NCBI RefSeq assembly: GCF_025526975.1
Contig: NW_026515692.1
Span: 248,001 to 312,000, forward strand
From: Fimicolochytrium jonesii
Taxonomy: Eukaryota
Direction of reading: 5' to 3'
Length of the DNA stretch: 64,000 bases
Part shown: positions 1-64,000 of the stretch, in pieces
How the letters are laid out: each line of letters begins with the position of its first letter
How positions within the stretch are numbered: position 1 is the first letter of the stretch
Translations under genes and position numbers: made by a program
The notes under the pieces: model-generated
The model's input: the letters and a program-made list of their open reading frames with translations, nothing else
Told to the model about the DNA's origin: nothing
The model's database searches: none

Positions 1-2243
1 CCTTCGCTCAGAGAAAAGACGAGGAAAAATGATCTTATGTGCTGGTATCGCCATATCCTAATTCGGTCTGCTGAATGGGCACATGAACCTTCTGTGGAGG
101 CGTAGCCAACTAATGCTAGATATGCAGAACTAAATGTACATATTCCCAACGATACTAAGAAGCTACAGCCTTTTCTGGAGAGACGTTCCTGGTTCCTAGG
201 GTTAACTTTTGTGTTTCGATGTGTAATTGAAAAGCGGCGAGTCACATGGTATGCCGAAGAGTTCTCCTTTTCCTCTCGGGCTAAGTTGGAGCGCAGGCAG
301 CGTGTGATTACGCATGTAGTTGTGCTAAGCCGTAGCGTAGTATTGCTCTGGCCAGTAGTATGTTTCCACCGTCCCTTCAATGTTGCCCCATGAGATGGAT
401 CTCCTTTATCGCTGTCACCAAGATTGACAGATTTTCGTCCAAAGGCCATAAGGGCAGGTGGTTCGTTTATCCTTGCGGAGGCGTTTTGCACATGAGATGC
501 ATTGCCAGTGCCCAATTCCTGCCCTTCTCCCGTTCTTTTCCTGTGGTGAGGAAAGGTCAGAACAACACGCGTCACGAAATGATCGATGAACACACTTGCA
601 TGTTTTTCCTTCGACGAGCGCTGGGGCATGGAATGCAATGGAACGGGTACGATTAGATTAATGAATCGGGAAGTCTATGACATAGAAGTTTGTCTCTGTG
701 TTCCTGCCGGCTTGCTGCCAAGTCCCATGACCTCCGGAGTCCTTCCGAGAGCAATTGGCGGCAGCTTTCGTCGTTACGCATGCAAACACAGAAACTCCTT
801 AGGTGCGATCCTGCCGATGCAGGATTAGGATATCTTGATAACACTCCCGCAGAATATCAACCTTTGCGCGAATTGATTCCAACGCCTCTCGGACATTAAT
901 TATAGTTCACTTTCAGGTCTGTGCATTCGTTGTCGAGTGCCGCTGCACAAATAGGATGGGGGCATTGTTTGTAGTCGTTCTGATTGCCCGTTGGGAAGCC
1001 TGGTGTTGCTAGCGACTTGTCAGAGTCCATTTCGGTGGTTGAGCTGTTGCAATGGAGCACGCGCGTTCGCTTTTCGTATACGCGGCGATGAAACCAGTTT
1101 GGCCCTTTGCCAATGGCTCTGGGTTGGGGCAAATCAATTGAGGCGGCTAGATGGAGCACCGGAAATGATTGCAAGGTGACTGAAATGCAGAGCGTCGGCC
1201 AGCGCTCAATGAGTAGCGGTCAAACAGGGCGAAAGCGATGGGGACCTGGCATGTGGTCATTGTCATGAAGCACTCCGCCGTAATCAGATGGGGGGACTTG
1301 GATAGAAGAAAATTCTAGTTATCATATGATCACATATGTAGAATGAAAGGTGGTGGCGGGATCGACAGCACAAAAACCCAATTGACAGCACATACGCGCT
1401 GTCGAATTCCTCTTCTGTGCAAAACGGCTGGCGAGGCTGCAAACGAGAAGAATAATACGAAGGAAAGTCCACGGCACATTTCAACTCCTACATATGATAG
1501 TACGACTCTTGCAGAAACGAGTCATTCGATACTATTTTTCCTTGAGAATTCTTCCCCGGGGCGGTGAGTGGACCCTCTGTGGCCCTCTGTGGCCCTTTGT
1601 CGGAAAGCGGGAGGGCAATGGGTAGGTGGACAAGCATGGATTTCATGTAGACCCTCATCGACCACAAACTCTACAAGCAGACTTACAAAAGTGCCAAAAG
1701 ATGCTTTCGCGAGAGATGGACTGTGAAGCGCTCATCCGGATGTAAATCTGTATAAGTGCGGGTGGATTCTAAAAGGGCGGCCCTGTCGATTTTCCTTACA
1801 ATGAGCAATATGACTCGCAAATAGCGGGGCAGCAACGAAACGAACAGGAGCTAAGGAAGCCCCACGCCACAGTCGAAGTTGCACATCCCTGGGAGAGTAC
1901 GACGATTACATGGACAAGTCATCCTATGTCATCACAACAAAAAAAAGGCTGCCCCACCCCACTTATCACGTCGATGTCACTGAGGCGGGGGAAGGGTTTA
2001 GATGGGACTCGACGGCACTTCATTGGGAGGCGGGGAAGGAAAGCGTGTGGACAAGCATGTAATGTATGCGCGAACACATGCTAGTTTTACGAATGAACGC
2101 TCGTTCGGGAGACGGTGTGCGTCTTCTCATATATAAGAACGGCGGTGGACTCATCACCACCCGACAACAACATGAAGCAGCAACATCCTCGAAGATACTT
2201 TTGTGCCACTCGAAGAGTTCTACTTCAAAAACGATTATCAACC

Positions 2244-4190
2244 ATGCTTTCCGCACTAGATTCAACCACCACGAGCTCAGAACAACAAATGGGGGCCACT
2301 TCGCCCGAGGTCAAAACCCCGTCGGTCGGTGAGACCATCCACGTCACCGACTTAACCAAAGAGATCCACGCCGACAAGCCCGTCCGCTTCACCTATGAAG
2401 CTACGACACTCGGGGTCAGCGACTCCATCGAAGTCAAAATCCTCTCCGCCAACACCAAGATCACCGTGCGCGACCGCACCCCTCCCACACCCCCCTCCTC
2501 GGACACCTCCATGGAGATCGAAGAATCCGGCCCATACGACCTCCGTAACTACGACGAGACCAAATTCGAGCGCGGGCAACGTTTCTACTTCGAAGGCGAC
2601 CACATCCGCGGCGAAGCCGATAGCGTGGTCTTCACCAACCCCTTCTTGAAAGACTATGTGCGCGAGCTCTTCGATGACGACGACGATGTCAACCAATACC
2701 TGTGGGACGAGCCGGCGATGATGGAGGTTGGCGATCTCATTGGGCCACTCACAACGTTTGAGGAAGAGATCCACAAGCGCAGCGGGGTTGAGCGGAAAGC
2801 ACTCAGGGAGTTAGTAACGTACATCCGACGCCGGAATGCCGCGACGATCCGGCTGATTGAAGATTTGAAGACGGATATGCGGGTATCGTTTGCGGCGCTA
2901 GATAAGGTGTTTTCGGCCGGCAGTAAAGTGGTGTATGTATCGGATGGCGTGCTTCACGGGGCTGTGGTGCACAAGATCCGGCTGGAACGCACGATTTTCT
3001 CGAAATGGTACACGATCACGCTGCGGTATATCGGGACGGACGGGAAGAAGTTCCATCAAGAGTTTGAAACTGTCGAGGTCTCCTTTTTCGGGGGTACCAA
3101 GCCATTCAAGTCCCTCTCGCTCCAACCCCTCGTGGAAGACTCGCTTATCTGGAAGGAGCTGCGCGACCGCGGGGAGAAGTTCCTGCTGCACGCCCACGGC
3201 CACCACTACCTCACCTACGAAGGCGCAGGCTGGGACACCTCACGCTACCGCCGCCGGATCCGGGCCAGCGGCCGGGTGATGATCGACGCCGTCTCCTTCG
3301 ATTTCATGAACCCGAACTTCCAGTCAGCGCAACGCGCCTCCGGCGAACACTCCTTCTCCGCCGTTCAACCCAAGGACGTCGTCACCTGCTCCCCGGTCCT
3401 TCGCGGCTTCTCCTTCTCAGCCAAACAGTGGGTGACGCTCGAGGTGGCCAAGCTCGACGCGATCGTGTTCGACGACAACGCCTTCGACGGCCTTGTTCTG
3501 GAAGCCGACACAAAGGACACGATCGAGAGCCTCGTCACGTCCTTCGACTCGACGTCCAACCTCGACTTGATCGCGACCAAAAGCGAGGGTCTGATCCTCA
3601 ATCTAGCGGGACCACCCGGAGTGGGGAAAACACTTACCTGCGAAGCAGTTGCCGAGAAACTCCATCTGCCCCTCTACTCCGTCACTGTCGGAGAACTCGG
3701 TACGGAGCTGAAAGACCTCGAGACAAACCTCCGCAACCTCCTCGAGATCGCCGCGCGCTGGCAGGCCATCACACTGATCGACGAGGCGGACATCTTCATG
3801 CAGCAGCGGACCGACATGGACGTTGTGCGTAACGGGTTTGTTGGGATCTTCCTCCGCTTGCTGGAATACCACCGCGGGATCTTGTTCCTAACTACGAATC
3901 GGGTTGAGGCGTTCGACGTGGCGTTCAAGAGCCGGATCAGCTTGTCGGTTATGTATCCTGAACTCGATCATGCTGCTCGTCGCCAAATCTGGAATATCTT
4001 CCTGGGTCGCGCTGGCGTGCCTCATGAGTTGGATGTGGAGGAGCTGGTCCATTACGACATGAACGGGAGGGAGATCCGCAGTCTGATTCGTCTTGTCCTT
4101 GCGCTTGCGTTGAAGGATGGGAGCGGGGTGATGAAGAAGGAGCACCTGGCGAAGGTACTTAAGGTGCAGCAGAATCGGTTCATAGAATAA
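2244..4190 (+). CDS. AAA+ ATPase, fungal single-AAA family with long N-terminal region (DUF7025-like); intronless
   Basis: Walker A GPPGVGKT, Walker B LIDEAD, sensor LFLTTNR, FKSRI motif. First plausible ATG is at 2244, downstream of a TATA-like TATATAAG at ~2130. Confidence 0.9.
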   Translation: MLSALDSTTTSSEQQMGATSPEVKTPSVGETIHVTDLTKEIHADKPVRFTYEATTLGVSDSIEVKILSANTKITVRDRTPPTPPSSDTSMEIEESGPYDLRNYDETKFERGQRFYFEGDHIRGEADSVVFTNPFLKDYVRELFDDDDDVNQYLWDEPAMMEVGDLIGPLTTFEEEIHKRSGVERKALRELVTYIRRRNAATIRLIEDLKTDMRVSFAALDKVFSAGSKVVYVSDGVLHGAVVHKIRLERTIFSKWYTITLRYIGTDGKKFHQEFETVEVSFFGGTKPFKSLSLQPLVEDSLIWKELRDRGEKFLLHAHGHHYLTYEGAGWDTSRYRRRIRASGRVMIDAVSFDFMNPNFQSAQRASGEHSFSAVQPKDVVTCSPVLRGFSFSAKQWVTLEVAKLDAIVFDDNAFDGLVLEADTKDTIESLVTSFDSTSNLDLIATKSEGLILNLAGPPGVGKTLTCEAVAEKLHLPLYSVTVGELGTELKDLETNLRNLLEIAARWQAITLIDEADIFMQQRTDMDVVRNGFVGIFLRLLEYHRGILFLTTNRVEAFDVAFKSRISLSVMYPELDHAARRQIWNIFLGRAGVPHELDVEELVHYDMNGREIRSLIRLVLALALKDGSGVMKKEHLAKVLKVQQNRFIE

Positions 4191-4542
4191 ACCCGTGCTG
4201 TACATACATTACACATATTCAAAACTATCAGGGTTGCAAGCCCCATCTCTGAAACTACGCCGCGTTCTCAATCACACCATGATCTTCACGGTTGACAGCA
4301 CAAGGGTATGAGCGATGTCTCCCTCCGCCCTCCCGCCCACTAGCCGACAACCACAGAATACGCCCTCGACCATTGCATTCCGAAGAACACATCCTCCGCC
4401 TCGTATTCCAGCTCCGAGGTCCACAGGAAGTTGCTCGGTCCTCCTCGACACTGTAAAAGTTGTATCAGACACTTCGCCGCATATAGCGCGGGCGTGCCAC
4501 GTAAAACCTACTAGGCTCAAACTCCAACAGTCGGCTCGTCCT

Positions 4543-5992
4543 CTAAAAGTACTTGCGCCGTGTTTTGACCGACCGCCGAGCCTTTAAACCGCCGGGGCCG
4601 CGATATACTAATCCGAGACTTCGAGGCGGAGCTTGCGCATAGCGTCCCGTACTGGATGACCCCAGTCGTTTTCCGCACACCTCCGTATAATAGTGTATGA
4701 TTTTGCTCAGGTTGTCCCCCGTGAGGCCCGCATTGACAGCCCTGACTACCGTTCCTTCCTCAATCACATAGATATCACGAAGCTCATCGGATTCCGAGAG
4801 TGCGTGATGGCGTTCGGTTATCATGTCAACAAAGTCATATTGGCAGAGAGCGGAAGTGAGCGCACCGATGTATTGTCGAAAAGGTTGATCGATGGTGTAA
4901 CCAAACATGCATTTTTGGTCCGCTGTATTGACGGTTAGCCTCCAAGCACAAAACGGCTTGAAGACTCGGACACACCATGCGCGCATGAGCTCTGAGGGTG
5001 TTCCATTGCCGAGATGCTCGTGTGCTTGGAGGACGGCCATCCACGTGGGCTCGCGCTCCCAACTCAACCCTGGGTATGTCGATGACCCTCGAGACAGTTG
5101 CTTGTGGTCAAAGTATTGTTCAGTGGTGAACTCTGGCTTTCGGTTTAACGCCGCGAGGAGGGACGCCATGTCGCTGGTGGCGATCAGGTGGCGATGGTGT
5201 ACTGTACCAATCATCAAATGCTAACATCATGTCGGCAGCGAGCCAGGCACCTTGTATTCCACCCCGTCCATCATCGCAGAGTTCCCGACAGTAACTATCC
5301 CACTCGTCCAGAGCTTTGAACCCCTTACGAACAAAGAGCCTGCGCTTGTGTACTCGAAGAGTTTTGCGTTGAGCTTCCAATGTGAACGACATTTAGGCGG
5401 GCTGAAAGGGAGCGCGGCCAACCAGACAGGGCACCCCCACCTTGCAACGGCTCCCATATTTTTTGAAATATTCCTGACCAAGGTTGGGGTTTCCGTAATG
5501 GTACCATTGCTGAAGCAGTGTCTCGGCAGGCGTCCCCAGCTCCATGCTCCCATGCTCCCTCATGAGCTCGTAATCATTTAGCAGGGTCTGCCCAACAATC
5601 GAAAGCGCAAGTGTCGAGTAAAAAAAGACCTCGTCTGAAGTCTCCAGGCTAGGATTGTTGATGTAATACCGCAAACTGGGCATACGCACAACCTCATCCG
5701 CTGTGCGAAGGCGATCAAGAAGGAGACGAACAACATCGAGCCTTTGTCTAAGAAGGAATGGAGTCGATTTGACACTGAAAGTTGTCAGATTGTGTTTGAT
5801 AACATCGGAAAGAGCATATTGCTGTCCGTAGTGGTCATCCAAGAGGCGAACGATAGTGTGTTTGTCATTCGAGCACAATCTGAAACGCCTGTTGACTTGG
5901 CGGACAATGGGATATGATTCCAACCCGATGTAGGATACGTTCAGTGTGAGGACCTCCTCTGGAAGACGGCAGATGGGGGCTTCCGAGTGCAT
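4543..5992 (-). pseudogene. F-box domain protein, disrupted
   Basis: N-terminal F-box-like motif RLPEEVLTLNVSYIGLESYPIVRQVNRRFR. ORFs 5393-5992 and 5120-5392 share a frame and are separated by one TAA. Coding-like sequence continues in another frame (4543-5217) after ~5200. Confidence 0.6.
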
Positions 5993-6554
5993 GATTGACG
6001 AGAGAGGGCCGTGGGAAAGTGAAGGAAACTCGAATGGACTCGTCGCGATATCGAAGATGTTGACTATGGTCGTCGCACCCCACTATAGACTACCGTACTG
6101 CCGCTGCTGCTTGCTTTGGGCGGCAGTGCGGGGGTCGGAGGTCCGTCTGTCGTGTCTGTCTACGTACTGCTGCTAGGAAAAGCGCGATGGATGAGTCCCC
6201 AGAAGCTGTCCCAGAGCTTGCCCCAGAGCTCAGCCCGGCTCAGCCTGCTGAGCAGAGCTGCCCAGAAGCGAATAATTATTAATATCAACTCCACCCCCCG
6301 CAGAAAGCGACAGCAAGCTTCCATTCCTTGAAACCCCTCTGGCCCACTTTCCACAACCCTCTGTCCCAAATTCATAATCGCCATCCACTCCGCCCCCCAA
6401 AACCGAGTGCTCAATGCCAAACGAGAAAACGAGTGCATGAATTGACGAGGAAACGCCAAGAAGATAGAGAAGAAGGTGTGAAAAAAAAAGAGTGGTCTGG
6501 GGAGACGTATGCTGGAATTGGGATGGATTTGGACGATGATGAGGGTGAGTTGAT

Positions 6555-8600
6555 CATACCCGGTCTGATTTGATGACACTGAATGGGAACTCGGAAGTGA
6601 AAAGGAGCAAAGTTTCTGCCAACGGCATCCACCTCTGTTCAGACCGAAGGTGAAGCACAACATATTCGTTCAGCACAAGAAGGAGCCGCAAAAACACTTG
6701 ATAGGCAAAGGGCCGAAACAGACGGTTGGCGTCGACTCTAAGGGGTTGCCAGTTTGGAATACTGAATCATGCGGCCCCCAAGCTCTCGGTTCACTGATAA
6801 AACCGCGCAGACTAAATCAACAAGCCAAGAGCAATGCAGCAAGAAAGCAGCCGCGAGGCGCTGAGAATCGTAAGATGCCAGCAGCTGTCGTTGCGGGACT
6901 TTTACCTGGGCCACAGGAAATCATCGGCGAAAAAGCTTGGATGACCGACATACCTCGTTCGGGTTGTGAACATGGGCAGAACGGAACCATTGAGGAAAGC
7001 ACCCTGGGGAGAGGTAGGCTGCGACTCTTGCATCAAGCTTTGCGGAGGCCTTCAGTTAGGCATCGGCAACTCGCAGGAATGGCAGCACGCTGCGTGTGGG
7101 ACCTTCTTGCACCTATTGCTTGCAAAGGCATTCGCCAACACACTTGCGAAGGTACGACTGACAAATCCTACAGGTTCAAGCTAGACGCATGGACTCGCAA
7201 ATGTGTGGTCAGCCTGAGGGTGCTTCGGATACGTATGTGTTGTAGTTTTACCGGTCGTCAATTCGGAAGGCGTTACCATGCTTTGCGACGTGCGATTCCT
7301 TGTGCGGTGGCTCAGACTTTGCTCGCATGGGCGATGTTCAGTCCGAGTCCCCCGTCCAATTCCATTGCTGTGACGCTATTGACCATGATCACTTTCGGCT
7401 TTTCAAGACAGCGGAATGTACAGTATCTGTTCGGAAGCCGGACCGGTCTGCTGATTTTGGCACTGAGTACGGGGCGAGTTCAGACATGCAAGTCGGGTGG
7501 CTGCACAGGTGCACGCGGTATCAACCTGGCTGCGTTAGTACGAGGGAGGCGTGCGGAGGTGTCTCTGTGGATTCTCCGAACCACAAATGGTTTCTGGGCT
7601 TTAATCAGGGTAGCCTGTCTATTGAGCCCGAAAAATAGAACAGCGGTTCACCAGCCTTCAGTGGTTGCGCTTCCGGTTGCGGGCATGCTATGAATAGCTT
7701 GCCAGGCAAGTGTCCGGTGAGCCTCTTCTTGGATTCAATTGGGGCCTGGTCACTGCTGTCGGCAATCCAAAACTTTTGCTAGTCAAAGTCAGAAATCTCT
7801 CCAAGGAAACAAAAGTCTGGCCGCGATTGACGGGATCGCGCTGTCGAAATCGTCCCACGGGCTAGGGTGGAACTCTCCCGCCCGCTCACATTTTCGGGAA
7901 CCGGTTGCACTTCGACAGACATGTAGATAGGAAGCCTCTACCAGAACCTCATCCCATGCTCTTTTTCCCTTCCTCTCCTCCACGGACCAAAATTTACATG
8001 CAAATGTGCCATCCTCCACTAGTTTCGGGTAGGTAATGATGTTATGAACCTACTCCGCCCCAACCAGCCTGCGGCACCGTCCATGAAATGAGCCTTGTGG
8101 GATGCAACGGTGCTTCCTCTTTTGTTCATGCCGAGCATCACCGACGACATTCCGCTTACGAAATGATCCCTATCGGCCCAAATGCGCCATGCAGCTCGAA
8201 TGCTCCAACCCGACCGTGATGACCTGACACTTGCTGACAGTATCTGACGCGAGCAACCAGTCCCTCGGAGGGATGAACAAGCGCAGTGACCGATCGACCA
8301 CCCCTCTTTGCGTTACAACAACACGCGTCTCTTCATCACCGGGTTTCACAACAGACGCAACGACCAAAAACATTCTTGTTGGGGATGTGTTTTCCAGGAG
8401 AAGCGATCCAGCACGTTTGCTTGACGGTCCATGCCCGCCATTGAAGCAACTGCTCGTCGCCTCGCCTGGTTGGGGGTCCAGTTCGGACAGTTTGGCTACC
8501 AGGATCGGTCCCTCGGCTGGAGCCCGGCCATCATCGCTTGGGCGTCTCTGTCCATTTGCCGGTGTGAGGATTTTCTGGTGGATGGATTTGTCGGTGGTTG
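6555..8600 (-). pseudogene. Decayed coding relic, family not recognised
   Basis: Protein-like fragments broken by stops and frameshifts, e.g. FADDFLWPR*...LFRPFAYQVFLRLLLVLNEYVVLHLRSEQRW and AWDEVLVEASYLHVC. Confidence 0.3.
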
Positions 8601-9431
8601 GATATGTAGGTGAGAGGGGTTGTCGGCGAGTGCGCTGTCAAAAACCAGAAAGGCCACAGGAATTGTAGATGGCGATCGAGATTGAGGGCGTTTATTCCGT
8701 ATGAGTTTGAGGGGAACGGGCAACGGGCAAGGACAAGGAGTAAGGAATGCTTACTTATGGGAGTTAATAGTTGTGGTGTACGTGCCAATGCGCTCATGTG
8801 CTGGACTGTTCAAAAAGGAAGGAATAGAGAAATGAGTTTGTGCGGGGGTTCGGGGAGAAGTCGGGAACTATTGGAAAGTGACTGTCTTTGACAGCGTGCT
8901 GAACTGGGGTTACCAGGATCCAATCAAGCGGTACCTGGCGCCGAGGCTCTGGTTCACGTTTTTCGACAGCGCTTGACAGGGAAAAGTTCGTGTCCACAAC
9001 AACCAGGAAGATTCACATTTACTGTACTTTCAGCGAATTTACGCGAGCAGATGCGAGAGACATTGGAACTGTGTTCGCCGTTGACTCTTTCAATAAGGCC
9101 CTGCGGTCCACGGCGAGGTCGCAAGTACCAGATTTCGGGTTTACTCGAGACGGCTGGAGACAGTTTTCGTCGGTCCTCCCCACCACGTACAGTAACGGAT
9201 GTACTACAACATCTTATTAGGAAGTGACATGACGGATAGCCATGCTAACAGAAAACGTGGGGGGAGGGAGGGTTACGTATGTACAAATGGTTTGCGCCAC
9301 AAGGGAGACGTGGAGCTGCATCGAAGGGAGGGAATTCGCTCTGACAATAGCGGGAGCGAGCGACATCCGCTTCTTCTCACCACCGGTAGCATCCTTGGAC
9401 TGGCATCTCTGCTCATCCCGACCGTCGCTGA

Positions 9432-10265
9432 CTAACCACGGCGACGTTTGTTTGGGCGGTCCCCGTCCGCGCTGTGTGCGTCTGCGCTGTCTCTGCTTCC
9501 CGTCTCACGCTTATTTGCGATGGCAGTGGTGGTTGCGTTGGTGGTGTTGATTGTAGATGCGGACGGAGTAGCGGGGGCGATATTGGCGGTCGCTAGCACT
9601 GCCGTGTAGTTCATCAAGGCGTCCATCACGGCTTGGAAGTGTTGGCCTTGGTGCGGTGTCGTAGGCGTCTGTATCGTAAACGTCAGCATTGAAGGTGTGG
9701 GGACTGTCGGGACGGTGGGGATGGTCGAGAGGACTGGTGCGAACGGGGCGATAGATGCGGTGAGTTGGGCGGCGGGAACGACGGTGGATGCTGTGGCTTG
9801 AGGGCTAGGTTGAGTGGCGGTGGTTGCGTTGGTGGATACGCGGGGGACGACACGCAGGACCCGCGGGCTTAAGTTTAACGCTTGTGCCGTCGCCAGCTGC
9901 GTCTGGTCCCAGGCGATGTCTCGGCCATCTTCGCAGACCGCGAGGATTTCGCTGAGAATCAGCCTAATTTCGCGAGTGCTCACAACAGAGCGGTAAATAT
10001 TCCGTCCTCCGGGTGCCCCATTGCGCCGGAACGTCTCGATTGCCCGATCCAAGGCTGCCCTTGTGGCTATTGAGTGCAGGTTTGGCCACTCTCTCAGAAA
10101 CATCACGGCGAAAGCCACGGCGTGTCTATAGTCATCATCATTCTCCAGCAACCATGAGGCCATTCTCTCTCTACGGTGTCGACCGATGCGCCTCCTCATC
10201 TCCCTTTCTGCCGCCTCCGCTGGAGGCTGGGCTTGTTGCGGTTGTTGCTGTTGTCGTGTAGACAT
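9432..10265 (-). CDS. Orphan protein, Gln/Thr-rich, ending in a basic NLS-like tail (RPNKRRRG); intronless
   Basis: Open frame from MSTRQQQQ, with a TATA-like motif at ~10517-10522. A diverged paralogue lies immediately upstream. Confidence 0.65.
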   Translation of the reverse strand: MSTRQQQQPQQAQPPAEAAEREMRRRIGRHRRERMASWLLENDDDYRHAVAFAVMFLREWPNLHSIATRAALDRAIETFRRNGAPGGRNIYRSVVSTREIRLILSEILAVCEDGRDIAWDQTQLATAQALNLSPRVLRVVPRVSTNATTATQPSPQATASTVVPAAQLTASIAPFAPVLSTIPTVPTVPTPSMLTFTIQTPTTPHQGQHFQAVMDALMNYTAVLATANIAPATPSASTINTTNATTTAIANKRETGSRDSADAHSADGDRPNKRRRG

Positions 10266-11099
10266 TGCCAATGTTTCTTGTTGTGCGCTGAGGGTTTGAT
10301 AAGTGGAGTGCACAAGGCGGAAAGGAAGTGCGGGTTGCTGGAGGGAGACGTAGTGGGGGTGGTTGCGATGTGAGGGAATTGGTTGTGGTGGTCGCAGAGG
10401 GGGGAGTCTGGCTGTGCTTGAATGAGGAATATTATGCCGTACCTTGTTTTTCTCACTATGTTTGCTACCGCTGTGCTGTGGGAGCAACTTGTTGAGGGTG
10501 AGGGAGAGAACGCGCCTTTATACTCCTGCGTCGATTTGGAAGTCAGGGCGGTCCCTGCTGAGCGCTCCCTGACAGGTTTTCGACAGTATTGACTGGCGAA
10601 AAACGTCTCAAAGCTCAATGGGAAGGAAAAATGCACTGCTAATCATGATACCAGAATGAGCCATTTGGGAGTGATTTGAAAAATTTGATTTATCATCGCT
10701 CTCTTTGGCTGCAAGCACCGAAAGTTATGCAACTTACAGTCATCGCAGATGGGAATTTTGGACGTAAATGTGGGAAGCATAACTGTGAGATTTTTTCAAA
10801 TGGCATCTTCCTACCGACGACCACCTGACCACCAGAATTGATGTTTTTCCGAGCAGTCCAACGCCATCAGAACGTTCTCATTATTTTTTTCGCACGGCAT
10901 CCCATTCACGGTTATGATTGAAGTCGCCACAAGAAGATGGGTGAAAAAGGTTGGGGTAGGGCTACATACGTACAGATCATTTCCAACGGAAGAGATAGGT
11001 GTTACTTCGGGCGAAAGAGTTGTGGGCTACGTTGAAACGAGGTACTTGGTGAGTGGTGCGTGCGAAGCGTGGTAGAGGCGGGACAGACTCGATCTGGCT

Positions 11100-11960
11100 G
11101 TCCTCGCCGTTGCTACCTAATCTCGATGACGTTTCTTTTTGTGTTTGTGTCCGCGGTGGCCGTCTACGTTGTGCGGACTTGCAGTCTCGCGGTTCCTTCT
11201 CCTAGTGGTCCTCGGGGTAGCTGCGGACGGTGGGCGAAGCCGGGGAGGCGGCGGCGGTGGTCGGGGCTGATGCGCACGGAGTAGGTGCGGAGGTTGTCGC
11301 GGAGGAGGCGGAGGACCCCAATGATGACATGTAGTTCATCACGGCGACCATAGCGACCTGGAATAGGTGCTGTTGGTGCGGCGTGTTGGGTAGGGGGATT
11401 TTAGGAAATTGGACGGGAGGCGGAGAGTGTTGCGGCGATCGTGGCGGTCATGGGGATGTCTGGAGCAGGTGTTGCTGCAGTTTGGGGAGCCGAGGGGCGA
11501 GTTGGGGACGGAGATCCAACGTCCGTGCGATCTGCAGTGCCGCCCCGTCCCAAACAGCATCCTGGCGGACTTCGTAAACCTGGAGGACCTGCGAACAACG
11601 AAAAGAAGTCAATAGAATATCGGGGCTCAAATGTAGATACGGCTTCCTCCCCATGGTTAATCGCCGTTGCTCGTGCGCTGCAGTCCTTGGACAAAAATTG
11701 ATCAATATCTTCGATATGTTGCTGCATTGCTTGTGACATCGGTTTCGATGGGAGCTGGGGTGCGAAGAGTAAATGGGCTCGTCAGAGTGGTGGAAGTGAG
11801 GGAACAGAGGTGGCGGTGGCGGTGGATGCGATGGAAGAGCAGGGATTGTGGAGTGAGATGGATGAGAGGTGGCGGTGGGTGGGAGTTTCGCCCAACTAAG
11901 AAGAGCTTGGGCTTGGTCTGCTGTGCTGCACTGTGCTGTACTTCCTTGCTGTTGTTGCAA
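11100..11960 (-). pseudogene. Frameshifted paralogue of the 9432-10265 orphan gene
   Basis: SQVLQVYEVRQDAVWDGAALQIARTLDLRP matches SEILAVCEDGRDIAWDQTQLATAQALNLSP. TPHQQHLFQVAMVAVMNY matches TPHQGQHFQAVMDALMNY. The matching blocks fall in different frames. Confidence 0.65.
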
Positions 11961-12349
11961 TGAAACACTTCCCGCTAACTTGTTACTGCTGTGCGCTGCG
12001 CTTGCTTGCGATTATACTCTTGAGGGAGAGCGAGCTTTCTGGGGCAGAACGCTTTTATAACTTTTGAGTTGCGAAACTATATACATGTAGGGTTCCCGAA
12101 TCTGCGGTGGAAAGCAACGCATGGAGAAACGGGGAAGTAACGGAGGAATGCAACTAGAAGGCTGCATTTTTGACAGCTTTTTGACGGCACGCACTCTTCA
12201 GCGTCTACGGACGCCCCCCATCGGAACGCTGAACGGTTACGATGGGTAAATATCTGGAGTAGTAATAACGAGCAATTGTGGTCGCTCTCCTTTTTGATCC
12301 CATGTGCAAAAACTGTAAGTTCGCCAGCTCAGGGAAGTGGAAACAGGGC

Positions 12350-13700
12350 AACGCTCAAAAATGCTTGAGTTTCCTGAAAACGTCAAGACGAACCACCATC
12401 TTAGCCTCCCCTATATCCGATCTTAGAGCGTATGCATTACCGTTGCTGTGCAGCTGAAGTAAGTACATGGACAGAAATTGAAGTGCAAGTGGAAGACCGA
12501 ACTTGAAACGCACGAAACGGTGGAGCAGATCCCTCGCTCGCAGGACACAAAGCACATTGCCCCATATTTTTCAGACTGATTGAGGCGCGCTTCTTGACTT
12601 GTCTGAGAACAATCCACTGCTTCCACTCCTTGAGCCTCCACGTTGATGGGCCTTCTTGATTGCATACAGAGCTCCGGTAAATCGGCACTTTATATGTGCC
12701 GGGGGCGTATCTATGAGTGGCCGTCATTTATCCAAACGGCGATGTCTGTCTCCTGGTACAACGCCGATCGATCGATAGGTGATATCCATTGCTCGCTTGT
12801 TGGCAGTTTCAGAACATCGACAGAAGATCTGTTCAGCAAACTCGGACGGCTGGCGCAACTCCGGTCCAAACATCCTTTTGGCAAGGCTTGCGACACCAAT
12901 AAGTTTGTCGCACGGGGGTCTCCCCCATCTGTTCCTGCATGGCCGCCGAATCCAGCCTGTGTGACAAGACGCCAACGTTGCGATGGCATTCCCGGTTAGA
13001 CAAGTCAGGAGGAGCGAGGCGTGGAGTCCGCTGTGCTTTGACATAGCGATACCGCCGATGCAGTGCCGCAGCTATTCGGCGTGTCAAGCCCTAATGGAGG
13101 TCGGTGCGGATGGTGCTGTGCAATGGCTAATAGTAAATCGCTTTTGGAAAATTGATAATCATGATCGACGTAATAGTTATCGAATGTTTTTCGGACAAAA
13201 AGGGTGTGTTTCCGGGGGGGGAGGCCCTTGCAGTTCTTGAAGGGGTCGACGATGAGAGCTTTTAAGGGAGTCAACGACGAGAGGCCTGATGGGCTCAATG
13301 ATGGTTTCTGCGGCCTCGTCGGCCTCGCAAGGATTGAGCGCCCTCAAGTTTCTTCATACCCGCCTCCCTGCCTGTCCTGCAGTCGATGCCCTTCAGGTGC
13401 ATGGGTTGCGCGGCGCGGCGTGCGGCGGGCTTCATCCTCGTCATGCCCCTCCTCGTCTTCACCCTCGTCATACGTATCCTGGTGGTATGACGCAATGCCA
13501 CATCTTCCTCGAACGCATCGGAGACAACCGAATCGCCCATTGTCATGTCCATCTTGATCCTGTCTTCACGAACTTGCGTTTCTCCAAGAGCTTCAGATCT
13601 TTCGTTGGCGATCGGGCTTGCACCGTGGTTGGCGGGAATGGCGGTCTAACCTCACAGACGCCTCGTGCTCGACTTGTGATGCGCACGGTCCCCCCAATCA
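12350..13700 (-). pseudogene. Decayed coding relic with acidic patch, family not recognised
   Basis: Consecutive protein-like pieces in shifting frames: MDMTMGDSVVSDAFEED, YDEGEDEEGHDEDE, LKALIVDPFKNCKG...FDNYYVDHDY, WRLKEWKQWIV. Confidence 0.3.
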
Positions 13701-15043
13701 TAGCAGACGATGCGACAGCAGATCCGTAACGGTGCGATTTGACGAGCCGGCCGGGACGGGCTCATAGGTGCCGTCGTGGTTGGGAACCCCGGGGGTCACA
13801 TCGGTCTCAATGTCCTGTGTTCGCCCGTTCCGTTGCGGCGGACATTCCTGAGATAAAACGTCCCCACATCGAGGCCCTGGCCGCGGGTTTTATAGGTGTC
13901 GCTCCGCACCTATCCATCGATCCAACCCGACCGTATTCACCATCCCTTCCAGACATGATCGACGTAAGAACTTCATGGAGCGTCACCCCTCCCGCTCCCA
14001 CCACCCCTCTCGGACAAACACACGACCCTCTGCTAGCCCCTGTCCGCCTCCGTTCCCTGTCTAGCATAGCGCCCCTCTTCCGCCATGTGAGATATTGACT
14101 ATGGGTCCCACACTAGCAGCAAAACACCTGGAGGACCTGAGGTAGGGGTCCAGCCATGCGTTCGATTTCCACCGCCCTTTCGCTTCCGTCTTCGGCTGTC
14201 ATGTCGGGCGTGTGGTGTGATGGCGTGATTGCTTCAATGATCCCCGGGGTGTATGTACTGTATACACACATAATACACATCCCAGCTTCCCTCCCAGATC
14301 CACCCCTCCTCCCCCACATTCTCCGATCCCGAACCCCGACCGACCCCTTCGACCGTGTTTCTGCGAGGGCCCCCCGCAGAAGGTTCTCAGCAGAAACGTT
14401 TCGTGGCCGATCGGCTCCACCACCCACAAGCCCCCCCGACGGGTGTTGCGTAGGGCGGAGAACGGACAACCCCCGCCCGGAGGATGTGAAACTCAACGCC
14501 CACAACGCCATCGAGGGCCGATGGCGCGATTCCCCAGAGAGCATAACTTCGATGGGTCATCGATTACTTGGAATACTATTCGCAGCAAACAATCTTGATC
14601 CGACGACCTTCACGGGGCTGGGCGGGGCTGGGAGGATTCATGGCCGACGCTTTCCGGGCACCGTGCCGATGACGCTTTTCGTGGAGCTTTGACGTGCCGC
14701 TGGGGTTTTTTTTGGGTAGCAGATCGGTTCCGCGGTTGTGGAGAAAGGAGGTGGAGATCAGGTGGAGCGACCTCTCAACCAATTTTACCCCTCACCCAAC
14801 TATATTTCCGTCATGGGTGGATACGACAAAAGAACGAACGAGGGGTGTTTTTACGTATCTACAGAAATGATGTCGGGCGCAAATGGAGCCCGTAAAATGA
14901 TGTGCGCGTGGGTGGGATAGCTCATGGGTATATCGATATCGATGATCCAGGAGGACAGATCCCTTTCCCTTTTGCGCTTCTCCCGTGCATGGCCGCTTTT
15001 CCGCCCCTCCTCTCATCTGGGCGCATAACCGAACAATACCCCA

Positions 15044-17546
15044 CTAATCCAAATCCAAATCTCCTTCCCCTCCCCTATCTTCCCTTGCACCCCCTCCTTC
15101 CCGGGCAGTAGTAGGAGGCGGCTGCGCGACATACCGACCCGTCTGCGTCTGCGTCTGTGTCGTTGTATTCCCACCACTCCCTGTGCTATTCGTTGTTCGT
15201 TGTTGTGGCGACTGCTGCTGTGTTGTATTCGACGCGTTGTTGTTGGTGGTAGAAGTTGTTGTAGGTGTAGAAGCGTTATCGGCAGGGTTAACCAACGAGT
15301 ACCGACACACAGGACACGTTCCTAGAAATATCACAATCAGATACACACACACAAACGAAACAAAATATATGATTTCTCCCGTACCATTAACACCCAACCA
15401 ACTCCCCACACACCCCTCATGAAACACATGCTTGCAAGGTAACCGCACTGCCTCGTCGCCTACGTTGAAGTCGTCTTGGCAGATGGGGCAGTCGCGGGTA
15501 TATACCTTATCCGTATTCTCACTGTTCGCGTTATAGGAATTTGATGTGGATGTCGGATTGGCACCGAGATCTTTCTCCGTGATGGTTATCTTGGGTAGGG
15601 AGGCGATGGTGGATGGTGCGGCGGGGGGTGGGGCGTTGCGTTGTTGCGTTTGTTCCATTACTATCACCGGGAAAACCATATATCAGCGATATGCGAGGGC
15701 ATGACCAACCGATGATGTGACATTTTTTACGTACACTGAGAAACGATATCATCCAACCCGCGCTGTCCAAACACGTAATCGCCCGGGTTGCCGACCATGT
15801 TGAAGAGTTCTCGGAAGGGGTTCGGTAGTTGTTGTTGGCCTGCGGTTGTTCCGGTGCCGGGATTCATGGTGGGGCCGAGGAAGCCTTCTAGGAACCTTTT
15901 TGCGGGACGGGTGAGATCGAATTATGCGGGACAGCGCAAGAAGATAAGGGTGATACTTACGCAGCAAGATCCAAAACCGGCCGTCCACTTGGCGGCATCG
16001 CCGGGATGAACGGGAACCCCTGCGTCTGTCCCCCCACACCCGCACCCGCACCCTCACGTTCACTCTCCCTCCTTCTCCTCACCCTCTCCCCAAACGCCAC
16101 ATCAGGCCCTTCAGCAGCCGCAGCGTTGGCGCCGGGAGTTTCGCCGGGTGCTTCTGCTGCTGGGGCGTGGCCTGTTGTTGATGGTTGTGCTGTTGTTGTT
16201 GTAGACCGGGGGATGGATCCGGACCCGGGGAATGGTGGGTGGATCTCTTGAATATCATCGTGGGCATATCGCTCGCCTTGGGCGTTGACGCCCGCGCCTT
16301 CGCCTACCATCTGCTGGAGCCAGGTCTGTAGGAGTCGCGCGACGTCGTTAGGGGGCGTGTTGGGGGTTGCGGGGCGCGGGCCTGGGTTCGCGGTCGTAGG
16401 ATTCGAAGTCGTGGTGCCAGTCATAGTCACAGAGGGCGCAAATGGGAATATCGGTCCCGTTGGCGCCGGCTGCCCTGCTGCTGTATTCGTTGTGGTATTC
16501 GTCGTTGTATTCCTCGCTGTGCTGGTACTCCGAGTAGTAGTCGTAGATCTAGATGTCGTAGTAGTAGTGGTAGCAGTAAACGGCTGAAACGCCCGCCGCC
16601 CATCGAGCGCGCCGGTCCGGAATGTTTCTTCAATGGTCATGCCGGGGTAGATAAAGGACATCATGGATAGGTCGGGATTGTAAGGTGCGCCTGGCTGGAG
16701 GCCGGTGGTGTAGTGGAATACGTGTGGCTGTCCGGCGTGTTCGTGTGAATGGTCGTGCTCGTGTGTGTGCTCGTGTTCGTCGGCGAAGCCACGAGGGTCG
16801 TTGTCTTCGTCTATCTGAGGGGGGAGGGAAGATTGCATGTCAATGCAGTAGTCAATCAACTGACAATGGAGGAAGGAGATTCTGCGTACCTCCTCAACGA
16901 ACTCCCCATGACAAATAGGACACGTCGGTGTCCCTGAATCCATCATCGGTCTAACCTCAATCTGACACAGGTGCTAAGGATTGAAGCAGGAATGGATGAG
17001 TGATGCGAAGGTTGGTCGGATGGACTGGGCTGGATGATACCCTGGTCGCTCCGCACGCGACAAGGATGTTGAGCTGCGTGGTCTCAGCCCTGTTCGTTCG
17101 CAAAACATCCAACCCTCGCCAAAGGCTTTCGCTCCGGTGGCCCAACCTCAAGCGTTCTTGGGCATTCATGTTTTGCTCGCACCGTTCCATCTTTTCACCA
17201 TCACATCACCCTCCCAAACTCACCCCTCCCCCTCAAAAATACTCACACACCAAAACGCGCCTTCCCTCCCTTCCCCATCATCCTCCTCCCACCCCTCATC
17301 CCCATCCCCATCTCCCTCCGGTTCAGATTCAGGCCGAGAGCCATCAGGTCGTGTATTAATCGGTGGTCCTGTCGTGGGAGCTGGTGATTGGGCTCGTGGC
17401 GGTGAGTAAGCGGGGAGGTTATCGTCTGTTGGTGTTTGTGGCGGGGCGGGTGTGAAAGTGGAGGAGGAGGAGGAAGAGGCGACGGCGGCGCGGGGCGGAC
17501 GGGGGGAGTTGTTGTTTGGGGAGGGGTGTTTTGGTGGGGATGACAT
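15044..17546 (-). CDS. RING-H2 E3 ubiquitin ligase, RNF115/RNF126-like, with N-terminal zinc ribbon; multi-exon
   Basis: Spliced FWC|HLC...CPICHGEFVEE zinc ribbon and C-terminal CPICQDDF...LPCKHVFHEGCVGSWL..NG|TCPVCR. First intron is 16974-17246. Confidence 0.9.
17036..17157 (-). other. Conserved structured intronic element, copy 1 (RING gene intron 1)
   Basis: Sense strand reads GAACGCTTGAGG ... CCACG ... GTCGCGTGCGGAGCGAC CAGGGTATC. The motifs are shared with copies at 26733-26913 and 41019-41299. Confidence 0.6.
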
Positions 17547-20141
17547 AGTGGTTGCTGGTGGGTTGTGACGCAGATTGGAGGTGAAGATGAGTGTTAATCT
17601 GGCGGGGGGATGAGGACGTTTTTCCCACGCCGTCTTTCTCCAGGGATGATGTGGAAGCGATTGCGCTCGTCGCACTCATCGATGACTTCTGTAGTTAGGG
17701 TTAGCACATATTAATCCCTCTCTGCTCACGCGCAGTCACGTGAGCGTCTTATTCCCTCTCCTTCTTTTTCTCATCGGGCAATTACGGAACTCATGCAGCT
17801 GAGGCTCACTGAGACACCCTCACTGAGACACGCTCACGTTCGCTTCACGCTCCAAGAAATCACGCTCCAACTCATCCCCGCAGGGCAAAGAAAAAATGTC
17901 ACATTGGCATAGGAGAAAGCGCCCTGGACGGGGCGGAATACCCTGTGACCTTCCCCACTCATCAACCACGCTGTCATGCATCTGCAGGACAGAAAGGGGA
18001 GGGGAAGGGGAAGGAGAGGAGGGCGCATGGTGGGTTTCCAACAAAAAAACGTCGATCGGCGGTCATCCACCACCTCGCTTGGCAGTTTTGCATAATTATA
18101 CGATCCCGCCGGTGCGGCGGTGTTGTGGGAAATGAATTTCAAAGCTCACGAGACATGCCGGTATCCTTGCATGTCCGCGCAGCTCCCCTCTCCCGCCCAT
18201 ACCCTCCTACCCCGCCCAAAAGGTGTCAGTTTTTTCAAGAGGGTGTGATGGACGCCCCAGTCGTCACGAGAGCTGATTTTTGACGACACGTCCAGAACCC
18301 ATCGTCGACGGCGGTCAGGTTGAGCTTTCAAGGGCGAAAGGAGGACCAATGCGACGAACCCCGCGGGCTCTAACCGTTTTGGAATTTTTGCTTTGGCCAT
18401 GAAGACTACGTAGACGTAATAAACCCTCATCAGGTCAGGCAGGGCTCGGCATTCTTTGCGACTTCCACGATGGCTTTGCACATGCTCATCAGGCAGGCCG
18501 CCATGGAAAGGGAAGCTGCGTGCCCCTCCAGGCGAGTCCAGATCCATGTCCGAATGAAGGAGAGTCGACTGCACACCACCCGACCTCACCCGAGAAGTAT
18601 AAGGGGAAAGTAACGCGTGGCAGTCATCATTTGTGGTCACGCCTCGTGCGTCGTGACATCCTCGCCCGCTCTTCTCACAAAATGGCTTGCGCATTTCTGC
18701 GTTGTCGTCGTAATGTAATTTGCTATAGTAGTAGTAGATAGTAGATCCATGCTTGCTTTCGGTAATAATGAATTGGTCTGAAGGGGGCGATCGAGTTCTC
18801 TTGAGAGAGGCTGTCCGTCTGCCTTCGGACCAGATCGGAAGCGAGGGCAAGGTCAGGCACGCGCTCGCGTGAGTGCTGCAATCTCACGTCTTTCGGGCGG
18901 TGTGGGCCTCTCCTTCCTGGAAACTGCCTGACTGCGCGTACGGACGGCTCATATTATACGCCATTTACGCATGTGGTTGGAGGGCAAGGGCATGTCATTC
19001 CCCCTCCTTTTCCCTGTTGGTCTCCGTCGTATCGTAAAGGGGTGTGTGTGAAGGGTTGTGGGAAAAAAAAGTATATAAGCCCAAGACCACGTTCCTCGCG
19101 CCCGTTTCCGGATTCTTTTCTCTCCTTTCTCGCCTTTTGCCTTGAGGTTTCTGGAGAGTGCGGACGTTAGTTGGGTATTCGTTCAGGACATCCCACAGAC
19201 CTCTCCAAACCCCTTCTCCCCAAGGGTTCCCAAGGGTCTCCACAACAACACGCGAGCGAATATCGCCACGACAACAAAACTGAGGCGTGCAAAAACAACT
19301 GGCCCCGCATATCCATCAACCCATACATACCACGGTCGTCGTCGTCGTTCGCTTGTCGTTCTTCTCAACCGAAGTTACCGAAGCGAAGTGCGTTGCGCAT
19401 AACACGCCCTATTTCAGCCCGTCGCTGCCCCCCCCACCCACACACACGTTTGTCACGCGTTTCCTGTCCAGGCGTTGTGCTCCGAATCGTCCCGGCGTGG
19501 TGTTTTACACCACACAGCGCATATTCCCACGACGACGACGACGACGAGCGAACGGGCGCACACACAGACTTACTGCCCTTTGACGAGAGAGTGAGCGACC
19601 GAAGGGCAGCGAGGAAGACCCACCTGGGCTGAACAGATAATACATCGACGGAACCCGGCGACACACACGGCCGTTTACAGAAACAAACAACATCGAAAAC
19701 CACAGCACCATTTCCAACAAACAGTCGTTCGAGAATATCGCAGCGGGCGAACGAAAACACAGTTATAAAAAAACCACAGCGCGTCAAGCGTCAACGGCAC
19801 CGGTCCTTAAATGCACCCCCACACGCATACACCGACGCCATACGCTTTACGCTTCCCCACGCGGAGTTTGATACAGAGATAGGAAGAGAGACGCGACGAG
19901 AGAGACGGGAAGACAAAAAAAACGATAGCGAGCCATTGGAGGGTGTAAGAAACTGCAGGAGGGATGGACGACTTGACTGTTCAGCGGTATCGGGTATGTA
20001 AAAACATGTGAGAAAAGGGGGAGATGAAGCGGAAGTGATAGAGGAGAGAGTGGTTTGGAGAAGCCAAGCCGGGGTTCCGAGAGGATGAAAGGGGGAAGTA
20101 TCGGAACGCATAGGGGATGCGGGGATTCCGGTCAGGAATAG

Positions 20142-23100
20142 ATGTACCCAATATGTGCGCGGCGGCGGCCATTCCAGCAGGCACAGGATTCCGGGGACGC
20201 GTTACATCAGCAGCAAGGCGATTTTCACGTTTCTCACCGCTGCATCCGTCTCATAGAATATCACAAACCCTAACCCTAACCGCCCGCCTCTCTCCCTCTC
20301 CCCTCCCAACAGACACTGAAACAAACCCTCCTCCCCCGCCTCAAAGTCCCCGAACTCAAAACGGTCCTGCAACACCTCTCCCTCCCAAAAACGGGCCTCA
20401 AAGCGGAACTCGTCGATCGGATCGAAAGACTGCTGGACGACGTCGTACTGGGTGTCGGGGGTGTGAATGCGGGCGTGGGTGTCGGGCCAGGAAGACGGAG
20501 AGAGGTCGTTGAGGGTGTGTGGAAGGCTGTGAGGGGGGTTATGGGTGAGGCGGGGATTGTATCACAGCCACAGGTGCCGAAAATGGTGTCGCCGCGGATC
20601 AAGATCAATATCGGACGGCCGCCGCCGGCTGGGACGACGATGGGGGAGCTTATTGCGAGTGGGCGGGGGCCTGTGAAGAACGCCGGTGCCAGTGGTGCGG
20701 GAGGGGGAAACGGGACAGCTGGAGGGGGAAATGGGAATTTGGGAGCAGGCCCCGGCGGCCTAGGCGGGATTGGGCACTGGAAACTGTCACCCTTCTACGA
20801 GATCGTCGCCCCGTTGTGTCAAGCCAGGGTTTGTGATTGTACGTCCCAGATCTCCCCTCTATCTTATTCCATCTCCCGTCTCGCTTACCCTACTGTGATG
20901 CCTTTTTTTTTGGAAGGCCGGAACACGTCGACGACACATTCATTGACCTTCGACATCTCCCACCGCGCCTTCCCGAAGTTGATTGTGGATCCGTCGACGC
21001 AGTCTGGACAGGCGGGAGACGAGCATAGGGTTATGGTGTTTATCGCGCCTGAGAATTCGGGAGGTGCGGGAGGGACGGGCGTCGAATGGCCCGTACCCTG
21101 TGAGTTGTGGGTTATGGGTTCACGGGTCGAGGTTAAGGTAAGCTGAATCACTAATGTTCTTGTAAATTTTATCTTGAGCTGACGATGAACGGCATTTTTT
21201 GAAGAGGTTTACGGGTTTGAAAGGCAAACCATGGACAGGCCAACCCGCCGACATCACACCCCTCTGTAACCTCTCCCAGGGTCCCGGGAGGAGGAAGTTG
21301 GAGTTGAGGGTGGGGGTTTTGCCCAAGACGCAGAAAGTGCCTCCCATGCTCGATCAGGCAGGCGTGATACCGCAGCAGCAACAGAGAGACCACCCGACCC
21401 GATATATATTGACGGTGTTGTTGGTTAAACGTGTACCTGTGGGCAGGGTCGTGGAGGGTGTGAAGGAGAGGAGGATGAGTAGGGATGGCATGCGTAAGTC
21501 CAAAATCATAAGTTCTTTCTTTCATCTCACGTTCGCTCACACCGTTTTTCCACAGGCCCAGCACACGCCCAACACCCGCACGGTCAACAGAACACCGATG
21601 CAGAAGACGACGACATAATAACCCTAACAACAACCCACCGCATCTCCCTCCACGACCCGACCTCGATGCTACGGATCACGACGGCGGCCCGGTCGACGTT
21701 GTGCGAGCATGCGCAGTGTTTTGATCTGGAGACTTTCTTGGGGTTGATGGAGAGTTTGCCGACTTGGTGTTGTGTTGTTTGCAGGTGGGTTGTGAGGATT
21801 CAGGGGCATATTTCGGTGCGGGAGGGATCTCCGAGGTGGATCCGAACGACGTGAATGGCCGACATGTTGACATAACCCCCCTCTCTCTTTTATTTTATGA
21901 TTGCAGTAAATACCTTGGATCGGCGGAAACGTTACATGTAGACGAACACTTTCAATCCATCCTCGACAACACCTCACAGGATGTCGAAAGCGTCGATGTG
22001 CGGCTTGATGGATCTTGGGTCGTCGCTGGGGCCGGTGACCACCCATCTCCCGACGATCAACATCAGCATCACTCAACGACCCCTTCCGGCCGTGGAGAGT
22101 CCCGATCGGTGTCGGCTGTTGTTTCATTGGATTCCGATGACGAGGCGACACCGGCGACGGGAGTGGGAAGGAAGCGCACTGCTGATGAGGATGAGAGGAC
22201 GCCGCCGAGGCCAGCCAAACGAGCCAAACCGAGCACGCCGTCGAGGATCGAGGTGGTTGATCTCACTTTGAGTGATGACGAGGGTGACGTCAATTCCAAT
22301 CGGGCGAGTGGGAGTAGACCAGGGCAGGCAGCGAAACCGGAACTGATGAAAGGGGTGATGCACCCACATCAACAACAACAACTTGCGAATGCCGCGGCGA
22401 GGTATGGACATCCTGTGCATCCGCGGAGGGCCTCGCTCTCCTCCCAACAACAACAGCAACAACACCCGCATCATATCCTCAAATTCCGGCCACCGCCTCT
22501 GAGTACAATTGCTGCTGCCGGGAGGACGTTACCGCCCCCACAAGGATATGGGATGCCACAGCAGCAGCAGCGGCACACACCGCAGCAGTTGTATGTACAT
22601 CCCCACCAACATCTGCAAGGCCTGCACGCAACAGCATATCTACCCCCACAGGCGACCCAAGCAATGCAGGTTCGAGCTATAGCCGTGCCGAGGCGCGGAT
22701 CATCGCCGGGGTTGACGGGGGCTGTGCATCCACGGGGGGAACGGCAGAGGATTCAACAGCAGCAATTGCAGCAACTGCAATATCAGCAGCAGCGGCCAAC
22801 GGCCCCGACGGCAGGATATCCGTTGCCAGGAGGAGAGTCACTTGCGGCCGCGTTGGTGCCGCATCACCCGCAGCAGAGGCAGCATATACCCCCGCAGCAG
22901 CAGCAGCAGCAGCAGTACCCTCGTATGCCGACGCAATATCACCCGCAACAATCGCAGCCACAACAACAAACACAAACACAGGACGGAAATCAAAGACCGT
23001 TGCGTATTCAGATCATGCACCGCCCGCAACCAGGAGGAGGACAGCAGCCCAGCAGCGGCAGTGCAAGCGGCGGCGCGGGACACATTACCAGCACCAGCAA

Positions 23101-24460
23101 CACTCACAGCAATAGCAGTAACCCCCCCTCATCACGCCGCTCATCCCAACTACATACATCCTCGGCCTCGGCGCTGTCGAGTGCCGGGAGTAGTGTGTAC
23201 TCACCCTATGCGACGGCAGCGCAGGGGAGGAGGAGTTCAGGGGCGGTTGGGGGGTTGCCTCCCGCTCAGAGTCGTAGTTCGGCTACGACGACTCAACCAA
23301 ATTCGAACAGCCGTCCCCCCGCTGCCACGCCGGGAATGAGCAACAACCGCAGACGGTCTTCGGCGGGGAGTAACAATAGCAGCGTGAACACGAATACAGC
23401 GCAAGAGCAGCGAACGACACCACCGCAGGGTTTATCCACCGAGAGCTTGCAGACCCTCCACGCAATGATGCGCGTCAGCGGCGTCGTGAGCGACGAGCCT
23501 GAGGAAAAGATGGGGGTTGTGGAGCGACGGGCGAGGGAACGGGAGCGGTTGTTGAGGGATGAAGAGGGGCATGCGAATGCGTCTCGCGATACCCGGCCGA
23601 CGAGTGATGTGCACGAGTCCGATGGAAGACCTACCTCGTTGTCCATGTCACGATCTCCGCCCGTGGCTGCGTTACCGCCCGCGTCTATGCCGGTTGCGAC
23701 GACTGCGAGTCCGCAGTTTGCGAAACCGCCATATATACCCTATCGACCGACCGTGATCACAGCGGCTATGCCACCACCCGTACGACCAACCTCGGTAACA
23801 GTCTCCTCCCTCCTTGCGCCCTCACCGTCACCCCCGCCGCCGGTCCTGACATCTCCGACATCGTCTTCGTTTGCGTATCTCTTTGCGAAACCTGGGGCGG
23901 AGGAACGAAGGGATGGTAACGGTGGTGATACCCCCGGCAATGGGAACAGGATGAGGACTGAACAGCAACAGCGGTATACGGATCGGAGCACTGCGTCGTT
24001 TGGGAGGGTGGACGAGGGGGGTGGACATCGGAATGCGAACGGGAGTCATCCGACACAACAACGGTACCGCGACCCCACAACCGCCTCCTTCCCAACGGCA
24101 GCCGGTGCGAACACGAATCCCGCACCGAACCACGAACACCACCGCTACCGCCCCGCCTCCATCCCCCCCTCACGCGCAGACCCAACCCAACCCGGCTACC
24201 GCGACCCCCCAACAGCTCCCTTACCCATCCGTCTCACCAGCCTATCCGCGGACAACACGAACCCCATCTCACCCCTGTCACTCACCAGCCCGGCAGTGAG
24301 GAGACGCGTTACGCCGACGGAGCAGGCGGGTGTTGCTGTTGTTGCTACGTCTGCTGAAAACTCGCGGGTGGATGATGCAGACGAGAGAGAGGAGGGCGAG
24401 GAGAATGCCAAGCGACGATGGGTACTTTTGGAGGAGGAGAGCGGGGAGGGGGATGTATAA
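20142..24460 (+). CDS. SIZ1: SIZ/PIAS-family SUMO E3 ligase; multi-exon, start codon uncertain
   Basis: SAP domain LKVPELKTVLQHLSLPKTGLKAELVDRI (~20340-20440), PINIT-like PADIT, SP-RING CEHAQCFDLETFL..WCCVVC, SUMO-interacting motif IEVVDLTLSDDE, long Gln-rich tail. Confidence 0.88.
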
Positions 24461-25125
24461 GTATTTGATGTGTTAATGGTGTGGGTAGGGCAAGTGGGGA
24501 AAGATTGGAACGTTGGATGGGTATACCCTGGTAGTTTTCACTACCCCGTTTGGCGGATATGTATATTATGGGAGCGGATGTACAGTACATTTGCGTATGT
24601 GGTGCGTATGGAATGTGGATATGTACAGTATGCATTTTTTTGCGGAATAAATCTGGGTGGGAGGCAATTTGAATTCTTTTGGGTGTGACGGCACTTTCAA
24701 CGATCTGCGTTTTCTGGCGAGCAAACTCCACCCTCAGGTTCGGTGTCGAACTCCTCATATGTCGGGATGAAACCGAGCCTGGCGGGTTACGGTGCTCAAG
24801 CTGAAAAAGGTTGTCGCCTTCGTGCTCGCCGGGGGCTTTCGTCGTTCTCCTGCTTCCAAGACCAGGGGTATTGGCGCAGTGTCTAAATCTATTGCTGCAA
24901 AATACTGTACATGAACGCATACGCCTTTTCAGTCTACAGTGTCTGCCATATCATCCCAGAATCTGGATTAGATACCGCACTAGTATGTACGGCCTGGAGC
25001 GTTGTGATACCCGAAAGCCAGATAGGGGCCCTGGGTTCTTCTCATACTTGCCATCCAAGTATCTCATAATTGCGGGTGAGTCCGCCCGCCATCACCGGCG
25101 TCCGCTCTCTTCACTCCCACCCTGC

Positions 25126-27148
25126 TCACTCGCCTTTCTTCCCACTCGCACTCGCATTCCCACTCTCACTGCCACTCCCACCCCCACTCGCTCCACTGTC
25201 TTCAGTCCCACTCCCACTCTCACTCTCGCCACCACCACTCCCACTCCCCATCTCACCCTCCATCTCCCTCTCAATCCTCTCCAAAACCCCCTCCAAAACC
25301 CCTTCCCTCTCCCTCCCCCTATCCCTCCTAAACTCCAACGCCGGAAACTCCCTCCTCCCATTCCCCCCAAGTTTCTCCATAACCAGTTTCCGCACCGCGG
25401 GCTGGTACATCCTCAACGTCTCCTCAACCTCCTTCGGCGGCACATCCGAGTCGGCGAGGATGTGGTAGTAAACAAACACGGACCTTTTCGATGCCGACGG
25501 CGTGATGCGTGCGAGTGACCAGTGCGTGTGGAGCGGGAGGAGCGCGGAGGTGTGCAGGTCGGTGAGAGCCGTGTGGATCTTTGTCGCCAGTCTTCCCTGC
25601 CGTTTGCCCAGCTGTGGGGCGTCGTCGGCTGGTGAAGGGGAGAGGTTGCGGTTATCGGGCGCGCGGGGTTTGAGCGCGGGGGTTTTGTGGATGGGTGGGA
25701 TGAGACGATCGAGGGCGGCTTGTTTTTGGGCGCGGCGCGCGTCGGCTTCGTCTTGCCGGAAGGCGGATTCGAATTTGCCGGGGATGTGGTGGGTTTGGCG
25801 GACGCCGGTGAGGGATTTGGGGAGGTCTTCTGGTTCGAGTGATGGGTCGTATGGGGTGGGTGGGGAGGGTGGGGAGGAGGGACGGCGACGGGTTGGGGAG
25901 CGGTTAGGCCCGCCTTTTGCGTTGGCTAGGGCTGTGGCGAACTGTTGGAATGTTGGGGGGTCGGATTGACGTGCGGTGGTGGATGTGGAGAAGGCGCGGG
26001 CGCCGAGGGGATTCGTCAATTGTGAGGAAATGCGGCCTAGGAATTTCTTGTAGAGGCGGCGGTGGGCTGCTCCCATGGGTACGAAATGCCCACCGTCGTG
26101 GACTAGTGCCTGCGGGCCCTTACGCAGGGGCGCGCTGTTGTCGGCCTCGTCGGCCGCGGGGGCTGGCTCAGAGTCAGCAGTAGTTCCAAACAACTGCATT
26201 AATCTCTCGCTCTTGAAGGGCGGCACCCACGTATCCGCCCTCCCAAACACATGCAAGGACGGCACACCACCCAACATCGCCGCGCGTTCCTTCAGAAACC
26301 CCGCCCAGCTCGCGTCCCTCGGCAAAAACCCCGATACATGGATCGAGAACAATGGCTTCGGCTCCAATTGCGGCAACGCGATCGCCGCCATCGTCGCGCC
26401 TTGCGAAAAGCCGAGGATTCCATGAAACCTCGTCGCGCTGAGATCGGCTGAAGGTGAGGACCACATGGAACTGATAGCGGCTAAAGAGTCGTCGATGCCT
26501 TCGTAAATTTCGGCGGTTTCTTTGAAGCGGAACCATGCTTTGGGGCCTTCTGATTCGGTTTGGGAGAAGCCGGGTGGGAGGTGTTCTGGGGCGACATCGT
26601 GGGGTGCTGACATGAATACTGAAATTCAAAGGGAAGTAAGTCAACCATCAATCTGTCAAGCATCACTAGTCAACCGTCAACAAATCAACCCGTCAACCCA
26701 TCAACCCATCAACCCATCAACCATCAACAAACGATACCCTGCTCGCTTCGCTCGCAATGATGTTGTTCCGGTGGGCAGTAGCGTAGCTCGCTTCGCTCGC
26801 TAAAGATCTGACCCTTGCTGAGGGTCGCTAAGAGCCGTGGTTAGGGGAATTGCGCCCTTGGCGCAACAAAGTCGCTACGCTCGCGGTCCCTTCGCTCACG
26901 CCACAAGCACTTCGAGAATCATACACGGACTCACCTAGCTCTGCGGTGTCCTTTACATCTTTCCGCAAGACTGCTAGCCGCTTGCGAAAGACCTGGTTGA
27001 CAGAAATCGGTCAGGCCGTTTTGCGTTGTGAGAGTCTCCGAGTTCCCTTTCCTTTCCGTACCTCGGCATTCTGGGTATATCCGTGCAAGCAAAGAATCCG
27101 GAGAGGAGCTTTCGCGGCGACTACTGCAGTAGCGACGGCGGCTGTCAT
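25126..27148 (-). CDS. FSH1/OVCA2-family serine hydrolase fused in frame to a C-terminal RbfA-like domain
   Basis: LRILCLHGYTQNAE in exon 1, nucleophile GFSQG, Asp in GRADTWV, His in GGHFVP. The frame continues without a stop into KRQGRLATKIHTAL...SKRSVFVYY...FPALEFRRD. Introns at ~26994-27061 and 26619-26934. Confidence 0.85.
26640..26730 (+). repeat. Degenerate (CCATCAAC)n minisatellite inside the FSH intron
   Basis: Direct reading: tcaacccgtcaacccatcaacccatcaacccatcaaccatcaac. Confidence 0.8.
26733..26913 (-). other. Conserved structured intronic element, copy 2 (FSH gene intron 2)
   Basis: Sense strand reads GAAGTGCTTGTGGCG, GCGAGCGTAGCGA, TTGCGCC-AAG-GGCGCAA, CCACGG, GACCCT..AGGGTC, AGATCTTT, two GCGAGCGAAGCGAGC, CAGGGTATCGTT. 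Confidence 0.8.
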
Positions 27149-27687
27149 TCTTCTGAGACCCGGTTGCTTGGGGGGGAGCGGATTGTGGAGTGGGAGTAGA
27201 TGACGGGGCCGACCCGGTTAAGTCGGAAACAGCAGACAGACACTCGGACGGGCTCCCCACAGCTCCGACGCCAAATGATGTTGAAGAAGTCGCATCAGCG
27301 TTTGTTCAGAAGCGAATTTCCGCCCCCCCTTAGTGATGGTCTGAGTAATGATGGTCAACGCGCGTTAGGGTTAGGGCTATTGGATGCGGCCGTCTCGTCT
27401 CCGGTCACACAGGCGTTGACATTTGAACCTTCTGAAAACACTTCTGCCAATCAATTTGGTTGCACACATGGGGTGAAAACAGTCTTCTCCATCAAGGGGT
27501 AACATGTATGTAACATCATGCACAATCTTATATTATATTTGCAATGAGGAAGTACTTTTGGGGTCGAAGGAATCTAAAAGTTCTGGGTGGTGGTGCGCCA
27601 TGTGACATTATACGCCGAGGGGAGTTAACCGCATCCAATCCCGTCAGGGAGTGAAGGAGGCGGAGAAGGATTCGATAGGAAAGCCAT

Positions 27688-29652
27688 CTACATAACCTCC
27701 AACACCCCTATCCCCAACAACCCCAAGCCCGTCTTCAACAGCTCCGCCGTTGCCTCACACAACCTCAACCGGCTCGCCCGAACCTCGCCCTCCGACTTCA
27801 AGATCGGGCACGCCTGGTAGAACTGCGAATACGCGCCGGCGACGCGGTAGAGGTATCCACACAGGTGGTGCGGGCAGGAGGTGGCAATCACGTTTGCGAT
27901 CTCGTCGGGGAATTGGAGGAGGGTTGTTGCGAGGACGTGTTCGGCGTTGTGGGTGAGGACTAACTTGGGTGGTGTTGTAGTGGTCGTGGTGGCGATGGGT
28001 GCGGAAGAGGAGGCTTCGGTGGCTGCGGTGGCGCCACGGCCGACGGCGCGGCATCGGGTGTACGCGTACATGAGGTAAGGCGCCGTGTTGCCCTCAAACT
28101 GGACCATGGCGTCGAGGTCGAACACATAGTCGCGGTCGCGCTGTTTTGAGAGGTCAGCGTACTTGATGGCGCCGATGCCGATTTTGTTGGCGATGTCGCG
28201 GACCTGGGCGTCGGTGAAGCGGTCGGCTTCGGAGCGTTTCTCGTTCTTTTCCTTGGCCAGGGCGTAGGCGCGTTCTTGAGCGGACGCGATGAGTTCGGCG
28301 AGTTTGATAGTGCCGCCTGTACGGGTCTTGAAGGGCTTTTTGTCGGCGCCCATCATGGTACCGAAGCCAACGTGCGTGGCTTCCACGTTCTCGGGGAGGA
28401 AGCCGGCGCGGCGGGAAACGTCGAATAGTTGGCGGCAGTGGAGGGATTGACGGTTGTCGATCACATACAATAGCCTGTCGCCCTTGAGGTGGCGCACACG
28501 GTATCGCATAGCGGCCAAATCGGTCGCGGCGTACCCAAAGCCGTCTCCGGTCTTCTGGACAACAAACACGGGTTTGCCCTTGCCGAAATCCTTCTGGAAG
28601 GCGGGTGTGTAAACGACCTTGGCTCCCTGATCGACGGCAAGGATACCGGCCTTGTCGAGGTCTGTGACGACATTTGGAAGGTCCGCATTGTATGACGACT
28701 CTCCATAGGCATCGGAGCGCTTGATGAGTACTCCAAGGGTGTCATAGATTTTCTGTAAGCAGAAGTCGTTAGGGAATTGGTTCCTTCCACCTCTCACGCA
28801 GCTTTCTCAACAGATGTACGCGGCCGTCCTTACCTGGGCGTGCATCAGCGACACCTCGACGATCTTCTCCCACTTTTTCACAATATCCGCATCTCCAGCT
28901 TGTAGCTTCACGACGTAATCCCTAGCACGGTCGGCGAATCCCTCCTCCACGTCGAATCGAATCTTGGCCTGGACGTACAGGGCCTCAAGATCCTGCAGCT
29001 GGTCGAGGTTTACATCATCCGTGTCGTAGACGTGCGCAATCAGCATTCCGAATTGTGTTCCCCAATCTCCAACGTGGTTTTGGCGAATCACGTCAGCTCC
29101 TACAAATCCGAGGACTCGGGCAAGGGCGTCTCCGATGATGGTGGATCGAAGATGTCCGACGTGCTAGAATGGGGCGACCCCAGAGTCAGCGATGGGCGTG
29201 CGTAACGGACCGAAAGTCAAACGCTTGTACAAGCAGCTTACCATCTCCTTCGCAAGGTTAGGACTCGAGTAATCAAGAACCACCCGTCCCGTCCATTCTT
29301 CAGCGCCCAACCTGGGATCCGCACCCCAGAACAGCTTGTTTATCCTGTCGCCCAACCACGCATCATCCAGTTTGATGTTGATGAACCCCGGCCCATCAAC
29401 GGTAGCTTTCCCAACACCCTGCAAGTCCAGCTTCTCGACAATCTGCTTCGCAAAGTCCGTAGGATCCAGCTTCAGGCGTTTGGCGGCGCTAAGGATCCCA
29501 CGGACTTGGATATCGGCGAGAAGAGCCTGTTTTGGGTTTCCGGCACCCGAGGTATATCCGCAATCTGCTACTGTGGGGATTTCTGCGGCGGCCGTGGAGA
29601 CGGCCTTGATGGCCGCTAGGACCCGGGGCTTAATGAGTTTGAGAATGCTCAT
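27688..29652 (-). CDS. Arginyl-tRNA synthetase, bacterial (E. coli ArgS-like) type; 3 introns
   Basis: [23 protein letters not shown] (HIGH region), [39 protein letters not shown]-terminal [13 protein letters not shown]. Confidence 0.95.
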
Positions 29653-29982
29653 GTTGCTGAGCTTTGTTCTGAGAGGTAAAATAGAAAATAAGGCGCACCT
29701 TAAGTACGATGCCTTGAGAAAAATTGTGTGACGACGTTAACTGAGACGGCGGAGGGCGTCCCCCGCGGGTTTATATACCCCACATGGACATCCGTTGCGC
29801 CACCGCCTGTTGCTCTGTGCTGCTCGTACTGTACCTCCGTTGATCTGGTCCGTGGGAATTCGCTGGGCAAAAAGCTGTACACAGCCGAGATGGTTACAGG
29901 CGAAACCCTAATGCGCTTCTTTGTCACATGATCAGAAGTCGTGAATCACATGAGTCTAAATTAATGCTTCCTTCGTAACGGG

Positions 29983-30008
29983 CCTAACCCTAACCCTAAC
30001 CCTAACCC
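29983..30008 (+). repeat. Interstitial telomere-type repeat (CCCTAA)~4
   Basis: cctaaccctaaccctaaccctaaccct, ~330 bp upstream of the ArgRS start. Confidence 0.9.
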
Positions 30009-30097
30009 TTTGTACAACAGGTAGTGGTTACACGCCCGAGAACGCGTTCTCCAAATGTCTCCGTTCTCGTCGCTCGACGACTCTTCGCGCGTCAACC

Positions 30098-30574
30098 TTG
30101 CCGTGCGACCAAAGCAAGGTTCTTTTCGAATTGAAGCGTCGTCGCGGGACCCTGTGCGAACCAGAAACCGCTATTGAGCCCGTCTATCACGGGCGCGGCG
30201 GCGGCGGACGCGGACACGCAGGTGTTGTTGAAGCATCTGGGTGCGGCGGACATCTCGCCGATTCTGAACTACCTGCGGAAGACGGCGTGCGTGAAGAACG
30301 GGGCGACGTACTGTGCGGCGGATGAGCATGACGCCGCGCAGAGGGGATGGCGGTGGATGCTTGCACGCCGTGTGCGAAGGCCCAGTATGATGCTTCGGTG
30401 GATACCCCTTCGTTGCCGGCGTATGCGAAGCCGACGGTGGATGGAGAGGTGGCGAAGGTGAAGACGCTGTTGGATGCGTGCCCGGCTGATAAGCTTGCGA
30501 ACTCTACCACTGCCCCGAAGACGTCTGGGGCTATTGCGATTGCGGGTCGCAACACTGTGATGTTGACGATTTGA
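30098..30574 (+). pseudogene. Fragment of a Cys-rich secreted or GPI-anchored-like protein, frameshifted
   Basis: TACVKNGATYCAA, then DACTPCAKAQY...LLDACP...TAPKTSGAIAIA in a different frame. No intact N-terminus. Confidence 0.4.
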
Positions 30575-30680
30575 GAGTCTGGAAAGGGATCATTTTTGTT
30601 GTCGGATGGTAGTTCTGCAAATGTGACTCCAAGTCTGTTTACTCACATGTATCATACATAGACATAGAGATCTCGTAGGG

Positions 30681-30761
30681 AATTGAATAAGGTCCTTACC
30701 GCCTGGGCCAAATGCTGTTTGTACGTAATTGAATAAGGTCCTTACCACCTGGGCCAAATGC
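30681..30761 (+). repeat. 35-bp direct duplication
   Basis: AATTGAATAAGGTCCTTACCRCCTGGGCCAAATGC at 30681-30715 and 30727-30761. Confidence 0.9.
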
Positions 30762-30859
30762 CTCAATTTTATCTCATACGCCGCAACACATACGATATAT
30801 CTATTCACAGGTCCACTCAAGAGTACGCCGTAAAGATAAATTTCGACCATCCACAAATC

Positions 30860-32635
<1,776 letters not shown>

Positions 32636-33021
32636 GGCGACGACTTTTTGTTGGTTGCTGGTCAAAAGGAAGTTGAGTGGAGGACTAGCGCCGGCGACGT
32701 ATGCAGCTGATGAGCTTGTGGATATACAAGGCCCCTCCCTCGTTGGGAAGTGTTTGTCCTTTTATATACGTATGTATATGCTTTGGTGGTGGAGGATGCC
32801 AGTTGATGCCGGTTGGATGCGATTCACATCTCCGCCCGAGGAGCCCCGCGTCCATGACTCACCATGACTCACCTGTTATCTATGCCCACTGCCCTGCCCG
32901 CCCGTCTGTCCCGTGCCAGCCTTCTCGGTTTCGATCGTCGACGACAGGCGTGGCTGGACTTCGGACTGCGTGCAAACCGCAATCTCGCATCCCATATATA
33001 CAACAGCGACCAACCACCAGG

Positions 33022-34755
33022 ATGGCGTTTCGGCTCGGTCTACTCTCAGCCGCGCTGTCGATCCCCGTCCTCTACTCCGGCGGGCCAAAGTTTGTTGCCC
33101 CGGTGTACGGTCAATTCCTCTCGGAACAGCACCATTTCGAAGCGGCTTTGGGGTCCGTCGTGCTGGGTGCCGCTCTTGGATATGCTTTTACGTCCGTCAG
33201 AGCGACGGCTGAAAGTAAAGCACGACCGCATACTGTGATTTCCCTGCTTGTGTCGTTACTCCTAACAGCAGCGCCGGGGGTGATGCGAACACTGTTCTCG
33301 CATAGCAGAGAGTGGGGCCCAGAATGGGGACCTTTGTTGACCATGGCGCCGGTGTATGCGGCGATAGCCCTCTTGTCGGCCGTCGCAGTGCTTGCTACAC
33401 CAGCACTTAATCCCTTCATGGAAGCGACGGCAGTGTCCGCGGCCCTCATCAGCAGTCTGCGGAGAGCGGATGCAATCGTGGACAAGATTGGCGAGTTTAC
33501 AGGCGGCAGCAGCACGTGCGGATTTCTGAGATTTTTATCGTTCTTTTGGCTGTCTCAGACCGCTGTAGATGCGTTGATGGCAGGGATGAGCACGTCCCCG
33601 GCCGTTGTTGCGACCACCGACGCGAAGAATGACGGCAAGAAGCCTGGCAAAGCTGCCAAAGCTGCCAAAGCTCTTGCCAAGACGCCCCAGGCATCTGCAG
33701 CGAAAAATAGGCTATTTTCTATGGGGGCGTTGATCGTTCTGTCAACCGGAACAGTCTTCCTCGGTAGCCTGTTCCCGGAATCCCGTCAGTGCAGCGCTTC
33801 GGTGAAGTTGGACAACAAGTACGAGCTCCTCGCTCTGAACGAGTCCGTTACCGGATATCTGTACGTCATTCAAGACAACAGCAAACACGGCGGCATGCGA
33901 TTGATGCGATGCGACCATTCGCTAATTGGCGGTGGCTACCCAGAATACGACTTTGACTCGGTATTCGGAAGCTTCTACTTCCTAGACTTTGTGCAGTACA
34001 TCACGAGCGGCAGAGCCTCTGCGACAACGACGCGCAAAGCTTTGCAGATTGGTTTGGGCGTAGGGGCGTCCACAAAGACGCTCTTAGAACATGCCCGAGT
34101 GTCGTTAGATCTGGTGGAGCTGGATCCCTTGGTGGTTGAATACGCGAAAACGTACTTTGCACTCCCGGAACCTGCCACGACGCACATAGGGGATGGGAGA
34201 GCATTCATCGACGACGCACCGGACAACACCTACGACTTTGTCATTCACGACGTGTTCACCGGCGGTGTTGTCCCAGGCAAGCTCTTCACGGTGGAAGCCA
34301 TAAGAGGCGTCAAACGGGTCCTCAAACCCAAAGGTGTCCTCGCCCTCAATTTCGTCGGCACCTTGGAATCGATCGCCACAAAATCGGTCGTGAGCACCCT
34401 CAAGGACGTGTTCCCCTACCTCGAGATCTACACCGAAGACAAGCTAGAGAACCTTGCCGAGTCGCCGCTTTACAACATGGTGTTCTACGCGTCTACGCAC
34501 CCAATCACATTCACGATTCCGGAAACGGCGACGCTGCCACATACGTCGCATATGTACAGACATTTCGTGGATAGGTTCCCTGCTAGTCGGGCGACGGACT
34601 CGCCAGTGTTTGAGGAAATGGTGGGGAACCTGGATGAGAGGCTGATCATCACGGACAAACACAACCCCCTGGCGACGTTGCAAATCGAGAGTGCCGAAAA
34701 ACACTGGGGGGTCATGCGAAAGTTGTTTGATGATGAATTCTGGACGGGATTCTGA
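33022..34755 (+). CDS. Membrane-anchored spermidine-synthase-like SAM-dependent transferase; intronless
   Basis: Several N-terminal TM helices, then RCDHSLIGG, ALQIGLGVG, VELDPLVV, IGDGRAF, YDFVIHDVFTGG, LKPKGVLALN. Confidence 0.88.
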   Translation: MAFRLGLLSAALSIPVLYSGGPKFVAPVYGQFLSEQHHFEAALGSVVLGAALGYAFTSVRATAESKARPHTVISLLVSLLLTAAPGVMRTLFSHSREWGPEWGPLLTMAPVYAAIALLSAVAVLATPALNPFMEATAVSAALISSLRRADAIVDKIGEFTGGSSTCGFLRFLSFFWLSQTAVDALMAGMSTSPAVVATTDAKNDGKKPGKAAKAAKALAKTPQASAAKNRLFSMGALIVLSTGTVFLGSLFPESRQCSASVKLDNKYELLALNESVTGYLYVIQDNSKHGGMRLMRCDHSLIGGGYPEYDFDSVFGSFYFLDFVQYITSGRASATTTRKALQIGLGVGASTKTLLEHARVSLDLVELDPLVVEYAKTYFALPEPATTHIGDGRAFIDDAPDNTYDFVIHDVFTGGVVPGKLFTVEAIRGVKRVLKPKGVLALNFVGTLESIATKSVVSTLKDVFPYLEIYTEDKLENLAESPLYNMVFYASTHPITFTIPETATLPHTSHMYRHFVDRFPASRATDSPVFEEMVGNLDERLIITDKHNPLATLQIESAEKHWGVMRKLFDDEFWTGF

Positions 34756-35452
34756 TCCGCCCTTTCGGCATCACAATCATGGACGTAGATATGACCGCCG
34801 GGTGGCCCATGCTCTTTATGAGCTATTCTCTTTCAGTACACGGTCACAGCAAATCCCTCCGTCCCACCCATCGATATATCAACAGCTCTATAATCTGCGT
34901 CGCGGAAGCTTATAGTAGTCGCCATGCACATCTCCACACGCAATGGCACGCATCCGACAAATACCGTGCGGGGGGATACGATGAAGATCGAAGATGAGGA
35001 GCGGTCGGTCACTGAGAGGGAAGCAGGGTGGGGGACGGATGGTTGACGGGGGGCCGGCCGGCTTTTGCAGTGCCGTCGATTTTCATGTAACCAAGTGACT
35101 ACGTTTTCTTCACTTCTCAATACATCATACAGACGATCGGGTTGTATCTCCAGCCCTCTCGGAAGGGCCCATTGTTTCCATCAAGCTTCTTTTGACGCTA
35201 CATGGTGGCATTCGTGAAGATGGGCAGGACTTATGTGGTGGCCCCTGAGTTTCGTCGCGGAAGGCTGTTTATTCGCGCCCGGAAGGTCATTATTTCGCGC
35301 ATACAACAGTACAGTAGTAGTCCGGTCGTTGCGATCGTTGCATGATCAGGCCCCATTACCCTCCCCACCAGTCCCATTACAAGCAAGACTGCGTGTTCCA
35401 TCCTTTGAAAGAAAGACGGACTTCTAAGCACTGGCAAACCCACTCGTAAACC

Positions 35453-37276
35453 ATGTCCCGCACCGCCCGCACCCTCCCCTCGACGCTCCGCATCCACGCC
35501 CTCGCGCGTCACCTCACCCACCCCAACCTCGCCATCCCGCTCGCCATCCCCGCCGCCGCCATCCCCTCTTCAGCACATGCTTACAGTACGAACGCTGGCG
35601 CAGGAGCAGGCGTAGCTCCGACCTCATATGCGGCACTGATGTATAAGCAGTTTGGGAACCCCACTGATGTCTTGAGGTGTGTGGTTTTGTGTCGGGGACA
35701 GGTTGGAGGAGAGGCAAGGGAAGGGAGGATGCGGGATACCACCCGAGTCCCAACGCAGGAACAAGAGCTTGATCTGGAAATCCTTCATTTGTCCTTACTG
35801 TCCGTTCAACGGGTGAATCCTAGATTGGTACATGTGCCGCTCCCACCACTCACATCCTCAACCGTGCATGTCCGTTTCTTGGCGAGCCCTATCAATCCGG
35901 CGGACATCAATCAGATCCAAGGTGGGTTTGTCTGTCCAAGAGTATACTTGCTTGATGCGTGTGGATGAATTGGATGGAAGATCACCGCATTGGAACATAT
36001 TCCCATAACATCGCATCTCCCCACAGGCGCATACCCCATCAAACCAACCTTCAACGACACATTCGGCGCCATCGGCAGGAACGAAGGGGTTGCGGAAGTC
36101 ATCGCGGCCGGCAGCGATATTAAGGGTTTGAAGGTTGGCGATTGGGTCATTCCTGAGGACAGCGGATTTGGTACATTGCGTTTTGTGACCTGCGGATGTG
36201 GTGAGCCGTCTATTGAGGGTTGAGATATGATGTAAGAACATGGAGAATGCATGCACGTTTTATGGAGGTGGAGCTGATCAAGTTGCCAAAGGAGGGCGTG
36301 TCGAAGATTGCAGCTGCTACTATTAGCGTCAACCCGTGCACTGGTGAGAAAAAGACCATATGGGCTGTCAAAAGAGGACGACTTGCCACGCTGAAGACTG
36401 ACCCCTGTCTCAGCATACAGAATGCTGAAAGATTTTGTCGACCTGAAGCCGGGGGAATGTGGTTATCCAGAACGGCGCCAACTCGGGGGTTCGGTCAGGC
36501 TGTTATCCAGCTGGCGAAGGCGTGGGGGTTCAAAACCGTCAATGTCGTGCGTGATAGGTATGAGCAAAGATCTATTCGATGCAAGTTCACCACCCCATCC
36601 CTTCACAATCACTAGATCACTCACACTATCCCCTCACTAGACCCAACATCGATGACCTCCGCGCCCACCTCACCTCCCTGGGCGCCGACCTGGTCATCAC
36701 CGAACAAGATCTGCGGATGCCCGAGACGGCCGCAAAGATCAAAGCACTCGCTCCTCCCGCTTCCGATGGGGACTACAACAACGGAGGGGGGAGCGTCAAG
36801 CTGGCGTTCAATTGTGTGGGCGGGCACAGCGCTACTAACCTTGTGAGGCTTCTGGGGTGAGTTGTGATCGGAGAGTTGTTGATTGACAGTGAGAGATGGG
36901 TGTTTGATTCATGGTCCAAGTGTCCGACTTACCCACCGATCATGATTTTTGATGGAAGCCACGATGCCCACCTCGTAACCTATGGCGCCATGTCCCGCAC
37001 CCTACTCACCTTCCCAACCTCCCCCTTCATCTTCAAAAACCTCTCCTGTCACGGCTTCTGGATGGCCCGCTGGAACACGCGGCGCGACACCTCCCTGCGT
37101 GAGCGCATGCTGTGGATTTGTGTGGCATGATTGCCAAGGGCCAGTTGAGGGAGGTGCGGTGGGGGAAGGTGGGGTTTGCCAAAGGCGGGGGGAAGGAGGA
37201 GGAGAGTAGGTTGCTGGGGGCGGTGGGGAAGGCGGGTGAGGGATTTGCGGGGGAGAAGAAGGTTTTCGTCATGTAG
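35453..37276 (+). CDS. ETR1: Mitochondrial enoyl-ACP (trans-2-enoyl-CoA) reductase; apparent frameshifts in this sequence
   Basis: Presequence-like N-terminus, FLASPINPADINQIQG, AAATISVNPCT, IQNGANSG.GQAVIQ, LAFNCVGG, LVTYGAMS. Single-base indels near 36455, 36490 and 37112. Confidence 0.9.
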
Positions 37277-37780
37277 ATCTATCCTGTCGACCACGGCCAT
37301 CATCACTTTCAGTTTCTACCACCGCGTGTTCGCAAGCGATCGGCGTCACCACCCTCCCTTCCTCCTTGTTTCATTTGCTTATCATCATTCACTCCTAGGA
37401 AGGAAGGCCGTATCAAAGAATGCAGCTTTCATAAATAATCGAGAATCAAACCAGAATCGTCTATGTATACAATATGACATACAGTAGTCCGATGGTTGCG
37501 ATAGGTGCATATTCTAATCAGGGGGATCGTACGAGTTAATCGGATCTGCTCAGTAAGCTTCGAACTCTTACGCCGACATCTCTGCATCCCATCCCCACAT
37601 CTTCCATCTCCACATCTTCCACGCAATAGTGCGATGTATTCCCCTTCCGATGGCAAGATTCGCAAAACGAAACCGGGCATTTCTTGCACTTCGCCATCCG
37701 CCATGTCCCCTAATGCCCGAAATATGTATATAATAGAACCAAAATGCGTAGGAGAGCAGAGAGAGCATGCAATATATGAC

Positions 37781-38963
37781 TCAAAATGCCTCATCCCGAT
37801 CCTCCGTGTCCTTGATATTCAGAACCTCGACCTGCCCGCGTCCCTTAGTCTCGCCCGCCACGGCGTCGGTGATGGTACGAAAATGGCCTGGATCGATTAG
37901 ACAGACCTTTGGGGAGGGAATAAGAATCACATTGATTGGCGGTCTGTCTTGGAATACCTGTCGTTACGATTCGCAAAAGACACTTACCATCTCATAATCC
38001 TCCCCCCAATCCTCATCCTCCACCTTCACAAACCCGACCACCTTTTCCCTCACCCTCTTCCCCTCCTTCCCACCCACGACAACCCTAACCCGCATCTGCG
38101 CCCTAGCGATCGGGATGACCTTCTTCTCCTGCAGCTGTTTTATAACCTCCAACGCCTGCTGCTTTGCGCTCCGATTGGGATTGACGCTGAAATGCATCTC
38201 GGTCATGGCCTTCTCGATCATGGTCACCGTGTAAGGGCGGTTGGTGGACGGGTTGATGCATTTGTCGGCGACGGTGGTGGCGATGTCGCGGGAGAGGTTG
38301 GTGAGGGATTGCGTGCGCTCTTTTTCAGAGACTTGTTGTTCGCCTTTGCGGAGGATCTGCAAAAGAAATGTATGGGGGGTTTAGCGTGCGTGGCTGGGGG
38401 GCATTGATACCCCATGTACGACTGCTCAACATTACCTCCAGGATGATCTTATCCAAATCCCCCGTCTTGAACGCCGCCTGCAAATCCTCCTGCTTGGCCG
38501 TCTGCCCCTTAGACACGTTCACAAACACCGACCGGGTCTGCAGTACATTGTCCAGATCCGTTTCCCTAAAAAGTGCCCCCCTTTTGTCAGTATCCCCATC
38601 CTTTTCGCTCAAAGACTGAGTATGCGGAATCGGAATGAGGTCCGTCCCACCCATTTCGCATACACCCCCTCCCTACTCAGGTCCGACTAATGGCTTCATC
38701 CACCCCAACTGCGTCCCTCCACCCACCGCCCCTCCCGAAAACTCACACGTTATTCCGCCACTCAGTGACTTTATTCTTATAACACGCAATCTCGAACCGC
38801 TTCCCCCCCTTCTTCAGGCGGACGACGGATACATTCGTTAACCGGATCTAACATGGAAGACGAATGGGGTAAGTGGGACGGGGGGGAGTGGAAAAACCAG
38901 CACGGGAGTGGGGCTGAAGAAGAGGCGGACCTGGTTGCTGGGGGTGAAGATGTTTGATGACAT
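37781..38963 (-). CDS. SDO1: Ribosome maturation factor SBDS/Sdo1; multi-exon
   Basis: [51 protein letters not shown] [16 protein letters not shown]. Confidence 0.97.
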
Positions 38964-39492
38964 TGTTGATTATGTTCGGGGGTGGAATGGGAACGGGAAT
39001 TGAGGACGAGTTGAGGCCCCTGCCATGTAACAGTCAGGGGACAAAAAGCTGCGTCTCCTCCTGATTGAAGTCGATGACCGTTCCACACGCGCTGGCGCGC
39101 GCCTCGCGACACTGACTTAGTCTCGAGGAGAAACAGCTTTTTGTACGTGCGCTCAACGGTATCAAAAGTGTCAAAAAAGAGTTCTGGTGTATGTTACAGT
39201 TTGATTGTGGCTCAGATTGTGGCTAACAAGGATGATGATTCGCGTATTCGCCCAGTTTCACAAGATGGCCACTCGGCATAATGTGTATTGAGAAAACGTT
39301 CTGTGTGATTAGCGTTACGTCCGCTCATTAATGCAATGCTGGGGATAAATACTAAGCGAACTGGGGAGATGGAGATACAAGGAGGGGAGGGAATAGTATG
39401 TCCAGGATGGAAATGTCCGAATGCGAGGGGTAAATAAATACACGCCGGGCAAATAGCAGATTGGATGCTCTTCTCAAAAGAAGTGAGAGCAT

Positions 39493-41583
39493 TTAAAGAG
39501 TAGCAGCACTAAAGTCCTCATGCAACTGCCCCTTCACATCCCCCTCCCCCAACGTCGCAGGCCGTCTCACAACCTTCACCGGCCGCCCAAGCACCTTCCT
39601 AAGCCCCACCTCAGCCGCCGCCGCCAAAAACAACCCAACCACACTCGCCACAACCGCAACCACAAACGCCACCCAATCATACACCTCCCAAAAGTTGCGT
39701 CTGATCCCTGCGCCAAAATCACCGTCGGATACGATCGCGCCCTGGGTTGCGATGGAGAGCAGGGAGAACAGGCAGGCAAAGAGGACCTGGCGGCCGTGGA
39801 TGTACGGTTCCAGCCGGCGCACGAGACCCAGGAGCATCGGGAGCACCGCAGAGGCCGTGACCATGTTGGTGATGAGGTACAACGAATTGATGTTGTAACC
39901 CTGCAATGCGACGATAACGATGGGGACGTTGATGACGACGACCAGGAGGCGGGCGGCGGTGAGCGGGAAATGGTCGTAGCCGAATCTCTTGTGGGTGTGC
40001 GTCGTGGAGGCGAGGGCGACGACGGTGTCGGTGAGTGCGCCCTGGAAGGCGTCGACGGCGGATTCGTTCATTACCGCGGCGAGGATGACGACCAGGACGA
40101 TGATCCAGACGTCTGTGGATGTGTTGCCCTTTGTGAGGAGGTAGAAGAAGGCGAGGTTGGGGTCGCAGTTGGTGCAGGTGTTTATATCCTCCGGGGCGGC
40201 GTTGTAGTAGCCGAGCCATTCGGCGAGGACGCCGCCAAAGCCGAAGAAGAAGGCGACGAAGGTGGCGATGAGGGCGCCGACTGTTGCGCCGCGGCGAAGG
40301 GAGCGAGTGTCGACGGAGGCCCAGACGCGTTGCCAGACGGCGTCGGAAAAGAAGGTGGCCGCGGTCATGGAGACGCCCATGGTGACGATGGAGGTCCAGC
40401 CTGCCTCGTTGGGGGCGAGGTCGTCCGTCATGGGTGGGGAAGGGTTGGGCATGTGGACTGTTGCGGCCATGTAGATTGCGGTGATGACTACGAGGAGGAG
40501 AGTAAACATGCCTTGGTACTGGTCAGTGATGACGGAGACGTAGAGACCACCGACTGCGGTGTAAGTCATGGTCACTGCGCCGACGATGAGGATAGGGATC
40601 AGTTTGTTGACGCCGACGATGCTGGAGAAGAGAGAGCCGATGGCGGTGTATTCGGCCGTCAGGTCTGTGGAGGCGGAAAAGTCAACCGCCGAACATTCTT
40701 CACTGAACGAATTTGCGGCACTCACTGATGCCCATGTTCAACAAAACGATCAACGTCATGTAGATCTGGACGACAACTCCGTAACGGAAGCGCGCGAAAT
40801 CACCCCACGACATGATGTGTGGGTACTTGTTCCTGATGGCGTCTCCCACATATGCAATCACAATCAATGGCAAGCCCGTGAAAAAGGCGTACCACATCAT
40901 GCCGATGTAGCCATAGCCAGTAACCGCGTACGCTGGCAGTGAGAATACGACCCTGTTTTGCGACGAAAGAGTGGGATAGTAAGTTCGAGATCCCATCGGT
41001 CGACGTTGAAAGTTGAACGATACCCTGATGCGTGTGCTAAGCTCGCTTCGCTCACAAAGATCTGACGCTCGCGGGCGCTCGCTAAGTACCGTGGCCAGGG
41101 GTATTGCGCCTTTGGCGCACGGAACTCGCTCCGCTCGTGCACGCTGTTGCTCGCAAAGGCGTTTGCGATGGTGGCGCTCGCTCCCGCTCGCGCTCCCACG
41201 CAAACCAGAAGGCGTTCGATCTGGGAGACCGCCTCGTTGCACCACAACAACGATCGCTCGCTTCGCTCGCGGCTCGCATGGCTTGCGCCTCAAGCATTCC
41301 TGCGCCTAGGGCCCATTTGGGGCCCGCTGGCGCTCGCCTTCTCATCGCTATCGCTCGGACGCTCCGACTCCAACACCCACCAAGAACCCGTGGCCCCCGC
41401 AAAGAAACTCCAAGCGATTTGAAAAGTGGGAATGCTCCTTTTCGCCGTCAAAAAGAACTCTGTCGAGTCCTGTCTATCCTCCTGGAACCTCTGTTTCCTC
41501 CTCGCAATAACGAGGGCGAGTATCCCAAATAGGAGGACTGCTATTATGGAGAGGGGCAGGGCGAGCTCTTTGACTGTGGCCAT
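39493..41583 (-). CDS. Sodium:solute symporter family transporter (Dur3/Dur31-like urea or polyamine transporter)
   Basis: EFFLTAKRS..IAWSFFAGATGSW|VVFSLP, YTAVGGLYVSVITDQYQG, WQRVWAS, many TM helices. Intron 1 is 40953-41380. Confidence 0.88.
41019..41299 (-). other. Conserved structured intronic element, copy 3 (SSS transporter intron 1)
   Basis: Sense strand reads GAATGCTTGAGGCG, GCGAGCGAAGCGAGC, CGAGCGGAGCGAG, TGCGCC-AAA-GGCGCA, CCACGG, AGATCTTT, GAGCGAAGCGAGC, CAGGGTATCGTT. Colinear with the FSH copy. Confidence 0.8.
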
Positions 41584-41704
41584 TGTTGCGGGTGTTGTTG
41601 TACAGTACGGCGGTTGCTGAAAGTCGTCGGAAAGTGAATGAGCTTTCACTGCCGAAAAGGGCCGTCGGAGGTGGAAAAACAAGGGCTTTTTTTCGCGCAA
41701 GACA

Positions 41705-41775
41705 ACCCTAACCCTAACCCTAACCCTAACCCCTTTGCCTTCGGTGAGTCTCCTACTCTAACCAACCCTAACCCA
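41705..41775 (+). repeat. Interstitial telomere-type repeat (CCCTAA)~4 plus one extra unit
   Basis: accctaaccctaaccctaaccctaaccc, ~120 bp upstream of the SSS transporter ATG. Confidence 0.9.
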
Positions 41776-42141
41776 AGTCACTCACATTTAGCACGAGTTT
41801 ACCCACTTCTAGCCATCCCCAAGGAGCGCACGGTGATGACCCACTCCGAACCCCGCGCAAACTCAACAACAACGGGCTCCAAGACTGTTTGCTTTCCACA
41901 CATGGGTCGTTGCTCTTATTTGGCCCAAAAACTGTGTTCCCCTATGCTACTGTCCAAAATATACAGTATAAGGATCTCGCTGGCGACGGCGATGTGAGGT
42001 CAGCACTGTTAGGGGACTTCCACGCAGCGTTTTGGATGCCGGCGAGATCAGAAGGCGTCGTTCTAAACTGGCTACACCCGGGGTCGTTTTAGCATTTTCC
42101 TACATTTATGGGTTTCTCGAATGGACTCCGTTCGGAGGTTC

Positions 42142-42204
42142 CTAAGCAACCTCCTCCTCGTCTATACTACACCCTAGAGGACTACGTTGCTCGTCCAGAG
42201 CAGA
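42142..42204 (+). repeat. ~62-bp dispersed repeat, copy A
   Basis: ctaagcaacctcctcctcgtc...ctagaggactacgttgctcgtccagagcaga, near-identical to 49660-49719 (reverse) and 50050-50113. Confidence 0.9.
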
Positions 42205-42469
42205 ATTGCTGACTGACTCCTGAAGATGAGACTCGTGGTGAGACTCCTGCCTGCCAGTCCGCCTCTTTGTTAAAACTGACAGCGACCGTCAATTGCCGTT
42301 GTGACGCCGTGTGACGTCTCGCCTGCGTCCAACCTTAAAAACACCTCGAAAAGTCACTCAAGCAAGAGTGGGGTGAGAGGACTCGGTGGAGTGATACCCT
42401 ATATCCAACAGAGTTACTGTATCCCATCTGAGGGGCTTGCAAGAGACTTCCCGTCCAACAGCGGACGCA

Positions 42470-45400
42470 ATGTCCTCCCTCACGGCGCTTCTTACGCGGC
42501 CTCCAAGCGTCCCTCTAACACACAGGAAAGCAATGCAGAATGCCAAGGTTCTCACCTCCCTCATCCTCCTAGCCGTCCTCATTACATCGCTCTCGCTAGC
42601 CTGGTTTGGTCCTAAAGGTTCAAATGGCGGCCGCTTCCTCAGTCGACGAGCATACCATCTGGAGTCACAGGTAGCGTGCTTGGGCTGTATGAAGGAAGGA
42701 TGGTGTTCCAAGCTAACACTCGCCCGAACCAGACGGAATGCAAGCACATCGGAAGCATTCCCGACAACCAGTGTGCCTTCGCTGAGGCCAACTGCACTCC
42801 ATCCGATGGAGTGTTCAATTACTTCATTATGTACTATTGCCGGCTGGGTGAACATAGGGTTTTGGGGATTATTATCTTGGTATATGGCTGTTTTGCTGAT
42901 TTGGCCGGCGGTGGTCTCTATGAACTAATGATGGCATTAAATCTAGTTTTCGGCTATGATTTACGCATTTTTGATGCTAGGGATGGCTGCGGGAGACTTT
43001 CTATGTACGTTTCGATTTGTATCGGGGATCGATGGGAGTTGGCACATCTGAGTACGCCGGGAGGCATCAGAAGGCTGACAGGCGCATACACAGGTCCCAA
43101 TCTGGCAAACATCTCCCAGTGGCTGCAAATGTCTGAATCCGTCGCCGGCGTCACACTCGCAGCACTCGGTACGTCTCGTCAGATGTTTCAATACCGCCCA
43201 CGCACCCCTAACAATCCCACCGTCAAACCATAGGAAATGGATCCCCCGACCTAGTCTCTACCTTCTCCGCCATGACATCCGGTAAAGAGGGCGTAGCCAT
43301 CGGCGAACTTCTAGGAGCTGCCATGTTCGTCACTTTCGTCGTTGTGGGGTCGATTGCGATCGTTCACCCGTTCAAGCTGCCACGGTGCGTTTTGTGTGTG
43401 TGTCATGTTATCAAGTGGCAGGCTTCTCACGAGTTCAATCAACATCACGACAGCATAGGCGGCCATTTCTTCGGGTGGGTTGCGTGAGGAGATATGCATC
43501 CGCTCCGATTGAACTCGTAGTCTAACACCCCTTTGCAGGACTTGATAGCGTTCATCGGTGCATTGATTCTCGTTCTAGTAATATGCTCTGATAAGAAGAT
43601 CACCCTTCTGGAAGGATGCTACCTGATCGCGTACTACTTCATCTACGTGACGGTGGTGGTGGCTGGCGCGTACCTGTATCGACGGCATAAAGCGCGGAGG
43701 ACGGATAGTGCCACTGTCGCTGTGGACGATGAGGACGTGGACGATGGTATAAGCATGCTATTGGAGGATAGACGACGACATTTCGCTGACCGTCGTGATC
43801 CCTCTTCCTCTAGATGTAGCCTCAGTCTACTCCTCCATATCCCACCACTCCCACCGGCCCTTCTTTGAAACCGACCCCCTCCTCGGCGACTCCACCCCGG
43901 TGGAATCCCCCTTCCCCCGCGACGAACCGTTCGACACCGACTTCTTCCTCCCCCACTTCAAGCCCCCAAAATTGCCCCTCAGTTTCCACAACAAATCCCT
44001 CCCCGTCCGCTTCAGCAGATCCCTCACCTCCTCACCCCCAACCAGTTTCGGAGGCCGGGAACATAGAGCGGATACACGACCGATATTGTTGCGACGAAGC
44101 ACTGACATCTCGCCAAACCGCGGCCGCGCAATTGCAGCGAGCTTGGAGTCGAGTAGCCCGTTTACGCGGTATAACCACCACCAGCGTATACCCCCACACG
44201 TCGCATCCATGCCGGAAGCACGACCCAAACGGCCGATTTCATCCACACCCACCCCCGAATCGCCCACGTACACCGATCGCCTCACCGACAGCCCCGCAGT
44301 TTCGGAAACAGGGTCAGAAGAGGGCGATTTTGTATGGACGCCGCCGACGAGTAAATGGCGCGCGTTGCTCGAAACGCTCTTCCCCGTGATTCCGCAGTGG
44401 GGAAGTCTTTCAATACTGGACCGCGTGCAATCGGTCATTTTATCCCCCGTCTTCTTCGCGTTCTCGGCAACCGTGCCGGCCGTGCATGCCGAGGAGATGG
44501 AACTCTATCTCCGACGACAGAAGAAGGAGGAGGCGGGGAGGGGGGCGGATAGTTTGGATGAGATTGTGGTCGAGGAGGCTGGAGATGCGAAAGATGGCGA
44601 GAGGGAGGAGGGAGATGGGGTGCCGGCGTTTAGGGAGCTGAATAGGGAGTTGACGATCGCGCAGGTCGGGCTTGCGCCGATGTTTGTTGTTGTTGCTTCT
44701 GGATGTAAGTGTGTCGTTTTCTCTCGGTCATTTTTCACACAACACCACACCAAAACGATGAATTCATTCCATTCTCACACAGCCGCCACATCGTCGATAT
44801 CGCATACTACCATCCCCATTTGGACACTCTGCATCCCCCTCGGCCTCATCGCTGCGCTCGCGCTGCATTTCGGAACACGGCACACAAACGTGCTCGCTTA
44901 TGGACGCATGCTTGCCATTGTCGGGTTTTGTGTCTCTGTTGTTTGGGTCTATGGTATGCTTTGAGGGTAGTCGTTTGTTTAATGTGTGAGAAGGGGGATG
45001 GGAGGCTGATGTTAGTCGCGATGCAGTGATTGCGAGCGAAGCGGTGGTGATCCTTAGCACCATGGCGACTGTGCTGAAGATCAGTGAGACTATCATGGTA
45101 AGCCTACGATATGCAAGTGCTGGAATCACTGGCAGCGGCACTGAGTAACGGTTTCTCCTTTCGTTCGCCAGGGAATGACGTTGTTTGCAATCGGGAACAG
45201 TGTTGGAGGTAACGTAAAACAGTCACTTTTTACCTTTCCTCGTGTAACTAAAATTGACCCCCCACGCTTTACGGCACATAGACCTGATAACAAACCTAAG
45301 CATCGCACGCATGGGCTACCCCGCCATGGCCGTCGGCGCGTGTTTCGGGAGTCCTATGCTAAGTACGTCCCCCACCACGCTCTACCAATCACCTGCAACG

Positions 45401-45763
45401 TTAGCCTAATCACCCACCCCCACCCACCGTTCAGACCTTGTCCTAGGCATAGGCGTCACCTCAACCTACATAACCGCAAAAGAAGGCGTCGCGTACGAAC
45501 TCACCCAGTCTTTGGTGCCTATCTACGCTTGTGGAGGTGCGTTCCCCACATCCCCTATCCATTTCAAAGCCCCCACTTTTCTCCTCTAAACCGGCGCTTC
45601 TTACGGTCCAATAGGCGCCCTGATGCTCGGATTGTGCATCTCCCTCCTGTACATCTCCACCAACGATTTCGCGGCGAGCCGCACGTTCGGGATGGGGTGT
45701 ATTGCGATGTATGCGGTGTTCATGGTGGGGATTTTGGTGGTTTCTAGTTTGGATGCTTTGTAG
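42470..45763 (+). CDS. Ca2+/cation exchanger (CaCA; NCLX/CCX-like); multi-exon
   Basis: Alpha-1 repeat SESVAGVTLAAL|GNGSPDL, AIGELLGAAMFV; alpha-2 repeat GMTLFAIGNSVG|DLITNL..AVGACFGSPML. Confidence 0.92.
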
Positions 45764-46282
45764 TTTGTGTAGGTTTTTTTCTTTTTTTTTTCGTGGTAGG
45801 GTTTGTTGTGGTAGGAAGTTTTGGTGGCTGATGCGAGATGGAAGTGGCGGGGGCTGATACCCTTTTTTTGCATGGAAATGGTGGATGTCTACGAAACACG
45901 GAGAGTGGACCGGAATGATACATTTGGAAAGGAATGTGGGAGTGTTGTTTTGCACATGCTATGAATTTTGTGTATCTCGGTTAACACTATACAGCTACAC
46001 AAGGAAAGGGGGAACATTTGAAGAGGGGCCAGAGGCAAATTGAACTCCAGCTAGTCAGGTGTCCCCTGTCTTCCTTCGGTCCTCCCACTACGTACTGTAT
46101 GGTAAATACACCGAGTATTTACATAGATGCATCAGCGCCCATTCTCTTAACCCATTCCTCATACAGCAGCTCCTAGTCTCCCCAAAAACGTAACTTTCCC
46201 CCAGCCGTCCCACGCTTCCATTTTCCCGTTTGATCTTGATCCTTCCCACCCTATCTACAACCCCGCTCATCACGTACTACTT

Positions 46283-47262
46283 CTACGACTCCCCGCTCCG
46301 TATCCTCCGCCTCTTGCGCCTCCACCCGCTCTCATAGTTCGCTGGAAGTGTCTGATCCGGAGCCTGGTCCCGCAGCTTTTGTTGTTGTTCAGCGGGAAGG
46401 GTGATCGTTACACTCTTCGGTGCTTTTGCGTTTGTTACACATTGTTGCGGTTGTGGAAAATGAAGGTTATGCGCACTCTTCCTTCTCCCTGCAGCATCTG
46501 ACAAGAAACGTGTCAGATTCATCTCAACCTGTCTTGACTCTGCGGCTGCTCGGGCGCGGAGCTGCGATGGGTCTTTGCTTTCCACCGTAAGCTACAACGA
46601 GGGTGAAAGAGAATACTATTGTGAGATCAAGAGGGACAAGGAAGAGGGGCGTCGGTAAGACTGACCTCATTGTGAATGTAGGTGTGGGGGTTGGGAAATG
46701 GTGGCAGGTGTTGTGGATGCGCAGCAGTAGTAGCAGATGCGACCGTTCCAATGTAGGTGAAGTTGTCCAATTCGTACGAGATGGGAATCAATTCGGTGGG
46801 TTCGCTACGGGGCGGCGTGGGGATGCGGATATCTTTGTGGGGAGGGAGTCAGAGATGACGGTAAAGTCAGGCGTTTGTTTCAGCGGACACATCCTGCACA
46901 CACAAGCGTACCAGATTGCCTGCCCCTGCTTTCGCAGTACACGAGATACTCATCGAGGTCGGGCAGCGAGACGCCCATGTCGGCCATCCCCAGGAGCACA
47001 TCGTTCAACGTCGGTCTAGTACGTAAGCCAAATTCGGTGTAGGCTTTTGTGCGACTGAACAGGTCATGCATGTCTGTGTGGGGATGGATTGCATGAGTGT
47101 GTGGTAGACACATCTCGCTCCTTATTGCATCGTCTCACACTCACACAGAGTATAAGTCTCCACCAACAAATCAAACGCCTCTTTCTCTGCCCCACCAAAC
47201 CCTGACACCCTCAGCACCTGCGCAACCGCCTTCGCACAAACAGCCGTCTCCATATTTCCCAT
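46283..47262 (-). CDS. TAF8: TFIID subunit TAF8 (bromodomain-associated histone fold plus TAF8_C)
   Basis: AKAVAQVLRVSGF, RTRPTLNDVLLGMADMGV, HPQHLPPFPNPHTYIH, AAESRQVEMNLTRF. Confidence 0.82.
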
Positions 47263-47277
47263 CCCTCCAGGAATGAT

Positions 47278-47777
47278 TCACTCCGTCAGCCGATAAGTCT
47301 TTGTCCTTGTCGCCTCCTCTACCTCTCCCTTTAAAGCCGTGAGCGGCTGAACCACCTCCTTTGTGAAGGTATCCAGCGACTGTGTCGCGCGCTCACGAAG
47401 GCGGGTCAGTTCCGCTAATAGCTCTGTGTGCTCGCGTTTGAGCTCGTTAATGAGGTTGTGGTCGGTGGTGGCGGGGAGAGCGGCGTGGGATTGGAGGGCG
47501 GCATGCAAGCCAGCGGTTTGGGATTCCGTCAACTGGATCAGTTCTGAGAGGTATTGTTGGTGTATTTCGGCGTTGCGGGAGTCGCGAGTGATGGCACCAA
47601 GCTGTTGTTTTGTTGTTGGCGGCTATGTAAGGGAGGGTGGGAATTAGTGATCTTGTGGTTTTGGTTTTTTCTCAACCTCAGGAAACTCACCTTTGGGGTT
47701 GGCCTGGCTGTACTCGGTGTTGCTGTTGCGGTGATGGTCGCTGGGTCGCCTGTTGCCAAGGAGGCCTGCGCAGACAT
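47278..47777 (-). CDS. Small coiled-coil protein of unknown function; 1 intron
   Basis: MSAQAS...PTPK|...EIHQQYLSELIQLTESQ...LKREHTELLAELTRLRE, with a GT-AG intron at ~47624-47690. Confidence 0.6.
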
Positions 47778-48026
47778 TCGCAGGAGCGTACGTAGGTCTA
47801 TGGCTACTGTACAAGGTGCGTGTACAGCATACTTGGGGTGGGGTGCCAGATTCTATCTGATTTTGGGATTCATTATCGGTTCGCTCGATCTGGTCTCGCT
47901 CTGTTTAACGTTCGTGACCATGGGTCTAAATCCTGGACAACCTGAACTTTGACTTTTACGCTTCTACCAACTTTAGCTTAAATAGCGGTGATACAGTAAT
48001 ATTGGGAGGAGCAAAGCTAGCTACAA

Positions 48027-48965
48027 CTATTCATCCAGATATCTACTAAGACTGGCCTCCGTCCCAGTACTATTAGACGACGACGCCGATATTCTCGCTG
48101 GCGGGCCAAACATGCCCGCATCGAATAGCTGCCGTAATAAAATATCCCCTGAATTACGCCGTGGGGTTTTCGTATGTCCTCTTTTCGGTTTGGTCTGTGG
48201 TGGCTGGGCGGTCACCGGCTTGTGGTGCCGCATGTTCGGTTGGATGGTGGGGTGTATGAGAGACCGCCTGCTAGGCTGTATGCTAGAGCTCCGTTCATTG
48301 TACACCCGAGGGCCTACAGGAACGATGCTTGCTCGCGGAGGTAACAGGAAATCTGCCATTGGGAGATCGACCGACGACGCCCTTGGATCCTCATACGCTG
48401 ATGGCGGCGTCTTCAACGCCCAAGATGTAGGCAGGCTGATATCAATCGCCTCCGGTGTCGCAACAACAGTCGACTGCTTAGATCTCGCTGTCGCCGTTGA
48501 GCCGAAAAAAGCATCGGTGAGGCGCTCGATATCCTCCTGCGGATTAGGCCTCTGCACCACTGGTAGTTGATACGAGTCATGTACGGGTGAGCCGGGCGCC
48601 GGCCGGGGCAGCTTCGTTTTGTTCGGCGATACACCCGCCCGCGGCATCCACTGCCTGTTCCTATACCGCCAACACATAGCGGCCAATATCAACGCTATCG
48701 ATATCACCGCAAAGACGATCCCCACGACGGCTGAGGATGTGAACCCATCGTTCTCCTGCGCGGGCAAGATGGGTTCCATGAGTATGGGAACTGTGTGCTC
48801 GGCTCCGTCTCCATTGAAGCGGAGGTCGGGCGTTGTCATTGGTATTGGCGTTGGTGTAGGCGTGGGGAATTGCTTCTGGGGTATCGGTGTTGCTTTTGGG
48901 AGGATGAGTTTGAGCGTTACGGCCGGGGGGAGTCTGCTGGCTGCGCCGGCTGGGATTGCTGGCAT
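48027..48965 (-). CDS. Single-pass membrane protein with Pro/Ser-rich cytoplasmic tail
   Basis: TM helix AVVGIVFAVISIALILAAMCW followed by the basic stop-transfer RYRNR; 312-aa ORF. Confidence 0.65.
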   Translation of the reverse strand: MPAIPAGAASRLPPAVTLKLILPKATPIPQKQFPTPTPTPIPMTTPDLRFNGDGAEHTVPILMEPILPAQENDGFTSSAVVGIVFAVISIALILAAMCWRYRNRQWMPRAGVSPNKTKLPRPAPGSPVHDSYQLPVVQRPNPQEDIERLTDAFFGSTATARSKQSTVVATPEAIDISLPTSWALKTPPSAYEDPRASSVDLPMADFLLPPRASIVPVGPRVYNERSSSIQPSRRSLIHPTIQPNMRHHKPVTAQPPQTKPKRGHTKTPRRNSGDILLRQLFDAGMFGPPARISASSSNSTGTEASLSRYLDE

Positions 48966-49659
48966 CCTGCGGTCGGGCCGTCCCGTTTCCGGCCTATGCC
49001 GTCCACCACCCCTACTACGTCCACTGGCTACTTTGCACCGGTTTTTAACTTCTGTTGGTTGACGGCAGAATCATATGCGCGCGGTGTTGGATAGAGCTGG
49101 TCGCTGTAGAACAGGTCCTAGAAGGCGTTGTTGCTGACGGGAGGAACAATGAGTCCACGAGAAAGGATAGGTGCGTCGGAGCAGGTCAAAAGTCGTATCG
49201 CAGTCGTGGTCGAAACCTTTTCGCTGAAAGTCGAGGGCGCGGCAGGTGTAAACAGCACCCTTCTTAAGAAACGCTCGTCACTGTAAGGGTTGGAGGGTTG
49301 GCTCACGTTTTTCATGACCTATCGTGAGGGAACACTGGGGGTTCGATCATAAGGTTATGAATGATATGGGAGTCAACGGCGGTGGGAGTGTGAAGTCGAG
49401 CCAAGAGCCCGAGTCTTGCCTTTATCCCTCTTTTGACGGGTGTCCCGCACCGCATTTTGAGACGCGCGGGGGGGTTATGCGTTACGTCAGCTTCCCGCTT
49501 GAGTCAGAGTCGGGGCGTGGCTGTTTCGCGTGGATGGCAGGAATCAGCAATCAAGCCAGGTGGTCACGGCTGTTGCGCTGGGCAGTTTCGGGTTCGCCTT
49601 TCGCTTGACTACTGTCTCACAAGGAATACCCACTCGGTTGTGATAGAAGCCTTGCGGAA

Positions 49660-49719
49660 TCTGCTCTGGACGAGGAGCGTAGTCCTCTAGAGTATATGGA
49701 CGAGGAGGAGGTTGCTTAG
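49660..49719 (-). repeat. ~62-bp dispersed repeat, copy B (inverted)
   Basis: tctgctctggacgaggagcgtagtcctctagagtatatggacgaggaggaggttgcttag is the reverse complement of copies A and C. Confidence 0.9.
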
Positions 49720-50049
49720 TATCCCACCTCATTACCCACCGCACTAAGCACCTCCTCCCGACGCCGCATTCGCCGCGCTATTCGCATCGCTTCATTTATC
49801 AACATCTCGCCTTGCACGGCGCGATCAACAAATATCTTATGGGTTTACGGGTTTCCCTGGACATTAGGTCCTAAGTGCGCTCTGCGCTCCCGATAGCTAG
49901 TTCTTCTTCATCGAACCATCCCTCCTCCCATCGTAGCTTTCTGTCATAGCGCTCGATAGCTCAAAAGAGATAAAGGAAAGGAAAGGGAAGCTACGTAGGA
50001 TTATCTGTTATTTATACACTCGAGAAGAAAAATACTGTAGAGAAGCTTA

Positions 50050-50113
50050 CTAAGCGAGCAACCTCCTCCTCGTCCATACACTCTAGAGGACTGCGTTCCT
50101 CGTCCAGAGCAGA
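50050..50113 (+). repeat. ~62-bp dispersed repeat, copy C
   Basis: ctaagcgagcaacctcctcctcgtccatacactctagaggactgcgttcctcgtccagagcaga. Confidence 0.9.
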
Positions 50114-50359
50114 ATGGGCGTGATATGCCTAACTGCATGTGTTTCCGCAGTCGCGTCGCCGACCATCGAAAATGAAGGCGACCCCAACAAGCTTTGCTCT
50201 TTTCCCTTCGTTTTCCCTTCGTTTTCCCTTCGTTTTCCCTGTCCCCCCCCCCCCCTCCCCCCCCCCCCCCCCCCCCCGTGGACTTGCACTGAACACTGCC
50301 CCTCCAGCACGTCTCACCGTACATACAGTCCCACACATACCAACGCACTATCAACAACA

Positions 50360-52104
50360 ATGTGGGACCCCTACGCTGCCCAACAACAACAACTAGCCTA
50401 CGGCTCCGTCCCGGACGCTCAGAAAACGACCCTGTGGATGGGCGATCTCGAGGGCTGGATGGAGGAAAACTATATTCGCCAGTTGTGGTACGTACCATAC
50501 GATGCAAAGGGAATGATACGAGTATAGGCAAGCAGGACGTATGCTTATTTTTGTTTTTGGCTTCTTTTAGGGCGTCCATGGGAGAGAATGTGAATGTTAA
50601 GATGATTCGTGACAAACTTACGGGGTGTGTTTGGGGTGATAGTGAGAGAGTGTGAGCGACCCTGAGACTAACGGTCTATTTCGATGCTGATTCCTTAGAC
50701 AGAACGCAGGCTACTGCTTCGTCGACTTTATGAGCAACCAAGCAGCGATGCGGCACTTGACCACCATCAATGGCACGCTTATTCCCGGCACGAGTCGCAC
50801 GTTTAAGCTGAACTGGGCGTCTGGTGGGAGTGCTGCTGTCATGGGGTAGGCGGATGTGGAATGGGGGGTTGTAGTACATGAGGTGGAGGGAAGCTGATGT
50901 AGTTCCAAATTCAATGAATAGCGGCGCAAGGGATGACAGGGGCCCTGAATACTCGGTGTTTGTTGGAGACCTGGGACCGGAAGTGACTGACTTCATGCTA
51001 CTGGTATGTATCGTGAGAGGACGCACAGATCGGTTATTCCCTTCGCCAAAGCTCCACTTCTCACATCATTCCATTTATTTCCCAAAGCAAACATTCCAAG
51101 CCCGCTACATCTCCTGCAAATCCGCAAAAGTGGTAACCGACCCCGTCTCCGGCCTCACCCGCGGCTATGGCTTCGTCCGCTTCTCCGACGAATCCGAACA
51201 ACAGCGCGCGCTTGCAGAAATGCAGGGGCAGTACTGCGGGTCCCGCGCCATGCGCATCTCGCCCGCTACGCCGAAATCAAACGTTAGTGGCGGAAGTGCT
51301 GGGGTTGGTGGTGCCGGGTTTGGCGCTGCAGGGGGCATGGGGGGCGTGGGAACGCGAGCGGGGTCTGTGGGGGCTGCGGGGATGGCCATGTCGGCTGGTG
51401 CAGGGTACTATGCCGGTGCAGGGCAGGCGGGTGGTGGAGGCGGGGGAGGGTATGAGGCGGTGGATCCGACCAATACGACGGTGTTTGTGGGTGGGTTGAC
51501 GATGGGGATTAGTGATGAGGAACTGCGAAGGTTTGTTCTGTGAATGCGGTGGTGGAATCCTTGCCCACGGAGTTTGAGAGTCTCACCCTTGGGATTTCTT
51601 GATCACAGCTACTTTGCACCCTTTGGAGAAATTGTGTACACGCGCATCCCGCCCAACAAGGGATGTGGGTTTGTGCAGTACGCGCATCATCAATCTGCGG
51701 CGATGGCCATTGCGCAGATGAACCAGTACCCCATTGGTAAGAAATGGAAGAGATCCCGTTGAAGGCCGTTGCCCTCACGTAACACTGACCCTCTTTTTGC
51801 CTAAACAGGCGGAATCCGCGTCCGCACCTCCTGGGGCCGTTCCCAAGCCCCCGCACGTCCTCCCACCGGGCAGTACCCATCCTTCTCCGCCTCAACCTAC
51901 CCTCCAACGGCCGTCGCCTACACCTCACCGTACACCGCCACACCGTACGGAGCAGCACCACAACCGGCGTATGCGCGACAAGTGGAAGACCCGTTGCAGC
52001 CAGTGAGCGTGGAGAGGATGAATGAGGAGTTTGTGAGGAGGAAGGAACGGATTGAGGAGGGTGAGGGGGCGAGGGGCGAGTGGAGGAGGAGTGTTATTGT
52101 TTGA
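50360..52104 (+). CDS. Three-RRM RNA-binding protein, Nam8/Ngr1/RBP45/TRNAU1AP family; multi-exon
   Basis: TLWMGDLEGWMEENYI, GYCFVDF, FKLNWASG, EYSVFVGDL, RGYGFVRF, DPTNTTVFVGGL, KGCGFVQY, VRTSWGRS. Confidence 0.92.
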
Positions 52105-52725
52105 GGAAGGGGCAAGGGAAACGCCAAACCCGGAAAAACACTGCCACCCACGTCAAAAGCATTCTACCGCAACACCCCTCAATCAACATTTTTCGAACCC
52201 CCCGCAAACAAAACATTCGCCCCCACTTTGGTTTGTTCGTCACTATCTGCTCTCGTATTCCTTTCGGCATGTCTATTTTTTTTTTTTTCGTTATCGCTAT
52301 CGTCCCTTTCAGTGTCCCTATCTATACCATCCCGTTTCCCCGTCGGTGTTGCGCATTCTTTTATCGTATTTCGGTAGTTTCGTGTAGGTCTCATGTATAC
52401 CCCCGTCTCGTATTTTGTTTGGTCTCGTTATGTATTTTTGCTTTTGCTCTTTTGATGGGCGAGGGAAAACAAATGGGCATCTGTGTTTGAAATCGTATCA
52501 ATTGAATGATTATGGCTGTTGCTATTGCCATCTATACTCGTACGCTTTCCGTTCACCTGGCGGTGTGGTTTCCCAAAGGATATACTGTATGTCCCTACCT
52601 AACCTGTGCTTGCATGCCTGCCTACTATCCATCTACGGTATACAGCAGCTACTCCTACTTCTCCACACCCTCCTCGTAGGCTTCGTAACGCATCATCGCG
52701 ATCTCACACCGTCCCGCCGCACGCC

Positions 52726-53151
52726 TCACATCTTCCCCGCCCAAGTAACCCACAACCAATCCAACACACCCACATCCACCACACACACCACCATCACAAC
52801 AACCAGCCTCGTCCGCCACTTATCATACCGCTTCCTCGCCTCCTCCAGCTGATAATCCGTCATATGGATATGCGGGCTCGGCGGCAGTGGCGACTCGATG
52901 TTCAGCAATGACGAGGTCTCTCTGTTGCCCTTTCTGAGGGCGTGCGGTGGTGGTGGTGGGGAGGACGAGGGCGTGGCGGGTGATGAGGCGCTGGGCGGGA
53001 AGTGGTCGGCGGTGTTTCTGATTTTGTCGTTGAGAGGTGTGCGTGCGGTGGGGAGGGTCGGGGTGGTGGGTGGGGAGTCGTCGAGCATGTCGGTGGAGGT
53101 GGTGGTTTTGCGGGGGCCGAAGAGGCGGAGGAACGGGCGGAGGGGGCTCAT
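52726..53151 (-). CDS. Small putative membrane protein; 3' end uncertain
   Basis: Low-complexity N-terminus, then ARKRYDKWRTRLVVVMVVCVVDVGVLDWLWV. Confidence 0.4.
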   Translation of the reverse strand: MSPLRPFLRLFGPRKTTTSTDMLDDSPPTTPTLPTARTPLNDKIRNTADHFPPSASSPATPSSSPPPPPHALRKGNRETSSLLNIESPLPPSPHIHMTDYQLEEARKRYDKWRTRLVVVMVVCVVDVGVLDWLWVTWAGKM

Positions 53152-53863
53152 TTTTGGGGGAATTTTTTGGGTTGGGCTGCCTTTTTGGTTTTCGTCGATT
53201 CGTTTGCGGGTGTTCCGGAGTGGATGTGGATGATGGATGGCGTTATGAAGAAATGCCCATCCGCTGCTGATGAACTTTTATACGCTACGAGCTAACCCTG
53301 GCGTACTACGTAGGAAAACTGTCCGAAGAGATAGGGAAGTTACAGGATTTATTGCAACCCCATTTTGTCAGTTGGAAGCACCCGGCAATACCTGCTGCCA
53401 TTCTGGGCTATCAGCACCGGCGAGTCGCCGGGAAGGCCTCCGTAGCCGATACTCTTCCACCCTTCGTAAGCGCATATCCGCAGACAGACTCTGGCAACAA
53501 TGTTTTGCACCCAACGAAAGTAGTAAAGGACCCTGCAACGAAAAGATAATGTCATTTTCAGCCGTTGATGAAGGAGTCTTTTGACGGTTTGACAGCACCC
53601 ACTTGGGTTTACGTCAGCACATTGTAAGTCTTTTGCTCGCTCCAACAAACCATTCGGTATTGTACCAGGGTTGGACAGGAGTGAACATTATCATGAAAAG
53701 CTCCTTGTGAACTCGATCCTCAAACATCTCAACTTCTCCATGGGACCGCATTTTAGAAGTGCTCTCAAATGTTGAGGCGTCCCCTTTTATTCTCTCCAAC
53801 GCCCTGGGGTATATATACGAAGGCTCAAAGCCTTCACCTAAGCATGCGGGAACCGCTCAAGGT

Positions 53864-54723
53864 CTACCTCGGCCGCTTTGGGTGCGTCCGGTCGTAATCC
53901 TGGATGATCTGCTGTATTCTTAACATCAGGTCTGCTTTGACTGTTGCGGGGACTAATGCTGAAAGGAGGGGTATAGGTGCAGGAGGTGAGGGCCACATGG
54001 GAAACGACGGCTGAACAAATCCTGGTTGGCAATTCAGCTTACATCTGCCTTTGGGCGTGACTTCTTGTATGATCTCGTCTATGTCCAATGGGTCGTCCAA
54101 TGGCTTCTTTCGCACGATTTCTGCAATGAGGTGTATTCGGTTAGACATTCTTGTGGCATGCTTCCGAATTGCGTCTAGCATTCCATAGAGGAAGCACCCA
54201 GCCCCTAGCTACCCCCCCGTCCACAGGACACGTATCCGTGATCTACACACCTGCAGCATACGCTCTGAGTTGATCCCGCCACCCACAATCAATCAACCGT
54301 TGCCGAAAGTATTCAGTCAGCCTATAGACGGTCCCACATCAGCCATCAGTTCCGCAAGAACTCGTGCATCCCGACAGCGCAAACCCAACCCTCCCCCAAA
54401 ACATACATATCCTTTGCCCCACTCCTCGCCAACGTCCGCTCAATAACCGTATCATAGATCGGGTTATCCTCATCCAACCACGTGTCAACATATTCATCCG
54501 GCTCAACCGGGGTGTCATCTAAGATGCTGGTGATGGGGTTATCGGGTTCGTTGTTGTGGGTATCCCGGTCGTCTTCGTCATTGGCGTTGGCTGCATTGTC
54601 ACTTGAATTACTGCTGAGTTCGCTGGTCTTTTGGGCGAAATTGTAGGCGGGGGGGACGACTTTTGCGGGTCGGGTGGGTTTGGAGGCGGACGGGACGAAG
54701 TGGATGTTGTGTGGGAGGGACAT
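53864..54723 (-). CDS. SUS1: Sus1/ENY2 (SAGA DUB module, TREX-2) with acidic N-terminal extension
   Basis: IERTLARSGAKDM|LTEYFRQRLIDCGWRDQLR, DEIIQEVTPKGR|ALVPATVKADLMLRI. Confidence 0.85.
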
Positions 54724-54900
54724 GATGCGTGTGTGGTGGCTCAAGGCGTCTGCTGGATGCTCAGAATCTGGCTCAGAATGGGGCAATGGGCCGCGACTTG
54801 AAAGGCTGAAAGCGCGTTGTGACTTCGCCTCGGCGGCTAATGGAATTCCATCAGACTTACCCTTCCATCACCAATCCTAACGTTGAGCCACTTGCCCACC

Positions 54901-55863
54901 ATGAGGAAGCCACCACCTTCCACCCTAGTCCTGGCGCTGGTATGCCTTGTTGCCATCTTATCGACGCAGGTTGCAGCTTTCAACACCTTTACGACGTTGC
55001 TACACGCTGGAGAGGAGCAGTGTTTCAAAGAGGTGCTGAAAACAAAGGATAGAGTGGACTTGTCCTATGAGATAACGGACGGTGGGAATCTGGACGTCGA
55101 CTTTGTGGTAGGCATCACCAGGAGCATCTGAAGCCAAAGTTCCCTTGTGATGTTCATAGTCTTCACCACATAGGTTTTTGCACCCGGCAATCGTCCGCTG
55201 CAATCACACAACGCAGGGAGCTTCTTCACTTGGGGTTTCAACGCTGAGGAAGATGGCACGTACACCTACTGCTTCAACAACAAAAGGTCGTCGTTCGCGG
55301 ACAAACGGATCTTATTCACGGTGGTCGGGCCTGATGAGAAGTGGAAGATCGAGGAGAAGGAGATGAAGATGAGTCTCGGTGGGTACCACACAAGAAAGAG
55401 CGCGAAGTGGGCATCACGATGAGCCGGCGGATGGTCTAATTATATTCTGGACTCTCGTTCGACTACGTTTCGATATGAAGAAGATGACCCAACGGAATCC
55501 CTCCAAAGCGAGATTAGGGTGTTGGACGCGGGGATCAGGGCCATTAGGGAAGAGCACGCTTTCTTGAAATCAAGGGAACGCAGGCACAGGATGAGTGAGT
55601 CCTTGTCAGACGTATTTGTTGGGAATCCTGAGTGACATGGACTAAAGCGGAATCAATTGTAAACAGCTGCGGATAGCACGAACAGTCGCGTCTTGTACTG
55701 GTCGCTTGTACAAGCTCTGGCACTCGTGGGAGTCGTGTACTTCCAGATCAACTACCTGAAGAGGTAAGCAGGAGTGAAACAGGCGAAACAGCGCTCTGAT
55801 CTGAACCTCACCATGTTTGTCCGCATCAGGTTCTTTGAGATGAGAAGCGGTCGATCGATCTAG
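54901..55863 (+). CDS. p24/EMP24 GOLD-domain cargo receptor; multi-exon
   Basis: Signal peptide, GEEQCFKE, GGNLDVDF, DGTYTYCFNN, ADSTNSRVLYWS, QINYLK|RFFE. Confidence 0.92.
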
Positions 55864-56090
55864 TCCCATCTCGTCCTGCATTATACTGACCATATGATGT
55901 CTGCGCATACCGCTTTCTAACCCCATCCCTATGCGCTAATCCACTATCTACTTGTTGCATACCGCCAAATCGATGGAGGGTCTTTGGCCCTCCTTTTGCT
56001 ATACATAGACAATCTCTATCGAATCTAAGTCACCCGCACGGAACACTGACGCCTGGAATGTAGTCGAAACCTAGTCATTGGCCATGTGCA

Positions 56091-57479
56091 CTAAGCATGG
56101 TCATCCTCGAGTGTCGGCAAAAGGGAATTGTAATGCTCTCCCAGGCCGTATGCATGTCGATGATATCTGTGAACACAGGATGGCGGTTGCGTCAGCACTT
56201 CCATCAAGGCGTCACATGTTGCCCATCCTCCAAGCACTCACGAAACAAATAATGGATCAGCATCCAAGTCCTCTCCAATCTTCAACACGGGGGTTCCCAT
56301 TTGGACCACATGTATCGGCCTTTCCAGCGCGCGTGAGATTGCTTGCAGCTGCGAACATTGGAAGGGTGAGCAGCGCCTTCAGCCATTAACCATCACCCAT
56401 CCCTCATACCTCAGTCTGCCCACCCCACGCTGCCGTGTTCTCCACGTCATCACAGTAAGCTGTGTAATCCTCCGGTGTGAACATATCGCCAGCGTCGGTC
56501 ACAAGGAACGGGAGGAAGTCATCTGGATGACCTCGTAGGAAGTCCGCTGCTATCCTTCTCAGGTCCTTATATGTCTGTGATTCAATAGCGAGTGAAAAGT
56601 TAGATCCGCCGCATCACCGGGAAACGCGAGCAGAACGCACCTTTCCGTCCGCCGCACCTTTCGCCCCCAGCTGATCCACGATCGCGTTGTACATGCTAAA
56701 AAGAGCGGTATGAGTATTGCAGCCTGTTTCCCTCATGAACCCATGCGAACCTTCACAAATCCGTACCAATGTCCATCAGGCGGAATCTGCTTTATCCTCA
56801 AATTCATAGGTCCCAACATGTTTGCAATAACATTCTCTTCAATCTCCTTATGATTCACGGAATTCTTCGCCTCTTCTGCCGCCTGCCGCCTCATCGCGTC
56901 GAACTCTGCTGCTTTCCGTTGCTACAGGATTGAGGGTGAGACAGCTTTGTCGAATGGCTTTCTCGAATGAAAGCGCAACAGAAGACGCCAATGTCATACC
57001 TTTCGTAATTGCGCTTTGTTCGGCTTGCGCTTCCGCTCTTGTGGTGTACCAGCTGAGTTGTCCTCTAAAGATAGCCCTCTCAAGTCTTCTGCTGCGTCTT
57101 CTACAGGCACGTCAACCTTTTTGCGGGAACCGGTCAGCAGCCCCTCCCACAAGCGTTCTGCAACACAGGAATGCTGTACCTCTTCCGCAGTGTCAGCTCC
57201 AGCGGTCGTGACGCCGGCCTGTGCCGCCTTCTGTTCGAGTTCCTTTTTCTCGTTTGTATGTCTATCGTCCAACTCCTTTTCAAGTAGTGCCACTTGCACC
57301 TGAACTTCCTTTTTCTGTTGGAATGAACGATTGACACCCATTCTTTATTCTCTCAAAACACTGGACGGGAGTACCTTCTGCTTGTTGCCTCCAACTGACT
57401 TCTTTAAGGCAGTTATCTTCCCATTCAAGTCCTTGAGTTCCTTCCGGTGTCTCGCCAAGAGGTCCTCCATGGTTTCCAT
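56091..57479 (-). CDS. OTU2: OTU-domain deubiquitinase, Otu2/OTUD6B-like; multi-exon
   Basis: EDLLARHRKELKDL, KPNKAQLR, QIPPDGH|CMYNAI, HPDDFLPFL, AAWGGQTE, YHRHAYGLGEHYNSL. Confidence 0.92.
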
Positions 57480-57857
57480 TGTCTCCTGCTCTCTGCGAGT
57501 GTCCCGGCTGCAATGTATCCCCGTATATCCCCGTATGTGAGTGGAGGCCGGCCTTATCCCCCGTTCCGAGTCGTGTCCTCGAATGTGGTGTTTGACGTCG
57601 TGGCTTGAATTGAAACAAGGTGTGCTCGTGCTGGGCAACCGCGTTCAAAGGCTCTGGAAGGTTTGAATCCACCGAAGCGACCGTGAGACTCGGTGGCCAT
57701 GGAAGGATCGCTGGGGCGACTCTGTGGACAATGACGACTCGTATATCTCTCTTGTACAGTACTATATATCATAATACTGCTTTCAAAAAAAACTACTTTT
57801 GAACTATACTATTTGCTCTGCTTCGTGCGCTCTTTGAAAAATGGCTTGCAAACTATT

Positions 57858-58682
57858 CTACTCCTCCCTCCTATCCGGGCCCCGCTCGAACTTCACCAGC
57901 ACCTGTCCCGTCCTTGCGGATGTTGGCACAGGAGGTAGCAACGCCGCTGCAGGTCTTCTGCCTTCCTGCACAAGGATGTTGTACGTCGATGCAGCTTGTC
58001 GGGACGCTAGCACCTCAGTTTGCATGCCGAGGCTGTGTAGGTAACGTTTGAGGTGTGGGGGTAGCGGATGAACTTGGGCGCCGGTGCCTATTACGATGAT
58101 TTCTACGTGATACATGGAAATGCAATGGTGAGTGACTGCACTTCCCGCAAACGTTTTCATGATGCCAATGAAAGTGCGAACATCCCTCAAAGTAAACGAA
58201 CCTGGTGCATTCTCCATAACCTCAAATATCCGCAAACAATCCTCCGTCCATCCATAAAACGGGCTCGCAGGGTCTCCCAGGTCCTTCGCAACCGTCCCTG
58301 TTCCCTCATCATTCACCTCCACCTCCGGACTCCCTACGCCAAACTGTGGCACATCCCACAAGAAAATATGGCCGTTCGCTACAATCACCGGCCCTTGCAC
58401 GCGGGTTTCGCCGATCGTGAAGGATTTGTTGCCTACTGAGCGGAAGAGTTGGAGGGAGGCGGATGCTTCGGAGGTTGACGGAAAGAGGTTGTAAGTTCGG
58501 AGGGGCGAGTTTTCGGAGGTCGGTGTTTGTTGTTGCGTGGTCGCGGATGGCCTGATTGGTCTAGAGTTCGGGGTGGTTGAGCGGAAGGACCGGGATGGGG
58601 GTCGGACGGAGGCGGTTGGGTGGGCTACCAGCGGAGTGAGGGACCGTCTGCAGACCGGTGATACTATACGACGGGCGAGCAT
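57858..58682 (-). CDS. NDUFAF3: Complex I assembly factor NDUFAF3 (Mth938 domain)
   Basis: Mitochondrial presequence, IIVIGTGA, AASTYNILVQEGRRPAAALLP. Confidence 0.9.
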   Translation of the reverse strand: MLARRIVSPVCRRSLTPLVAHPTASVRPPSRSFRSTTPNSRPIRPSATTQQQTPTSENSPLRTYNLFPSTSEASASLQLFRSVGNKSFTIGETRVQGPVIVANGHIFLWDVPQFGVGSPEVEVNDEGTGTVAKDLGDPASPFYGWTEDCLRIFEVMENAPGSFTLRDVRTFIGIMKTFAGSAVTHHCISMYHVEIIVIGTGAQVHPLPPHLKRYLHSLGMQTEVLASRQAASTYNILVQEGRRPAAALLPPVPTSARTGQVLVKFERGPDRREE

Positions 58683-58911
58683 CGTGGTTGGTACGTATGC
58701 ATGTATACGTAGGTATATGTTGGCCTTCGTTGCCTTGGGGTTTCTTCCGTTTGCAACCTCCGAGTTCAACGTCTGGGAAACAGCGAAACGAGCGAAACAG
58801 GCGCGTTTGAGGCGTTTGCTGAGGACTGTGGGAATTAGGGAAGGTTCTCCAGAGGTTCACACCGGTGGCAACTGCATCCAACGCCCCAGCACAACACACT
58901 CACGAGACGCC

Positions 58912-59809
58912 ATGGACCTACAATCAGAAGCCAACAAGCGGAAAGAGCGGCTCGCGGCACTCAGGGCTGCCCGCGAGCAGGCAAAGATAGGAGGAGCCAA
59001 CAACAAGGACGCGAAGGAGAACGGCGGAACTGCACCAAAGTATGTTGCATAGAAGGGTGATCTGAAGGACTGTTACCAGAGGGGACGGGCCTCGGACACG
59101 GCCTTTGTGGGAGAGGTGTTGGGGCAATGCAGCTTTCGGTTGAGGTGTTGTGGGATTCGGGAGGACTAGCTGAGGTGGTCCAATTTGAACCCAATCGAGG
59201 ACCACCGCCAAACGTGCTAACCTCCTACTCCTCCTTACGTAGACCCTCAATACGCTACCGTCCCGACGTTGAAAACGGGCACCCACCATCAGAAGACTCA
59301 ACTCCGTCATCCGACCCCACCACCACCACAACAACAACGACAACCAAAATCGGCCTCTCCAAACCGTCCAACCCCGCCACCCTCGAAGCGACAGCCGCGC
59401 AAATCGCCAAGGAAGCCCTGGAGCTAGATAAAGAGCGCACGGCCAAGAACGGGGAGCTGGAGATGGCTGATCTGGCGCCCAAGAAGCCGAATTTCGACTT
59501 GAAGAGGGATCTGGAGGCGAAATTGAAGAGGTTGGAGAGGAGGACGGAGGCTTGTGTGGCGAATGCGATACGTAGGTGTTGCGTTGCTGGGTTTTTGGGA
59601 GGGGTTTGGGATCGAACTCGTGATGTCTGCATTGCGGATGTGGATGGGAATGTTACACTTCGTAGTCTCAAAACCTAACTCGCATAACCCTCACATTCAT
59701 AGGCGCACGCCTCCAAAAAGAAGGCGACCTCTCCCAAGCCGCCGACATCCCCGACCGACAAATCACAAACGACAACGACAATGATTCAGATGACGATATG
59801 ATGACCTGA
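58912..59809 (+). CDS. CWC18: Splicing factor Cwf18/CCDC12; multi-exon
   Basis: DLQSEANKRKERLAALR, DLAPKKPNFDLKRDLEAKLKRLERRT. Confidence 0.9.
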
Positions 59810-60558
59810 GGGACGACTCTGACATGGGACGTCTTGTTGACGGATGTGAATACATTCATTCCACGCGGGGCAAGGAGGATGTCTGGGTCGGGGATACATT
59901 TTGGTAACACCGGAAGCGTCGGCCCCAGTACGGCGAAGGATGGGACAGGGACGAATTTAATTATCACTACCGTAGCTGGTGCAATCACGATCGGCCCTGG
60001 CAACGGGGAGATTGTCGTGCCGAACAATGGAAAGCTCCTATTTCCTGCGACATCCGGCGGAACGGAAGGCGGGTCAATCACGCCTGTATGAAGACTGTTT
60101 TGAACTTTCGTCGGTGCGACTATCCAATTATCGGCGTGTGGGTTTGAAGGGGGCGTGGGGATTATATAGCAAGGCAGGGGGGATAGGCGGAAACATCAAT
60201 TGAACCATGAGATGGAAAAAGGAGAGCATACGTGAACGACCAGTCAAATCACATTGTCCTTTGTGTCCCAAACGGTACAAAAGCAACCCACATGTGCCTT
60301 TGCACACTTGACTCTGTAACGGAGGCTAATCTCACCGTCTCCCGTTAATAACACGACCGCCCTTTCCTGTACGATTTTGATTTTGTTGCTTGATTGAATA
60401 CACGAGGCGGGCCACGGCGGCGTTGCCGCCTCCAGAAAGGACTCTAGATTCGTGGACTTGTTACTCGCGGATATAACCCTAACTTTAAGTTATTTTGCGG
60501 GGAGGGCCGTTATTTCGCACGGGTTGTTACTCGCCATGTAACCCTAACTGTACGCAAG

Positions 60559-60659
60559 GGCTGGCGTCGGCGGCGTTGCCGCCTCTAGGCTTCCCATTGG
60601 CCCATGGGAACCCTACATACGTGGCCTTTCCATTGGCCAGCAACGCCGCCGACGCCAGC
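60559..60659. repeat. Perfect ~21-bp GC-rich inverted repeat enclosing CCATTGGC motifs
   Basis: ggctggcgtcggcggcgttgc ... gcaacgccgccgacgccagcc. Confidence 0.85.
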
Positions 60660-61362
60660 CTAACGTTCCTTCCCATCGGCCACGCTTCCCATTGGCCAGC
60701 CTTCCACCATTGGCTGGTGGAAAGAAAGACCCCAGCCAGCGTGCGGCAGTACAGTACGACGACGTGAGAACGGGGGATACGCGCTGTCGAAATGAGTGGG
60801 CAGGACGGCGGAGAATTCCCGAGCGAATGGGATCGACTCGGCATAGAACAAGTTCCTTTTCAGCAGTCGGGTCGATTTGAGCGCCAACTTCGGCGGTATC
60901 GGCCTTCTGGCGGCGTCAGGCACAGAACGCAACACAGACCAAAGTTGGAGCGTCAGGTTCAACTCGGACGGCAAGCCCGTTTCGTTGCATGACAAGGGAA
61001 CGAATTTGGCAACCTTCCTACTCATCGTCCTTGTGACTCTCCGCAAATGCCTTACCGCGGCCCTACGAGCCGTTCTCGAAGCTTGGTGGTGAACATTGAT
61101 TCTTCTCCCCGTTGTCAGGACGCAGCCAAAACGGATGCACACCCTGAGGGCGTCAAGTCTACCCTTAATCGAATCCTTTTCACAAACATCCAGGACTTTC
61201 AAGACCCAGACAAATCATATGCGATTCCCTGGAACGCAGATCTCTACCCTAAAAGTACACTGCAGGTTTTACGCTTGTAATAGGACATGAGTGCTATCAT
61301 ACATATCCACCCTACATCCCTCCTTCGCGCCCCTAATTAACAGAAGCAATCCCCCAAACCAT

Positions 61363-64000
61363 CTACCGCGGCTCCTCCCCCCGCATCTCTGCCGTCGCCA
61401 CTGCCGCGAGCGCATACAGCGCATCCACCGCACCACTGCGATCGGATTCACGCTCGTGTTCGCGCACGTATCTCTCCGCGGCGGATGATGATGCGCTCGG
61501 TCCGGTCGTCTCATCGCCCATGTCCTCATCGTCAGTCTTTGCCAAGACGGAATGCATTTGACTCGGATCGGTGGTGTCATTGTCGTGGAAGGCCGGAAGC
61601 GCTGAATACATGTCGGCATTTGACGAGCTAGATGCGGCCTGCGTGCGAATGTTGATTGTACTGACACCCGCATTTAGGTCCATCCAAGCTTCCTCATTGT
61701 CTGCTGTGCGCTGCGTGGCATCTCCAGCATCGTCGGCAGTACTATCCGGAACCTGCGAATGTGATATCCCTTCGTTGAGGACCGCTCGCGGCGAGGCAGA
61801 CCCCAACGGGTCGCCCCTCCACACCACCGTCAGCTCACGTCTACCTTCTTCCGTCTCTTCAGTCCTCATTCCTCTCATATCATCTCCCGGCTCAACGGAC
61901 CCATCGCCGTCCATATCCATTCCCTCCGTGGGGGGGAAAAGCGGGTCGCCATACACGTTGTGATCGTCCGAAAATACGGAGAGTGACGACGATGGCGTGA
62001 TCGAGGCCGGTCGGAACGCGAAAAATGCTGTCGAGTCCCCGAAAAGCTGATGACCGCCTTGACCCTCCATCTTTACATCGGCGTCCACGGGAGGAGACGC
62101 CGCGATGTCGGAATCGCTGTGTGGTGGCGCAATGTATTCACCACCTCCCATCATACGGTCTGTGCATAGATTCCGCGTCTCTTCATGGTCATCGCTGGAA
62201 GACCGCCGCATGTCATGTATCGACATACCAACCTCCGGAGGGGCAGGAGGGTCGACGCCGGATGCGATCCTGACCTCGTCCCCCATCATTGTGTCCCCCC
62301 CATCGCGAGACGTACGCCCAATATTCCTCATGTCCATGCCATCCAAGAAGTTTGTGATACCACCCATGGCAACCGACGACGGCGAGGGTACCTCCAGTCC
62401 CATCGCGTTGAGCATCATCGGGCGAGGCGGCACCATATACGACGCTGTATCAATCCGATTGGTCTGGTTCAGCCCTCCCGACAACGGTGATTGGGGCCCG
62501 ATCGGCATATGATGGTCGTAGGGGTGCCCCACAGGCCCCGCCCCGGGTAACGCGAATGAGTGACGGTGGGAATGTGATGCGAATGTGTTCGGTGGCATTC
62601 GTAGAGGCCCCGGGTGTGATTGACGACGCGGCGCTACGGTCGTCGTTGTGTGCAATGGGGCCATCGCGTGCATTGCGGTTGCTTGCAATGGATTGGCCGG
62701 CATCGGAATCTGGAAAGGTCTCAGAGGTCGCATCTGCTGGTTCTGCTCCAGTGGCAGTGGCGGCTGTTGTTGGATTGGCAACCCGCCAGCTATCTGCACA
62801 GGCGCATTCACCATGCCCATCCCCGGATGTCCACGCTGTTGCACGTCGCTAACCACCCCCTCAACTCGCCTCACAAGGTCCAGCACGACCCTCTGGCTCT
62901 CCACGAGCAGCCTCTCCAACCCCGCAACGCGCACCCGCAGATCAGCCTCCCGCTTCAAGGTCTCGGCTAACATAGTCGTCTGCGATTCAGACTGGCGCGT
63001 GAGATGCGCTGTCTGATGTTCGAGAGTGTAGGCGTGCGCTTCGAGCGTATGGATCTTGGACGCTTTCTTCTGACGGGAGCGGCGGGCGGCCTATGTTCGT
63101 GGTGCATGAGCAGGGAGGAGTTGCAGAGTCGGCACATACGGAGTCAGGCGAGGATGTGACGGAGGGAGAACAGAGGTCCTACCCATCCGCATCCCTGAAA
63201 GAGGACCCATGGCTACTCCCCCACACAGCCCGCATTCCACACCACACCAAGGACGGAACCGCACAATCCATTCCCAGCACATACCTCTGTATTCTTCGCC
63301 CGTCGTTTCTGCATATCATCCGACCCTGAAGGCGCTTTCACGTCATCTGCGTTCCCGCCTCCAACTTTCTCCCTCGGCTCCCCAACTGCATCGTCACCGG
63401 CCTTCATCTCCTCTTCCCCATCTTCTTCATCGCTATCTTCATCTTCTTCTGCCCATGGCGACTCGCTCACCGTGGATCTTGTGTGACCGCCCCGGGCTTT
63501 TGCCTTGAACATCGGTATTGTTGGGGTTATGGGTTGCGTTATGGGTATGGATATATGCAAAGGAGACGCTACCCGCACGCGTTTGGCAGTTGTCCGCCGG
63601 CCTGTGGTGGTTGAGACCGTACTGGTAGGTGGGTTGGCAGAAGTAGCGATGAGAGGTGCGATGCCCGATGTCGGCGGAGGTGTTGTCGTAGTTGCGGGCA
63701 ATACACCCCGCTTCCGCGCTCCAGGTGCCGGCGTCGGCGTCGTTTGAGAAAGGAACTCCTCATCATCCATCCCAGTTTTCTCAAGCTCGAGCTCACGCGC
63801 CGACACCGCGCGCGTATGGTACCGGTTTGACATCTGCGTATGCGGCGTCGAAAACACGTTTGCAGGGTGTCCGCCACCACGGCCGCGGCGTCGCTGAGCG
63901 GTCTGTGGAGTCATCGGGTCGGAGACGGCCTTCGGGGCTGCCGTGCCGGTTGGGGTCTTGGGTTTCCGGCCGCGTCCGCGAGTCGCGGGGATAGGCGGAG
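61363..64000 (-). CDS. bZIP transcription factor with Gcn4/Cpc1-like basic region; 5' end may lie beyond the window
   Basis: QKRRAKNTE|AARRSRQKKASKIHTLE followed by a long coiled coil. The frame is open to the window edge (RGRGRKPK). Confidence 0.85.

Follow-up and report, generated by a model that had tools for sequence, protein, structure and literature searches.

Three introns in a 64-kb stretch of the Fimicolochytrium jonesii genome (the window, meaning the whole of the DNA analysed) carry diverged copies of one real element family, related by common descent. The element consists of five ordered boxes (A, B, C, E and D), and this chain occurs in the window only at the three introns. Our preferred reading, to which we give a probability of roughly 0.45, is that the element is a non-autonomous mobile DNA whose moving form would be single-stranded. 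An intron-only family with such a single-strand DNA signature would suggest that early-diverging fungi possess an HUH-like transposase not recognised so far. It would likewise suggest a way of expanding or gaining introns that escapes whole-intron similarity screens, F. jonesii being scored as introner-free in the listed part of one such screen. With a public assembly and relatives available, one profile search could separate the DNA-mobile, intron-making and RNA readings.

Oversized introns in three unrelated genes

The original prediction placed a shared element in oversized introns of three unrelated genes, and these introns are real:

16974..17246, minus strand: RING host intron 1, in an RNF126-like RING E3 ligase gene; 273 nt, phase 0, donor GTGAGT
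26619..26934, minus strand: FSH host intron 2, in an FSH1 serine hydrolase gene; 316 nt, phase 1, donor GTGAGT
40953..41380, minus strand: SSS host intron 1, in a sodium:solute symporter gene; 428 nt, phase 2, donor GTGGGT
26660..26728, minus strand: GTTGATGG-type microsatellite 3' of box D in the FSH intron; limits approximate, taken from the sequence

Excision of 16974-17246 joins a zinc ribbon (FWC/HLC; Pfam Zn_ribbon_19), excision of 26619-26934 leaves the FSH1 frame continuous (TAEL/VFMS), and across 40953-41380 the database protein P0001 reads GSW/VVF. Compared to these 273, 316 and 428 nt, neighbouring introns measure 60–78 nt (n = 11; comparison introns were delimited by eye in the three host genes and an OTU-like gene, with lengths for 11 of 12). 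The FSH intron is longer because of the microsatellite. All three copies lie in sense orientation as claimed, but the three host genes are all on the minus strand, so that sense orientation is confounded with chromosomal strand.

Five boxes shared by common descent

The copies and their mini-hairpin motifs are as follows:

17036..17157, minus strand: RING copy core, 122 nt; box A 17157-17146, B (CCACCGG) 17140-17134, C 17123-17116, E 17115-17103, D 17044-17036
17132 and 17054, minus strand: RING copy mini-hairpin motifs
26733..26913, minus strand: FSH copy core, 181 nt; box A 26913-26901, B 26840-26835, C 26832-26825, E 26814-26802, D 26741-26733
26901, 26880, 26796 and 26751, minus strand: FSH copy mini-hairpin motifs
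41019..41299, minus strand: SSS copy core, 281 nt; box A 41299-41288, B 41094-41089, C 41086-41079, E 41068-41056, D 41027-41019
41288, 41266, 41193, 41187, 41134 and 41051, minus strand: the six mini-hairpin motifs of the SSS core
41300..41360, minus strand: SSS stretch on the 5' side of box A, containing a further two mini-hairpin motifs at 41354 and 41333; boundary as inferred
FSH 26785..26883 and SSS 41137-41040, minus strand: FSH/SSS shared block, 99 nt

The shared, ordered motifs described in the original prediction are thus confirmed in all three introns and number five, including two that had been overlooked (YTTRGCGA and GSGTYRGATSTTT, the latter found in the window only at the three introns). 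The CCACG proposed as second box stands as box B, except that its homologue in RING is the CCACCGG at 17140-17134 and not the CCACG near 17081. The proposed succession of a mini-hairpin and then the last box needs amending for SSS, which has no mini-hairpin directly before its last box. A fourth box A at 57158-57147 is followed by no other box and was taken as chance.

FSH and SSS, which had been said to align over about 100 nt, do so over 99 nt with 80.8% identity (18 substitutions and one gap; blastn E 2e-20). RING and FSH align over 36 nt ending at CAGGGTATC (E 0.004), and a profile built from FSH and SSS only retrieves RING at E 1.2e-7, the next match in the window being at E 0.33 (nhmmer), which upholds RING as a family member. 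As predicted, CAGGGTATC is confined to these sites: its three occurrences in the window, all on the minus strand, compare with 0.29 expected, and none of 100 shuffles reaches three. It ends 62 (RING), 114 (FSH) and 66 nt (SSS) from the 3' splice site, within the range of about 60–115 nt given earlier. The stem described as closed by GAC..TC is perfect in FSH and broken in the same register in SSS.

Short boxes are conserved while the arms between them vary, the spacer from A to B being about 5, 60 and 190 nt among copies. Similarity stops abruptly at box D, and the 5' and 3' flanks are not alignable among copies (six of six comparisons fall inside the shuffle range, the best at 16/200). In SSS, the element likely extends beyond box A on the 5' side, towards the donor.

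Further copies were sought in the 64-kb window by blastn, sequence model and nhmmer, and none was found. Pattern scans elsewhere gave two matches in viral_contigs (in one of five scans, both without box A and taken as chance), three in metagenome_contigs (all inside a bacterial transporter ORF) and two in genome_contigs (without boxes A or D). Because the exact patterns fit the FSH/SSS type and the collections scanned contain little fungal DNA, these blanks are little guide to other chytrids. With plasmids as the target, blastn of the SSS intron returned three matches of 31–35 nt at E 0.4, and the FSH core had none against phages. No description of a five-box element was found in the literature, where coverage of subscription papers was thin.

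Mini-hairpin motifs on one strand

Within the three introns (1,017 nt), the motif GCG-N(1-2)-AGC occurs 14 times in sense and once in antisense, against an expectation of 0.51 derived from the remainder of the window, and its tandem-GA-flanked form occurs eight times in sense and never in antisense, compared to a single occurrence in the 126 kb that remain when both strands are counted; these figures are counts without a test, and homologous hairpins are not independent. RING contributes two motifs only, neither of the tandem-GA form. The GCG..AGC frames are constant and the loop bases vary at two of the three homologous FSH/SSS positions (GTA vs GGA, GTGA vs GCAA), the third position being identical.

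Half of the motifs (7/14) are GNA triloops, and five of the seven tetraloop forms are also GNRA, a loop type that fits RNA. GNA loops are described as the only triloops forming a DNA mini-hairpin, the octamer d(GCGAAAGC) melting at 76.5 C as DNA vs 39 C as RNA, and GNA mini-hairpin motifs have been found in phage single-stranded DNA origins (PMC13037366). Since such mini-hairpins are stable as DNA and poor as RNA, they favor a single-stranded DNA mobile element. The original prediction had offered two candidates, an intron-encoded RNA or splicing element and a HUH/Helentron-like single-stranded DNA element; the one-strand bias of 14 to 1, the variable loops and the stability as DNA favor the latter, but not its Helentron label.

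A proposed mobile element that would move as single-stranded DNA

We propose that a putative, probably HUH-type transposase encoded elsewhere would copy the element, the hairpin strand presumably being the moving strand. This strand would be joined to an exposed single strand of the target, which in a transcribed gene may be the coding strand, giving sense copies. Copies in exons would be purged, and copies in the 5' part of a 60–78 nt intron would be spliced out with the 3' splicing signals left intact. The element is likely tolerated in genes because splicing removes it. After box D, 62 (RING) and 66 nt (SSS) remain, about one ordinary intron. An identity of 81% over 99 nt, loops included, in unrelated genes points to copying.

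The one-strand imperfect hairpins expected of an IS200/IS605-like element are present. In the IS200/IS605 literature, the strand exposed by transcription figures as a target. These elements move as single-stranded DNA, are bound at subterminal palindromes, leave no target duplication and are described as having a lagging-strand bias in target preference (PMC10734217). At boxes A and D, we see no terminal inverted repeat (TIR) or target duplication, and the 10-nt flanks show no repeat, the true 5' end being uncertain; IS200/IS605-like elements have a fixed target of 4–5 nt beside one end, and the GTATC at the end of box D could belong to such a target or to the element.

Of the 79 ORFs listed for the window, 34 were scanned and contained no transposase domain, and the window yielded no autonomous partner, empty site or near-identical young copy. 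The 64-kb window contains no intergenic or antisense copy either, unlike another small repeat family there, whose three copies are all apparently intergenic and in both orientations; to account for this, the single-stranded DNA model needs an added strand or transcription bias. The hallmark 11-mers (three words and their complements), which occur six times in the window, are absent from a 936,384-character supplement taken, by its file order, to contain Spizellomyces punctatus loci; this absence from the sampled S. punctatus DNA suggests that the family is lineage-restricted.

Alternative explanations

An alternative that we hold to be unlikely is that the element makes or remakes introns: the intron as a whole may be an old introner, or an element (GTGRGT...CAGG) may insert exactly before an old GTATC donor and provide a new one, in which case box E would act as a target guide by pairing with GTATCR. 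This would explain without further assumption why all three copies are intronic and sense. All three donors are GTGRGT, compared to GTG donors in 2 of 12 by-eye introns, although selection in long introns may by itself favor strong GTGAGT donors. The sequence of box D is CAG-G-GTATC, and its GTATC lies 67, 71 and 119 nt from the acceptor (the 119 including the microsatellite), an ordinary intron size, but none of the 12 other donors is GTATC. Furthermore, the YRGAT of box E pairs with ATCR at box D, through U-A in RING and C-G in FSH and SSS. Intron-associated mobile elements are mostly without a known mechanism, the figure given for introner families being about 72% (PMC12130899).

However, the intron ends are not alignable among copies; the introner hallmark of similarity that includes the intron ends is thus not seen in any of the six flank comparisons. 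A survey of 8,716 genomes gives zero introner families for F. jonesii (two of two rows) and, among the rows listed, zero for Geranomyces, Powellomyces and Spizellomyces. Because that survey targets recently transposed introns, old introner families could be missed. Two-step (stwintron-like) splicing at box D was rejected, as it would leave an extra G at CAG-G-GT and put all three genes out of frame.

It is also doubtful that the element is an intronic structured RNA, perhaps a ribozyme built on a group I-like core, working or spreading as RNA after splicing. Conserved boxes with variable arms are the layout of large RNAs, the copies are intronic and sense in three of three cases, and boxes A and C pair as a 4-bp helix in every copy, with changes that are one-sided. 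The original prediction had taken the boxes for a selected structure. As RNA, the cores fold no better than shuffles (z −0.27 to −0.35), and none of the 17 pairs in the computed consensus fold shows two-sided changes among the three copies, which give little power. Selected RNA structure keeps some likelihood because of this little power and because all copies are intronic and sense. With DNA parameters, which score sheared GA pairs poorly, the cores likewise do no better than shuffles (z −0.31 to +0.27), and this counts against the mobile DNA reading. Seven GNA triloops suit DNA rather than RNA, and at three copies per 64 kb a genome would contain many hundreds if the window is representative, a large number for functional RNA genes.

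With regard to group I introns, the P7 identity motif is given as C_A_GACUG...CAGUCG (PMC8971849). Boxes E and D form a helix-bulge-helix of P7-like format (C_A_GAUCU...GUAUCG and U_G_GAUGU...GUAUCA), and this pairing is formable in all three copies with one U-A/C-G change and one mismatch in two copies. Against it, box E can pair over a longer stretch with a competing partner that lies upstream of D (seven pairs in RING), and a chained match to the Rfam P, Q, R and S consensus boxes is at random level (81, 99 and 99 of 150 window segments are as good). By inspection, no P3/P8, no P1 with U-G and no terminal omega-G is seen, no helix of at least 4 bp in the P3 position being common to all copies, and splicing in all three introns is at GT-AG rather than at group I's own splice sites. 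The Rfam group I model is itself weak, as in a T4 control the nrdB intron scored 35.7 vs 50 bits, below threshold, and the td intron was not listed. A known Rfam family would have removed the novelty of the element; none matches over the cores at E<=10. At gathering threshold, Rfam has no match in the window, and snoRNA, riboswitch and ribozyme identities were rejected; one match (sR11, E 1.7) lies on the microsatellite. Possible resemblances to the pistol ribozyme, retron msr, group II domain V, DINE-1 ends and bacterial CGTC repeats were likewise dropped.

Some fungal TPP riboswitches sit in SSS-type transporter genes. A cis-acting splicing switch between a distal GTGRGT donor and a proximal box D donor, resembling the fungal intronic TPP riboswitches that regulate alternative splicing (PMC5640933), would suit the donor-like G/GTATC of box D and its ordinary intron distance to the acceptor, but is highly improbable given that Rfam finds no TPP or other riboswitch in the window or cores, that the three host genes share no pathway, that the hallmark words are unseen in the sampled S. 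punctatus DNA and that the DNA-type hairpins are left unexplained.

Comparison with known systems

Considered as single-stranded mobile DNA, the element resembles IS200/IS605 and its non-autonomous derivatives (REPs, PMC3733652) in its imperfect one-strand hairpins, short boxes and fixed polarity and in that no target duplication or TIR is seen. It differs in its eukaryotic host, in that no Y1/HUH gene was found and in that all three copies lie in spliceosomal introns; in addition, IS200/IS605 elements have two subterminal palindromes, whereas here there are many branched hairpins and five boxes.

With Helentrons, DINE-1 and HINE, as far as described in PMC4067079, it shares the non-coding character, a presumed single-stranded DNA intermediate, no target modification and, in FSH, a microsatellite beside the copy. 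We nevertheless discard this label: the 12–15 bp subterminal inverted repeats are absent (best inverted end match 4–7 nt), a 3' palindrome is found in SSS only (−6.4 kcal/mol for the 60 nt after box D, compared to 0.0 in FSH and −0.5 in RING), and neither box A nor box D is flanked by TT, the 5' end being uncertain.

Introners and introner-like elements, as described in PMC9860276 and PMC12130899, are likewise related sequences in the introns of unrelated genes, in sense and longer than ordinary introns; here, only the internal part is shared and the ends are not, and F. jonesii is listed with zero families. IStrons, in the account of bioRxiv 2023.11.20.567912, set a precedent for single-stranded DNA transposons that splicing conceals, and faint P4-/P7-like pairings are seen here; they differ in being bacterial, with a self-splicing group I core and TnpA/TnpB, whereas here splicing is GT-AG and the group I boxes are unmatched. 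More speculatively, and in our view improbably, the family could be a eukaryotic single-stranded DNA transposon homing to the coding strand of transcribed genes, possibly to GTATC donors via an internal pairing guide, and bringing its own donor so that it hides in or rebuilds introns, as a spliceosome-dependent counterpart of bacterial IStrons.

Chytrid mitochondrial double-hairpin elements and giant-virus GNA-loop repeats are likewise small hairpin repeats without coding capacity, and some of them have GNA loops and internal loops of GA. Those are 55–80 nt two-hairpin units of organelle or virus DNA, whereas the present copies are nuclear, have five boxes and span 120–280 nt or more; the two are set apart by description. 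Spu-1 Fanzor ghosts of Spizellomyces punctatus, from the same fungal order, are also non-autonomous but measure about 550 nt with 30-nt inverted repeats (PMC10432273); this identity was rejected, as the present element has no TIR and box D and the hallmark words are absent from the listed omega-RNAs and loci.

Three oversized introns share one element family

One element occurs in three introns of unusual length:

16974-17246 (-), intron 1 of an RNF126-like RING E3 ligase gene (RING), 273 nt
26619-26934 (-), intron 2 of an FSH1 serine hydrolase gene (FSH), 316 nt
40953-41380 (-), intron 1 of a sodium:solute symporter gene (SSS), 428 nt

As the original prediction held, these are oversized, compared to 60-78 nt in 11 other introns called by eye (11 of 12 rows). 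All three are genuine, since splicing restores the zinc ribbon of RING and the FSH1 frame, and a database protein spans the SSS intron; orthologues of the large SSS exon at 55-60% occur in six further named chytrids. The FSH1 reading frame, 25126-26625 (-), continues into a weak RbfA-like match (E 6e-4), a possible fusion or adjacent gene. Telomere-like (CCCTAA)n tracts stand at 20263, 29983 and 41704, the last shortly upstream of where the SSS gene begins.

Conserved boxes in each of the three introns, in identical 5' to 3' order on the sense strand
Box A: GAA(G)YGCTTGWGG
Box B: CCAC(C)GG
Box C: YTTRGCGA
Box E: GSGTYRGATSTTT
Box D: CAGGGTATC

Within the window, no site besides these three carries the full chain, and boxes E and D are absent outside the three introns; CAGGGTATC has three occurrences, always on the minus strand, where 0.29 would be expected, in line with the predicted restriction of the last box. 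The whole analysis comprises three copies whose boxes were defined from the copies themselves, and the independent tests are the FSH/SSS alignment (99 nt at 80.8% identity, E 2e-20; about 100 nt had been claimed) and a profile built without RING, which recovers RING at E 1.2e-7 (next match in the window, 0.33). The element family, RING included, is thus real; it is apparently undescribed, and no description was found in the literature searched. Alignment and profile searches found no further copies in the window. An exact box A copy at 57147-57158 (-), with the other boxes absent, lies within an OTU-like gene (named from sequence reading), in a short intron. Similarity between copies ends at box D and the flanks do not align, while the 5' boundary is uncertain because element-type hairpins stand upstream of box A in SSS.

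Mini-hairpins and a possible single-stranded DNA intermediate

The most likely reading, at a probability of about 0.45, is a non-autonomous mobile DNA that would pass through a single-stranded stage and survive in introns. The motif GCG-N(1-2)-AGC occurs 14 times in sense and once in antisense in the three introns (expected 0.51), and its tandem-GA-flanked form is found 8 times in sense, 0 times in antisense and once elsewhere in the window; the frame is constant and the loop bases vary. These motifs are the mini-hairpins of PMC13037366, which in the part consulted gives GNA as the only triloops forming them, melting of the octamer at 76.5 C as DNA and 39 C as RNA, and occurrence at phage single-stranded DNA origins. 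The complementary sequences cannot make the sheared G-A pair, which renders the motif specific to one strand. Counting against a DNA reading, RING has two such motifs only and 5 of 7 tetraloop forms are GNRA; single-stranded DNA and RNA motifs are hard to separate by sequence (PMC5737381, in part). A putative transposase would move the element, which may have a target bias, and insertion events would lie behind the three copies.

Alternative explanations

That the element makes the intron or supplies its donor is a less probable alternative. Box D reads CAG-G-GTATC, with GTATC 67, 71 and 119 nt from the acceptor, and GTGRGT is the present donor in all three host introns (GTG donors, 2 of 12 among other introns). 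A two-step splice through box D would insert one extra G and is thereby ruled out as the productive route. In an introner survey (PMC12130899), the rows for F. jonesii show 0 introner families.

Structured RNA, which the original prediction had set beside mobile DNA, is slightly less probable still. Under standard folding, the cores (box A to box D) give no signal as RNA (z -0.27 to -0.35) or DNA (z -0.31 to +0.27), and RNAalifold on the three copies finds 0 of 17 consensus pairs changed on both sides. Whole-intron RNA z values are -1.6, -1.2 and -3.1, the last (-3.06) belonging to RING because its two ends pair: the C-rich 3' end and G-rich 5' end (16974-17035 and 17180-17246) form a long stem that may bring the splice sites together. 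A group I-like core is a minority reading. In every copy boxes A and C can pair as a 4-bp helix, and pairing of boxes E and D yields a helix-bulge-helix of the P7 format (PMC8971849, in part), in which a U-A/C-G change occurs; however, box E has a longer pairing partner directly upstream of D, no P3 or P1 was found, and chaining the Rfam P, Q, R and S boxes works no better here than on random segments. Rfam gave no match over the cores (E<=10) and none at gathering threshold in the window, a negative that is weak for group I since, of two T4 introns, that model scored one under its threshold and failed to recover the second.

Comparison with known elements

The element cannot be filed under any family tested. 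A Helentron, also suggested originally, is rejected, the features given in PMC4067079 not being matched. It would behave like a passenger of the IS200/IS605 type (PMC10734217), and was also compared with REPs (PMC3733652), IStrons (bioRxiv 2023.11.20.567912), introners (PMC9860276) and fungal RNA motifs (PMC5640933, whose consulted text lacks Spizellomyces), all sources used in part. Viral, metagenome and prokaryote collections, plasmids and phages gave chance matches only. A giant-virus capsid gene has been reported from F. jonesii (PMC13533422, in part). Hallmark 11-mers number 0 in a supplement to PMC10432273 (936,384 characters), which judging by file order contains S. punctatus ghost loci with flanks, a result weakened by line breaks, redundancy and locus choice.

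Placement in introns

Each copy lies in an intron and reads in the sense direction, as predicted, but the host genes all lie on the minus strand, so replication-strand bias would give the same picture. From box D to the intron end there are 62 nt in RING and 66 nt in SSS, about one ordinary intron, and 114 nt in FSH, with a microsatellite, agreeing with the 60-115 nt anticipated. This spacing agrees with copies having entered short introns in their 5' part, and also with insertion just ahead of an old donor.

Another repeat family, unrelated to the first, has units of about 60 bp. Its three copies are 87-95% identical and apparently lie between genes, in both orientations:

42142-42206 (+), copy of the second repeat family
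49660-49719 (-), copy of the second repeat family
50057-50115 (+), copy of the second repeat family

Set beside it, the intron family's placement appears non-random, though 3 versus 3 is not significant. A 60-nt direct repeat at 9600-9659 and 11325-11384 (75% identity) probably arose by duplication within a coding gene.
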